A stretch of DNA of 64,000 nucleotides from Ginglymostoma cirratum (taxonomy: Eukaryota). The notes below the pieces were generated by a model, which had not been told where the DNA came from, did not search any database, and saw only the letters and a program-made list of their open reading frames with translations. Both the position numbers and the translations under genes were made by a program. Shown here in pieces: positions 1 to 64,000 of this stretch (position 1 is the first letter of the stretch; each line of letters begins with the position of its first letter). Where the stretch lies: assembly GCA_024137785.1 (NCBI GenBank), contig JAHRHZ010000079.1, forward strand, positions 8,597,535 through 8,661,534, given 5' to 3'.

Positions 1-2005
1 TGGAAGGTTTTTAAAGACCAGTTGATTAAAGTACAGGACATGCATGTCCCTGCAAAACTGATTGATAGGAATGGCAGGATTCAAGAACCATGGATGATAA
101 GGGAAATTGTAAGCTTCGTCAAAAAGAAAAAGGAAATATATGATAGATCTAGGCAGCAACAAACTGATGAAATCCTTAAGGATTATAGAGAAATTAGGAA
201 GGAACTTAAACATGGAATTAGAAAGGCCAAAAGGGGCCATGAAATATCTTTAGCAAACAGGGTCAAGGAGAATCCCAAGGCTTTTTGTGCATATATTAGA
301 AGAAAGAGGGTAGCAAGGGAAAGAGTAGGCCCACTGAAGGACAAAGGAGGGAAGTTATGTATGAAACCACAGGAAGTGGGAGAGATCCTTAATGAGTACT
401 TTGTATCAGTATTCACCAAGGAAAAGGACATGATTGATGTCGAGATCAGGGATGAGTGTGTGAATGCTCTAGACAATGTCAATATATTGAAGGGTGAGGT
501 TTTGGGTATCCTAAATTGCATGAAGGTCGACAAGACCCCAGGGCCAGATCTATCTCAGGTTAGTGCGAGAGGCAAGGGAAGAAATAGCTGGGGCATTAGC
601 AGATATCTTTGAAGACAGGCGAACTTCCAGAGGACTGGAGATTATACAATGTTGTTTCCTTCTTTAAGAAAGGAAGCAGGAATAATCCAGAGAATTATAA
701 ACCGGTGAGCCTGACGTCTGTGGTGGGGAAGCTCTTGGAGAAGATAGGGAGGGACAAGATTTATGCACATTTGGGAGAAAATTGACTAGCTAGTGACTGG
801 CAACATGGCTTTGTACGGGGAAGGTCACGTTTCAAGAACCTAATTGAAGTTTTTGAAAAGGTGACAAAGAAAATTGATGAGAGAAAGGCTGTGGATGCAG
901 TTTATACGGACTTTAGTAAGACATTTGATAAAGTCCCATATGGCAGATGGGTACAAAAACTAAAATCTTGTGGGATTCGGGCTGGACTGGCCAGATGGAT
1001 ACAAAACTGGCTTAGTCATAGAAGACAGAGAGTGGCGGTAGAAGAGTGTTTTTCAGAATGGAGACCGGAAACTAGTAGGCGTTCCACAGGGATCAGTCTT
1101 AGGTCCTCTGTTGTTTGTAGTATATAAAAATGATCTTTTGGAAAATGTTGACGGTCTGATCAGTAAGTTTGCAGATGACATAAAGATTGGTGGAGTTGCT
1201 GAAAATGCTGATAATTGTGAAAGGATACAACAGGGTATAGATATATTGGTAACATGGGCACAGAAATGGCAGATGGAGTTTAATCCAGACAAATATGAGG
1301 TGATGCATTTTGGAGGATCAAATTTAGGTGTGAATTATATATGTAAATGGAAGAATACTTAGGAACATTAACATACAGATGGATCTGGGCGTGCAGGTCC
1401 ACAGTTTCCTAAAAGTAGCAACACAGGTGCCCAAAGTGATTTAGAAGGCATATGGCGGGCTGCCTTCATTGGCCGGGGCATAGAGTACAAGAGTTGCCAA
1501 ACCATGTTGCAGCTATATCAAAGCCTTGTTAGGCCGCATTTGGAGTATTGTTTGCAGTTTTGATCACCAGAAGGATGTGGAAGATTTGGAGAGAGTGCAG
1601 AGAATGTTCACCAGGACGTTGCCTGGTATCGAGGACATTGGCTATGAGGAAAGGTTAAAAAAGACTGGGACTGTTTTCACTGGAAAGGCAGCGACAGGGA
1701 AGACACCTGATAGAGGTCTACAAAATTATGAGAGGGATAGGTAGGGCGGATAGTCAGAGGTTTTTTCCCAGGATTGAAGTCTCAATTACAAGACAGCACA
1801 AGCTCAAGATGAGAGGGGGAAGGTTTAAGGGAGATGTGTCAGGGAAGAATTTCATGCAGAGAGTGGTGGGAGCCTGGAATGCACTGGTGGAAGGAGGCAC
1901 ATTGATGACATTTAAAGGGCATCTTGATGGTTACATGGTTAGGGAGGGAATGGAGGGAAATGGACCAAATAAGGGCAGAAGGCTTGTTTTTTAGTTTAGT
2001 TAGGG
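1..2005 (+). mobile_element. CR1-clade LINE (HER1-like), decayed ORF2 reverse transcriptase to 3' UTR; cut by the window start
   Basis: Frameshifted ORFs carry CR1 ORF2 motifs: NPKAFCAYIRRKR, LNEYFVSVFT, VYTDFSKTFDKVP, ISKFADDIKIGG, WQMEFNPDK, LERVQRMFTR, FMQRVVGAWNAL. Confidence 0.95.
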
Positions 2006-2024
2006 AATGATGTGCCACCCCGAA

Positions 2025-2680
2025 GAACTCCTGCAGAGATGTCCTGGAGCTGAGGTGACTGACCTCCAATAATAACAACCATCTACATAAGTGCCAGGAA
2101 TGACTCCAACCAGAAGAGAGTTTGCCTTCTGATACCTACTGATTTCAGTTTTGCCAGGGCTCCTTGATGCCACATTCAGTCAAATGCAGTCTTGGTGTCA
2201 AGGCCTGTCACTCATCTCACCTCTGGAATTCAGCTGTTTCGTCCATGTTTGAACCAAAGCTGTAATGAGGTCAGGAGCTGAGTAACCCTGGCAGAACCTA
2301 AACTGTGCATCACTGGGCAGGTTATTGCCGAGCAGGTGCTGCTTGATAGCACCGTTGATGACACATTCCATCACTTTACTGATGAACAAGAGTAGACTGA
2401 TGGGGAGGTAATTGGCAAAGTTGAATGTTTCCTAGATTTTGTGTACAGGACGTACCTGGGCAATTTTCTACATTGTTAGGTAAATGCCCATCTTATAACT
2501 GTACCAGAAGACCTTGGCAAGTAGAGTGGCACATTCTGGAGCACAAGTCTTCAGTACTATTGCCGGAATGTTTCCAGAGCCCATAGCTTTTGCAGCATCC
2601 AGTGCCTCCAACCATTTCTTGATATCACGTGAAGTGAATTGAATTGTCTGAAGACTGGTATTTTTGCCAGTATGAGTACC
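2025..2680 (-). mobile_element. Fragment of a second non-LTR retrotransposon family (CR1/L2-group RT N-terminal region)
   Basis: Minus-strand ORFs KAMGSGNIPAIVLKTCAPECATLLAKVF and SKVMECVINGAIKQHLLGNNL-SDAQFRFCQGYSAPDLIT match the KAxGPDxIP...QFGFR pattern of LINE RTs and differ from the HER1-like copies. Confidence 0.85.
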
Positions 2681-2894
2681 TTGAATTCCCACTCCCTGCT
2701 TTCCATTTTGTAACCAACTTGAAATTCATTCATTAGAAAGGTATTTGTACCTCACTTAGTGGGAGCAGATCGAGAAAAAAATCCCGTTAAGATTTTTTTA
2801 GAATTTATAAGTCCAGCTTTAATAAGCTCCTCATTATGTTATTCTTTCTCTAATGCTTTTAACTTCTCATTGTAGCAATGTTCAAATCAACCTG

Positions 2895-2992
2895 CTCAGA
2901 CATGTTGTTGGAAATCTCTGAAACAAGTGCAACTTGAACCCAGGGCTCCTGGTTCTGAATTAGGAACACTACCACTGCATCACAAGAGCACC
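2895..2992 (-). mobile_element. Short tRNA-derived SINE head; related copies near 27870-27955 (-) and 32040-32135 (+)
   Basis: Reverse complement has A-box-like gtgatgcagtggtagtg and B-box-like gggttcaagt. Confidence 0.55.
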
Positions 2993-3739
2993 TTAAACTT
3001 CCTGCCCTATTCGACAACAACTCTAATCCCTATAATACTATTGTAGCCCAATAACAACCTACATATTAAAACCTGCAAACTACCATTGGTTTCATTTTTT
3101 TCTTTGTATCAACAGTTTCCTTTGCAGTAATGTTTCTTTCAGATCAAGCCATTACCTTTCATTTCCTTGCATGACCATGATTTTTTACATACAACATTTA
3201 TTTCTCCTAGTCTTTTAAAACTGATTGCATTATAGAACTGATTTTACAGCCTTCACAAGAAGCCTTGCCTACCAGTACCACATGACAGGACTTAATGTAT
3301 TATCTCCACAGTTTTCCATCAGTTAAAGTGGATGGAAAGCCATGTGAAGCAAATTCCCAGTATGTATTCCTTATGCGAAAGGTCTCCTAGAAGAACACAA
3401 TTTCAACAAATCACTACTGTAAAGTGGATCAAGTAAATTATGTGGGTATGTGTTTCAGGCCTGTGTTATAAATCAAATTATTGTATTTCATTCAGAAATC
3501 TCAGTTCATTTAAAGTAAATAAAGTTTTATAATCCAGACTTTTCATAAGAAAATGGGTATGTGGTTTTGATAACTTTCTCCCTAATTCCCAGACCACTCC
3601 AAAGTGTGTTATTTTCATTCTCTAATTTTTGCATTTCATATCTGTAGATACAGATCAAACCAAAAACTGTGCATTTTCATACCACAACTCATTTTAACAG
3701 TTTTATTTTTGCTCCTTTCCTGGCCAGGTGATCTTATTT

Positions 3740-4030
3740 AGTCATGAAATCAGCCATAGGAATCAGAAATTCCAGTTTCCACATCTGACTCATGCTGCAT
3801 GAACTGATTTCATCTGAAGCTGTATAATTGTAATTGGTGTTGGGTAAGGAAAATTAGATTCCCACCTCTTGATTACCATTCAATAACCCTTGCTAAAATT
3901 ACATATGTGCTACATGGTGAGGTCAGGAAAGGCTGGGCTTTTGATATCCCTTGATCCAGCAGCATGCCTGGTTTTGCTATTGAAGCTCCTACATGGTCCA
4001 TTATGACTGAGTACTGGAACACAATCCAGG
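3740..4030 (+). mobile_element. Old SINE relic, possibly LF-SINE-like
   Basis: Degenerate similarity to the recalled LF-SINE body (cttgattaccattcaataacccttgctaaaatt...tggtgaggtcagga). Recall only. Confidence 0.3.
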
Positions 4031-6417
4031 CTCACGGACTTGTAGCCAATGAGGACCTAACATAATCAAGGGAAGAGAGAGAATTGGTGAGAGACGTAAT
4101 ATTTTAGAAAGGTAAGCTTTATTTGTATTTTGTTTATACAATTGAGACACTGATTTTAAGACTCCTAACAAGCTTCCAGGTAAAGTGAATATTAGTGATA
4201 TGTCATAATGGAACTGTCAACACGACATACACTCAATTTGCATGCGCTAAACACCTATGATAAGTACAGATGATGCTCATCATATGGTATAGCTAACTGA
4301 AAGCCAATGTAATTATTTTATTAAATGAAATATAATGTATTTCTCTCTATTAATGTACAGCTGAAAGAAATTTCCTTCTACTGTCAATGTGTTTCGAGCG
4401 CATAGCATTAAACGTTACTAGCAGGAGATTACCAATTCTAAATTCAATTAAAGTAGCACCTCCTGTGATTTCTTGCTCATTCTGAATCTTCTTTGTAAAT
4501 GATTTTTCTCATCAAAAATCAGAACAAACCCCCATTAGTAATTTAGATTAATTATTATGACTTAATATGTCCCAGTGGAACCTTTTGAATGAATTCATTA
4601 TAAACATCAACAAAATAGTGTTAGTTTTCCCCTGTTGGCATTATGACAACATTAAAACTGCAGTAACTCATATTTGAAAAGTTAATTCCAAGAAGATGCC
4701 GATATAAAACAATTAATTAAATGGTGAAATAAATTACACATGTTAAAACAGATGGTTTTGAATGAGGCAGCTGTGAGCTGTGAATATAACAAGGGATAAA
4801 ACTGGGAAAAGTGGCAATTAGATAAAGCGTAATGAAGATCTACATAATTTCACTGAGAAAACTTTAGCATACAAATACAGGAGAATGTCCATTAAGCCAA
4901 AAGATTAATTTTGTTTTGGTACCAGTATGTGCAAAGCAATCAGTTGTATAGATGTGTCTTTTATTTAAACCACAATCATTGTTCACTTTACCTAGCTGCA
5001 GAATATATTATAATGGTTTTCCTTCATTTTAAGCATACTTTTGATATTTGTTGTGTTACATTTCTTAAATTTGGCTGTCTTCATTGACATCATCTCCTAT
5101 TACTCATCCACACTGATAGTGGGTTGTCTAAATTTATCCATTTATATTGCCTTGAAAAGAGGAAGAAGCTACGGGGTGTGGGGGTGTGGGGGAAGGGAAG
5201 ATACAGATAACACCTTTGACATTCTGAATCACAGAAGTGAGAAAGTGGGGAATTTTTTTAAGAAATGCTGAATAGGTTCAGTGCAGCGCCATTATTTTAA
5301 AGGTGCAAGATTGATTAAAATTATATTTTGTGCATTATTAGTGGTATTGAGCCGACAGTAAACAATGTCACTGCTAAAGAAGATTTAACTTCTGCTCTTT
5401 GAGTTCCTTCCTGAGAATTTTCACCTTGGTTTAACATCTGTCATTTAAAAAGGTCTGCAAATATCTTACGCGGTAATGTCGATTCATAACTCTGAACATA
5501 TATAGGTGAAATAAACAAATTCAGGAATAACATAGCTGTCAAAAACATCAAAGCATAATGTCAAAACATTTAAATGAGTACACCCTTGACATTTAAGTTG
5601 TTATTAAGTGACACGTAAAACACTTTTAAATTTGGTTGCTGTTTATATTGACTCAGTATGACATTTTTCCCCCGAATTACTGAAGAAATGAGCACAAATT
5701 CCAAATTAATATCTACAGTCATATTTATCTGATAATATCTGTCACAGGTATTGAAAATGAAAAACTTACATAAAAGAGAATGCTTTCTAATTTGAATGAG
5801 AGTGTTTCATTTGCTCACATGCAGCAAATATTTTCAGATGTAATTTGCATGTTTTTATGAATGAATCATCCCCATTAGTTCCAGTCCCACATTATGCTAT
5901 TTTACATAATCCATGTGCAGTGGATATGAATACATTATTTCCATGCCGGATTTGTTTTTATGTGAACATGAGCATTTTATGGATCACAGCTTTAAACTCT
6001 GGGGACCAGAGAAGTTGGATGATGATGAGTGAATAGCTCTTCTAAATGTCCACCTCTGAACTACCACAACCTCTCTTCATAAATACAGACAGAATCATTA
6101 AAATACAGTAATCTAGTAAATGAAGTTCAGAAACTTATGGAATATTGTTATGGTCACTGCTGGGAGTTATAGACAAAAATAACCAAAATTATGAAATGTC
6201 CCCCAAATGAAGAAATTGCCAACAAGATTCTACTTATTGTACCTTGTTTTAACACTAACCAGAATCCACATAAATTAAACATTAATGAACAGATAAGTTA
6301 TGGTTTTTATGAATTATAAATTATACGTGGAATTGCAGTTACAGCAGAGATTACTTCATGAAACTAAAAAAATTCACATATCAGAATGCACACATGTGGT
6401 ACCACATGCAATCTCAC

Positions 6418-7024
6418 AGGCTGGATTTTATGGCCCCCAGACCATTTGTCTAGTAATAGTCCAGAGGTAGAATTTCTGTCCATCAGTTATATCAGTGTTC
6501 TGCCCGAGGGAACTGCCTCATAGTCACTACAGCACCAAATGGGAGCAGGGATCACCGCTGGAACTACATGTGATGCCCATTAAAATAATCACTGGAGCCA
6601 GGCACCTAAGTGATTGAGGGGGAATTTCACTGGAGTCAGTCTGCAGGCCCTCGCAAGGGGACATGAGAGGCTGGAGGCATTATAAAGGGGAAATTGTGAT
6701 TTTTGGATGGGAAGTGGCCCTGAAAGGTAGAAAAACCAGTTGCCCCCTTGTCCAAGAGTAGCCAGGGCAGAAGAAGCTACCAAGATATCCTGGTGTCTGC
6801 CTCCCTTTGTTTTGAGGGAAACAGAGATGAATGCAGGATGAAGCCCTTATATGACTAAATACACCAAGGCAGGCAGGCTGTTCAATACTTCCACCAGCAC
6901 CTGTAAAATTTCAAACAAGTCAGGTCAGGGATGCAGGCAGGAAGCTGGTCAGAAGACGACATCCATGAATGTTATGAGCCCTGTCCACTTCAAACACATT
7001 AGGGGGTAGTACTAAATCCAGTCC
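6418..7024. mobile_element. Putative non-autonomous Harbinger-type DNA element (MITE)
   Basis: Imperfect terminal inverted repeats ggctggattt (6419) and aaatccagtcc (ends 7024) resemble the GGGCTGAAT termini at 51087/55572. TSD is ambiguous. Confidence 0.45.
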
Positions 7025-7041
7025 ACAGTCTGGACTGTGAA

Positions 7042-7282
7042 TGTAAGTGAAATAACTCCACAAAGGCTGCTACTACATCACAAAGTCACCCATCATTCAT
7101 CGTATATTGAATTTGACACTGGTCCTGCTTCTTCAGAACTAGCTCTCAGAGCGAGCAGAACCTCTGATGCGCCTGTTTATGTCTGTCAGCCAGGGTTCTC
7201 TGATTCGGCCCGATTAACAGCCCCAATCAGGGAACTCATGTTCTATGAAGTCTATTTTGCTGATTTCATTACAATCACTACA
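7042..7282 (-). mobile_element. Candidate solo LTR (~240 bp)
   Basis: TGTA...TACA termini (minus strand tgtagtgattgtaatg...cacttaca) with an internal TATA-like cataaa. No clean TSD. Confidence 0.4.
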
Positions 7283-7697
7283 GTAAGGATATAAGATTGT
7301 TCACCTTTCTCTGTCATGGATTTGTTCCTTGAGTCTCTTGCAATGGTACCTCCACTCCATCTATGTCCACCAGAGGTGCTTAACACACAAATGACACATT
7401 CCTGCAGATCCTCCTTAGGTAAGTTTACAGGGACCTGATATCAGAGATCCCCAAATACTCCATTACTAAATCCCATTAAATTCAACTCTGGCAAATTTGA
7501 AGCAGCAGCAATAAAATTGTCCAATTTACAATCCCTGCCTTGTTTAAGTGGATTAAAAACATACACACACCTTCCTGTAAATATATTCTCTGATCTCTTT
7601 CGTTCTTTTCTAGAAATAGATTCATTGTCTGTCTTTTCAGTGTCTGGCCACGCAGCTTTGTGCATCTTGACCTCCTAGCTACTCTGTTTCCAGGTCA

Positions 7698-8014
7698 TCA
7701 TAGATAGTAGAATCTCTACAGTGTGCAAACAGGTCCTTCAACACAACAAGTCCACACTGGCCCTTGGAGCATCCCACCCAGACCCTATAAGCCACCTAAC
7801 CTACACATTCCTGAACACTACGGACAATTTAGCATGGCAAATCCATCGAACCTGCACATCTTTGGATTGTGGGAGGAAACCGGAGCATGTGGAGGAAACC
7901 CACGCAGAATCAGGGAGAATGTGCAAACTCCACACAGTCGCCCAAGGGTGGAATCGAACCTAGGTCCCTGGCGCCGTGAGGCACAGTGCCAACCACTGAG
8001 CCATCATGCCGCCT
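7698..8014 (-). mobile_element. HE1-type (V-SINE) tRNA-derived SINE
   Basis: Minus strand has A box tggctcagtgg, B box ggttcgattcc, V-domain gtgtggagtttgcacattctccc and a CR1-like tail. 7-bp TSD caggtca at 7691-7697 and 8015-8021. Confidence 0.9.
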
Positions 8015-9599
8015 CAGGTCACATGAAACAATGTCTCTTATCATCCAACAGAATTATTAGTCATCCCATTACATTGATGCAAACTCTTGGAAGTCCTTTT
8101 AAAGTTTGTTGAAAAAAAAATGGTTTCCACAAACAAATTTAAAGAAATTTTTAAATGGAGCGCACTAGCAGAACGGTACTCTCGACAGAGTTCTAGGATT
8201 CATGTAGGCAGGGCATGCAACAACATATCTCCTCAACCAGTCCTAACTGCAATATGAAGAAGATGAAATTAACTAAACACTACATATAGGTCTGGTGATC
8301 ACAGTATATGATTAAAGCAGGCACCTAGACCGTGTTGAAGTCAGTACAGTAAACTTGTACTGCCTTCTGTACTACATGATTTCTCCCTATCTCATGCATT
8401 CCCCATGCAGTTCATTGGCTCCAACCATCAGCATGAAGCCCAATAGTGAGGGTCCCTAGTGCCATTTATTGTACCATCTGTATCTTGTAAGGTTAGTGGC
8501 TTTTTTAGATGAGTGTATTGAGGGCAACCACTTTTTAGTATAAGAATCTTGTCAACAAGATGTAGTTTATTACTTATTTGCAATTATTTACAGTTTGTAA
8601 GAGTAAGCTTTAACCAATGTAAGACTGTTAGGGGGACCTAGCCTTCAGTCTGTGTTACACAAAATCCTAGACTTCACTCCCACCAAGTTTTCATGACATC
8701 ATCACAGTGGGCGGTGCTTACTGCACTTAATCAAAATGAGTAAATATTTCAAACCCTTCAAGGCTCATGGGAAACGTCACCTTTCTGATAACTGTTATTG
8801 TCATGCATTTATTTGTACAACTGCATTTACCAACATCTCATCTCCCCAGGATTTTGACTTTACAAATTCAGATGATCTGGAGGTTGTTCTGTTCTCCCCA
8901 AATGTGTTCTCTTCAGATGTGGAAGAATGGTAATTTGTTGGGTTGAAGGCTGTCTTTCTGATCATGTGAGTTCTGAAGTTCTCTTCTGAAATGGAGGACC
9001 TTTGCTGTCATGTATTTCTTTCATGGAGCAGGTCATCCCTACAAGAGCAGACACTTTTTTTCTTGGCAGTAGCTTGATCATTAGATGTCAATTGTCTCTT
9101 TTTAATGGGGTATCCAATAGAATTATATGCAAAGTGGACATCCAATCACCCAATCTCACTGATGTAGAAGAGGCCATGTTATGAGCAGTGAATATAACAA
9201 AATATATTAAAATCACTGCTACATCTGGAAGGAAACTTTGGGCTTTAAATGTTGAGAAGAAGGAGATGGAAAAGCAGGAAATACACCTATGCATAAGTGC
9301 CTTGGGAAGCAAGTAGGGTGTTGGCAATGTTTGAGGAAGCACCAAGGTTTTCTGGAGGGAGCAGTAATTTGAAAATCTGACGGGGGAAGACAAGAATCTT
9401 GTCTTTCATGGTTTTGCCTTTAGAAGTGCTGCTCATTATTCAACTATTTACACTCATTCTTTGCTACAATCCTTTAGCTTTAGTTTAACAGTATTTTTGC
9501 CATTTAATCTCTGCTGCCTTCAATGCTATACCGGATGTTTCTTTTTGTTCTTCCTTCTCCTTGACCCCCTTTCAATTATATAAAATGCATCTCTTTCGA

Positions 9600-9732
9600 C
9601 TTGCTTTCAGATCGAAAAAACAATCATATTTATCTCAAAATGCTACCTCTTTTACTCCCTGCACAGTTCCTGCCAGACCCAGTGAATATTTTCAGCACAT
9701 TCTGTTTTATTTCTGATTTCTCCCATCTGCTA
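9600..9732 (+). mobile_element. Highly decayed Penelope-derived terminal repeat
   Basis: cctgccagacccagtgaatattttcagcacattctgttttatttctgatttctcccatctgc resembles the 3' arm of the element at 12205-12423. Confidence 0.55.
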
Positions 9733-9789
9733 TATCGATGTTTCTATGAATAAGACTGTTGGTGAATGGAGAATTGAGGCTGAGATTTT

Positions 9790-10080
9790 TCATGTTTTTC
9801 CATATCCAAGTATGCAGAAAAAAGCTGTCTCTGAAGTAGCGTTCCTTCTCTCCTGCTTCCAGATCATGTTGCCTTTCCTCATCCTCAGCTTCCTGTTTGA
9901 TAGGTTGTGCTGGGTTCTGATTTCTAATAATAGTGAGGTTGTGAAGTATGCAGAATATTACCATGGAGTATGGTAACTGCTCAACTCTGAAGGTCTCCTC
10001 CATAGTGATCCATTATAGACACCAGATGTTGCTGTCCGATTTACTCCAGAATAATGATAAGCATTGGTATCGCTCCATTA
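9790..10080 (-). mobile_element. PIF/Harbinger transposase C-terminal remnant
   Basis: Minus-strand translation gives DHYGGDLQ, then (frameshift) VIFCILHNLTIIR and an acidic tail EAEDEE. This matches the HARBI1-type GGALQY...CCxLHN motif. Confidence 0.65.
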
Positions 10081-12044
10081 TTTCTAGAGCAAAATCCAGG
10101 GCATTAGATTTTTCAGTGTGCTTGTAATGTTCTTAATTTTTACAGCTAAGGGCCTTTGCTTTAGGTACTTGGTTGCAGATATTGACATTTCCGTCTAATT
10201 AATCACCAAGACTGAACAAGCTAACCTACGAGTGAGCATTAGCTGCAGACAATGCATATTGATTAACTGTACTGCAGCCTTAATCTGCAGCTGTAGCTGC
10301 CACCTTGCACTGAATTAAAAATGAGATTGACTGGTAAATATGCAGCATTGTTGTAGACATTGCCTACTGTCAAGCAAGACGTCTGAAATCGAGACAAACA
10401 ATAGAGTAAAATTAACCTGGGCCTTTTGCCTGTTATTCCTTCTGTCTTCTCCATTCAGTTTTATTCCCCACCCCGCTGATCTCTCTTTCTAAAATAGCTT
10501 GACCATGCTGAAGTGCTTCCCACCATTTCACTAGAGGTCAAAGCGATCACGAACCTCATTTTCAATTCAGACAGGGCAGCTGTTCACAAAGAAGTCAATG
10601 CTTTGTTAACATTTTTCGAGTGAAATTCACAAAAGCGCTTAATGCAGCACAAAGCTTAAATAACTAATCTCTGAAAAACAGACATTTTCATATCAGTTAA
10701 CTGTAAAATTTCAATGCTTTGAAAGTGAAAAAATACAAAACAGATTTTTAAAGTATAGATTGCCAGTCACCTTTATCATTAAAGTGATATTGATTTTTAA
10801 ATATTTGTAGCAAACAAAGTACATTTTTAAAATTGTAATTCTTGGAATCACGCTCTATGAATTTCCATTGTTTCAATTCAGGGCTGTCTGGATGGGAAAT
10901 TACTTTTGTCTGTAGCTCAGATATTTAACTGGTTGATTTGATTTCTATTGTCAAGCCCATGCACAATGACCCTGTTGTGCAAATTGTTCATGTTACGTCA
11001 CTGGATGGGTGACATATAAGGTAATATTTTCATTATGATTCTATTAACAAATGACAATTATACCAAAAGCCATTTAGCAGAAGAAATAAAATATTATAAA
11101 CAGCGGAAAGGAATACATTACTTTGATTTACACAAATTTACTAGATCTTTATTGAGACACAGAAATGTGCCAGTCATATAAATGCGTTCCCTTTGTTCTC
11201 AAAGAATTAAATTGTTTGCACCATTATTCAATTCAATTATTCAATTCAACGACTCAGCATGCCAGCAAGTAGGAAGTTACCTTCCATTGGACTTTCTGAA
11301 TTTCTCACACTTCTGAGATATTTTATTACAACTCCAGACTAGATAGGGAAATTTAGCTCCCTAACGGGAGGCTTGAAGCATTTGTCCAGGAACTGCAGTT
11401 AGAGGTTCTGTCATCGTTACTGGTCAGCCCCCTTCAACATCTACCAACTACTTCAAAAGAGGGTCCACAGGCAGCTTGCTGGTTTTGAAAGGCACAGAGA
11501 TGGTTACTGTCACTGGACAGCTGTGTGCTAGTTACTGGGGAGGGTGTTTGACAGGATTTAGTGTGTGGGATGTGAGTAGGACATATATCCTTTGTGGGAC
11601 CCTGCTATAACAGGTTTTACATTTAACCTCAGAGGACTCTGACTGGGTATCTTCCAGGTATCTGTAACAGACATCATGCTGACATTTAAAATACTTTTCA
11701 TTTCCTGGTTAAAAAATCCCTTATCTGGTAGCCTTGGCCTTCAATAGCACATTTAGTATGTGACCTCATTCTCATGTGAGCTGCCATGCATGTCATCCTA
11801 TCTCTCTGCCCTAGCATTTCTGCGCTCTGCCCAGTCAGCTACATTCTGTAATCTAGCCTCTAAAGTCCACAGGGAGTCAATATCTGAACTGCCACTTAAG
11901 AGAACCAGATTGAGTGGCAGTCAGTCTTGAAGGCTGCACAGTTTTTTGACCACTGACTCAGGGGCTTCCACTTACCCTGCAGCTGAAATGAAAGAGAGAA
12001 ACAAGAATTTGTTTGTGGTGCATAAGGAGAACAGAGCGGAAAGA

Positions 12045-12185
12045 CTAAAAGCAACATACTGCAGATGCTGGAAATGTGAAATGAAAACAGGAAGCGCTGG
12101 AGGAGCTCAGCAGGTCTGGCAGCATTTATGGAAAGTGAAACAGAGTTAACACTTCAAGTGCGATATGATTTTGCAACTCTTCAAA
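12045..12185 (-). mobile_element. Penelope-derived terminal repeat fragment (family C)
   Basis: tactgcagatgctggaaat...ctcagcaggtctggcagcat...cagagttaac is shared with 19759-19887, 46545-46670 and 14055-14125. Confidence 0.75.
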
Positions 12186-12204
12186 GAGGGAAAATGATTG
12201 TGGA

Positions 12205-12423
12205 CAAAAACAAAGTTGCTGGAAAAGCTCAGCAGGTTTGGCAGCATCTGTGAGGGAGAAAACAGTGTTAACATTGTGGGTCCAGCACCCTTCCTCAGTT
12301 CTGAGGAGCGGGCCCGAAACGTTAACTCTGTTTTCTCCTTCACAGATGCTGCCAGACCTGCTGAGCTTTTCCAGCAACTTAATTTTTGTTCTTGTTTACA
12401 GCATCTGCAGTTCTTTTGGCTTT
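12205..12423 (+). mobile_element. Fold-back (hairpin) Penelope-derived element with hammerhead motif and 15-bp TSD
   Basis: Inverted arms ~12205-12298 and 12301-12389 are centred on cctcag-tt-ctgagg. Perfect TSD gaaaatgattgtgga at 12190-12204 and 12424-12438. Confidence 0.85.
12297..12327 (+). ncRNA. Minimal hammerhead ribozyme motif (family C), stem II partly deleted
   Basis: agtt-CTGAGGA-gcgggccc-GAAA-c-GTT-aact with stem I agtt/aact. The opposite arm keeps stem II GGGT/ACCC but has lost GAAA. Confidence 0.6.
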
Positions 12424-12789
12424 GAAAATGATTGTGGAGCTCATGCAGAGACTTTTTTTTTGAGATGATAGAAAGGTCTGTGAGATCTGAAGGATAAATA
12501 GTGAAAATATCCTGCGTGACATTGCCACCAGTGTTGTCAGTCACCACAGCCTTGAAGCTGCTCTGCCAGGATAGCAAGCTGCCTTCCTTAAAGGGGGAGA
12601 GAGTGTGTGGACAAGCTGTTCCTCTGTCCATGCCAACCTACCAAGCAAGCCGAGAGCATGTTCATGAGAATCTTGTGAGGTGTTTCAGGAATGTAGGCTT
12701 CATGGTGGATAGCTAATAGCATGTGTTGTGGGTCAGTGAGGACAGTCATAGTGGTAAATGTGTGAGAAAGACATTCGAAAGAACCTTAA

Positions 12790-12888
12790 TTCTGAGGATG
12801 GGTCACTGGACCCAAAATGTTGACTCTGCTTATTCTCCGTAGATGCTGCCTGACCTGTTGAGTTTTTCCAGCAGTTTCTGACTTTGTT
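12790..12888 (+). mobile_element. Penelope-derived terminal repeat fragment beginning at a decayed hammerhead (family C)
   Basis: CTGAGGA-t-GGGT-cactgg-ACCC-aaaa-tgtt, followed by agatgctgcctgacctgttgagtttttccagca. Confidence 0.7.
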
Positions 12889-13648
12889 TGACAAGGAGGT
12901 TTATTGATGTGTCGTGCAGTGATTCGGTGAATGGATATTCATTTTCTATATACAGATGCTCTCTAATCTCTTCCTTTTGTCAGCAAAGTAGCTGCCTCAA
13001 TGACCTTCTGCTGCCAGAGCTAAAGAGGAAGTTCATCCTCCTGGTGATTATCTCCAGTGCAGGATCACTAAAATTTGGTGCCCCATCACTGGTTACTTAA
13101 GCTGTATAATCAGAACAGATTCCCTGACGTGTGAAGCCAGAATGCATTTCTCCTTTTAACAGCCTCTGGCTGCCTTTAAGTACTGTCAGAGAAGCCCCGA
13201 GTTCCAATTTAGTTCCAGTGACATCCTTCCTTCATTTTAAGAAATGATGGGAGTTCTGTGTCACTTATGTACAGGAGACCCAATGTAACTTACATGTATG
13301 CACACACATAACTGGCCACCTGTATGATTGAGGACCCCAGAGGGTGGACATGCCATGCCCGAGAGCTGCTGAATGGTCAGAGGTTGGCAGCTTGCCATTG
13401 GAAGCAGTATCACTGGAAACAGTGGCTGCTCTAGATAAAGATTCAAAGCCTTCAGCGGAGCTCTTCTCTGGATCTCTGGACCAAGGTGAGTACAGTGGGT
13501 TCAGTTTCAGGGAATTGTTACCAAAAAGAGAGAGAGGATGGATCAAATGCAAGGGCAACTTTCTGGAAGACCCACAGAGATGGACGTGAGTCCTGTTAAA
13601 TTCCCGATTCGCTACTAAAGTTGTGCTGGCTCATAACCCTATCGCACA

Positions 13649-13677
13649 GAGATAAAAGGTACTGCAGATGCTGGAGA
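13649..13677 (-). mobile_element. 29-bp ultra-truncated Penelope 3' end insertion with 8-bp TSD
   Basis: gagataaaaggtactgcagatgctggaga is identical to 28994-29022 and is flanked by atcgcaca at 13641-13648 and 13678-13685. Confidence 0.85.
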
Positions 13678-13704
13678 ATCGCACAATTGGCTTTTAAGTT
13701 TTTG

Positions 13705-14028
13705 TTCATTCACAAAATGAGGCATCTCTGGCTAGGCCAACATTTATTGCTCACTCCTGATTGCCCAGAGGCCATTAAGCGTTATTTCTGTGGGTCTGGG
13801 GTCACATGTAGGCCAGACCAGGTAAGGACGGAATTTCCTTCCGCCAAGGACATTAGAGAACAATGTGTTTTTCTAACAATCAACAGTAGATTCGTGGTCA
13901 TCATTAGACTCTTACTTCCAGATTTTTATCAAGTTCAAATTCCACCATCTATCATGGCAGGATTCGATGCTGGGTTCCTAGAACATTAATAGGTCTAGCA
14001 ATAATACTACTAGATCTTTGCCTCCCCT
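13705..14028 (-). mobile_element. tRNA-derived SINE with MER131-like tail
   Basis: Aligns with 56197-56539 and 47965-48320; tail gggcaat...gcaataaatg.tggcctagccag. Confidence 0.8.
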
Positions 14029-15169
14029 AAGTGATTCCTTGATGAGCTTAAAAGGCAAAATACAGCAGATGCTCAGTCTGAAACAAACACAGGGAATGTG
14101 GGAAAAACTCATCAGGTCTGGCTCCAGCAGGCTCCACTAAACTCAGGGCACTATATCTAGCTCTGCCACATCCCTAAAGACCAGCAGTCAGTGAGTAGCA
14201 TGCTAAACAATATTTACTTACCATGTCCTCTCACTGAAAAACAGGCATTTGGATGTAAAATCAGACAATATTCAGCCTGTCCTATTGATAATTAAAATTG
14301 AAATATTATAATGATCATGATCACTAATAATTGTGTTCGTACTCAATATAAATTTTGGGATAGGAAATGGAGAAGGACTCCCACATGTTTTAAATCAAAG
14401 CTTAAAAGATATAGCAGTAGATAATTTCAAACACTGCTGTTTAAGTGCAGAATGCTCACATGGATTTGTGAAGGCTGATTAAACATACATGTGGAAGAAT
14501 TTCCTTTAATCTTATTTGTATGGATGTCTGTTAGTCTAGAACACAGAGGTCACTGTGACAAATCTGAAGCACTTTTATCTTGTTCTGGTCTGGTAACTGT
14601 CACTTTAAATCTGGCACCAATACTTGACATTTGAACCAGTCATGTGCAGCCTCTGATCTGACGGTTTCATTATATTTCAGATTGTTTCCCTAGTAACCCC
14701 AATGAGAAGAAATGTATCACAGTATTTTCAATATTTACGGAGTTTTTAATTAGTTCAGTTATGACAGTCTATTTTTTTAAACAATGAGACTGCCAGTCAT
14801 GCATTTCTAACAACTCTTAGAAACAGGCTGGGAACTGGATAGAAGAAAATACACTACACTACTGAGCGCATTTGAATCAAAGTGACTGGGAATTTTGGAA
14901 AGACTCAGTTGGAATTGAGTTCAATATTTTACATGAGGCCAGAAGGAGGGGAACTATGTGCATATAATTCGGCAGTTGAGACATGGATTAGCTTTTCGAT
15001 TCATGATTCTTTGCCATATCCACCATCAAGGAGGCATATGTTAGGACTTGGCATATAATTCTATATGGTTATGAAAAGCACCAAGGGTGTACCTACACCA
15101 CATGAATTGCAGCAGTTCAAGAAGGCAGCCCATCACCACTGGCTCAAGTGCAATTATGCATGTGATGTT

Positions 15170-16905
15170 CCCCTACTGGACAATGACAGACTGTGTCTCC
15201 TGTGGGAACGGAGTTGCAATTAACCCTCCCCAGATCTTGCCTAATACTGATATAGTTTGCCCTCTCCCAATTTAGTACCTTCCAGCAAAATTCTGACTTA
15301 TCCTTGTTCATAGTTATCTTAAAACTTAAGGCGTTGTGATCACTGTTTCTAAAATGATCTCCCACTGAAAGGTCAGTCACCTGGCCAGGCTTATTAGCCA
15401 ATGCAAGGTCCAGTAAGGCCCCTCTTCTCATTGCACTTTCCACATACAGTTTCAAGAAACCCCCTTTGATGCACTGAGCAAGTTATGCCCAGTCTAAACC
15501 TCCTGCTCTAAGGGAGTCCCAGTCAATAGTGGGGATGTTGAAGTCACCCACTATGACAAACCTGTTGTTATTGCATCTTTCCATAACTTGCGTACATATT
15601 TGTTTCTCAATGTCTCCGTGGCTGTTGGGGGGCATATATTATAATCCTATCAGAGTGATTGCACCCATCTTATTTTTGAGCTGTACCCATTTGCCTCAGT
15701 GGTTGAGCTGTCCAGTATATCTTCTCTGAGTGCAGATGTGAAGTTCTCCCTCTGCTCTATCTTGTCTAAAGCAATGAAACCCTGGAAAGTTGAGCAGACA
15801 GTCCTGCCCCCTTCTTTGTAATGGCAACAACATCATAGTCCCATGTACTGAACCAGGCTCTAGACTCATCTGCCTTACTTATAATACTCCTTGTGTTTAA
15901 TAAACACACTTCAGCCCATCAGTACTATCATGTACATTTACCTGTCTCTGCCTGTCCTTCCTTTCTGACTTACTGGTCCTAACATCTACCTTCCCCTTAA
16001 ACTTTCCACTTGCTGACCTGCTGCTCTGGTTCCCAGCCCCCTGCCACTCTAGTTTAAATCTTCCCAAGTAGCTCCAGTGAAACCTCCAAGGATCTTAGTT
16101 CCCCCCCACCCCAGTTTAGATGCAACCTCTTGTACAGGTCATCCCTACTCCAGAAGAGGTCCCAATGATCCAAGAACCTGAAACTTTGCACCACCTACTT
16201 AGCAACACATTCATCTGTCCTATCTTTCTATTCCTTGGCACTGGTAGTAACCCCAAGATTACTACCCTCAGGGTCCTACTTTTCAGCCTCTTCCCTAACT
16301 CCCCTGTACTCACTCCACAGGACCTCATCCCTCTTTCTAACTATATCGTTGGTGCCAATGTGTACAATGACCATTGGTTACTCAACCCCCTCCTGAAGAA
16401 TTTTGTGCAACCACTCAGAGACATCCTTGATCCTGGCACTAGGGAGGCAACAAACCATCCTAGACTCTCGAACATGGCCACAGAAAAGTTTGTCTGTGCC
16501 TGTAACTAGTGAGTCTCCTATGCCTATTGCTAGCCTGGACTTTGCCCCACCCTGCTCTGCAGCAGAGCCAGTTGTGGTGCCACAGGCCTGGCTGCTGCTG
16601 TTATACTTCCCTGAGAGGCTATCCCCCCAGCAGCTTACAAAACGGTGTACCTGTTAGAAAGGGGAATAGCCACAGGAGATTCGGTACTACCTGCCTGCCT
16701 CTCCTGGCAGTCACCCATCTACGTGACTGAACCTGTGGTATGACCACATCCCTGTAACTAATGTCTATCACACTCTCTGCCCGTTGTATGCTCCTTAGTG
16801 TGTCTAACTGCTGCTCTGACTGAACGATATGGTCTGTGAGGAGCTGCAACCGGTTATATTTCCTGCAGACATAGTCCTCTGAGACATTGTACTGCTCCCT
16901 GTATT
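15170..16905 (-). mobile_element. CR1 LINE 5' portion: ORF1 (Zn-finger/coiled coil and SGNH esterase-like) plus ORF2 endonuclease; RT absent
   Basis: ORF1: EDYVCRK..QLLTDHIVQSEQQLDTLRSI, WVTARRGRQVV, LKSRTLRVVILGLLPVPR..IGQMN. APE endonuclease end: ALLDLALANKPGQVTDLSVGDHFRNSDHN. Confidence 0.9.
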
Positions 16906-16909
16906 ACGA

Positions 16910-17260
16910 GTGCATTATTGGGAGATCCCACGTGGTCACTCATCGCGTTCTGGATGAAGCCCGTTGGACAGAAGTTCAGCATCGCAATACCTTCACAACC
17001 AATGAAAGAGGATTGCTTCCAACTTCTGCAGCCCTCAGGTCTTGCTGCAGCATCTGGCCTGGGATATAACAGAGACTGTGTTAATATTGTGCCTCGCTCA
17101 TCCTCACGATATATAGTCAGGAACAAAAATCGCTGGTCCTCCTGCAAAAACAAAAGAAGGGTCCTATGGCTGCACCCTCTCCTTGACCTGGGCTCTCCTT
17201 GGCCTCCGTGGCAGTCTGCTGCTGTACCTGGGTTTGCTGTCAGCTCTGGTCCTCCTGCGT
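16910..17260 (-). mobile_element. PIF/Harbinger transposase N-terminal remnant
   Basis: Minus-strand frames give LQQDLRAAEVGSNPLSLVVKV..AMLNFCPTGFIQNAMSDHVG, matching HARBI1-type LPVxVKVxAALNFYATGSFQ...GD..GIS. Confidence 0.65.
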
Positions 17261-17487
17261 CCACCGTTGCCATTTGAGGGAGGGAGCCGCAGCAACAAAC
17301 ATCCTGCTTTCTCAATTCTGAGATTCATCATTTTTTCAAGCTCATTCATTATTCTTTGCAGCTTAACCTTTTGGAACCTAATATCAATGGCTATAATGCT
17401 CAATGTGAGAGTAGAAAACTGTCTTTTACACACACTTGTGTTTCCTTTCAGGTCTTTGTATCATTTTTCATAACATTATTCATTTAG

Positions 17488-17572
17488 AATTATAGAATCC
17501 CAACAGTGTGGAAGCCCATCTTGATCCCATTTGGCCCACCAAGTTTACATTTACCCCCTGAAAAGCATCCCT
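17488..17572 (-). mobile_element. 3' tail fragment of an HE1 SINE or CR1
   Basis: tagaatcccaacagtgtggaag...ggcccaccaagt matches the SINE tails at 7705 and 52215. Confidence 0.55.
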
Positions 17573-18529
17573 CAAAATCTGTTACTTCGCTGTCTGAAGT
17601 TTTTAGTTGCTCCTGACAGAGCCTCCTTTGCTGAGACCTCTGTATTTTCTAAATGTGACTGGTTTTTCTCTATTTTCTGAGCTTACACGCTTGGCCCTGT
17701 GCTTCTTACCAGCTGCTGAATGATGTTTTACCTTCAGAATGCTGATCTCACCTGTCTTGCTGCCCCAACAGCTGCTGATGTCTCTCTTTGCCTGTAATCA
17801 TGTTTCAGCTACTGACTTCAGTCCTTTCTTTAGACAGTAATCTTCTTAAAGGGACTATATGGACTTATTGATTTTTATTTGTTTTCTCTGCATCTTCTGA
17901 ATGTCTTTTTCCTTGTGATGAGTTTAGATCTGTAAACATGTGGCATTTTCTCAGACGACCACTCCAGGTACCTGTGCCATTCGCTACTTATGGCAATATG
18001 TGGTGCTACTTGGTTAGGGTTTGTTTAAGGAAGTTCACTGCCACTAATCCTCCCTTGTCTTTGCTTTATCTTGGGTCTACCTAGTGTCTAGTGATAAAGC
18101 ATAGAGTACCGATAGAAGGGGCTTTTTTTTTTAGATTAAAAGATCTATTGCATAACATTACAACTATATGTTGTCAGGAATAATTGCTAGGACCTTGGGG
18201 AATTGGTACAGGCACATCTCTACCTCCAGGTGATGGGGTAGAAAAACATTTGTGTGACTCACCAATTGTGTATGACATTAGTGAAATAGGTGGTGCCAAT
18301 GAATCACAAATATTAACCTCTTCAGAGCCATCATCTGATAGAACAATTCATTTTATCATTGTATATTTAATAATACTTTGCAATAGTTCACTTGGTAACC
18401 CAGAACTTCGGTACTGAATAAAGAGATATATCATTGAATTTTTTTTTGTCTTGGACTAATCAGGACAGAATTCCAAGAACACCAAATCTCAATAGAAGCA
18501 AAAATTTATACTTCATGAAATTGAACACA

Positions 18530-19260
18530 ACATAATGGGGAAAGGTTTCAGAAATCTGAAGCACAAAGGGACTTAGAAATCCTAGTTCAGGATTCTCTCA
18601 ATGTTAACATGTAGGTTCAGTTGGCAATTAGGATGTCAAATGTAATGTTAGCATTCATTTCGAGGGGGTTGGAATACAACAGCAGAGATGTACTGCTGAG
18701 GCTGTAAAAGCCTTTAGTCAGATTACATTTAGAATATTGCGTGCAGTTTTGAGTCATGTATTTCAGGGAGGATGGACTGCCGTGGAGGAAGTCCAGAGGA
18801 GCTTTACAAGAATGGTGTTGGGGTTGAAGAGCTTGTCTTATGAGGAGCAGTTGAGGACTCTGGGTCTATACCTGATGGAGTGTAGAAGGGTGAAGAAGGG
18901 TCTCACGAACTTACAGAATACTGAGAGGCCTGAATAGAGTAGGAAAAGATGTTTCCACTTGTAGGAGAAACTAGGACATGAGAGCACAGCCTCAGAATGA
19001 AGGAATTAACAACTGAGATGACGAAAAATTACTTCAACCAGAGAATGGTGAATCTGTGGAACGCATTGCCACAGAATGCTGTGGACTCAAAGTCATTGAG
19101 CGCATTTAAGACAGAGAGAGAGAGGGGTTCTGGATTAGACAGGGGATCAAAGGGGAGAAGGCAAGGGAATGGGGTTCATAAACATGTCAGCCATGATTGA
19201 ATGGCTGGCAGAGCAGACTTAATGGGCTGAATGGCCTATTTATGCCCCTAAATCACATGG
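18530..19260 (+). mobile_element. CR1 LINE 3' fragment
   Basis: EEVQRSFTRMVLGLKSLSYEEQLRTLGLY and YFNQRMVNLWNALPQ, followed by a 3' UTR ending gggctgaatggcct. Confidence 0.9.
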
Positions 19261-19264
19261 CCCT

Positions 19265-19650
19265 GTAAGAACATAAGCAATAGAAGCAGGTCTAGGCCAT
19301 TCAGCCCCACAATCCTGCCTTACTATTTAACAGCATCCTGGCTGTACTGCCCAGTCCTCAAACATTCTTTCATGTCTGCTTAATATAGCTATCAACTCCC
19401 TGATATTTCAAAATTCTGTCTACCTCCTCTTTAAATATTTACAGTGAACTAGTCCACACACCTCTTTGGGGTAGAAAATTCCAGACATCCACAGCCCTCT
19501 GGGGGAAGAAATTCCTTTGCATCTCAGTTTTAAATAAATATCCCCTTAATCTGTAAATATATCCCCCAGTTTGAGATTCCCCCACTAACGGAAACATCTT
19601 CTCAGCATCAAACCAGTCAAGTCTCCTCAGAATTTTGTATGTTTCAGTTA
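19265..19650 (-). mobile_element. CR1 LINE 3' fragment, tail-to-tail with the previous copy
   Basis: Reverse complement of a CR1 3' end (gaagcaggtctaggccattcagccc; aagaaattcctttgcatctcagttttaaat). Confidence 0.75.
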
Positions 19651-19758
19651 GTTAATTGGAAAGTGGATTCTGATCAGAAAAAAATATTGCCATGGAGAAT
19701 GCTTCACCTATCTGCTGACAGACAGGATTTTGTTTAAATTCAAACCAGTCAAACTAAT

Positions 19759-19887
19759 AAAAAATAAAAGAACTGCAGATGCTGTAAATCAGAAACAAAA
19801 ATAGAAATTGCTGGAAAAGCTCAGCAGGTCTGGCAGCATCTGTGGAGAGCAATCAGAGTTAATGGTTCAGATCGAGTGACCCTTTCT
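19759..19887 (-). mobile_element. Penelope-derived terminal repeat (family C) with 13-bp TSD, truncated at the hammerhead core
   Basis: TSD cagtcaaactaat (19746-19758) and cagtcaaaccaat (19888-19900). Minus strand begins ctgagaaagggtcactcgatctgaaccatt, a decayed hammerhead. Confidence 0.8.
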
Positions 19888-20257
19888 CAGTCAAACCAAT
19901 GCCTTTTTCTCCTAAACAAAGCTTGGGCAACAGCCATTTGCGATGCATCCCTAGGTAGATGCCACTATTGGACCTGTTATGGAACAGTTTGGGCTAGGAT
20001 ATTTTGAAAGCACAATTTAATTTTGAAGAAGCTGATGTGGATTGGAAAGAGAGGATGAAGGGAATAACGATGAAACATCGTGGGGTTTACTAACATTATA
20101 AGTCATAGATTTTTTTTCCTCAACTGTAATTGTATTTGAAGAAACACATACACCAGGGACTGCTGGGGAATTATTCCAAGAGTAGATTTGTAGCTTGGGT
20201 TGTGGACTCCAGAGTTTAAATACCAGGTGGAAAAACACAACGGCGCTTCATCGGAGG

Positions 20258-20301
20258 CTGTACTGATGATGTTACCCAGCAGGGTAATGAAACGTCTGCG
20301 G
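20258..20301 (+). ncRNA. Minimal type I hammerhead ribozyme with intact core (family A), within a ~200-bp probable Penelope terminal repeat (~20134-20332)
   Basis: ctgta-CTGATGA-t-gttaccc-agca-gggtaat-GAAA-c-GTC-tgcgg. Stem II is 7 bp, stem I is ctgta/tgcgg with wobbles, stem III is the palindromic AC/GT, and the predicted cut is after C20296. Confidence 0.8.
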
Positions 20302-21089
20302 AAAAACAACAAACTAGCTCGGCGAGCCAACTAACTACAATTATGTCAACAGTTGGAAAAGTGGTCGCAGCCCGCATCAACAAGGATCAGAGGATTATCA
20401 GTGGCTGTTGGATTCTGTTAGGCACTGATTAATTCCAGGAAACTTCAGGTGACTTCTGACATACCAGTCAAACCATTGCACTTCCCGACATCAAGAACGT
20501 CATGAAAACTCTTCAGAATTTTTGTTAAGTTTTCATTTAATGAGTATGCAACTATGATTCAGCATGTTAAAATCTACTTCTAGAGAGCTGTTTTGACTCT
20601 TTAGTATATCATCCACGAATTTTATTTCCATTGCCAAACCAAAATATATTGTGGTTGAATTAGAACATCACTAATCTCTGCTGACAATGTTAATGACTAC
20701 TCTGAGGTTCCTGAATACAGGAGAGGGTGACAGACACAATTAGGCTTTTAGGATAATTAACATTGTTAATAAGTTGCCTACAATAAATTGAAATATAGTT
20801 TCAGGATGGTGACAAATTTACTGGTTACCGCCCAGCAAGTGCCTCATGAATTATTGCGTCAAAACTTCTGAGTAGTTACGATAACTATTGGATTGTCATT
20901 CTGCTCCCTTTTTTTTTTCTTACCTAGTCCAGGAGTTCTGCATTTCTGGCCCAGATATTCTAACCAGGCCTTTTGTGAAATGCAGAGCTTATCTGATCCA
21001 GAAGCCTTCCACCACAGCAAAGGATCAGAGTAGGGGACTAGTGTTACCTCTTTTTACTGCTGTTCCTGATATAGTTCATGGTTTAAACA

Positions 21090-21520
21090 TCCCAAAGGCA
21101 TGTTGACAAGCTACGGAGAGGTGATAAGGATGTAAGGTATGCGGGTGATGGGAGGAGAGGCTGGACACACTAGGACTTTCTTTCCTGGAGTGCAGAAGAT
21201 TGAGGGGGGACCTTATAGAGGTTTATAAAATCAAGAGGGGCATAGGTAAGATGAATAGCCAAGACCTTTTCCCTAGGTTAGGTGAGTCCAAAACTAGAGG
21301 GCATAGATTTAAGGTGAGAGGGGAATGATTTAGAAAAGCATGTGGAATGAACAACTAAAGGAAGTAGTAAAGGCAGGTACAATTACAACAGTTAAAAGAC
21401 ATTTGGACAGGTACATGAACAGGAAAGGTTTAGAGGGATACAGGCCAAGCACAGGTAAATGGAACTTAGTTTAATTTGGGAAACCTGGGCAGCATGGAGG
21501 AATTGGACCCTATAACTCTC
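21090..21520 (+). mobile_element. CR1 LINE 3' fragment
   Basis: gagggggaccttatagaggtttataaaatc...aaaactagagggcatagatttaaggtgagagg...aaagacatttggacaggtacatga, the same 3' region as 25990-26380. Confidence 0.85.
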
Positions 21521-22118
21521 TGCTTGGGTGAATGTTAGAATGGCAGCTGGGTGAGGTTGTATGCTGCAAAGCAGTGAAGGACTGATATGGCAGACAAGTG
21601 TTCTGGATGTAGGTGTTGGGTATATGAGGGGAATAAGGTCAGCAGGTGGGTGAGGGGGTTGGGCGGAGCAGGAGGTAATCAGCTCAGGATGGGTGTTAGG
21701 TCACATACTGGAGGAAGGTCAGCTCAGGGAGATCAGGCCAGGTGTTATGGGTCTGGTGTTGGGTTGGGATGGGATTGTATCGGGGGAGAGTTGAAAGAGT
21801 GTGGAGGGGCATCTCTCAGAAGTCACAGAGTCTGTGGTGAGATGATGGGGGAGGTGGGCATGTGTCAGTTTACCAGTTAACCAGGAGTTAGAGCTTTTAA
21901 TCCCTCTAACCTTTCCTGGGGAGCTATTGCAGTGAGTACAAACCCTGGGAAGGTTCTGACTCTCACCCAGAGTTAGAGTCTATTCCATGTAATAGCCAAT
22001 CAGAAGCAACAGACACCCATAGTGCAGTTTTCAGGATACAATGCTTTGATGACAACCTTCACATTGTACGTTGCATGTTGTACAAAACTACGTTTCACAA
22101 AATATAAATAAAGACAGT

Positions 22119-22852
22119 TCACCTGCACATCTGCTAATGTGGTATACCGCATCCGCTGTACCCGTTGTGGCCTCGTCTACATCGGGGAAACCAAGCGGAG
22201 GCTTGGGGACCGCTTTGCAGAACACCTACTCTCAGTTCGCACTAAACAACTGCACCTCCCAGTCACGAACCATTTCAACTCCCCCTCCCATTCCTCAGAC
22301 AACATGTCCATCCTGGGCCTCCTGCAGTGCCACAACGATGCTACCCGAAGGTTGCAGGAACAGCAACTCATATTCTGCTTGGGAACCCTGCAGCCCAATG
22401 GTACCAATGTGGACTTCACAAGCTTCAAAATCTCCCCTCCCGCTACCGCATCCCAAAACCAGCCCAGCTCATCCCCCGCTCCTTAACCTGTCCTTCCTCC
22501 GACCTATCCCCTCCTCCCACCTCAAGCCCCACCCCCATCTTCTACCTACTAGCCTCATCCCACCCCCTTGACCTGTCCGTCCTCCCTGGACTGACCTATC
22601 TCCTCCCTACCTCCCCAGCTACACTCACCTTTACTGGCTCCATCCCCGCCTCTTTGGCGGGTCTGTCTCCTCTCCACCTATCTTCTCCTCTATCCATCTT
22701 CTATCTGCCTTCCCTTCTCTCCCTATTTATTTCAGAACCCCCTTCCCCTCCCCCATTTCTGAAGAAGGGTCTAGGCCTGAAACATCAGCCTTCCTGCTCC
22801 TCTGATGCTGCTTGGCCTGCTGTGTTCATCCAGCTCTACATCTTGTTATCTA
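22119..22852 (+). mobile_element. Penelope-like element 3' fragment: GIY-YIG endonuclease C-terminus, pyrimidine-rich UTR and terminal repeat with hammerhead
   Basis: ORF 22139-22486 reads VYRIRCTRCGLVYIGETKRRLGDRFAEHL...HLPVTNHFNSPSHS...RRLQEQQLIFCLGTLQPNGTN (GIY-YIG with the CxxC typical of PLEs). Possible TSD aaagacagt (22110) and aaagacggt (22853). Confidence 0.93.
22756..22790 (+). ncRNA. Minimal hammerhead ribozyme motif (family B) in the Penelope terminal repeat
   Basis: CTGAAGA-a-ggg-tctagg-cct-GAAA-c-ATC. The GTC to ATC and ccc to cct changes are consistent with CpG decay. Confidence 0.7.
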
Positions 22853-22861
22853 AAAGACGGT

Positions 22862-23812
22862 GAGGCATTTGTTTTGGAATGTACAACTGGGTGGGTTTCA
22901 CTTCTTCTTGTAGCATAATGTGATAATCCTGATCTATAGCAAATCTCTGAATAGCTTTGGAAATTCTTGTTGAGATCCTCTCCCATTTTCACTCTGGAGT
23001 ATTGTATCTCTCTAAGGGTCATAGCCGAATTTATGTAATTCCAATTAATAATGACAAATTCTGATTTTTCGGTGTGCAAAGTGACGCACCAAGGTCTTGT
23101 ATGTTGAATTGGCCAAGCACCTGAAGATCTGTGCCTCATAACTTGGAGCATCATGTTTGCAGGTCAGACTTCTACAATGTTTCATTCCCTTCAACATTGG
23201 CAAAGTGTCAGTCAGTATTGAGAGAACTCCTCCGTGCTGAGTTTAAATTCTTTTCCAAGCTCTTGTAGCTTTAAGATGATGATCCAGAATTTCTGTTGTC
23301 CTTTTCTTAACCTCATCTAGGAAAGTTGTCCTCATTTTCCTATTGTTCATCCTTAATTTCTTGAACTTATGCTTGTTGTATGTCTTCCACCTTTGTAGAA
23401 ATTGCCCTCTTCAGGGACTTTTCCTTTGTTTTTCTGGTGAGAAATGTGCTACTGACTTGTAAATTTCCTGAGCTTGATCCAATTGGCTTGATCTAGAGCA
23501 GTCAGCTCCCCATGCTGGATACTCATTATGCTTGTGATGATACTTTGACACGTCTTGAGCAACTTTACATGATTGATGACATGGATTCTTATTGTTCTGG
23601 CCTTTTAGCGGACATTGGGGAGGTATCGTTGCCATCTTGGAGATGACACATCTGACTGTTTCAGAAGAATTCCCTCTGTTTCCTTGAAGCACATACTGAT
23701 TTTGAGCACTGATTTCTGCCCGAGAAGCATGTTGAGTTGCCTGTTACTAGATAGACGAAAAGCTGACATTTGTTTTCTTCCCTCACACTGACTACCAATC
23801 AGTCTCTAAATT
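22862..23812 (-). mobile_element. Gypsy LTR retrotransposon remnant (gag C-terminal half to start of pol)
   Basis: Minus strand reads FRD*LVVSVREE (IRDRLVVGIRD motif), EYPAWGADCSR (CPAxGxxCxxC knuckle) and YHIMLQEEVKP..PVVH (pre-RT motif). Confidence 0.7.
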
Positions 23813-26382
23813 ATGGTCACTCTGTTGGGACTGTATTATAGACCCCCAAATAGCCAACGGGTACTACAGGAGCAGATGTATAGAGAGAGATTACAGGTAC
23901 CTATAGGACTAATAGAGTGGTATCAGTTCGAGATTTTAAATTACCCCTGTATTGACCGGGCCACCCTGCGTGTAAAAGGCCCAGACAGGGTGGAATTTGT
24001 CAAATGTGTCCAGAAGGTTTCCTAAATCAATATGTAGATGACCCTATTCGGGAGGGTGCAACACTGGACCTCCTCTTCGGAAATGAGTTCAGGCAAGTGA
24101 CTGAAGTGTCATTTAGAGAGCACTTACAATCCAATGACCATAACTCTCTTAGTTTTAACATAGTTATGGAAAAAAGATAGGACAGGTCACAGGTTAAGGT
24201 GCTCAACTGGATCAAGGCCAATTTTGGGGTCATTGGGCAGGATCTAGCAGAAATCGACTGGATCAGTCTGTTTGAAGGAAAATGAATGACGGGCAAATGG
24301 GAGGCTTTTAAAAGTGTGATATCAAGAGTCCAGGGACAGTATGTCCCTGTTAGGGTGAAAGGAAAAGCTGGCGGATTTAGGGATCCCTAGCTGATGAGGG
24401 ATATTGAGGCTTTAGTCAGGAAAAAGAAGAAGGAATATATTGGGTTTAAGCTATTTGGATCAAGTGAATCCTAAGATGGCTATGAAAAATGTAAGAGCAC
24501 ACTCAAGCGGGAAATCAGAGGAGCAAAATTAGGGTATGAGATGGATCTGGCAATTAAGTTTAAAGATGATACCAAGAAGTTCTATAGCTATATTAAGAGT
24601 AAAAGGGTGGCTAGGGAGCGATTGGGTCCCCTTTAAAATCAACATGGCCATCTATGTGTGCATCCACAGGAGATGGGGGAGATTTTTAATGAATATTTCT
24701 CCTCAGTAAACGAGAAGAGAATCATGGATGCTAAAAAAAAATAAGGGAAACAAGTGGGAATGTTTTGGATGGCATACACATTACCAGAAAGAAGGTGTTT
24801 ACACCCTTAAAGTGCATTAAGGTGGATAAATCCCCTGGGCCTGATCAAGTTCATCCTCGGACATTGTAGGAGGCTAGGGAAGAAATTGCAGAGGTCTTTG
24901 CAGGGATTTTTGCTTCATCTTTAGCCACTGGTGAATTTCAGGAAGACTGGAGAGTGGCTAATGTCATACCATTGTTTAAGAAAGGTAACAAAGACAAGCC
25001 AGGGAACTCCAGGTCAGTGAGCCTGATATCAGTGGTAGGCAAGTTACTGGAGAGGATACTGAGGGACAGGATCAATCAAGATTTGGATAGGCAAGATCTG
25101 ATTAGAGTCAGCATGGATTTGTGCATGGGACGTTGTGTCTTCCAAATCTTTTAGAGTTTTTTTCAACTAGGTAACCAAGAGGATAGATGAGGGTAGGGCC
25201 ATGGATGTTGTCTATTTGGACTTTAATAACGCCTTTGACAAGGTCCCACATGACAAGCTGGTCATGAAAGTTAGGTAGCATGGGATCCAGGGAGAGCTAG
25301 CTAACTGGATTTAAAATTGGCTTGATGGTAGGTAGCTGAGGGTGATGGTTGAAGGTTGTTTCTCGGACTAGAGACCTGTGACCAGTGGTGTACCACAGGG
25401 GTCGGTACTGGGACTTTTGGTATTTGTTATTTACATAAATGATCTGGATGTGAATGTACAAGGCATGATTAGTAAGTTTGTGGATGAAACAAAACTAGGA
25501 GGTATCGTTGATAGCAAAGAAGGTTATCAAAAATGACCGAGGGATCTTGATCAGATGGGGAAGTGGGTTGAAGATTGGCAAATGCAAATCAATACAGATT
25601 AGTGTGAGGTGTTGCATGTTGAAATGTCAAACCAAGGTAGGACTTATTCAGTAAATGGTAAGGTCCTGAGGAGTGTTGTGGAACAGAGGGACCTAGGACT
25701 ACAAGTACATTGAAAGTGGAGTCACAGGTGGTGAAGAAGGCATTTAGCATGCTGGCCATCATTGTTTGAGGCATTGACTGTAGGAGTTGGAACATTATGC
25801 TACAGTTATATAATTCATTGGTGAGGCCGCACTTGGAGTATTGTATACAGTTTTGGTCACCCTGTTGTAGGAAAGACATAGTTAAACTGGAAATGTGCAA
25901 AGAAGATTTATGAGGATGTTGCCAGGACCAGTAAGCCTGAGTTATAGGGAGAGGATGGCCAGGATAGGACTTTATTCTTTGGAATGTAGGAAATGAGGGG
26001 TGACCTTATTGAGTCGTATAAAATCATGAGGGGCATAGATAGGATGAATGCATATAATCTTTTTCCCAGGGATGGTAAATTGAAAACTAGAGGGCATAGG
26101 TTTAAGGTGAGAAGTGATAGATTTAAGAAGGACCTGAGGAGCAACTTCTTCCCACAGAGAGTGGTGAGTGTATGGAATGGGCTGCCAGAGAAAGTGGTTG
26201 AGACAGGTACAATAACAACATTTAAAAAAAAAGTTTGGATAGGTACATGGACGGGAAGGGTTTAGAGGGATATGGACAAAATGCAGGTAGTTGGAACGAG
26301 GTGAGTGAGTATTATGGTCAGCATGGACCAGTTTGGGTTGAAGGACCTGTTTCCATGCTGTATTATTCTATGATTCAATGAC
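23813..26382 (+). mobile_element. 5'-truncated CR1 LINE (endonuclease, RT, 3' UTR) inserted into Gypsy gag
   Basis: LLGLYYRPPNSQR, ANVIPLFKKGNKDKPGN.R.VSLISVVGKLLERILRDRI, RGDLIESYKIMRGIDR, FFPQRVVSVWNGLP; tail attctatgattc. Confidence 0.95.
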
Positions 26383-26384
26383 TT

Positions 26385-26777
26385 TATTACTCCTTTAAGG
26401 CTAACCTCCCGCTAGAGAGTATAAATCCTTCAAAAATGCTTCAAGTGATTCTCCCTGTCACTGAGATTATTGTTCAAATTTTGCTGTTTCAATTACTAAA
26501 TTTCTTTTGGGGCTAAAGTACACATCATATGCTTTAATTAATATCTCATAATCTGTAGTACAAGGCTCCAAGCCTTCTCTTACCAGAACTTTATCAGCTA
26601 TATGACCTATCTGGTGCACATAACAGTGTGTTGGCCTGGTGTCATTGCTCCTTTACACACAAGCCTGATGCAGTATATGAAATTGCCACTTCCAAAGCTC
26701 CACCATCACATTTGGCTGTGGGTCCTCACATTTTTGAGTGCTTGTGGCTATGATAAAGTTTCTATTGGAACTGGCAT
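26385..26777 (-). mobile_element. Gypsy gag N-terminal remnant
   Basis: ASGLCVKEQ*HQANTLL..IGHIADKVL...TTDYEILIKAYDVYFSPKRNLVIETAKFEQ*SQ*QGESLEAFLKDLYSLA is the typical Gypsy Gag pattern (YFxPKRN...RxQxxGESxxxFxxDLxxLA). Confidence 0.85.
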
Positions 26778-27119
26778 CTCAATCAGATATTGTGCTCTAC
26801 TGACCTAAGTGTGTATTTGGACTTCTCATTCTTTCAGGTGTCATGTTTCACATCTGTTCTTCCTCTCCCCGAATATCCCCTATGTTTGACATGGCTTTAA
26901 AGTCTTTGGAGACTCTCTTCCACTCTTCAGAGTCTTCCTGCTCTGCTGCCTTCTGTTCAAAGACTTCGGAGATCCTCTCTTAGCCTTTGGGCTAAGAGTC
27001 TTCGCACTTCTTCTGCCTTGTATTCAAAGTCTACCAAGGATCTGACCTGACCTCTAGCTTATTTTGACTTTTGTGGACTGCGATTTAATATTACATTCTT
27101 GCTTCAGAGGTTTCCTCAA

Positions 27120-27491
27120 CTGCCACCATGCTTTATTCTATGCCTTAGGCTCATACTGCTTTTAGCATAATTGGCTCCTACTCCTTAGTATCTCTGGATG
27201 GGGTTTTTACACATATACTCTTCAAAACTTTTGGCTCTTCATCCTAGAGTAAGGCTAATCCGCTCCTGAATGTGGGAAAAGTAAAGTATTGTGATGCTCT
27301 TTTCTTTACATCAGTACATTGCTAGTTACTAAATACAGCCCTCTAGTTAAGTGTCTCAGATTTCTCAATTTACATGTTTCTTCTCGTCTAAGACTTATTC
27401 CAATCTGCCTTACTGATGTCAGGGTGATACCATCAGTTGTATCATCATTATTTGCATACACTAGAACACATTTTACTGTTTCCATGTAACA
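27120..27491 (-). mobile_element. Putative Gypsy 5' LTR (27491-27129) and primer-binding site (27128-27120)
   Basis: Minus strand starts TGTTACA and ends AATAAAgCA, immediately followed by TGGTGGCAG (PBS-like, probably tRNA-Leu). It lies upstream of gag in the correct orientation. Confidence 0.6.
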
Positions 27492-28399
27492 TTGTTGCTC
27501 CGCTATCGCTGTTACCCTTCTAAAATGGACTCTTAATCTTAAACTTCTCCAGCAAGATTTTTTTAACATTTTCATTCCTTCTCAACCCCTCCCAGTTACT
27601 CTTGCTTATTGTTTGTCCACCTAGTTGTTTCCCAACTGTCTTGTTGCTATTGTCGCCCCAAATTAACAATTGCAAGTGAAGTTGAAGCAGGAGTTGTAAC
27701 ACCAATGACACTCGTCAACATTAACAAAATTCAACTGGGAAGAGAAACAATTCTTTTAGGAGGGTTAACTCTTGCATGTCAATTTAATGATTTCTAAGTT
27801 AATAATGTTAATTATTAAAGCTTTGTATCTCTCAAGATTATAGCTACTCACTGTAATGTATGAATTAACTATTCAGACATGCTGTTGCACATCTCCAAGG
27901 CAGGTGACACTTGAACCCGTATCTTCCGGCCCAGCAGGAAGAACACTACTACTGTATACTAACTTTACTATAGCCAGTTCCTAGTGGTTTACGTTCTCAA
28001 TCCTAATCTCCGAAGGTCACTTTCATGTGTCTCCTAAGAGGGTTAAAGTCTTTCTTCAAAACAACAGTTTGGTGTTGACTGTGACTTTATTGAAAATTGG
28101 CCACAAGACTGCAAGCCAGGAGCCACATCGGTACCATATTGCATTTTTTCGCAAATAAAGTCCTTCCTACTCATATGAATGGTTTGGTGTTCCTCCCCTC
28201 CCTTAGCTATTCTGTGCAACTCATTGTGGGTCACCTTTCTGTTGCATAGATATGATTTCTGCATGAAATTAATTTTATGTAGGTTTGTGAATCCATATCA
28301 TGGTGCTATTTCTTTCATTGCTGGATAGAATTGATCAATCACCCCATGATGCTTACCCATTTATTACATACTCAGGAAAAACGCATATTATATAACTAT

Positions 28400-28790
28400 G
28401 GCTGTATTCCCAGAATTTAGAAAGTTGAAATGTAACTTGATCCAGATTTTCAAGGTCATATAGGAAACCAATATGGGTACATTGAAGACTAGATATTTCT
28501 GCTATTTGTGGAGTCTAGAATTTTAAAAAATAAAGCAAAACCTTTCAAGAGTGAAATTAGGAAACACATGGTGGTCTACATTTAGGACTCACTTCAGTGA
28601 GTAGCAATTTGTGCTTGGTCAATTGCCAATTTTAAATCTGGAATCGATTAATTTTTGCTCACCCAAGATATTAAGGGATGTGGAACAAAGGCGGTTCCAC
28701 GGTGTTAAGTCACTGACTGGCCACGCTGTCACTGAAAGTTGGAGCAGATTCAAGAGGATGAATGGCATCACCCAGTTTTATACTCCTACA
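28400..28790 (+). mobile_element. Old CR1 3' fragment
   Basis: Degenerate ttagaaagttgaaatgtaacttgatccagattttcaag...ttcaagagtgaaattaggaaacac...ggagcagattcaagaggatgaatggc. Confidence 0.55.
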
Positions 28791-29106
28791 ATGGTATGTT
28801 GATAAAGATATGTTTATGTATGTTGTTGAGTACTTCTTAAAATATTAGCGTCATATTCATTCAATACTTGCATGTGAGGGAACAATAAGGATGAAGGTGA
28901 TGCTTACATCTGTCTTTCTTTCCTGCTTCAGAATGAATGACTTTATTGAATGTTGTTCAACTGCATTAGATCATAGAACTATTTACAATGGCAGAGATAA
29001 AAGGTACTGCAGATGCTGGAGAATCCGAGATAACAAGGCGTGGGGCTGGATGAACACAGCAGGCCAAGCAGCATCATAGGAGCAGGAAAACTTGACGTTT
29101 CGGGCC

Positions 29107-29140
29107 TTTCTGATGAAGGGTCTAGGCCCGAAACATCAAG
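29107..29140 (+). ncRNA. Minimal hammerhead ribozyme motif (family B)
   Basis: ttt-CTGATGA-a-GGG-tctagg-CCC-GAAA-c-ATC-aag. The inverted arm preserves the ancestral gaaacGTCaag. Confidence 0.75.
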
Positions 29141-29182
29141 CTTTCCTGCTCCTATGATGCTGCTTGGCCTGCTGTGTTCATC

Positions 29183-29582
29183 NNNNNNNNNNNNNNNNNN
29201 NNNNNNNNNNNNNNNNNNNNNNNNNNNNNNNNNNNNNNNNNNNNNNNNNNNNNNNNNNNNNNNNNNNNNNNNNNNNNNNNNNNNNNNNNNNNNNNNNNNN
29301 NNNNNNNNNNNNNNNNNNNNNNNNNNNNNNNNNNNNNNNNNNNNNNNNNNNNNNNNNNNNNNNNNNNNNNNNNNNNNNNNNNNNNNNNNNNNNNNNNNNN
29401 NNNNNNNNNNNNNNNNNNNNNNNNNNNNNNNNNNNNNNNNNNNNNNNNNNNNNNNNNNNNNNNNNNNNNNNNNNNNNNNNNNNNNNNNNNNNNNNNNNNN
29501 NNNNNNNNNNNNNNNNNNNNNNNNNNNNNNNNNNNNNNNNNNNNNNNNNNNNNNNNNNNNNNNNNNNNNNNNNNNNNNNNNN
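29183..29582. other. Assembly gap (400 N)
   Basis: Run of N; the same 52 bp occurs on both sides. Confidence 0.99.
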
Positions 29583-32374
29583 AAACATCAAGCTTTCCTG
29601 CTCCTATGATGCTGCTTGGCCTGCTGTGTTCATCCAGCCCCGCGCCTTGTTATCTCTATTTACGATGGCATGTGGTTTTTCAAGGAGTGGTGAAGGTGGC
29701 GCCTACTGCCTCAGCCATTTCCTTCCATGGTGTCTGCACAATTCTTTTATCAACCTCCTTGCCTCTATCACCTTTAAAAAAGTATCTTCTCAATATTAAT
29801 TCTGCTAGTAGGCAATCTCTTCTGCTGCTCAATCTCCCTAAGGCTATGTCTCATGCTGACATTTCCACTGACCTTCCCTTCTTTCTGTGTGCTTCCCATA
29901 ACCATGCTCCTTTAACAAGCTGTAGCAGCATAACAATTGTTCTTGTTCTGAACTCTGTGAACCTCATACATAATTAAGAATACCACAGGATATTTTGGTA
30001 GTTTTCCATTGGTGTCATATAGACAGGCAGAAGTCTTGCATAGCTACCTCTCAACTAGCCTGAGAAAATTCCAGCCAGTAACATACAGGTTGTGAAAGTA
30101 TCCTTGGGTCATATCATTTGGTCCTAAATAAGTAAAATGTTATTATAAGAAAGGGGTCTTTGTGAAGCAATAGTGAAAGACATGAGCAAATTACAATAGT
30201 GTCACTGGAAAAGGCTTGAGCTTTTTTAACTGCCTTCAACATAAATGGGTCTTATTGTAATACTGAGTTAATTAATTCTCAGCAAAATGGTTAAATCAAA
30301 TGTGATATCTTTAGCAAAACATCTTTGTCACAGGAGGGATTGTAACAGCTATTGTCTGATTTGCCCAATCAGAAACTTGCCTTAACAGTATCAATGAAGG
30401 TTATCTCTTAGAACTTATACATATAGTGAGTTGACATACTCAATCTCGCTCCTGAATAAAAAAACAATTACAAGGTACCTTCGGACAAAAAAGCTTCTAG
30501 AGCATATTAATGCATTGAGCACTTGTAGAACTCTTTGTAGTTTTCTTATCCTATCATGCAAAAGTTAAAGATAGATAACTGGCACAATACCTGTGAGAGG
30601 ATAGCAGGAGATATTTACAAAGGAAAAATAATATGCTCTACGGGAATAAAGCTGATATGAGATGTATTGTTCTGCTGAACTTGACTTTTACCTCTCTCAC
30701 ATTAACGTAAAGGTAAAGGTCAGGGTCAGATTCATGATATTTTTCCTTAATCCATCAGATATTTATTTGTTGAGTATTTCTGATATGGAGAGTATTAAGA
30801 TGAAGTTAGGTAAGATATCTGGATGCTCTGTAGAAAAGACGAAAACAACGAAGATTGGAAAATAATTAGAAATAGCATGCAAGAGGTCAGAAATTTCTAG
30901 ATATTACAAAAGGCAAACATGTCAGCAAGCCTGGATACTCTTGCTGCTCAATTACTGGTCTATCTTTTATTATTTGCTTATGAAAATAAAGAAAGGCAAA
31001 AATGGACTTACAAAAGAGGAATCATTTTTAATACGTATGTTATGTTTTTTTCAGGATGTAACAGCTAGGATGGCTAAGGGAAAATGGGTTGTTGTAATGT
31101 GTTTGGACTTTCAAGAAACATTCCATAAGATGACAAAACAGAGATTATTACAGAAAATAAAGATTAAAGCTTTGGAGATAATATGACAGAATTGGAATTG
31201 TTAAGCACAGAAGAAGGCCATTCAGGCAGTCAGGACTGTGCCAGTTCCTAACAGCAGTAATTTACTTAGTGCCACTCTATCATCTTCCTCCTAGAACCCT
31301 GAATATTTATCCTTTTCAAATAACATAAGATATATTTCAGATATATTGACATTAAGAGTTGTTAAGGAGAGCAACAATAACTGAATCATCTCCCAGTTGG
31401 CAGCTCACAATTAGTAGGGTACAACAAGGGTCAATACTTGTGTCCCAGCTATTTATATTTGTTATTATCAAGTTTGGAGGGGTGAATAAGTTTATTTCTT
31501 TTCATTCCTGAGGTTGGTATAAGAGAGTTTGAATTTTTAAAAGTATGCAATTTCTCAGTTCAAGATGTGCTTGGCAATGTATAAAGTTATGAAGAAATGT
31601 ATCAGCCAGATTTTTTGACATAACATGTAAAAAGTTGATGTATTATTTAAAAGTAAATAACTCGCTCAAAAGTATATGTGTTATTAAATAGTAAAACCTG
31701 TCCTGAATCTTGCAATACTACACACTAATATCCACGTAAACAGACTAAATTGGAGGATAGTAAAAAGTGGAATTGGAAAAGTGTTCAAGCGAATAAAGAA
31801 AAGAATTATATGCTCTGATGTCCCTTTAGTTGGTTTGATGCACAATGATTACACAACCAATATCTACTACTTGTTTCTTCTGGAGACACTGCAATCAGTC
31901 ATTCTCTAGGATAGATGTTGTCGTCTTTAAGTTTCTTTTTATTATAAATTCTCTGTTGAAAGAGAACTAGCCTGTTCTATCCCTTGATACTATTCCCCTT
32001 TGGTTAGAAACACTCTTACAATGATAGTTCTGAAAAGTTCTTGCAGCACAGTGGTAGTACCACTTCCTCTCAGTCAGGATGCCTGGGTTCCGGAAGTATG
32101 TAATAACAATTCTGAACAGGGTAATTTAGAAAATATCTTTAATGGTAGTTCTTCCCAAGTGGATTTTTGATCATATGACAGCTGGCAGTTGGCACACAAT
32201 GGAGGAAATCCATTTTAACAAAGAAATTTTAGTCACCCATTGTCAAAGCTATCAGGATGCCATTGAAACAGATGGGGACACCTTCTGTGCCTATTTTTGT
32301 ATAATGGGTTTCTATAGGTTTCCTTTTGCCTCTGGCCATTTGTGCAAGTGAGTTTTTGTCAGTTTTGTCTATCA

Positions 32375-32530
32375 AAAGGCATCTGATTGGGTATATGAAT
32401 TGGAAGGGTTTAGAGGGAAGTGGGCCAAATGCTGGCAAATGAAACTAGATTACTTTAGGATATCTGGTCGGCATGGACCAGTTGGACTGAAGGGTCTGTT
32501 TCCATGCTGTACAGTTCTATGATTCTATAA
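32375..32530 (+). mobile_element. CR1 3' tail
   Basis: ggaagggtttagaggg...ggcatggaccagttggactgaagggtctgtttccatgctgtacagttctatgattcta, as at 26255-26380. Confidence 0.85.
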
Positions 32531-32699
32531 TGTAAATTAGATCCTTATGAATGTTTTTGAGGCATCAATTTTGTAATTCTCTGAGGAGCTTGGCTTGTAA
32601 AAACATGGGTTCTGCAGCCATTGCAAGACACAGTATCCTGGATAATTTAATGGTGTTTTCTCCCAAACAAAATTCCCAGATATTAAATCAGTCTCAGTC

Positions 32700-32965
32700 T
32701 CAGAATGAAGTGTCGGCCATAAGAATAGAGATGAAGCGAAATTTCTTCAATCAAACTATGTGAATCTTTAGAATTCTTCATCCCAGAAGACTGTAGATGC
32801 TCAGTGACTGAGTTTATTCAAGGTTCAGGTCATTTAATTTTTGGATGCCAAAGGAATTAAGGGACAGAGGTAGTTGGAAGTTAAGCTAGAAGATCTATCA
32901 TAGTCTTGCTGAAAGGTTGACAAGGCAAAAAGGACCTAATGACATGCTCTTATTTTTTCTTATGT
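32700..32965 (+). mobile_element. Old CR1 3' fragment
   Basis: gagatgaagcgaaatttcttcaatc...gtgaatctttagaattctt...ctgtagatgctcagtgactgagtttattcaagg. Confidence 0.6.
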
Positions 32966-33639
32966 TATCAACAGTATTTGATCATCTAGATCCATTACAA
33001 AATGCTGACCCCTGGAGGAATAGTCTGCAGAGAAGAATTCACACTTCCTGAAATCTAAATTATTTTATGTAATTTAAATAATTGGATTAATTACTATGTT
33101 AGAATTGTTCGCTAGAAATTCAACATTCACCCTTTCCACTATCACACCTTTCATTTTTACTGATGGTAACTTGAACATTTGGTAAGTTTTGACCTTGACG
33201 GGAAGCAATACATTCAAGGCTTCTTGAACAACCATGCTTCACATGCTCAAATTTCTAAATTTATATGCTAGGTCATTCACTTTTAACATTAATTGTTATT
33301 GGTGATTTAGTGGTGTGCATACAAAAATTAGTCAAGCTAAATAACATTTACTTGACATGCTAATATTAATGAAATGAAGAGCAAATTTAGGACAAGATTT
33401 ATTTCATACTTCAAAAGAAGGCATAGCTTTCAAGTAGCTTGAGACTGAGTTCAAAGTAGTTTTTACTAGTGTCAATTCTATACTGCAGCAGTTCTTTTTA
33501 GTAATGAAAAGGTAATGACACTGGAGATTGATCAGAAAAGTACCTAAAGCTGTAGGCAAGTGAATATAATTAACACTGTTTAGTCAATAGACTGATTTTA
33601 TGCATTTGCCAATCACTCTTCTTGTGAAGAACTTCCTAT

Positions 33640-34520
33640 GACTGGTCTTATATTTACATTGATTCTGTGCCCTTTTCGTACTTAGCAATTTTAATCTAAA
33701 ATAATATCTGGTTTTATGTTTTACTTGAAAAGCCTTGTATATCTCTTTGAGCTTACCTCTTGATGTTCGATCTCCAGGTTGAAAAGTCCATTTTTTTGCA
33801 GCCTTTCCTCATAATTTAGACATTTTCTATGGAAATCAACATTATGTCTAACTCTGACTTGTCTTCAGTGTTTGAATGTTTCCTTGTCTTTTGATGAGCC
33901 AAACTAAAACCAATACTAAAGGACCAGTACCAGAGGTACTTATGGTTTAATCACAAGGTCCTATGGCTGTTTAGGCTTATAGCTCAATGTTTTATTAGCT
34001 TTATTGACTGTGATCCTGGTTGAACATGTTCAGTTTTATGCGGATCCTAGTGATTCCATGTTCTTTCAATGCTATTAATAATGTATATACTACATTTTTC
34101 TTCCTTTTACATTGAAATGCATCAATTTTCTTCTGTCATTTTTGTCCAGTTGCATACTTTGTCTAGCTCATTCTGTAAATTCTACCTCTTTCACTTCCAT
34201 AGTCTTTTCTAAGTTGATGTCATCCTCAAATACGTTTACGATGTGATTGAGTTCCCAATGTAAACCATTGACATAAATTAGAAAAAGTAAAGCTAAATAC
34301 AATCCCTGAGTCACTCCATTCAAGCATTCCCCTCGCTCTTCGATGTTACCCCTCAAATAAGTAATGATTACTTTTTCCTCTAATGAAAATTTCTTATCCA
34401 CTTCCAAGATTTAGTCTGCATCACCGGTACAGTCAGATTAACTAAATGCCATCCTTTCTAAAATCGGGTACACCACATTGTAGGGCAAGAGTCTACAATG
34501 GGTTGTCACTCTCTTAAATT
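33640..34520 (-). mobile_element. Ancient CR1 RT fragment
   Basis: Minus ORF NGVTQGLYLALLFLIYVNGL...VNVFEDDINL corresponds to GVPQGSVLGPLLFLIYINDL...FADD. Confidence 0.7.
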
Positions 34521-35429
34521 TGTCAAGGAAAGGGAACTGCATGCATTGGCAGTGAAACTTGGAATAGCAACCCCCTTCTTAATATCATTAATATTATCCT
34601 TTTCTGCTTATTTGAAAAAGCTTTCATGCATTTTTTGATAATTTTCTTAATCTATTCCTCAAGAATGCATGAACAGTGGATTCGGATCCAAATTTTGACC
34701 TTGAGTACCTGTTTCAACTTTAGGGTTGTCTGCGATTGGTTCATATAGGCCTATGATAGGCTTATTTCTATGTTTCCCGTTCATACAGCCAGACGCACAG
34801 AAAAAGTTGAAATGCTTCTAAGATTATATGTTTGAATGTTACACAGTGTTTAAGGGATATATTAATGATCACTGCTTGGGAACATATTACTGAACGTTGT
34901 CATAACAATATAATGCAGATTGCAGTTCTGCCAGACTCAATTTCTGTCTTTCTCCCCATTCAGTCCCGAATGATAAAGTATTATGTTGCTATCAAGTTAC
35001 ATTTGCTCGTCTTCTCCCCCATCAGTTATTCCTTATCAATGAAAGCAATTGGATGTAGCTGCACAGTTACAAGTGTAAGTACCATATGATCACCTATGGC
35101 TCACAGATGACCTTAAGTGGTGAGTGTGTTCTGAAATTTATTGTGGTTTCATGCAATATCTATATGCCTGTACTTCCATTATGAAGAAGAGCAACATTTC
35201 TGACTTTATCTTTCTCAACCTCCCTAGTTCAAGGTGCTTTGGTAATTGTACTGTTGTCACTCACGTAAATCAGGTAACCAAGTTCACTTTGGTCACTGTA
35301 GCTTCAGGACTGCATGGCTTTGTATGGATGTTAGGAGAATTAGATGGCAGAGTGCCTTAAGGTCCTCCGCAATTGATTTTAGGCTTACAAACAGAAGTAG
35401 CCATTTGGAAATGTTTATTATGAAGTCCA

Positions 35430-35652
35430 TAACTAGCTCAGTTGGCTAGACAGTGGCATTGCACTGCAGTATGACCACAACAGCTTGCGTTCAATTCCTG
35501 AATCAGCTGAGGTCATTAGGAAGGCCCCATGTTCTCAACCTTACTTCTCACCTGAGGTATGGTGATCCTCGGATTGAACTGACCACCAGTCGTTACTTCT
35601 TGTCAAATAAATGAGTAACCTACAGTCCTACAATTCTCTAGTGACTTTCACC
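35430..35652 (+). mobile_element. tRNA-derived SINE
   Basis: A box tagctcagttgg (35434) and B box gttcaattcc (35489), followed by a non-tRNA body. Confidence 0.65.
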
Positions 35653-37499
35653 ATCACAGGTCAGGCCAGCAGTAGCGATATCTGCTCCAGCCTCTCTGTG
35701 ATCAGCCTGAGAACAGCTGGACTGACTTTAAATCAAAGAAACATAGAAATAAAATTGTGATTGTTCATGTATTTTTGAAGATGTCGAAATAGTAAACATT
35801 TTTTGCAGTCGGGATTTGATTTTAAAAAAGCTAAGATACTCCTAAGTACTCCTAAGATAGGAGCAGAACGTGTTTTTCCCTTTTATATTGTTTTAAATTG
35901 CAACAAGAAGAAAACTCACAGAACTTGGATTTGAATAAAATATTTAGTACCTGAAAGAGTTAACTGACCTTATGCAATAAATTACTTCCATCAGGATACT
36001 AAAGCATGATCTTGGGAGGTGCTTCTGGGTTTTTCTATGTATCTTTCTTCTAAAGCAAAGTCCATGTATTCGTATGTTGAGCATGATAGGCTCACAAGTG
36101 ATGATCATGTAACTCATATATATCGTCATTAGCTATGAAATACTATGAACAAAATTTTTACAGTTTGTTAAAATTGAGCCAATGTTGAAAGAGGGGTAGA
36201 TTATGCCATGCATACCAAGTAAATCTGTAATTATGATCTCCTACTGTGACCGAGCTAGTTCTCCATAGGAGTAATTTACCTCCTGTCACTCTGCCAGCAT
36301 CTTACCGTAGCCCTGCACATTCTTCCTTTCCACATATTATCAGCTTTATTAGCATGGATTAAAGATTGGTTCATGAAAACACAAGTAAATTAGTAGTTTT
36401 CAGGCTGGCAGGTTATAAGTAATGATGGCACAGGCTATCCACGAGCTCATCATCAAATGTGTGGGGAGCCCATCTCCTCAACTAAATTCTGCTCATGAGC
36501 AGGGTCTACAAACAGACGAATTTCTTTTTAGCATTTTTCTAAATTGCAAAGCATGTTTTATGTAATATTCCAGTGGGGTCACCATGGGTGGAATGTTCCC
36601 AGCCCTCGAATGATATAGGCATTGGCCAGTCAATTGGGAAATAGGGTGAGAGAAATTTGATTCTCGATGTCAAGAGGAAAAGGATCAATTCTCCAAACAA
36701 CTTGTGAACACAAGATGAGAATGCTAGAGAGCAATGAGAGGTCTGTTTGCATCCATTTTAATGCTTTAGCATATTATTTTTATCTAATCTTGCCTCCATG
36801 ATATATAGTTTCCCATTCTCCCACACACCAGGGAGAAACTAGAAGGTAACAATTTCTGACATGAAACTCAGAACAAATACTTGGCAACTCCAGCTTGTCA
36901 TTTGCTTATCTGGGCCCGCACATCAGCCAGCGATCTCCATAGTCTCAGCTTACATTCATGGTCAGCGAAAGCCCACACCCCTGTCCACGGATGCTGGAGT
37001 CAGATACGTCTGAGTCTCTTCGCATCTACACGGCACATTCCAGTTATCTTTCAATCAGGTTCAATACTTCAATGTTGCACTTTTGGAGTTCTACTATTGG
37101 AATACTGCTGCCAGGACACTCAACATGCAGTGACAAACATTCATGTCATGGATTGGACTAAGGTGCATCTTGAGACTCTCCACTTAGTCTCTTAACGCTC
37201 ACTCGCTTTCAACCTGGTTAGATGCTTAGAAAATTCTTGCCTTGCTTTTTTGCACTTTCCACCCTCAGCCAAAATTTAAAGGCTCAAAGCACTTCTATCT
37301 TGCCTATGAGCACAGACATAAAATCATTCAGCTTGTGTGGATGTCAACAGTGATCAGTCAAGGCATGAACCTGTTTCTATGCTACGTTGGGTTTACATCT
37401 GCAGTATGTGCCACAACTTACGTGGCAAACATACTGCACATGCTTCATACAAATGGCCACATCTCCAAGTCTAAGAGGAGTAGTCTACAGGCGGCTCAA

Positions 37500-38080
37500 G
37501 GGGACAGCTTTCAATCAGGGTGTCCAGTCAAAGGCTCAAATCAAGAGCTTCATTCGCTATCAGTTCAGGGGCTTCGGAATGGTCAGTCAGCTGGTTAGGT
37601 CAGGAGACATAATGTCTACCGTCTGGAGAGTGGGAAACAGTCAGTCATGCAGGTCCAATGCAATCAGTCTAGGGAGTCATCTGTAAGTCAGTTCGGAAGC
37701 TACATAACAGATCAGCCAGGGCTATCCATCAAGGATAGTAAGAGGTGCGGGCCACAGTAATCTCTGGAGGTCAGCTCAATGAAAGTCAAGGGGTGGTTTA
37801 TCAGGGGGCCACTACTGTGGTAGGGAAGTTGGGGAACAAATGCAGTTCTGTGGATTGCAGGTGGAAAACAGGGATTCAGAGGGGACAATAATTGTGAAGG
37901 TGGGCAACTCAACATAAAAGTGGGGGAGATGACAATAGTGCATTGGCTTACTGCGAGAGTGCAAGTCATTGATGGTCACAATGACCTTGGCTTCGATGGG
38001 GGAGGACAGTGCAGCATTACAGTTGTCATGATTATGCTGTAGGCTAAACTGGGCATTGGGGAATAGTAGCACTCATCTCA
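37500..38080 (-). mobile_element. Possible highly decayed Harbinger transposase remnant
   Basis: AALSSPIEAKVIVTINDL resembles ALPVAVKVTxALNF; weak. Confidence 0.3.
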
Positions 38081-38834
38081 ACTATGTTCTGAAGTTTGAG
38101 GCTACAGACAGATAACATGTGCAGTTTAGTTCTTAAATAGCAATATATTTATGAATGTGCATTCATGTTTGCAATGAATTTTCAGCCATACCATTGCTGT
38201 GCCCTGAGAAATGTTTGCTTTTGGTACACAGTGAATAGCAACTCCTAGCTGGCAACTCGCAACTTGATGTACAGCTGAGCTTTAAAAATGGCACGAGAAA
38301 TGGGAATTCTGGGAGGTTAGGGCAACAGTGAGTACTTCTACCTCTATTCAGAAGAAAAGTAAGGCGAGAGCATCCCACCAACGTTTGGTGCCTAGCCAGT
38401 GAGGCAAGTTTTGGAAAATAGTACAGCAAATTTTGCTGGATATTACACTTCTATTCCATTATCTAAAACAAATGCTTCTATTTATCTGATGCACTACACT
38501 TGGGTTCCTTAACATACAGAGAGGAACCCTCCATGAAACTTGACACCAAGCTGATTCCTGGCGTGCAGGGTACCTTTAATAGATATGTTCCTGATTGCAT
38601 CACTGTAAAGTAGCACATGACCTGAAGGTATAAAGGTCTCAGACTCCATTTTAATTGAGGCTAATTTAAGCATGATATTCTGATTAAAACTATAACTTAA
38701 AACCATAAAATATAATATTAGCCCAAACAATGAAATGCCTATGATTGTAATATTTGTATATATCAAGAGTTACAAAAAGCATCTGTTGAATCTTCACCCA
38801 TATCTAGTTCTTCTGTAATGGGAACTAACCATTA

Positions 38835-39120
38835 GACAATAAAATCTAGAAGCAAAAGTAGACCATTCAGCCCATCAAGTCTGCTGTGCCATTCGTTGAG
38901 GCTATGACAGACCTGATAACCCTTACCTCTACGTTCCTGCCTTTTCCACAAACCCGTGATTCCTTTGTGTCTGTCTCAACCTTGAATATACTTAATGACC
39001 TGACCACTACAGTTCTCTATGGTAACGAATTCCACCAATTGTCTAACCTCCAAGAGAAGAAATTTTTCTTCATCTCTGTTTTATATTAGCCCTCTGGTTC
39101 TCAACTACCCCACAAAGAGA
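38835..39120 (-). mobile_element. CR1 3' fragment
   Basis: gaagcaaaagtagaccattcagcccatcaagtctgct...gagaagaaatttttcttcatctctgtttta is the reverse complement of a CR1 3' end. Confidence 0.75.
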
Positions 39121-39757
39121 AGCATCAACAACATAAGCATTGCCCCACCATGTACAAATACCCTTCCTGAATCACAGCCCACTCCAGAGTGGCAGTTCAC
39201 TTCACTGCTTCCAAAGTGAGAAAAACAACTTTTTTTAAGTGTAACTCCGATTTACAAATGCAAGCTGCAGATCAGCACATTCTCACAGCCAAAGTTTTTA
39301 CTCTGTTTTAAGATTCAGTATGATTTGGGTTAATGATCTTTTGATTTATTTATAGTTTGACAAACAATTTTGTCTTTTTAAATGTAAGATTTTATTGTTT
39401 GCAAAAGAAATAGCAGGACAGTGTACATAGAGTAATAGACAAAGTCATCTAAACAAAACATTTAAGGTCCCTTTTGAAGTAAAAGTGGATGCACCTTTTA
39501 AAGAAAGGCCCTCACATTTCTTTCAAATCTATATGAACACAAATTGTGTTCAGTGTATTCTTGTTTTATAAACAAATCTTTCTCTAGATCTTGCAGATTT
39601 CCTTCAAAAAAGGGACAATGACAACACTGTGTGTATATTCTTAAAAGTTGGAACCAAATTAGAGTTAATACATGTTGTGGACTGTTGTGTTGAGTAACTG
39701 AGTGGGTATCCTGTTTAATCTACACTAACTAATATAACCCATTTAAGTTTCTATTAT

Positions 39758-40290
39758 AGTTTCTGGTTGCCACATTACCAAAAGGACGTGGATGCTTTGG
39801 AGAGGGTGCAGAGGAGGTCACCAGGATGTTGCCTGGTATGGAGGGCGCTAGCTATGAAGAAAGGTTGAGTAGACTAGGATTATTTTCATTAGAAAGACGG
39901 AGATTGAGGTGGGACCTGATTGAAGTCGACAAAATCACGAGGGGTATAGACAAGGTGGATAGCAAGAAGCTTTTTCCCAGAGTGGGGGACTCAATTAGTA
40001 GGGGTCATGAGTTCAAAGTGACAGGAGGAAAGTTTACGGGAGATATGCGTGGAAAGTTCTTTACGCAGAGGGTGGTGGGTGCCTGGAACACGTTGCCAGC
40101 GGAGGTGGTAGACGCAGACACGTTAGTGTCTTTTAAGATGTATCTGGACAGGTACATGGATGGACAGGGAGCAAAGGGATACAGACCCTTAGAAAATAGA
40201 TGACAGGTTTAGACAGAGGATCTCGATCGGCGCGGGCTTGGAGGGCCGAAGGGCCTGTTCCTGTGCTGTAATTTTCTTTGTTCTTTGTTC
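39758..40290 (+). mobile_element. Relatively young 5'-truncated CR1
   Basis: Open ORF2 C-terminus MLPGMEGASYEERLSRLGLFSLERRRLR...FFTQRVVGAWNTLP, retained CpGs, (ttctttg)n tail and a short attat duplication at the flanks. Confidence 0.95.
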
Positions 40291-41009
40291 ATTATTTTGT
40301 GATAATGCAAATTTTTGATGAAATCTGCATAATTAGCAAGGAATTACATATGTTAAGGCACCCAAATGTAGCGTATCATATTATTGGAAGCGTTTCTTTT
40401 AGGTAATGCAGTAGAAATGTAATACTATTGAGGAGTTCCCTATGAGATGAGTTGATTTTATGTGAATGTTTCAAAACCACCATTGCTGCATATTTTTGTG
40501 AGAGTTACCTGCTGCATTCTTTAGTTTATTCCATGAACCTTATTAATTATGAGAAAGTAAACAGTCATTATACTGGCCATTTGAAAAGATTCATTATAAA
40601 TTCACTGAATATAGACCATTTCCACATAGTTACAGAATGTGAAAGGAATTCTTCCTTCAGTATATTATCTAAAAGACCGATACATTATCATTTTGAAGTT
40701 ACATCTTGAAACAGCTTTGCCATCTGCTCGAGGCTAACTTTCCATGCTTGGCCAACCTGTGAATAATGATGATGCATTCTAAATGAAAAGGAAGAGTTTG
40801 CATGACCCACATGACTGACAACATTATGCAGTATGACTAAATAATAGCTAGATACATTTTCATATTCAAAGTTACTCCTCAAAGCCATTGAGCAAATTAT
40901 AAATCTGCTGACCTTGGGTGGGAGAAAATTTGATTGAAGCAGTTGTCGAGAAAAGCAATGAAAAATAACAAGGTAAGCTCAAGTATCCAAGATAATTTTT
41001 TTTCAAATA

Positions 41010-43102
41010 AAGACAGTTGGAGGCCTTTAAAAGTGTGGCAGCTAAAGTTCAAGGTCTATATGTTCCTGTGGGGTTGAAGGGCAAGGCAGGATGACAAGAA
41101 AAATAAATGCTTTTACCAGAAAAAAAAGAGGCATGGCTCTGGAACAGGCAGCTTGGATCAAGGGAATCCCTGGAGGTATACAGGGGATACAAGATGTTTA
41201 CTGAAGAAGGAAGTCAGGGGGTTGAAGAGGGGGCATGAGATACCTTTGGCTGAGAAGATTAGGGTGAACCCAAAGAGATTCTGTAAGTGTACTAAAGGAA
41301 AAAAAGAATAACTAGAGAGAGAAAGGTCCCCTCAAACACCAAAGTGGACATGTATGTGTGGAATCACAGGAGATGGGCAAGGTCCTCAATGAATATTTCT
41401 CCTCAGTGTTTACAGTGGAGAATGACATGAAGACTTGGGAACTTGGGGAAGTTAGTGGTGATATCTTGGGGACAGTCTACATTACAGTAGAGGAGGTGTT
41501 GGAAGTATTAGAATGTATGAACTTGGATAAATCTCCTGGTCCTGATCAAATATATTCAAGAACTCTACAAAAGGCTGGAGAAGAAATTGCAGGGGCCATG
41601 GCTGATATATTTGCATCGTCATTAGCCACGGACAAAACCCCAGAAGACTGGAGGGAGCAAATAATAAGTACTTATTCAAGAAGGGTTACAAAGAAAAACT
41701 AGGAAGAAAAACAAATAGACCAGTAAGCTTAACATCGGTGGTAGGTATGTTACTTGAGAAGATTCTGAGGGATAAGATATACATACATTTGGAAAGACAG
41801 GGTTTGATTAGGAGATGTCAGCATGGCTTTGTGCGTGGGAATTCATGCCTCACAAATTTGTTAGAGTTTTTTGATGAAGTGACCAGGAAGGTTGATAAGG
41901 GGAGGGCAGTAGATGTAGTCTATATGGATTTCAGTGAGGCCTTTGATAAGGTTCCATGTGGAAGGCTGCTCTGAAAGATAAGATTACATGGAATCCAGAG
42001 CAAGTTGGCAAATTGGATGCACATTTGGCTTGATGGTAGGAAGCAGATAGTAATAATGGAAGGATGCTTGTCGGACGTAGCCTGTGACTAGTGATGTGTC
42101 TTAAGGGTCGGTACCGGAGGTATTGCTGTTTGTTATCTATATTGATGATTTGGTTTGAGAATATACACGGCATGGTTAGTAAATTTTCATGGATGACACT
42201 CAAATAGGTGGTATCGTGGATAATGAGGAAGGTTATCAGAAATTGCAGCAGGATCTTGATCAGTTGGGGCAGTGGGCCGAGAAATGGCAAATGGAGTTAA
42301 TATAGATAAGTGTGAGATGTTGCACTTTAGAAAGTCAGATCAAGGTCGGAGTTTCACGGTGAATGATAGGGCCTTAAGGAATGTAGTGGAGCAGAGAGAC
42401 CTTGGAGTTTAGGTGCACAGTTCTCTGAAAGTGGAGTCACAGGTAGGAAGGGCAGTGAAGAAGGTTTTTGGCACACTGGCCTTCATCAGTCAGGGCATTG
42501 AGTATAAAAGTTGGGAAGTTATGTTGCAGTTGTACAGGATGTTGGTGAGGCCACACTTGGAATATTGTGTTCAGTTTTGGCCACCTTGCTATATGAAGGA
42601 TGCTATTAAACTGGAAAGAGTGCAGAAAAAATTTACAAGGATATTGCCAGAACTCAGGGAACTGAGTTGTAGGAAGAGGTTGGACAAGCTAGGACATTTT
42701 TCTTTAGAGTGAAGGAGAATGAAGGGGAATCTTATAGAAGTATATAAGATCATGAGAGACATGGTTAGGGTGAATGCATTCATTCTTTTTCCCAGGGTTG
42801 GGGAATCGAGGACGAGAGGGCATCAATTTAAGGTAAGAGGGGAAAGAATACATGGGAACCTGAAGGGCAACTTTTTTCCATAGAGGGTGGTTTGCATATG
42901 GAATGAGCTGCCAGCATAAGTGGTTGAGGTGGATACATTAACAACATTTAAAAGACATTTGGACGAATACATGGATAGGAAAGATTTAGAAGGGTATGGG
43001 CCAAATGCAGGGAAATGGGGTTAGCATGATGAACGTTTTGGTTGGCATGGACCAGTTTGGGCTGAAGAGCCTGCCTCCATGCTATAAGACTCTATGACTC
43101 CA
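41010..43102 (+). mobile_element. 5'-truncated CR1 LINE (RT to 3' UTR)
   Basis: LNEYFSSVFT, DKSPGPDQI, QHGFVRGNSCLTNLLEFF, VYMDFSEAFDKVP, LVRPHLEYCVQFW; tail gactctatgactc. Confidence 0.95.
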
Positions 43103-43814
43103 TATTTGCATTTGGCTTGAACTATATTGTTGTCCAGATGTTCAGATACAATGCAGTGACACTTACAAAGATGCTTGGTAATTGTAATTTTTCATAGTTG
43201 AATGATACATTTTCATTTATGCACAGATTTACCCAACCTGTTGTGAATTGTCTTTAGGGTTCACAATATTAAGGATCTGTTGAAGAAATGTTTTAACAGG
43301 GCTATCAAATCTTCATTTTTAATGCTTGCAAATGCACATTGTTTGAACTCATAATGAACTACTTCCAGATGTCTGCATTGCTCATCCAATCAAAATTAAT
43401 TTAAACCAACAAACTGCATGGTCTGCTAGTGTCAATTGTCTGCTAGTGTCCAAACTCCAGAATGCCAGAAAATATGTGCAAGGCAGTACATCCAAAACAA
43501 GATTACGATTGGCAAATTGTCATTTGACAATATCTCAGAAAAATAAGAGTTGTTGAAATGAAAACTCAAAACCTGTATTTAAACCCTTGTGATCCACCAG
43601 AAGTTGAGCTTTACAGTATGAATTCTGGCACAAGTAGAATTCTTTTACAAACAATGATATATCCTCAAAAATGTCTCTGATAAATGCAAAAGTTTCAATT
43701 TAAGTATTAACCATTACTTGCTGAACTGAAATTATGGGAGAGTCTAAGACATGGGTGAAAGAAAGTGAATGTGATAATTTAACAGGACATGGTCTAATGA
43801 GTTCAAAAGGGACA

Positions 43815-44960
43815 TACAAATATACAAACATACAAATTCGCAGCAGCATTTGGTAATTCAGCCACTTGAGCCTGCTCCACCATTCATTGAGACTAGTGTT
43901 GATTTGACTGTGACTTCAAATCTTCATTCACACTGATAACATTTCACTGCCCTGCTTAACAGTAATTTATCCAACTCCGCCTTAAAAAAATATTTTGCTG
44001 CCACCACCTTTTCAGGAAGAGTGTTGCAAAGACTCATGACCTTGTGAGAGAAAAAAAAAATCTTGCCTCATCGCTGTTCTAGATTCTCCCATTGGAGGTA
44101 ACGTCTTCTTCATAACTATGCTGACAACTCATCCCAGGATCTTATATCTTTTACTCAAGTTGTGTCCTTTTCTTCTAAACTGCAGCAGAGAGCAAACCCA
44201 AGGTTCTAATCTTTCCTCAAAAGACAACTGCCATCCCTTTCAGCATCCAGTCTCCCCATATTCTGATATATTCTAGTAAATCTTCTCTGAATTATCACCA
44301 TTGTATTTACATCTTTCCTGAAATAAGGTGACCAACTCTGTGCACAGTACTCCAGTTGTAGTTTCAAAAGTGCCCTGTCTAACTGAAGCATAACCTTCCT
44401 CCCTTTGTTTTAAATTGTCCTTGTGATAATTGTTAACATTCTAGTAACTTTCCCAATTATTTGCATACTATCTATCCTCATGAGATCAGGAAATTTGGCA
44501 ACTGTTACCTTCCATCCTTTCATCTATGTCATTTATATCAATTGCAAACAGTTGAGGTAGTGGCACCAATCCATGTGAAATATCATTGTTACATGTTGAC
44601 AAACTGAAAAAGACCTATTTACACCTACTCTCTGCTTGCAGTTAGCTAGGCAATCTTCTATCCATGCCAATATGTTATCCCTACACCATGAAGTTTATTT
44701 TCCACAATAACCTATGATGTGACACCTTATTAAATGCCTTCTGGAAATCCAAGTGCATCCACCAGTCCCCCTTAATCTACGTGACATGTTACGTCAAAGA
44801 TTAGTCAAATACAATTTCCTTTTCACAAAAGCATGTTGACTTTTCCTGATTACCTTGAACTTCTAGTGATCTGCTATAACTCCTTTAATAACAGCCTCCA
44901 ACATTTTTCTTCTACCAATGTTAAGCTAACTGGTTTGTAGTTTCCTGCTTTCTTTCCTAC
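43815..44960 (-). mobile_element. Old CR1 LINE fragment
   Basis: MLQLDRALLKLQLEYCAQSWSPYFRKDV..IQRRFTR; minus-strand LDFQKAFNKV region near 44720-44755; 3' tail near 43820. Confidence 0.85.
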
Positions 44961-45264
44961 AATGTCTAACTACTTTGCTCTAGTAGATCAATTTGGTCAA
45001 TGGCTATGCATTTTCCACCAAGTCTTCAGGAGGATTTTGGGTGTCTTCCATACAACAAACCTATTTACGAGGCACCCAGACATTCAACATGGAAACTTAT
45101 GAGATTAGAAAGAAACAAGAAGGCAGAACAAATGGCAGTGGAGTAAGTGCATAAAATATTGTGATGTGTAATAATTAGTTCTAGTTAAAATGAGTTCCAT
45201 TTATTCTACTAATTATAACTATAATGTTGTGTTTGGTCCTAATAATTCTGAACACACACAACAT

Positions 45265-45665
45265 TCAAACATACAAAATAGGAGCAGTATTCCATTTGAC
45301 CTATCAAGCCTGCTCTGCTATTCAATAAAATTGTGGCGAATCTATTGGTGTTTTGAATTTCAGATTCCCATCTACCCCCAATAAACCTTGATTTCCCTGC
45401 TTGACAAAAATCTATCCACCTGCATCTTACAATGATGCCACACCCACTGCCGCCAGAGGCAGAATTCCAAAGTTGCTCAACACTCTGTGTGAAAACAAAT
45501 TTTCCTCATCTCTGTGCTCAAAGGGCAACTCCTAATTTTAAAACATTTGTCCCCTATTTCTGGATTTACCCACAAATGGAAATGTTCCATCCACGTCCAC
45601 CTTGTCAAGACTATTCAGGATCTTACATAATTCAATCAGGTCACTACTCACTCTTCTAAACTCAG
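45265..45665 (-). mobile_element. CR1 3' fragment
   Basis: aaataggagcag...agaattccaaagttgctcaacactctgtgtgaaaacaaattttcctcatctctg is the reverse complement of a CR1 3' end. Confidence 0.7.
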
Positions 45666-46539
45666 CCTTTTGCTTCTGGAGTGTTGTGTTCAATTTGAAT
45701 ATTTTTCATGGAAGGACTGTCGTCCTAATCCCTGAATTTCAAAAGCTGAATTAGAACAAAACCTTGACTGTCTTGGGCCTTTGGTTTCCATAAGAGAGAA
45801 GGACAAGGAAGGAAATGTCAATGTTCTTTAAGGTCTTTATTAATTTGGAGAACTTGAATACAAAAGGTCATTAATGGGCATTGGACTCACCAATAATGGG
45901 TCACACCATTTACTGCTGCATCATGGTAAAGAAAACCAATGGATGGAAGAGTTGGCTGGATAGATCAAATGCCTTCACCTGCCTCAAACATTGTTATGTT
46001 ACTGTGATAATGTGTTAAGTGTTAACACCCATCCAGTGTCAATTTTTCCAAACTCTTAGCAGCCTAAAGAGTCAAAAAATTAAACTCCTCCTTGTTAATA
46101 TATTTATATGCATGTGTGTTCAGTCACATAATATAAAATTAGTGACATTTGTATAGTTTCAAAGGCAAAATACTGCCAACCAATCAGTGCTCTCCTCTCA
46201 TACAGTACACACGTTGTTTTCACTTTCTTTTAACATTTCTTGCAAATTATCCTGCTTTTGAAGGGTAAATAATTCTGTAGAGCTATCAAGCTATTGAAAT
46301 AGTCAACCCTCTAAAAATGGAGGAAAGAAGCATGCCAGGGTGTCTGTGAGAGTCAAAAGAATACTGTTCTGGCAATTTCAGTACCATTTTTTTGACATAA
46401 TTCTATGACTATCATTAGAACATAATTAATACTTGGCTGTTTTCCCACACATAACCATTATTATCGAGGGAAGGGGAAAGTGCTGGGTGGTTTGAAAGCT
46501 CACAGCTTGATTGAAAGCTCACTGAGATCATTAAAAGAT

Positions 46540-46670
46540 TAAAAGCAAAATACTGCAGATGCTAGAGGTCTGAAATACAAACAAAGTGCTGAAAAACTCA
46601 GCAGATCTGGCTGCGTCTGTGGAGAGGGGAACAGAGTTAACATTTTGAGTCCAATCTGATTCCTCTTCTT
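46540..46670 (-). mobile_element. Penelope-derived terminal repeat fragment (family C-like)
   Basis: aaaatactgcagatgctagagg...aaactcagcagatctggctgcgtctgtggagagggaacagagttaacattttgagtcca. Confidence 0.75.
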
Positions 46671-47964
46671 CTGAGTTGGCACCATGTTGGAATTGAGTTA
46701 TAGGATAGGTGGAGCATGAACTGTTATGGAAGGTTCAGGGGCATGAGGGGTTTGGGTAAGTGATATGTATTGGCATGGAGGTCATGAGAGGCCATTAGTG
46801 GATGCGGACTATGAGTTAGTGTGAGATAGCATGTATGGGCATGGTGTATGGTTAAGGATTGCGAGGGAAGAGTGTTACAGGGAGAATGGACTTTTAAATA
46901 GTACACGCTAGTCCTCAGCAGTCAAAATGTCCACCTGCATGCAGATGTGGTGGATCTGATTCCATCCTTCTCACGTGTGCAACACCCGCACCCCTTTCCC
47001 TGCTACCCCCAGCCATCCCCCCCAATCCTCCACCCAATATCATCACTCAGAGTTACTTTCCCAAAGAGGGTGTGAAAGCTGGAAAATTTCCCAACTCTCA
47101 TTACATGACTTGGGAAGAATACCCAGGCTAGGGTATCTGGGATATATGAAAATGTAGCTACCATGAATATAGCAGACAGCCATGATGACTGAGGGACACA
47201 TTGGTTGACATATTTGAGAAATTGTGAAAAATATCCATCCGCGTTACATGGGATTGCCATTTCCATTGTCAAGTGTCTTGTATGACCAGTATGCGCTGAG
47301 ACTCCTGAGGGGTACATGAGGCTTACTATTTCCAGTGCTGCCTCCTCCAGATAGTATCAGGTTGATTGGCCCAACCACAGCAGCATCATTCAACACATCT
47401 TGCAAGTTTTGTGAGCCTTTCCAAAAGGTTGAGATGGCAATGATGTTTGAATTGTCTATCCTCCTTCACCTAGTCCAGGAGGACAGGACCATAAACTGTG
47501 GTGGTCCTCAGTGATGCCCTCTTGTCAATTCTTCTCCTGAGTAAGGATGTCTGATTTCTCGATGATTCTACTGACCACATGCTCTGACAGCCTAAAGGAG
47601 ACTGTATGACCATTCGATCTCCTCAACTCATGGGAATGCTACTGCCTACAGAGTTAAGGACTCTGTCACCTGGGAGTTAACCTGTCACCTGGGAACCACT
47701 CATCATTATCAAGTCATTCATGACATTGGACACATATTCTCCAGACCACTTTTCTTCTCCTGACCTCTCTAGTCAAACATATTCTTTGGAGTTTCTGAGC
47801 AGATTTTATCCGCCTGACACAAGGAACAATAACTCTTGCCTCTCGTAAACTGAATTGGTTAACACATCAAGAAAGGCATTAGACAACCTTGGAGCTTCCC
47901 ATTGATGCCTGTCCATGCCACTGCTGGGCCTCTGCAAACTCATCTGTGCCATTTTCTTGTTGGA

Positions 47965-48320
47965 TAGTAAATGGTAATATCAACTGGCAAGTTACTTCAC
48001 TAGTAATCCAGAAACCCAGACTAATATTCTGGGGATATAATTTTGAACTTTTCCATGGCAGATGATGAAATTTGAATTCAGTATCAATGTGGAATAAAAA
48101 AAGTTAGCCTCATGATAACTATGAAACCACGAATGATTGTCATAGAACCCATCTGGTTGACGATATCCTCTAGGGAAGGAGATCTGCTATACTTGCCTAG
48201 TCTGAGCTACAGCTGACTGCAGACCCACAACAATGTTGTTGATTCTTAACTCCCCTCTGGGCAATTAGGGATGGGCAGTAAATGTTGTCCTAGTGAGCAA
48301 TGCCCACATCCTATGAGGAA
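47965..48320 (+). mobile_element. tRNA-derived SINE with MER131-like tail
   Basis: Aligns with the reverse complement of 56197-56539; ends gggcaattagggatgggcagtaaatgttgtcctagtgagcaatgcccacatcc. Confidence 0.8.
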
Positions 48321-48427
48321 TTAAGCAAGAATAAACCACCTGGCAGTTGCTTACCTTTTCGAAAGGCCATTGATGACTGGATGCCACCTTTCACTTTGCG
48401 ATGCTCCATGTTCATTCATGGAATCCA

Positions 48428-48772
48428 TTCATTGAATCCTTACAGTGTGGAAACAGGGCATTCAGCCCAACAAGTCCAAACCATCTCTTCAAAGAACATC
48501 CCACCCAGACTCATCCCCCTGCCCTAACCCTGTAACCCTGCATTTCCCACAGGTAATCCATCTAACCTACACATCCCTGGATACTATGGACAATTCAGCA
48601 TGACCAATCCAACTAGCCTGCACATCTTTGGGCCATGGGAGAAAACCAGAGTACCAGAAAGAAGCTCACGCAGACACAGGGAGAATGTGCAAACCCGACG
48701 AGGCTGGAATTGAACCCAGGTCCCTGGCACTGTGAGGTAGCAGTGCTAACTACTGAGTCACTGTGCGCTCCC
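48428..48772 (-). mobile_element. HE1-type SINE
   Basis: Same family as 7698-8014 and 52214-52539. Confidence 0.88.
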
Positions 48773-51399
48773 CTCCCTTCCCCACGCAACCCCCCCCCAC
48801 CCCCAGCCCCCAACTGCACCACTGTGCTATGCCCCACTAAGCCACGATGCTGCCCCTCCAGGCCACTCCTGGCACTTCTGAGCAGGCAACCCTGAGTCAC
48901 TTAGGCGCTAGACATTTGAAAAATCCTGACATGTAACTAACTCTAATAGGACATAGTGTCAATACCAAGAACTATTCCCCATATCTATTTCCCAATCCCC
49001 CATTAAAAACCTAATCAAAGTCTGAGTATTGATCTTTTTTATTATTTTATATCACAACATCATCATTGGCTAACAGCAGTTACTAATGGCTGGGATGAAA
49101 TCAGCATCCTCATGTTCTTACACTGCCAAATCCTTACAGTTTTATATACTACTATTTCAAGCTTTTTGTTCACTATTCTTCCACTGTTTTCTTAATCGTG
49201 TCAACTTTTTAAGCTAAAATTAATGAAGACAAGATATTTTCCCCTTTTGTTTAATGTCTTTCATGATCTCCCTAGTCAGTTTAAAGCTCTTTAATAGAAA
49301 TAAGCACTTCAGTTCAGAGTCACAGTGACAAGAGGGTCAATGATATTTTGTCTTAGTTTTGCAAAACCATTGATCTTGTCCTCCAGATATTCAGACAGAA
49401 GCTTCTGTATAATTGAGAAAAAGGGCTGTCATGCCAATATCTGTAAATGGAAACTGCTAATAGTACCATACATCCAGACTGATTAGTGAGATTGATGAAG
49501 AATTGATGAGTGGAACAGTTCCCTACTTGTACAAATCAGAGCAAGTAAAATACCTATTATTAGATTAACATTCACTATTATGCTTAGTTGGGGAACCAGT
49601 TATTCTTGAAGTCTTAAACGCTTGCTTCAGTCATAATACATGGACTAGTCTTGCACTCTAATTGAAATCAACACAACATGTTAAAAATACAATATTAAAC
49701 AATCATATCAGGTTATTTCTCAGTTTCAGTTTGATCATAAATTGTAAATGGTTTCTGTTATCTGGCAACAATGGAAACATTTCTGGTCATTGTTAACCCC
49801 AAATGTATTATCAATAAAGGCAAAAGGAAATGCGATATTCTGACCTATACTGGGTTTCAGTCTGAAAATAAATTTCTATCAGCAGAAATTTGGTTCAAGA
49901 ACAATGTTTTTAAATACACCTCTGGGCATTAAAATTCCCTTGTGTGTGTTTCTTTACCATTGCGTGTCATTAATCAGTGAGCTGAAAATAACTTGCTACA
50001 TACTGACATGGTAAAAAAAAATTGACATAAGGGTGATTGACCAAAATTGTTATTCAAAACAAGAAAAAGTTAAATCTGCAGAGGCACTCCTTTGAATTTT
50101 TGCTGCTTTAAATCTGGAAAATGTGCTTCGCTGAAATGCCACAGTAAGGCACTGTAATAGGATGGTCAGCTTTTTCGTATCTCCTGATAGCTATTCTGTT
50201 TGTTTGGACTGTTCATATTGTCATCCATTTTTCAAATCTATAGTGTTTGTTTAAGTAACAGAGTTTGTATTGATCCACAAAGATTAACCTGTTCACTAAG
50301 TTTAGTTTAACAGTTAATGTCCATTCTTTCCGAGCTTTAGAATGTAAGCCTTTAGAAGTATTATTCAAATTGGCCCAAATTTGAGTAAGTACAAGACTTC
50401 TGGTGCAATTTTCTCCCTCATGGAGGTGGTGAGAAGGTAACCAATTGGCTGAGTTGGCTCTGGGAAGAAACTTAGACACTTCTTGCCATCTCACTGATTC
50501 ATTTCTGGGTATGGAAGTCCTTGGGTGACCTTCTCAACTTGCCACTAGTTTACACCCTTTAGTAGTCAATTAATGACCATTTAAGTGCCTCAACATGACA
50601 TTTCACTGATCACCTAAAAAGTGCCTAGATTCCTGACTGGGAAACCAGGGCTGCCTGCCCACTGGATTGAAGGAGGGCTTCAAAATGGTCCATTCCGAGG
50701 CAATTAGAGGCCCAGTTGGAAAGGAAGAAGCCTCTGAAAGCCTAACCCCTGCCCTCTTCTCCAGTCCCCACAAATCACTCTGCTGATGACCTTATCTTCA
50801 ACAAGAGTACAAAATTATTTAACCTCTCGCTGCTCAGTCCATTGAGCAGCAGACTCTGGATGCCAGAAAATCCTGGCTTCTGATTGGCCAGCAGCTTTGG
50901 CAATCTAAGACTCCAGTACTGAGGCCTGTGATTTACTGAGAAATTCATCAATGTTTGCCTGCTAGCTCTTAGTGAGCAGATTGGTAGGCAATTGGACTAA
51001 TTTTTGCAGCCGTGGGAATGGTCCATTAATGGTCTCCTAACCTGCTCACCCTCATACTTTTCAAATACTCTAAACTAAAGCACATTGGGCTGAATCTTAT
51101 GTGCTTACTTGACTAAGGATTACTTTTGTCATGTTTTGCAGAAGGTTTCTCCCATAAGACCTAGCAGGCTTACTCACCACATCTTACCAAACTCATCTCA
51201 TTGAATTACCCTGTCCCGACGGGGCTGTTCTTGTCTGAGTCTGGCCCCATTCTATCAACTGCCATGCCCGGAAGAACTCGCCATTGCCAGGATATCCCAA
51301 CATGGACAGGCATCCGTAATGCTGGCACCATTTTAAACAGCCGTTGCGCACTCAGACAAACACTATCAGACCAGAGCTACCCTGCACACTTCCTGGTAT

Positions 51400-51620
51400 T
51401 TGCCCCAGATATGGCAAAGCTGGGAATTTGGTACCGCAGGCAGGGACCTTGATGTCGCGGTAGAAGGTGTGGTGCAAAGATAGATCATCCCCTTCCTCAG
51501 GACCAGGCCATAATATCAGATTATGCTAACCTGGTCTGAAGTTGCCATCCAGGTTGGTGCAGTTTCAGCCATCTCGAGGAGTACGCAGCACTGTAAGAAG
51601 AAGGTCAATGACCTCACTCT
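51400..51620 (+). pseudogene. Harbinger Myb/SANT-like DNA-binding protein remnant
   Basis: LTWSEVAIQVGAVSAISRSTQHCKKKVNDL matches the WxEVAxxVxAxxxxxRTxxQCxKKxNDL trihelix motif. Confidence 0.75.
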
Positions 51621-52213
51621 ATCCTTGCTACTGTATCAACCTCCCATCCAAGCCTCCAGCTCTGCCACACTCACCAATGTCTGCAACACCTTCCCCACTC
51701 ACCATCCCCCACACTGAAACGTGACACCATTAACCCTGTCACCTCTTAGTGCTGCCTACTCACTCAGCATACATCCCCATCAGCATTAAAGGTAATAACT
51801 GATCACTCACTTTCATCTCCCGTAATACCTGCCACTCTCATTTGAGGAGGAACATAGCCACAATGGTGCAGAAATGATTGATGGGCTGTTCGATATTCTG
51901 CTTCTAACACTTTGAGGAGAGCACCCTGAGTGGCTGACTGACAGTATCCAAGCCCCTGGACAGGTAATGGATGCTGCCCTTGACTTACTGCCCATGGTTT
52001 TATGTCAGCTCTAAATGACAAGACAGTACTCAGTACAGTGACCCTGGTATTGACAGGACAAGGAGCAAAAAGGAAAAGCAAAAGCAAAGCAGGGGTGCTG
52101 TGAGCATCCTGTGAATGTGAATGGTGTCTAACCGATCAAACAAACATCCTGTGGATATAGCTTGGTGCACGTTCCTGAGCACATGTGTTTACTGCAGCTT
52201 TACATTCCAAGGT

Positions 52214-52539
52214 AGAATAGAATCCCTACAGTGTGGAAACGGGCCCTTCAGCCCAATAAGTCCACACTGACCCTTGTAGAATCCCACCTAGGCCCATCCT
52301 CCTACAACCCACCCAATCTACACATCCTTGAACACAATGGACAATTTAGCATGGCCAACACACCTATACTGCACATCTTTGGACCGTGGGAAGAAACCGG
52401 GGTACCCGGAGGAAACCCACACACACACAGGGAGAATGTGCAAACTCCACACAGACAGTTGCCCAAGGGTGGAATCGAACGCGGGTCCCTGGCTCTGTGA
52501 GGCAGCAGTGCTAACCACTGAGCCACCATGCCGCCTGTG
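52214..52539 (-). mobile_element. HE1-type SINE
   Basis: A box tggctcagtgg, B box gttcgattcc, V-domain and (attct)n tail. TSD ccaaggt at 52207-52213 and 52540-52546. Confidence 0.92.
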
Positions 52540-52621
52540 CCAAGGTTCAGCACTAAAATGCAGTCATATCACAAGTGGATTGGAGATGTGTTATGAGAGT
52601 TTTTAAAGGGTCTTAGCGCAG

Positions 52622-52840
52622 GTCATAGAATTCCTGAGATGTCATTCAGCCCATCCCTTGGAACCCTCCAAAGACCACCCCATCCAGGCCTAGCCCTTGA
52701 CCCTATTCCTTTATTACCCATGGCTAATCCACACAGCTTGCACATCCCTGGACTCTACAGGGCAATTTCTTAAGACCAATGCACCTGGCCAGCTCATCTT
52801 TGGACTTTTGGAGGAAACCCAATCACCCAGAGGAAATCAC
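52622..52840 (-). mobile_element. Decayed partial HE1-type SINE
   Basis: cacatccctggactctacagggcaattt...catctttggacttttggaggaaacc. Confidence 0.7.
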
Positions 52841-54208
52841 CGAGTTCACAGCAAACAATTCGGTAGAAAGATGCAAAGCGATAAGGCAGGACGTACCGCT
52901 AATAAGCAATAATCTCTATAAGAGACAAACTTGCCACTGTATCACAAGTATCTCGCCTTGACTTCCAGAATGGTTAAAAGATGGAACAAGTTATTTCTGA
53001 CATTGAGCTAGACCTTGAATTAAATCTCCGATGATTCTGCCACATTTCAGAACCCAAAACAATTATAAACTATATTGGAAGAGGAGGTGCAAAAAGAGGT
53101 TTTGCAGACACTTGTTTGATTTGAAATTGATTAAGTGAAGGCAATACATAGAATGGGTAATAGGCTGCATGTACATTGGTAAGGCATTGCTGCAGTCAAC
53201 GCTGCTCTTTGAAACACCTAGCACCAGTCATTGACATGTTGCTGCCAGAACACTGTGCATAGAGGAGCTGCAAACAAGCTCACAGATGGGGCCAGGCTAT
53301 ATGTTAGTGCTCCACGCTTGCTCTCTGAGCACGCCCCACTTTGTACTTACTTTGATGTTCACAGTGCAGGGGAGGAGGGCTCAGTGCAGCATGATTGTTA
53401 GGATAATTATGCCATAGGACCATGACACCAGGGTTATGGTGGGAGATAATTTTATAACTTAAAGAGCTGTATGGAAATGTTTGGAAGCTTAGTAACGATA
53501 GGCTCAACAGGGATGACATGGAAGAAAAGACTGTTATTGTTTGGGGGGAGGTTGGAGGAGCCTGTTAATTACCAGGTTAAGCCTGCATCTCCCTGTGCCA
53601 AGTGTGAATTCTGATACCTTCTATCCTCCATGCAAAATGCAAAATGGCTGCAACTACACATGGAGTGATCAAAGCAAGTGTTTTTTTCTGCCTAAGCATG
53701 CAACCTGCACTTGTAAGTGATATGAGACGATTCAAAGGCAATTGCATTAATCACAATTTTCACAATTTGAGTTGGTGTCATTTGTAATCATGGTACCCTG
53801 CATGTGAAATGTTTGCAGTATCAAACTGAATGGGATACAAATCCTGGTCACATGCAATCTTCACTATGTCATTGGTCATTACAGATTGATCATAGTCATC
53901 TCTGTGACCCAAAGTAACCTCAGATGGCTTTAAAAGTGGCAAGCCACAATTTACAAAGACAATTGAAGATATCGTAGGTTGCATAAGGGCACGGAAATGA
54001 TAACTTCTCATTTTGATCAACACCATGCTCTTATGTACAATGCTGCCTTTCTTGAGTAACGTGGGAGTGGGGGGAAACAAAGTATCAGGTAATCATACAG
54101 AACTTACAATCTCCTTATTCATAAGAATAAGGTCACATATATTAAATGTCGATGTAGAAACAGTCCATGGCAATTCTTGTTGGAGTGCTCCATGTCCCCC
54201 AATTGAGG

Positions 54209-54402
54209 AAGTCAGAAGTCACACAATACCAGGTTATAGTCCAACAGGATTATTTGAAATCACATGTTTTCAGAGCTCACTTCACCTGGCGAAGGGGCTG
54301 CGCTCCAAAACCTTGTGATTCCAAATAAACCCATTGAACGATAACCTGGTGTTGTGTGACTTCTGACTTTGTCCACCCCAGTCCAATACTAGCATCTCTA
54401 CA
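54209..54402 (+). mobile_element. Fold-back element with decayed hammerhead motif (family D), probably Penelope-derived
   Basis: Inverted arms aagtcagaagtcacacaataccaggttat... and ...ataacctggtgttgtgtgacttctgactt (54209-54369) plus a unique 3' tail. Centre reads tcac-CTGgcGA-a-ggggc-tgc-gctcc-aAAA-cctt-gtga. Confidence 0.75.
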
Positions 54403-54515
54403 CCCTACGGAGGACCATGCTAAACCATCCTCTGTGAGTGATGTGAATGTTCATTGCTCATATTACTAAGAGCCTGTTTCATTTTCCCGCAAAAGATTTT
54501 TTGGAAGAGTGACCA

Positions 54516-54914
54516 ATGGATCCAGCTACTACACGGGTTATTGTCACTGTTGCTGTGGTGCATAGGCATAGAGAGATTAAGGAGCAACAAATACAACACC
54601 AAACCTAGAACCAGCAGCAACCTCCTGCAGCTGCTGAACAGCTTCTTTCTGAAGCAGTCCAGCTGACGGTCCCTCAGGATACACAGGAGGCCCAGAATCT
54701 ATTGTTCTTGATGCCATTTCTTCCAGATGAGCAAGACACACCATCGTCCCAGACTGTGAATGTCCTGGGACACTGAATAGCCAGGAAAGTGCTTGCAGTC
54801 TTCTGAGGAGGAACATGAGGACATTGAACAAGAAGAAACTCACCTTCAGCATTTTCAAACATTACAGCATCAGGCATAACCAGCCAAACAGGAGTTAATC
54901 AACACCTGGTTCTA
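54516..54914 (+). pseudogene. Internally deleted Harbinger transposase (N- and C-termini joined)
   Basis: MDPATT.. start and FFQMSKTHHRPRL*MSWDT (cf. MSExQCRRRLRMSRET), followed directly by acidic SSEEEHEDIEQEE and AKQELINTWF* (cf. ARxxLIxxxF*). Confidence 0.6.
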
Positions 54915-56196
54915 AAAGATGTGATGTGATAGTGTTGGGATCATTTGTTGACTGTAAGTTTGTTGCTGCTCAAAAGGAAAATGGTCCACGATCTACTACA
55001 AGAGGCAAATGCAACTTTTGTTTGGTTTTTTTTCACTTTTGCAATTGCTAAATAAACCATTTGAAGGGTCTCCAGTATGTGCTGCTCCTACATTGAACAA
55101 TGAGAAAATGTTGGACTACTCTCGGCATTGGGGAAAGACTACTACTCCCTTTTGACAGGGTTCTAAAATGGGATGATGCTAATATATGGCTAACCTGTGT
55201 AGCTTGGTTCTAAATAGCAAAAGATTTACAAACATATGTTTGTATTTATAACGCAATGTTTGTCCTGCCATGAGAGCAATTTCCTTATGGTTCCTCTCAC
55301 TGCATGCACTGTGACGGGCAACTCTTGGCTGGTATATTTGACCGGGTATATGGTTGGGTTTTAAACCAGAAATTCCAGCAGATCCTGGCACAGTCGAGTA
55401 CTTTCACCTCTGACCAGATGGAAGATAATACATACGAGGTGACATTAGAGTGGTGGTGCAGAGATAATGAGGCATATTTTGAACAATAACACAAGAAATC
55501 TTGCCAAGATTAACCGAGAGAAACCCTTCATGAATCTCACCGAAATTGACATTTTCTGGTCAAATTCAGCCCATTATCCTGAAAAAGAAAAATGTGTTGG
55601 GCTACAGGGAAAAATGAAGTTGTGTGGTATTTGGTGAATTGTTCTATCAGAGAGCCAGCACACTCGTAATGGATAGAATGGCCACATTCTGTGCTATAAC
55701 TATCCTTCAAGTCTCAGAGTCTGAGTCAAAGAAAATAGTTGGACATACTGGCCCTAACTTTCAAAGAAGGAACTGCACTAGCACTACATCCAGGATATTC
55801 ACCAAGGCAACAGTTTGATCTTTACTTGACTTTGTGATGAGTTATACGTACATTTTAGAATAATAGATTACGTAGATCTCATTATGGTTTTTTGTACAGT
55901 GCGTCCAGTAGCCTCACTTTTCATGTTGTGACTTTTGGCCACTCGATAAGTATCAACAACCATAAATTGCTGTCCCGATATTTCTCACCTAATGTTGTCA
56001 CATCAGCTATCACGCTATAGTCACAAATCCTGGTCATTGGTTTGTTCTGTGGTGGAACTCATAACTGTGATTCCAACTAGTATTTAAAACAAAACATACT
56101 GGGATGGAGAAGTAACAAGTACAGCGGATTGAGGAGGAATATTTCTATCCCTTTTGTCTGCATAGGATTTCTTTTTCCTTTATTTGTATTTTTTTA

Positions 56197-56539
56197 ACGG
56201 GATGAGGGCATTGCTGGCTAGGCCAGCATTTATTGCTCACCCCTAATTGCCCAGAGGACAGTTAACAGTCACCCATATTGTTGTGGGTCTGGAGTCACAT
56301 GTAGGCCAAACCAGGTAAAGATGACAGTTTCCTTCCTTAAAGGACATTAGTGAACCAGATGGGTTTTTCTGACAATTGACAACGGATTTACGGTCATCAT
56401 TAGATTCTTAATTACAGACATGTTATTGAATTTGAATTCTACCATCTGCCCTGAGGCACTTTGAACCCAGGTCCCTGGAACATTATCTGGGCTCTGGATT
56501 AACAGTCCAGCGATAATACCAATAGGCCATCGCCTCCCC
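56197..56539 (-). mobile_element. tRNA-derived SINE with MER131-like tail (best-preserved copy)
   Basis: Minus strand ggggaggcgatggcctattggt (A box), cctgggttcaaag (B box) and tail gcaataaatgctggcctagccagcaatgccctcatcccg. Confidence 0.85.
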
Positions 56540-59500
56540 TGATTGTGTCTGATTTTTAGATTCAAAACTGACATTTTAATGATAATCACTATTTTGCCAT
56601 AGCCTGTACTTCTCATCACAATGTCACTCAGAAGAGGGGTCTAAAATAAGCATTAAGATCAAGCTTTATATATTTAAGGTGTGCGGGAGATTTGTTCTCA
56701 AAATTGTCCTTCGTTACATGCATCTTACATGTCAAATGGGTGTATTGTATCCAATGTTCCCTTTTATATATCCGAAAACCACTGAACATTAAATGCAGTG
56801 ATCATTTATAAAATGATATAAAGCAAATTAGTATCTTCAAAAAGGCTGAATACAGTATTTACACATGATTTGAGTAATCAAACAATTCTGTGTAACGTAA
56901 AACTTTTAATATTACCACATCAGCGATAAAAGAATTAGAAACGTCACATAATCTGAAATGATTGAGCACCTTCTGCTGCATTGCAATATGGAAATAAAGT
57001 ATTGACCATGATTTGAATGTTGCTTTATTCCTTTTATGCATCATTTGCATAAACCTAGAACATTATGTACCGAGTACAGGAGAATAATGTACATGTGTGT
57101 TAGATGTCATATAGATGCATGAAAGCAGATGTTAAAAATTCATGACTACTTCTTAAATAATAGCGTTATTTGTGTCACTTTCAAATAAAATTTGCTTTTA
57201 GAGGATCTCTCAAAATATTTGATCAGGTACTAAGTAAAAACTCAGCTTTGACTGCTTAAAACGTTGAATTAAAATATTATACATCAGTCTAACATAAAAT
57301 AACTTTCAAGAAAGCAGAGGTAATACCAAATTAAAATATTTATTTTATCTAAAATTATTAGTTCTTAAAACAAGGTGGGTCAGAAATTTGTTTTTCATAA
57401 TATGCATGGATATATTATTTTGCCTGTACCTTAGGTGCAGCACTAAACATTGACTGATCTGTTGTGACGATGTTTAATCATTGTGAAGCTGGTCTGTGCT
57501 CAGAAACCATGGAGAATGGTTCCCAATTACTAAGCTTTAGATGGCAATGAAGTGCTGAGAATGGTTAATCAATAAATTGAATGGAGACTCGGCTATCCAT
57601 TCTACCAGGACTTTAATTACATCCCCAGGAATAGAAATGCTGAGATTTGGAATTTTCCATTAAATTAAATTAACCCTATAATTCCCACTGTCTTCTGGCT
57701 GATAATAAATATTTAGCACAAAGTTCAGTTTATTTCAGTGGATGCTGGAGAATTGGATTACTGGGTGATGAATCCAGTGAACCATTTCCTTGTTACTTAG
57801 GCACCCATATAAAATGTAAACCTGAGCTGTGTATATTGAACTGAATGTTTTATAGCCCGTATAAAATATTTACAGCTCAAGTCATGGTGCTGTACTGGGT
57901 GTGACACTTTCATACTCATTTCAAGGGCATTGGGAACATTATATTTATTGTCTTACTAAGCAAAGCTGACCTATCCCAAATCCAAAGGAAGAATTTTTCA
58001 TTTTACGGCATGTGCATTGTGTACCAGTTGTATTTGACTTGCTGCAAAATCAATATGAACAATAAGGCACCTTAAATAAACATCTTGATAGAGTTTATTA
58101 AAAAATGAAACTTTGAACATTATTAAGTCGATAGATGCTTTTTTGATTTCTAAATATCTAAATATTAAGGAATACAATTAAAGTTACTTTATTTGGAACT
58201 TATTATTTTACATCGAAAATATATTAATGAATTTAATTTTATATATTTGAACTACTGTCAATACACAGGAAAGGGGATAAAATATATTTGACAGTATAAA
58301 CCTGGAATTATGCAAATCATGAAATTTGTACACATCCCTACTTTCCATTGTTTCACCTGCAGATGTCTTTATTTTGCTAAATCTTTCCTGTGTACATTTC
58401 ATTTCTTTTCTTATTTTGTTGGTATCTCTGTAACCTACTGTTCTTCTTCATTTGCAATTGCCTTTACTTCTTCTCTTCCTCTGTTTTCAACCTCTATAGA
58501 AGTTACATTTCTGCTATGACATTTTCTGATATATTAATATATGACGTATTCATTCATCCATGAATATAATTTTCTCATAGATCTGCAAGATATCAAAAAT
58601 TGTAGGTCTACCTCAAGATAAAAAGAATTACAAGCACCAATTCCACATGCTGACTGGGGCCAAGAAAATAGTCATGTGAATGGCAAGCCATGTCCACTAT
58701 GTGACCATTTTTAGGTGTGATCATATTCCAGCTTACTGGCTTTGTTTAATTCAAAAGATAATAAAGATGGCAATCTTCATACCTTATGAAAATAATAAAT
58801 CACATTGTTAGCAAATAATTGTTTTTCAGCAGAATTATTTGATGTCCTGTGGAGTCAAGAGAGGGAGGAAAAATTCCTACAGAACAAATTTGAGCAATGA
58901 AATGCAGAATACTAAATTAATGAAGATCACCTGATGATAGAGTATCAAGATTGTAGACTGCTCTAGATTATGATGTGTTCAACATCTCTGTCTGTGTGAT
59001 AATAGAGTGCAGGCAGCTAAAATATTCATTGTCGAGACATTGCAAGCACAGAGGTAAATCCAGCAGGTTTATGGATTGCTGATTCTGATGACATCAAGAA
59101 GGTAATTTTCTCCCGCAAACTTGGCGCTGAGCTGTTACAGGAAAGGCCAACAGAGAAGAAAGTTTGTCACAATTAAAATCTTGATTATTTGGCCTTTGCT
59201 TGTTATCAGTTAATTTAGAAGAAAATTATCCTACTTATTTTGTAGTCAAGAAATCAGTTGTTTTTGTTCTAAAATTCTGCAAAAGTGATGCTAGAGGCAG
59301 TTTGCTACCTTAAAACATCATGATGAGTTTTATAGAAAAGCTTCTCTCAGAGGTGGCTCTGTACTGGGGTAAATCTAGTTGAGTATCTAATTAAAACTAA
59401 AGCTATCCCAGTCTCTTGGAAAACAGATATCAATAGCTCTTATTCCCAGGAAGGGAAAAATCACAAGCAATGCTCCTAAGTGTTGACTGACTATGCTTTT

Positions 59501-60817
59501 AAATTATCATCACATTCTTCCATTGGTGCTTGCTTGATATGCACCTGGAGACCCTTCCTAAAATAATCAAACAGATCAAACAGTTTTATTCAGGTTGGAT
59601 ACTCCATTAATACTGTCAGGAGATTGTTCAATATAATGTATCATTCTGCACAGGCTAATGATCTAACCTTAGTTCTCTAGATGCTGGAAAAGAATTTACG
59701 TGTTGGAGTAAGAGGTTTTGTTTGCCATTCTCAAAGGACTTTGCATCAGGAACTCTTCGATCAAATGGGCTGCTACTTTACATTCTATGACACGTGCATC
59801 ATTGCTCACGAAAGCCTTCAAAAAGCTCTTCCAAAATATGACAGGATCCTGGATATTGTTGCCTTCAAATGATGTTACAGTTTGATTGACAACAATCATT
59901 TGCAGATGCTGCATCATTAAATTAATGTGCATATGAGACATTTCCTTCACCTCAACACACGATAGATAATGCTGTGAAGCCTACAAATCCTACATGGGAA
60001 GCTTTCCAGAATTGCGACCTCAAAGAGCATGCTATGTGAACCTTTCCTGTGCCCTACACAATGTCACCTTGCTGTCTCTTTCCAATTATTTTTCTTATGT
60101 TGTCAGCGCCAATTGCATTCGACATTGGCTTGACGAATAGGACTGAGCAGAACTGTCTGTATAGCTACAGCAGAGCCAGATGATAAACTCCACTTGCAGT
60201 TCTGCTTGACTTTAGCACAAAAAAAACTCATTTTCAACTTACCCCATAACTTAGCTTCAGTATTTACACAGATTATCAGGTTTCTTTCCACCATGGGGTG
60301 ATCATAGTCTGTTCCTTGAACATAAATCTGACAATTTCTTTTTTCAACATTTCTACCAACATAAGAAGGTATTAATCAGGAAGGTGCTCCACATGCTTCT
60401 GTAGGAACTGAAAAGGAAACCAAAGGCTTGTCTTCTGATCTACTCCAGTGTTCCATGGCTGGCAATTTTCTAATTGATTAGTTAGGAAGCAAGGTGACTT
60501 GCCACGAGGGAGAAGATTGTACAAATTTCAGAGACTTATCTCCAGCACTCCACAATGTCAAAAAAACTCACTTCATAATTTTCTGCCAAATTTTTAATGC
60601 CCTGTTGCACCGGTAAATTTTATTTTACTCAATGTACTGACTTCTTAACTTACACCAAGTCCCATGAAGGTTCGAGGACCAAGAATACCTAAAGCAGGGT
60701 TAACCCATCTCGTTAGACACTGAGCGGTGTGCTTGATGTCCCCAGGATGTTATGTCCTGGACAAGGCCCCCAGAAAACTACACAGGCAGTGTAGAATTCA
60801 GAATATTTATGAGACAG

Positions 60818-61138
60818 TCATGGTTCAGTGGCAGCACTCAAAAAGTTGTGTATGCAAGTCCCACTTGCAATTTGAGAGCCAATTCCAGGCTGACATCACC
60901 TGTAGCATTGAAAGAGTGTTGCACAGCTGGAAGAACCATTTTTCAGATGGGAGATTAAACCGAAGCTCTAAATGCCATCACAGCTTTGGAGATGGCCATT
61001 TCGGAGATGAGCGGGGGTATCCTGCATGTAAGTTGACTGTGCATTTGACAACAGCTGAGAACAATGCAATTAGCTGTAAAATGCTCTGGATACCATGAGG
61101 TCTAGAAAGGTGCTGTACAAATGTAAGTTCTTTCTTTA
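60818..61138 (+). mobile_element. DeuSINE-like SINE (SacSINE1/AmnSINE-type)
   Basis: tggttcagtgg head, Deu-domain-like tttcagatgggagattaaaccgaagctc and tail aaaggtgctgtacaaatgtaagttctttcttt. Family assignment is from recall. Confidence 0.65.
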
Positions 61139-61195
61139 CTGCCTGATTTTTTTTGTATTTTGGGATTTAAAGAAGAAATTTACCACAAGGCCTAC

Positions 61196-61360
61196 GTACA
61201 GAGTAATACAGCCGTACAGCATGGAAACAGACTCTTTGATCCAACTAGTCTATGCTAACCATGTCCCAAACCAAACTAGTCCTATTTGCCTGCATTTGGC
61301 CGATATCCTTCCAAACCTTTCCTATTCAGGTACTTATCCAAATGCCTTTTAAACGTTGTA
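61196..61360 (-). mobile_element. CR1 3' tail
   Basis: tacagcatggaaacagactctttgatccaactagtctatgc...ccttccaaacctttcctattcaggtacttatccaaatgccttttaaa. Confidence 0.8.
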
Positions 61361-61364
61361 TTTT

Positions 61365-62620
61365 AGAACATAGAACAATGCAGCACAGGAACAGGCCCTT
61401 CAGCCAACAATGCTGTTCGGAATATGATGCCACATTAAACTAATTCCTTCTGCCAGCCCTTGGTTCATATCACTCCATTCCTTCCACATTCATGTGCTTA
61501 TCTAAAAGTCCCTTAAACGCCCCGATCGTATATACCTCCACCCCTGGCAGCGCATTCCAGACTCCTATCACTCTCTGTGTAAAAAATTTGCCCCTCACAC
61601 CTTCTTTGAACTTTCCCCTCTCAACTTAAATGCGTATCAGGTACATATCAAGCAAGCACCAATGGAAGAATGTGATGATAATGCATACCCCCTCGTATTA
61701 GGCGTTTCAGTTCTGGGAATAAGATTCTGACCTTCAACTCTATCTATGCATCTCATAATTTTATAGACTTCTATCAAATCTCCTCTCAGCCTCTGCCATT
61801 CCAAAGAAAACGATACGAGATTTTTCTAGTCTTTCCTTGTAGCTCATACCTTCTAATCCAGGCAGTATCCTGGTAAACCTCTTCTGTATCCTATCCAGCA
61901 CCTCCACGTATTTCCTGTAATGTGGCACCCAGAATTGAACACAATACTCTAAGTGTGGCTGAACCAAAGTCTTATAAAGCTGCAACATAACATCCTAACT
62001 CTTGTACTCAGTACCCCGACAAATAACGGCAAGCGTGTTATATGCCTTCTTTACCATCCTATTTACAGGGCCACTTACAGGGAGCTGTGGACTTGAACCC
62101 CAAGATCCCTCTGTACATCAATGATGTTTAGGATCCTGCCATTAACTGTATACTTTTCATTTAATATTTGATCTCACAAACTGCAGCACCTGACACTTAC
62201 CCAGATTGAACTCCATCTGCCATTTCTCCACCGTATCCACAAAATTAATCTAAATCCCACTGTATCCTTCGACAACCTTCAACTCTATCTACAACTCCAC
62301 TGATCTTTGTACCGTCTGCAAATTTACTAACCCAGCCATCTATATTTTCATCCAAGTCATTTATATAAAACACAAACAGCAGAGGTCCTAGTGCAGATCC
62401 CTGCGGAATACCACTAGTCACAGACCTCCAGTCTGAAAAGTATCTTTCCACCACCACCCTCTGCCTTCTATGGGTAACCCAATTCTGAAACTATGCGGCT
62501 AAGTCACCATGGGTCCCATACATCTTAATTTTTTGGATGACCTTACATGAAGGACCAAGACAAAAGCCTTATTAAAATCTACGTGGGCAACATCCACAGA
62601 TCTACCCTCATTGATTTTTT
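61365..62620 (-). mobile_element. 5'-truncated CR1 LINE (RT to 3' UTR)
   Basis: SGIPQGSALGPLLFVFYINDLDENIDGWVSKFADGTKI and MLQLYKTLVQPHLEYCVQFW; tail (gttcta) near 61365-61380. Confidence 0.95.
61638..61682 (-). repeat. 45-bp inverted copy of local sequence 59503-59547 inserted in a CR1
   Basis: caggtacatatcaagcaagcaccaatggaagaatgtgatgataat matches the reverse complement of 59503-59547 at 44/45 positions. Confidence 0.92.
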
Positions 62621-64000
62621 TGGACCACAAAAGTTGCAGACAAAAAAAAACTCTCTCCAGGGCTGCCGTCACTCAACAAACACGTGGACAGGTCTCTCCT
62701 ACAAACTCCTTATATTGAAGCCACAGCAATGCGTAAAAGTAGTCTGCATCACCAGATGCGCCATTCTGTGGATTTAAAAACCACAGAGTGAAATTTAATT
62801 TGGTCACATCTCAATGCAAACAAGACTATATAAATGCAAGTCATTGTTCTTCTGTCTGAAATTTTATGCAGGTATCAAAACATTTGAAAATGTGACAAAC
62901 TGCATTAAAATTTCACATTAAGAGAGTTTCCCACTCTACTCACCTCGAAGGCTTTGTCTGAGAAATTTCTATCTGCAGGTTGAAGTTCATGGGGAGATTT
63001 GATCTGCTCATGCAAAGCACCTTACTGTGGTGAACACAAAATAAAAGTCTTAGAAAGGAGCTCGAATCATAACATGCCAGTTGTCACAATTAATTTGGTG
63101 AGGCTGTGAGGAAGCATTCCTGCTTCAGGTAGAATGAGTTAACCAGGTGCAAATTGCATCCAATATTGCTTTTTGTTGTTAAGATCTATTTTAATTCACA
63201 AGTCTCTGCCCGAATGCATGCATAATGCCAAATGCTAAATCTGTCATGAATCAGCACAAACATATATTTTGCTTTAAAGGTATCTCCTTGTCATACTTAA
63301 ACGTTTTTTGAAAAATGGGTGTATCACTTTTTTGATCACTTTGGAAATCAACATTAGTAAACAACCTGAAGCAAACTGCGTCACCCATGTAAATGTCAGG
63401 GACCAGCTCACCTCCAACTGGCTGGCTCAACCTGAAGCCATTGAGCAAGCAAGACACCGTTAAATGCCTCCATCTAAGGTGAACATTCCAGCTCTGAGAA
63501 CTACTGGCTGATCAAATGGCTGCTAGCTCTCTGGCCCCAGTAACATCACCAAGAGAGATGGCCAGTTTTGGGACTGCAGTCAATCCCAAAAAGAGAGCTC
63601 AGTGATGAAGCTGGACTTTGAGCTAAGTCTAGGATTTTGCTGAGGCCAGGTTAGAGGGCACCAGTCGTGAGGATGATGGCTTAGAGTGGTTATGATGGTG
63701 TCATGAACAACATGGCTGTTGGAAAGCCTTGTGAGCAGGGGTCTTCCTTGGATACAGCGGGGTCATAAAGGAAGTTTAGCCCCATTCCCCAAATTGGCTA
63801 GCCTTCAAATTAAACTCTGCTGAGTTACACACTTAGAGTGGCCACTCCGTCCTTGGGTGAAATCCCAGTGATGGCTGGTGGAGGCAACTAAGCAGCCATG
63901 AATTGGCTATTCCTGGGCCTCAGCTGGCCCTCAGGCAGGATCTCCCAATGCCAGTCCCATTGCTGATATATTTTGTAGCAAGGGCAAGCAGGCATGTGCT

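Follow-up and report, generated by a model that had tools for sequence, protein, structure and literature searches.

The window analysed here, the whole of a 64,000-nucleotide stretch of the Ginglymostoma cirratum genome, contains the end of a GIY-YIG endonuclease ORF and a series of minimal hammerhead motifs that fall into four sets, A to D (Table 1). The motifs are real, mostly in broken copies, and exceed chance, a strict descriptor giving three matches in the window against 0–2 (mean 0.23) across 30 dinucleotide shuffles. Each set has the same build (that is, a minimal type I hammerhead and an optional tail of about 35 nt, with a GIY-YIG ORF joined upstream), and the descriptor matches and profile search bear out the identification as PLE-borne minimal type I hammerheads made in an earlier, sequence-only reading. 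We take the motifs to be the 3′ repeat ends of three PLE lineages, mostly decayed, each with a minimal hammerhead; in B, C and D this likely stands at the very start of the element RNA (probability roughly 0.8). Since both the motif class and the PLE that hosts it have already been published (passages of Cervera & De la Peña 2014, PMC4209133), the find itself is ordinary and the window set comprises further members. An Rfam search of the window returned no hammerhead family at E 1; three weak matches (two miRNA precursors and RRE) were rejected, as they fall far under the gathering scores and reflect inverted repeats only. Minimum-free-energy folds of six window monomers formed stem II in five cases and a full hammerhead only roughly, for D, but are uninformative because the model gives the core no score. 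The family majorities of A, B, C and D form complete minimal hammerheads.

Table 1 Hammerhead-bearing PLE fragments and related features of the window
Feature	Position	Strand	Details
Old C fragment (+21 to +121)	9636..9730	+	
Family C fragment (+19 to +133)	12049..12158	-	Profile match
C inverted arm	12204..12306	-	Core 12298-12292, decayed GAAA
C sense arm with tail	12295..12417	+	Core 12301, 7-nt stem II deletion
C solo short copy	12786..12889	+	Core 12792, GAAA to AAAA
B tail-only fragment (+96 to +128)	13648..13679	-	
Old C fragment (+56 to +132)	14054..14122	-	
C solo short copy with tail	19760..19890	-	Decayed core (~19888 site)
Tail-only inverted A piece (+80 to +108)	20179..20206	-	Head-to-head with A copy; a 6-bp AATTAT repeat, which may be chance, flanks the unit
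5′-truncated pLTR end, family A (putatively Penelope/Poseidon-type)	20203..20341	+	-60 to +78 from core C3; relatives at 30 loci, 91-94%
Intact minimal hammerhead of A copy	20258-20301	+	Predicted cut after 20296
GIY-YIG endonuclease C-terminus, 5′-truncated B element	22112..22486	+	Pfam PF01541, E 1.1e-5; 89-92% identity to at least 149 other genome matches, among the matches listed
Family B copy: EN end, pyrimidine-rich 3′ UTR, core 22759	22123..22858	+	Profile match; 2-bp stem I with GAAACATC; stops at proximal tail site; flanked by a near-identical 9-bp repeat
Tail-bearing inverted B arm (+15 to +129), half of a head-to-head pair	28992..29107	-	Pair has 13-bp target-site duplication, 28980-28992 and 29657-29669
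B sense arm, core 29110	29107..29661	+	Stem I 3 bp, GAAACATC; 400-N gap inside; 29583-29661 repeats the arm, likely a single B copy read on both sides of the gap
C solo short copy with tail	46541..46678	-	Decayed core
D inverted arm (to +85, without tail)	54209..54294	-	
D sense arm with tail	54276..54405	+	Core 54286 decayed, stem I intact

Seven sites had been named in the sequence-only reading, and the motif is intact at one of them (20263); the CUGANGA/GAAA core and NUH triplet, taken alone, are complete at four (20263, 22759, 29110 and 12301). The description of A at 20263 was accurate throughout (CTGATGA, one extra T, a 7-bp stem II GTTACCC/GGGTAAT, GAAA-C-GTC and a 5-bp stem I), as were the core, the extra A and the 4-bp stem II (all present) given for B at 22759 and 29110. 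The GUC triplet ascribed to B is absent from its sense copies and left only in the inverted arm 29107-28992; both window B copies read GAAACATC and have therefore lost the ACGU palindrome for dimer helix III. That CUGANGA and GAAA are kept at all sites does not hold at 12792 (AAAA replaces GAAA), ~19888 (minus strand; CTGAGAA, GAAC and ATT) or 54286 (CTGGCGA and AAAA, with stem I TCAC/GTGA intact). At 12301 the core is kept and 7 nt of stem II are deleted, and the gggt/accc stem assigned to this site belongs to its minus-strand inverted partner (core 12298-12292, ACAA for GAAA). The window also holds inverted partners (12204-12306, 28992-29107 and 54209-54294), a C copy (46541-46678), an inverted A tail (20179-20206) and other fragments that had gone unlisted.

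The proposed link between B and a GIY-YIG ORF is borne out by the position of ORF 22112-22486 and the 22759 motif within one profile match (22123-22858). The longest frames recovered have 884 aa (a B frame carrying RT PF00078 and GIY-YIG together, with the 5′ part in another frame) and 687 aa; GIY-YIG scores over the cut-off in C and just under it in A and D (E 1e-3), with an Atlas value of 0.96 in A. No intact full-length ORF was found for any family among 25 long stretches and 30 ORF-start loci. The B pLTR flanks the ORF on both sides, as hammerhead and tail lie 3′ of EN and, in 18 of 30 copies, also directly 5′ of the UTR and ATG. Between RT and EN, a CX2-5CxxC linker is found in one frame each of B, C and D and is absent in all three A frames. 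This linker suggests that B, C and D are Neptune/Nematis-type elements, with Neptune preferred over Nematis from vertebrate occurrence only (Neptune and Poseidon being the only PLE clades that occur in vertebrates), and the C-terminal EN without the linker motif suggests a Penelope/Poseidon-type placement for A.

Four unrelated families had been proposed, which we reduce to three lineages because B and C belong to one. Rather than sharing only the terminal tail, B and C agree at 44 of the 65 nt that separate cut site from tail (z 6.0), and their endonuclease regions cross-match in the profile search. The flanks of A and D are indeed unrelated to the others (z 0.1–1.2 in all five pairs with A or D).

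Across the genome, the eight subfamily majorities all have CUGANGA, GAAA and NUH, except where CpG decay has affected two old ones; stem II is paired in 82–100% of copies per position, and the extra nucleotide before it is present. There is no loop 3, and the palindrome 15.2-16.2 is ACGU in the A, B and C majorities and AGCU in D. Stem I measures 5 bp in A, 4 bp in C, D and one B subfamily, and 2–3 bp in the remaining B subfamilies. Common non-CpG subfamily variants spare all 35 core positions and affect 4 of 34 positions in the stems, 6 of the 17 free positions and 22 of the 150 in the flanks. The covariation of stems claimed earlier is seen across lineages and once within C, where, of 99 copies, 68 have G-C and 13 have A-U at stem II pair 2, a compensatory change that probably arose in a single event. 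We suggest that selection in active masters would keep the ribozyme fold and that the dispersed genomic copies would be by-products rather than a working ribozyme network; overlapping promoter sequence could account for part of the core conservation.

Copies end at two 3′ sites about 35 nt apart. Among head-to-head pairs, the tail is on exactly one arm in 78 of 85, and a target-site duplication (9–18 bp) accompanies 49 of 85 against 1.3 in swapped-flank controls; for solo short copies the figure is 17 of 82 (control, 0.7). The 5′ ends of B, C and D pile up 2–10 nt before the core (65 of 140 at -6 to -2 in B, against 6.9 expected; 44 of 115 in C; 11 of 30 at -10 to -5 in D), and the same is seen within the unbiased sample on its own (15 of 36 in B; 7 of 29 in C); none of five short A copies starts at the hammerhead edge. 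When ORF-linked B copies with a detectable 5′ repeat are considered (n = 18), nine start at -3 to -5 and one at the cut site. The predicted cut lies at +28 in B and +30 in C. Short and ORF-linked copies alike begin some 31 nt upstream of the cut, 3–5 nt ahead of the core, and given this upstream start most copies were likely templated by uncut RNA. Two readings of the pile-up, a splice acceptor and an artefact of diverged UTRs, were rejected on the ground that the flanks upstream have no exon in common; the lack of an AG there in B further counts against the splice acceptor. The copy starts carry putatively initiator-like words. The 18 sequencing runs listed were all contigs; four of them (three only guessed to be RNA) cover the B 5′ region, give no start, end or strand, and support no conclusion.

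We tentatively propose, with somewhat less than even confidence, that this genome has among the densest hammerhead loads on record, that Neptune-type RNA begins at stem I, that nicked strands prime at two tail sites and that cDNAs run off uncut RNA, with few copies coming from cut RNA. As part of the reading favoured above, the RNA start would lie about 4 nt upstream of the core in B and C and about 7 nt upstream in D. The element endonuclease would nick both DNA strands, and RT would start at the two tail sites, as was shown in vitro for an anole element (passages of PMC11167929), with one site used per strand; for B, the predicted RT starts are at about +96 and +130. Starts in the 5′ repeat would run off the RNA end to give solo or palindromic copies of 100–135 nt, and starts in the 3′ repeat would give long, randomly truncated ones. 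The template would nearly always be uncut, and the ribozyme would cut rarely, as a dimer or with protein help.

The sharp 5′ end could instead have been made at the DNA level (by an endonuclease cut, by microhomology at the T-rich word or by antisense self-priming) and would then be uninformative on the RNA start. Junctions often share 1–3 T or A, the anole endonuclease prefers ATT (passages of PMC11167929), and parts of PMC3846280 attribute head-to-head PLE repeats to self-priming on an antisense template; we nevertheless consider this origin unlikely, as D piles up at a C/A-rich word with a different offset, ORF-linked and short B copies share the pile-up base, and other T-rich tracts in the repeat lack such a peak. 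It is also doubtful that a substantial fraction of the template RNA is cut by the hammerhead in vivo, with starts at the scissile bond as a record. Nine of 41 B ends between -18 and +40 do lie at -2 to +1 of the cut site, five exactly on it (2.8 expected, p 0.0014), and 6 of 29 remain once query-selected B loci are excluded (p 0.012); however, the unbiased sample alone gave 0 of 8 and 0 of 10, C gave 3 of 23 (p 0.2) and D 0 of 4, two of the nine B junctions are doubtful, such starts make up at most about 6% of short B copies, and no cut-site reads were found for the anole element (passages of PMC11167929).

It seems improbable to us that the hammerhead-like fold has no catalytic function and is retained, as a relic, for protein binding or as a promoter signal, even though stem I of B has only 2–4 bp, eight of nine Xenopus dimers showed no cleavage and catalytic mutants of the anole element still insert in vitro (passages of PMC11167929); the catalytic positions, including the NUH triplet, are all spared and N7 is variable, which is the pattern expected of catalysis, and the anole motif cuts once protein is added (same passages). 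The sequence-only reading suggested a retrozyme-like system; we regard as very improbable an active system of this kind, in which dimeric hammerheads would cut tandem units that then spread as circular RNAs. The very high copy number, the retention in the majorities of a palindrome (ACGU or AGCU) that would serve dimer helix III, and the report of retrozymes in the one chondrichthyan sampled (passages of bioRxiv 2026.07.22.740005) would fit such a system. Against it, 97 core copies include no same-strand pair within 1 kb and 15 opposite-strand pairs, Tandem Repeats Finder detected no array in the window, pair orientations are 27 head-to-head, 0 tail-to-tail and 3 direct partial tandems, and copy starts precede the core instead of lying at the cut; rare arrays elsewhere in the genome are possible.

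The motifs, which we place at PLE ends, resemble the minimal hammerheads of metazoan PLE pLTRs, as described in passages of PMC4209133, in core, extra nucleotide before stem II, G10.1 pair, lack of loop 3, palindromic 15.2-16.2, several families per genome and occurrence mainly as single motifs from truncated PLEs with some opposite-strand pairs; they differ in the short stem II of B, C and D (4–5 bp) and stem I of B (2–4 bp). A is like the anole Poseidon element PAc, as presented in passages of Frangieh et al. 2024 (PMC11167929), in having no zinc-finger linker, two 3′ ends bounding a tail, and an ATG where stem II begins, its frame open through the tail, whereas in B the ATG is about 37 nt past the tail and outside the hammerhead. 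In the CX2-5CxxC linker before a C-terminal GIY-YIG, B, C and D resemble the Neptune/Nematis-type PLEs in passages of Craig et al. 2021 (PMC8557442) and Arkhipova et al. 2013 (PMC3846280). Also common to the PLEs of those passages and the copies here are an inverted 5′-truncated copy at the 5′ end, a 30–40-bp tail at one end and an initiator-like word in the pLTR; the target-site duplications are 8–10 bp there and 9–18 bp here, and neither counts nor a 5′ pile-up at the hammerhead edge appear in the same passages. Non-LTR retrozymes (passages of Cervera & De la Peña 2020, PMC7229834, and bioRxiv 2026.07.22.740005) share the type I hammerhead, relation to PLE ends and high copy number, but are same-strand tandem repeats, whereas the copies here occur singly or head-to-head and run on into PLE ORFs.

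The window, with 10 core-spanning copies against 11.4 expected from a genome sample, is not special in density, contrary to what had been implied, and the very large genome-wide load that had been inferred is likely, at hundreds of thousands of copies. Of 100 sampled stretches of 10 kb, 44 were all N and were excluded, so that densities rest on 56 stretches (546,608 nt, about 0.55 Mb) that may be unlike the rest of the genome. This sample holds about 180 hammerhead-derived ends per Mb, with a range of 139–217 core copies per Mb, which extrapolates to roughly 770,000 core-spanning copies in the genome. Some 9–80 copies per Mb, or 40,000–350,000 in all, still fit a hammerhead descriptor, against 4,000 in coelacanth and 9,000 in Xenopus (passages of PMC4209133), the descriptors being different; 126,247 motifs are given for axolotl (passages of PMC7229834 and bioRxiv 2026.07.22.740005). 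The suggestion that such a system is under-catalogued stands for the published record reached by our literature search and not beyond it: the search, which left out subscription journals, Repbase and Dfam, yielded no publication that treats shark PLE hammerheads or the 5′ pile-up, and the supplements of PMC4209133 and bioRxiv 2026.07.22.740005 may list such families.

Compared with published vertebrate densities, the load is several-fold to tens of fold higher, with the proviso that descriptors differ. Family B is young (30 of 30 loci are 99–100% identical over 96 nt) and therefore a practical experimental substrate. On how PLEs insert and what role the hammerhead plays, these copies give countable predictions: an RNA start at -4, one RT start per strand and rare cutting.

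A descriptor requiring CTGANGA, an optional extra base, stem II of at least 3 bp, GAAA, two bases and UH matched the window three times (20263, 22759 and 29110), compared with 0–2 times (mean 0.23) in each of 30 dinucleotide shuffles. The hammerheads proposed by the sequence-only reading are therefore real, but their cores are mostly damaged: every part is intact only at 20263 (family A), at both family B sites (22759 and 29110) the sequence is GAAACATC and the ACGU palindrome is gone, stem II at 12301 (family C) carries a 7-nt deletion, and core mutations are found at 12792, ~19888 (minus strand) and 54286. An Rfam search of the window did not find a hammerhead. Profiles built from genome copies identified 10 core-spanning copies in the window, plus fragments, with three head-to-head pairs among these copies. 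Each set is the 3′ end of a Penelope-like element (PLE) and is accompanied by numerous relatives in a genome of 4.36 Gb; the family majorities are complete minimal hammerheads (A, stem II of 7 bp, GUC; B, 4 bp, GUC; C, 5 bp, GUU; D, 5 bp, AGCU palindrome, CUU).

Across 56 readable 10-kb stretches at round coordinates (of 100; 546,608 nt), we obtained 153 profile matches, 97 of them core-spanning (A 4, B 56, C 30, D 7); the reversed sequence gave none. This density, 177 per Mb (bootstrap 139–217), corresponds to 11.4 per 64 kb, so that the window with its 10 copies is average for the genome. The very large ribozyme-bearing load that had been predicted is supported, at about 770,000 core-spanning copies by extrapolation, some of which may be counted twice owing to assembly gaps beside palindromes. 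Descriptor-positive motifs numbered 44 (80 per Mb, about 350,000 per genome), or 42 after splitting at N runs versus 1–4 in ten shuffles; demanding the palindrome, stem I of at least 3 bp and stem II of at least 4 left 14 (about 112,000 per genome, 55,000–184,000), and stem I of at least 4 bp left 5 (about 40,000, 8,000–86,000). Published counts, made with descriptors that differ from ours, are 4,000 minimal hammerheads in coelacanth and 9,000 in Xenopus (PMC4209133); for axolotl, the number of type I motifs is given as 126,247. Young head-to-head B pairs often coincide with 400-N gaps (window 29183–29582; L206, L234, L235, L237 and L243), which suggests that B palindromes break assemblies.

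The four families had been taken as distinct; however, B and C agree at 44 of the 65 nt that separate the cut site from the tail (z 6.0), with homology extending over the whole end, whereas the other five family pairs reach z 1.2 or less, leaving three lineages. Of the 35 core positions in B, C and D, none carries a common non-CpG variant; 4 of the 34 in stems do, as do 6 of the 17 that are free (N7, loop II) and 22 of the 150 in the flanks (core versus free, p 0.0006; core versus flank, p 0.016). Pairing is preserved by all four variants in the stems: two are wobble-to-Watson–Crick changes, and the others make up one double change in C stem II (G-C in 68, A-U in 13 of 99 copies), where the partner is the site most linked to the variant position. 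The proposed covariation holds in part: family A shows a second double change, in 2 of its 48 copies, but such events are few. Given also that the variant thresholds were our own choice, the spared core and kept pairing support, rather than prove, selection on the fold. The decay of single copies is neutral and falls mostly on CpG sites.

A GIY-YIG frame lies upstream of, and continuous with, the ends of all families, extending to A, C and D a linkage previously noted for B. Family B has RT and GIY-YIG in a single frame, preceded by a repeat copy, a short UTR and an ATG; the N-terminal part of this ORF contains an Ala/Thr/Pro-rich repeat stretch whose length differs between copies (L311, L290, L304 and L299). 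B, C and D share with Neptune and Nematis the CX2-5CxxC linker given for those groups in PMC8557442, and family A, in its ATG at stem II and missing linker, resembles anole Poseidon. Other features of the window are tabulated.

Other features of the window
Feature	Positions	Remarks
Head-to-head pair, family B	28992-29661	13-bp target-site duplication
Old fragment, minus strand	9126-9412	weak match to B/C endonuclease region, E 3e-4
LINE-like repeat (one family), fragments with RT remnants	183-1890, 21200-21470, 24600-26380, 39760-40290, 41300-43100, 61200-62350	presumably CR1
Pfam RVT_1 match (RT remnant of the LINE-like repeat)	41606-41971	E 3e-6, below cut-off
Dispersed ~300-nt repeat family, tRNA-like stretch at end	7708-7983, 48432-48739, 52218-52504	probably a SINE

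The genome sample held 27 head-to-head pairs, no tail-to-tail pairs and 3 direct partial tandems, and core pairs within 1 kb were opposite-strand in 15 cases and same-strand in none. Neighbours therefore cannot dimerise on one transcript, and the sampled copies are not arrays of the retrozyme-like kind that had been envisaged. Across all loci analysed, a 9–18-bp target-site duplication accompanies 49 of the 85 head-to-head pairs (control mean 1.3). In every family the copies stop at either of two 3′ sites, some 35 nt apart, the difference being the PLE tail, which has been tied to two RT start sites (PMC11167929). The tail is on exactly one arm in 78 of the 85 pairs, in agreement with a second analysis, and we infer that RT starts from a single site on each nicked strand; the family A copy of the window bears an inverted tail-only piece, and pieces of this kind were seen with 5 of 186 proximal-ended copies. 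At 3′ junctions, 6 of 30 young B copies run past the tail into one shared sequence (L229, L233, L235, L237, L241 and L249), duplicated upstream at L233. It may be a favoured insertion site within another repeat, sharing several bases with the tail end.

The 5′ ends cluster at the hammerhead 5′ edge (B 65/140, C 44/115, D 11/30, A 0/5), also in the unbiased sample of stretches, and because the upstream flanks are unrelated sequence or an inverted arm, this represents true truncation. Among 30 B copies chosen by ORF start, 18 have a detectable 5′ repeat: 9 begin at −3 to −5, 2 further upstream and 7 inside the repeat, with the cut site as the start of one of the 7. The peaks are 31–37 nt upstream of the scissile bond, so most templates were probably uncut. 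A word that we take to match the initiator consensus encloses the edge of each peak, which falls just within it. We read the peak as a putative RNA start, although it is possible that it is made at the DNA level. Starts at the cut site are weakly in excess in B (9 of 41 ends, p 0.0014; 6 of 29 once query-selected loci are removed; 0 of 10 when the unbiased sample is taken by itself), and no such excess was seen in C or D. The 18 sequence runs were all contigs, which do not display RNA ends; the 4 compared with the B 5′ region cover it. In D, an AATAAA at 54323–54329 (+38 to +44), some 10 nt downstream of the predicted cut site, is 94–98% conserved per position.

PMC4209133 describes the motif, its PLE host, the presence of several families in one genome and pairs on opposite strands, and the qualitative anatomy of such insertions is given in PMC8557442 and PMC3846280; the window motifs are thus of a known kind. 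In the openly accessible literature that we searched, neither these families nor the clustering of 5′ ends was found described. Of the window's three head-to-head pairs (12204–12417, 28992–29182 and 54209–54405), two gave weak miRNA-precursor matches in Rfam. If transcribed, head-to-head pairs would make 60–100-bp hairpins, and at such density could be a large source of dsRNA. The value of the finding lies in the size of the load and in a proposed copying mechanism that can be tested.
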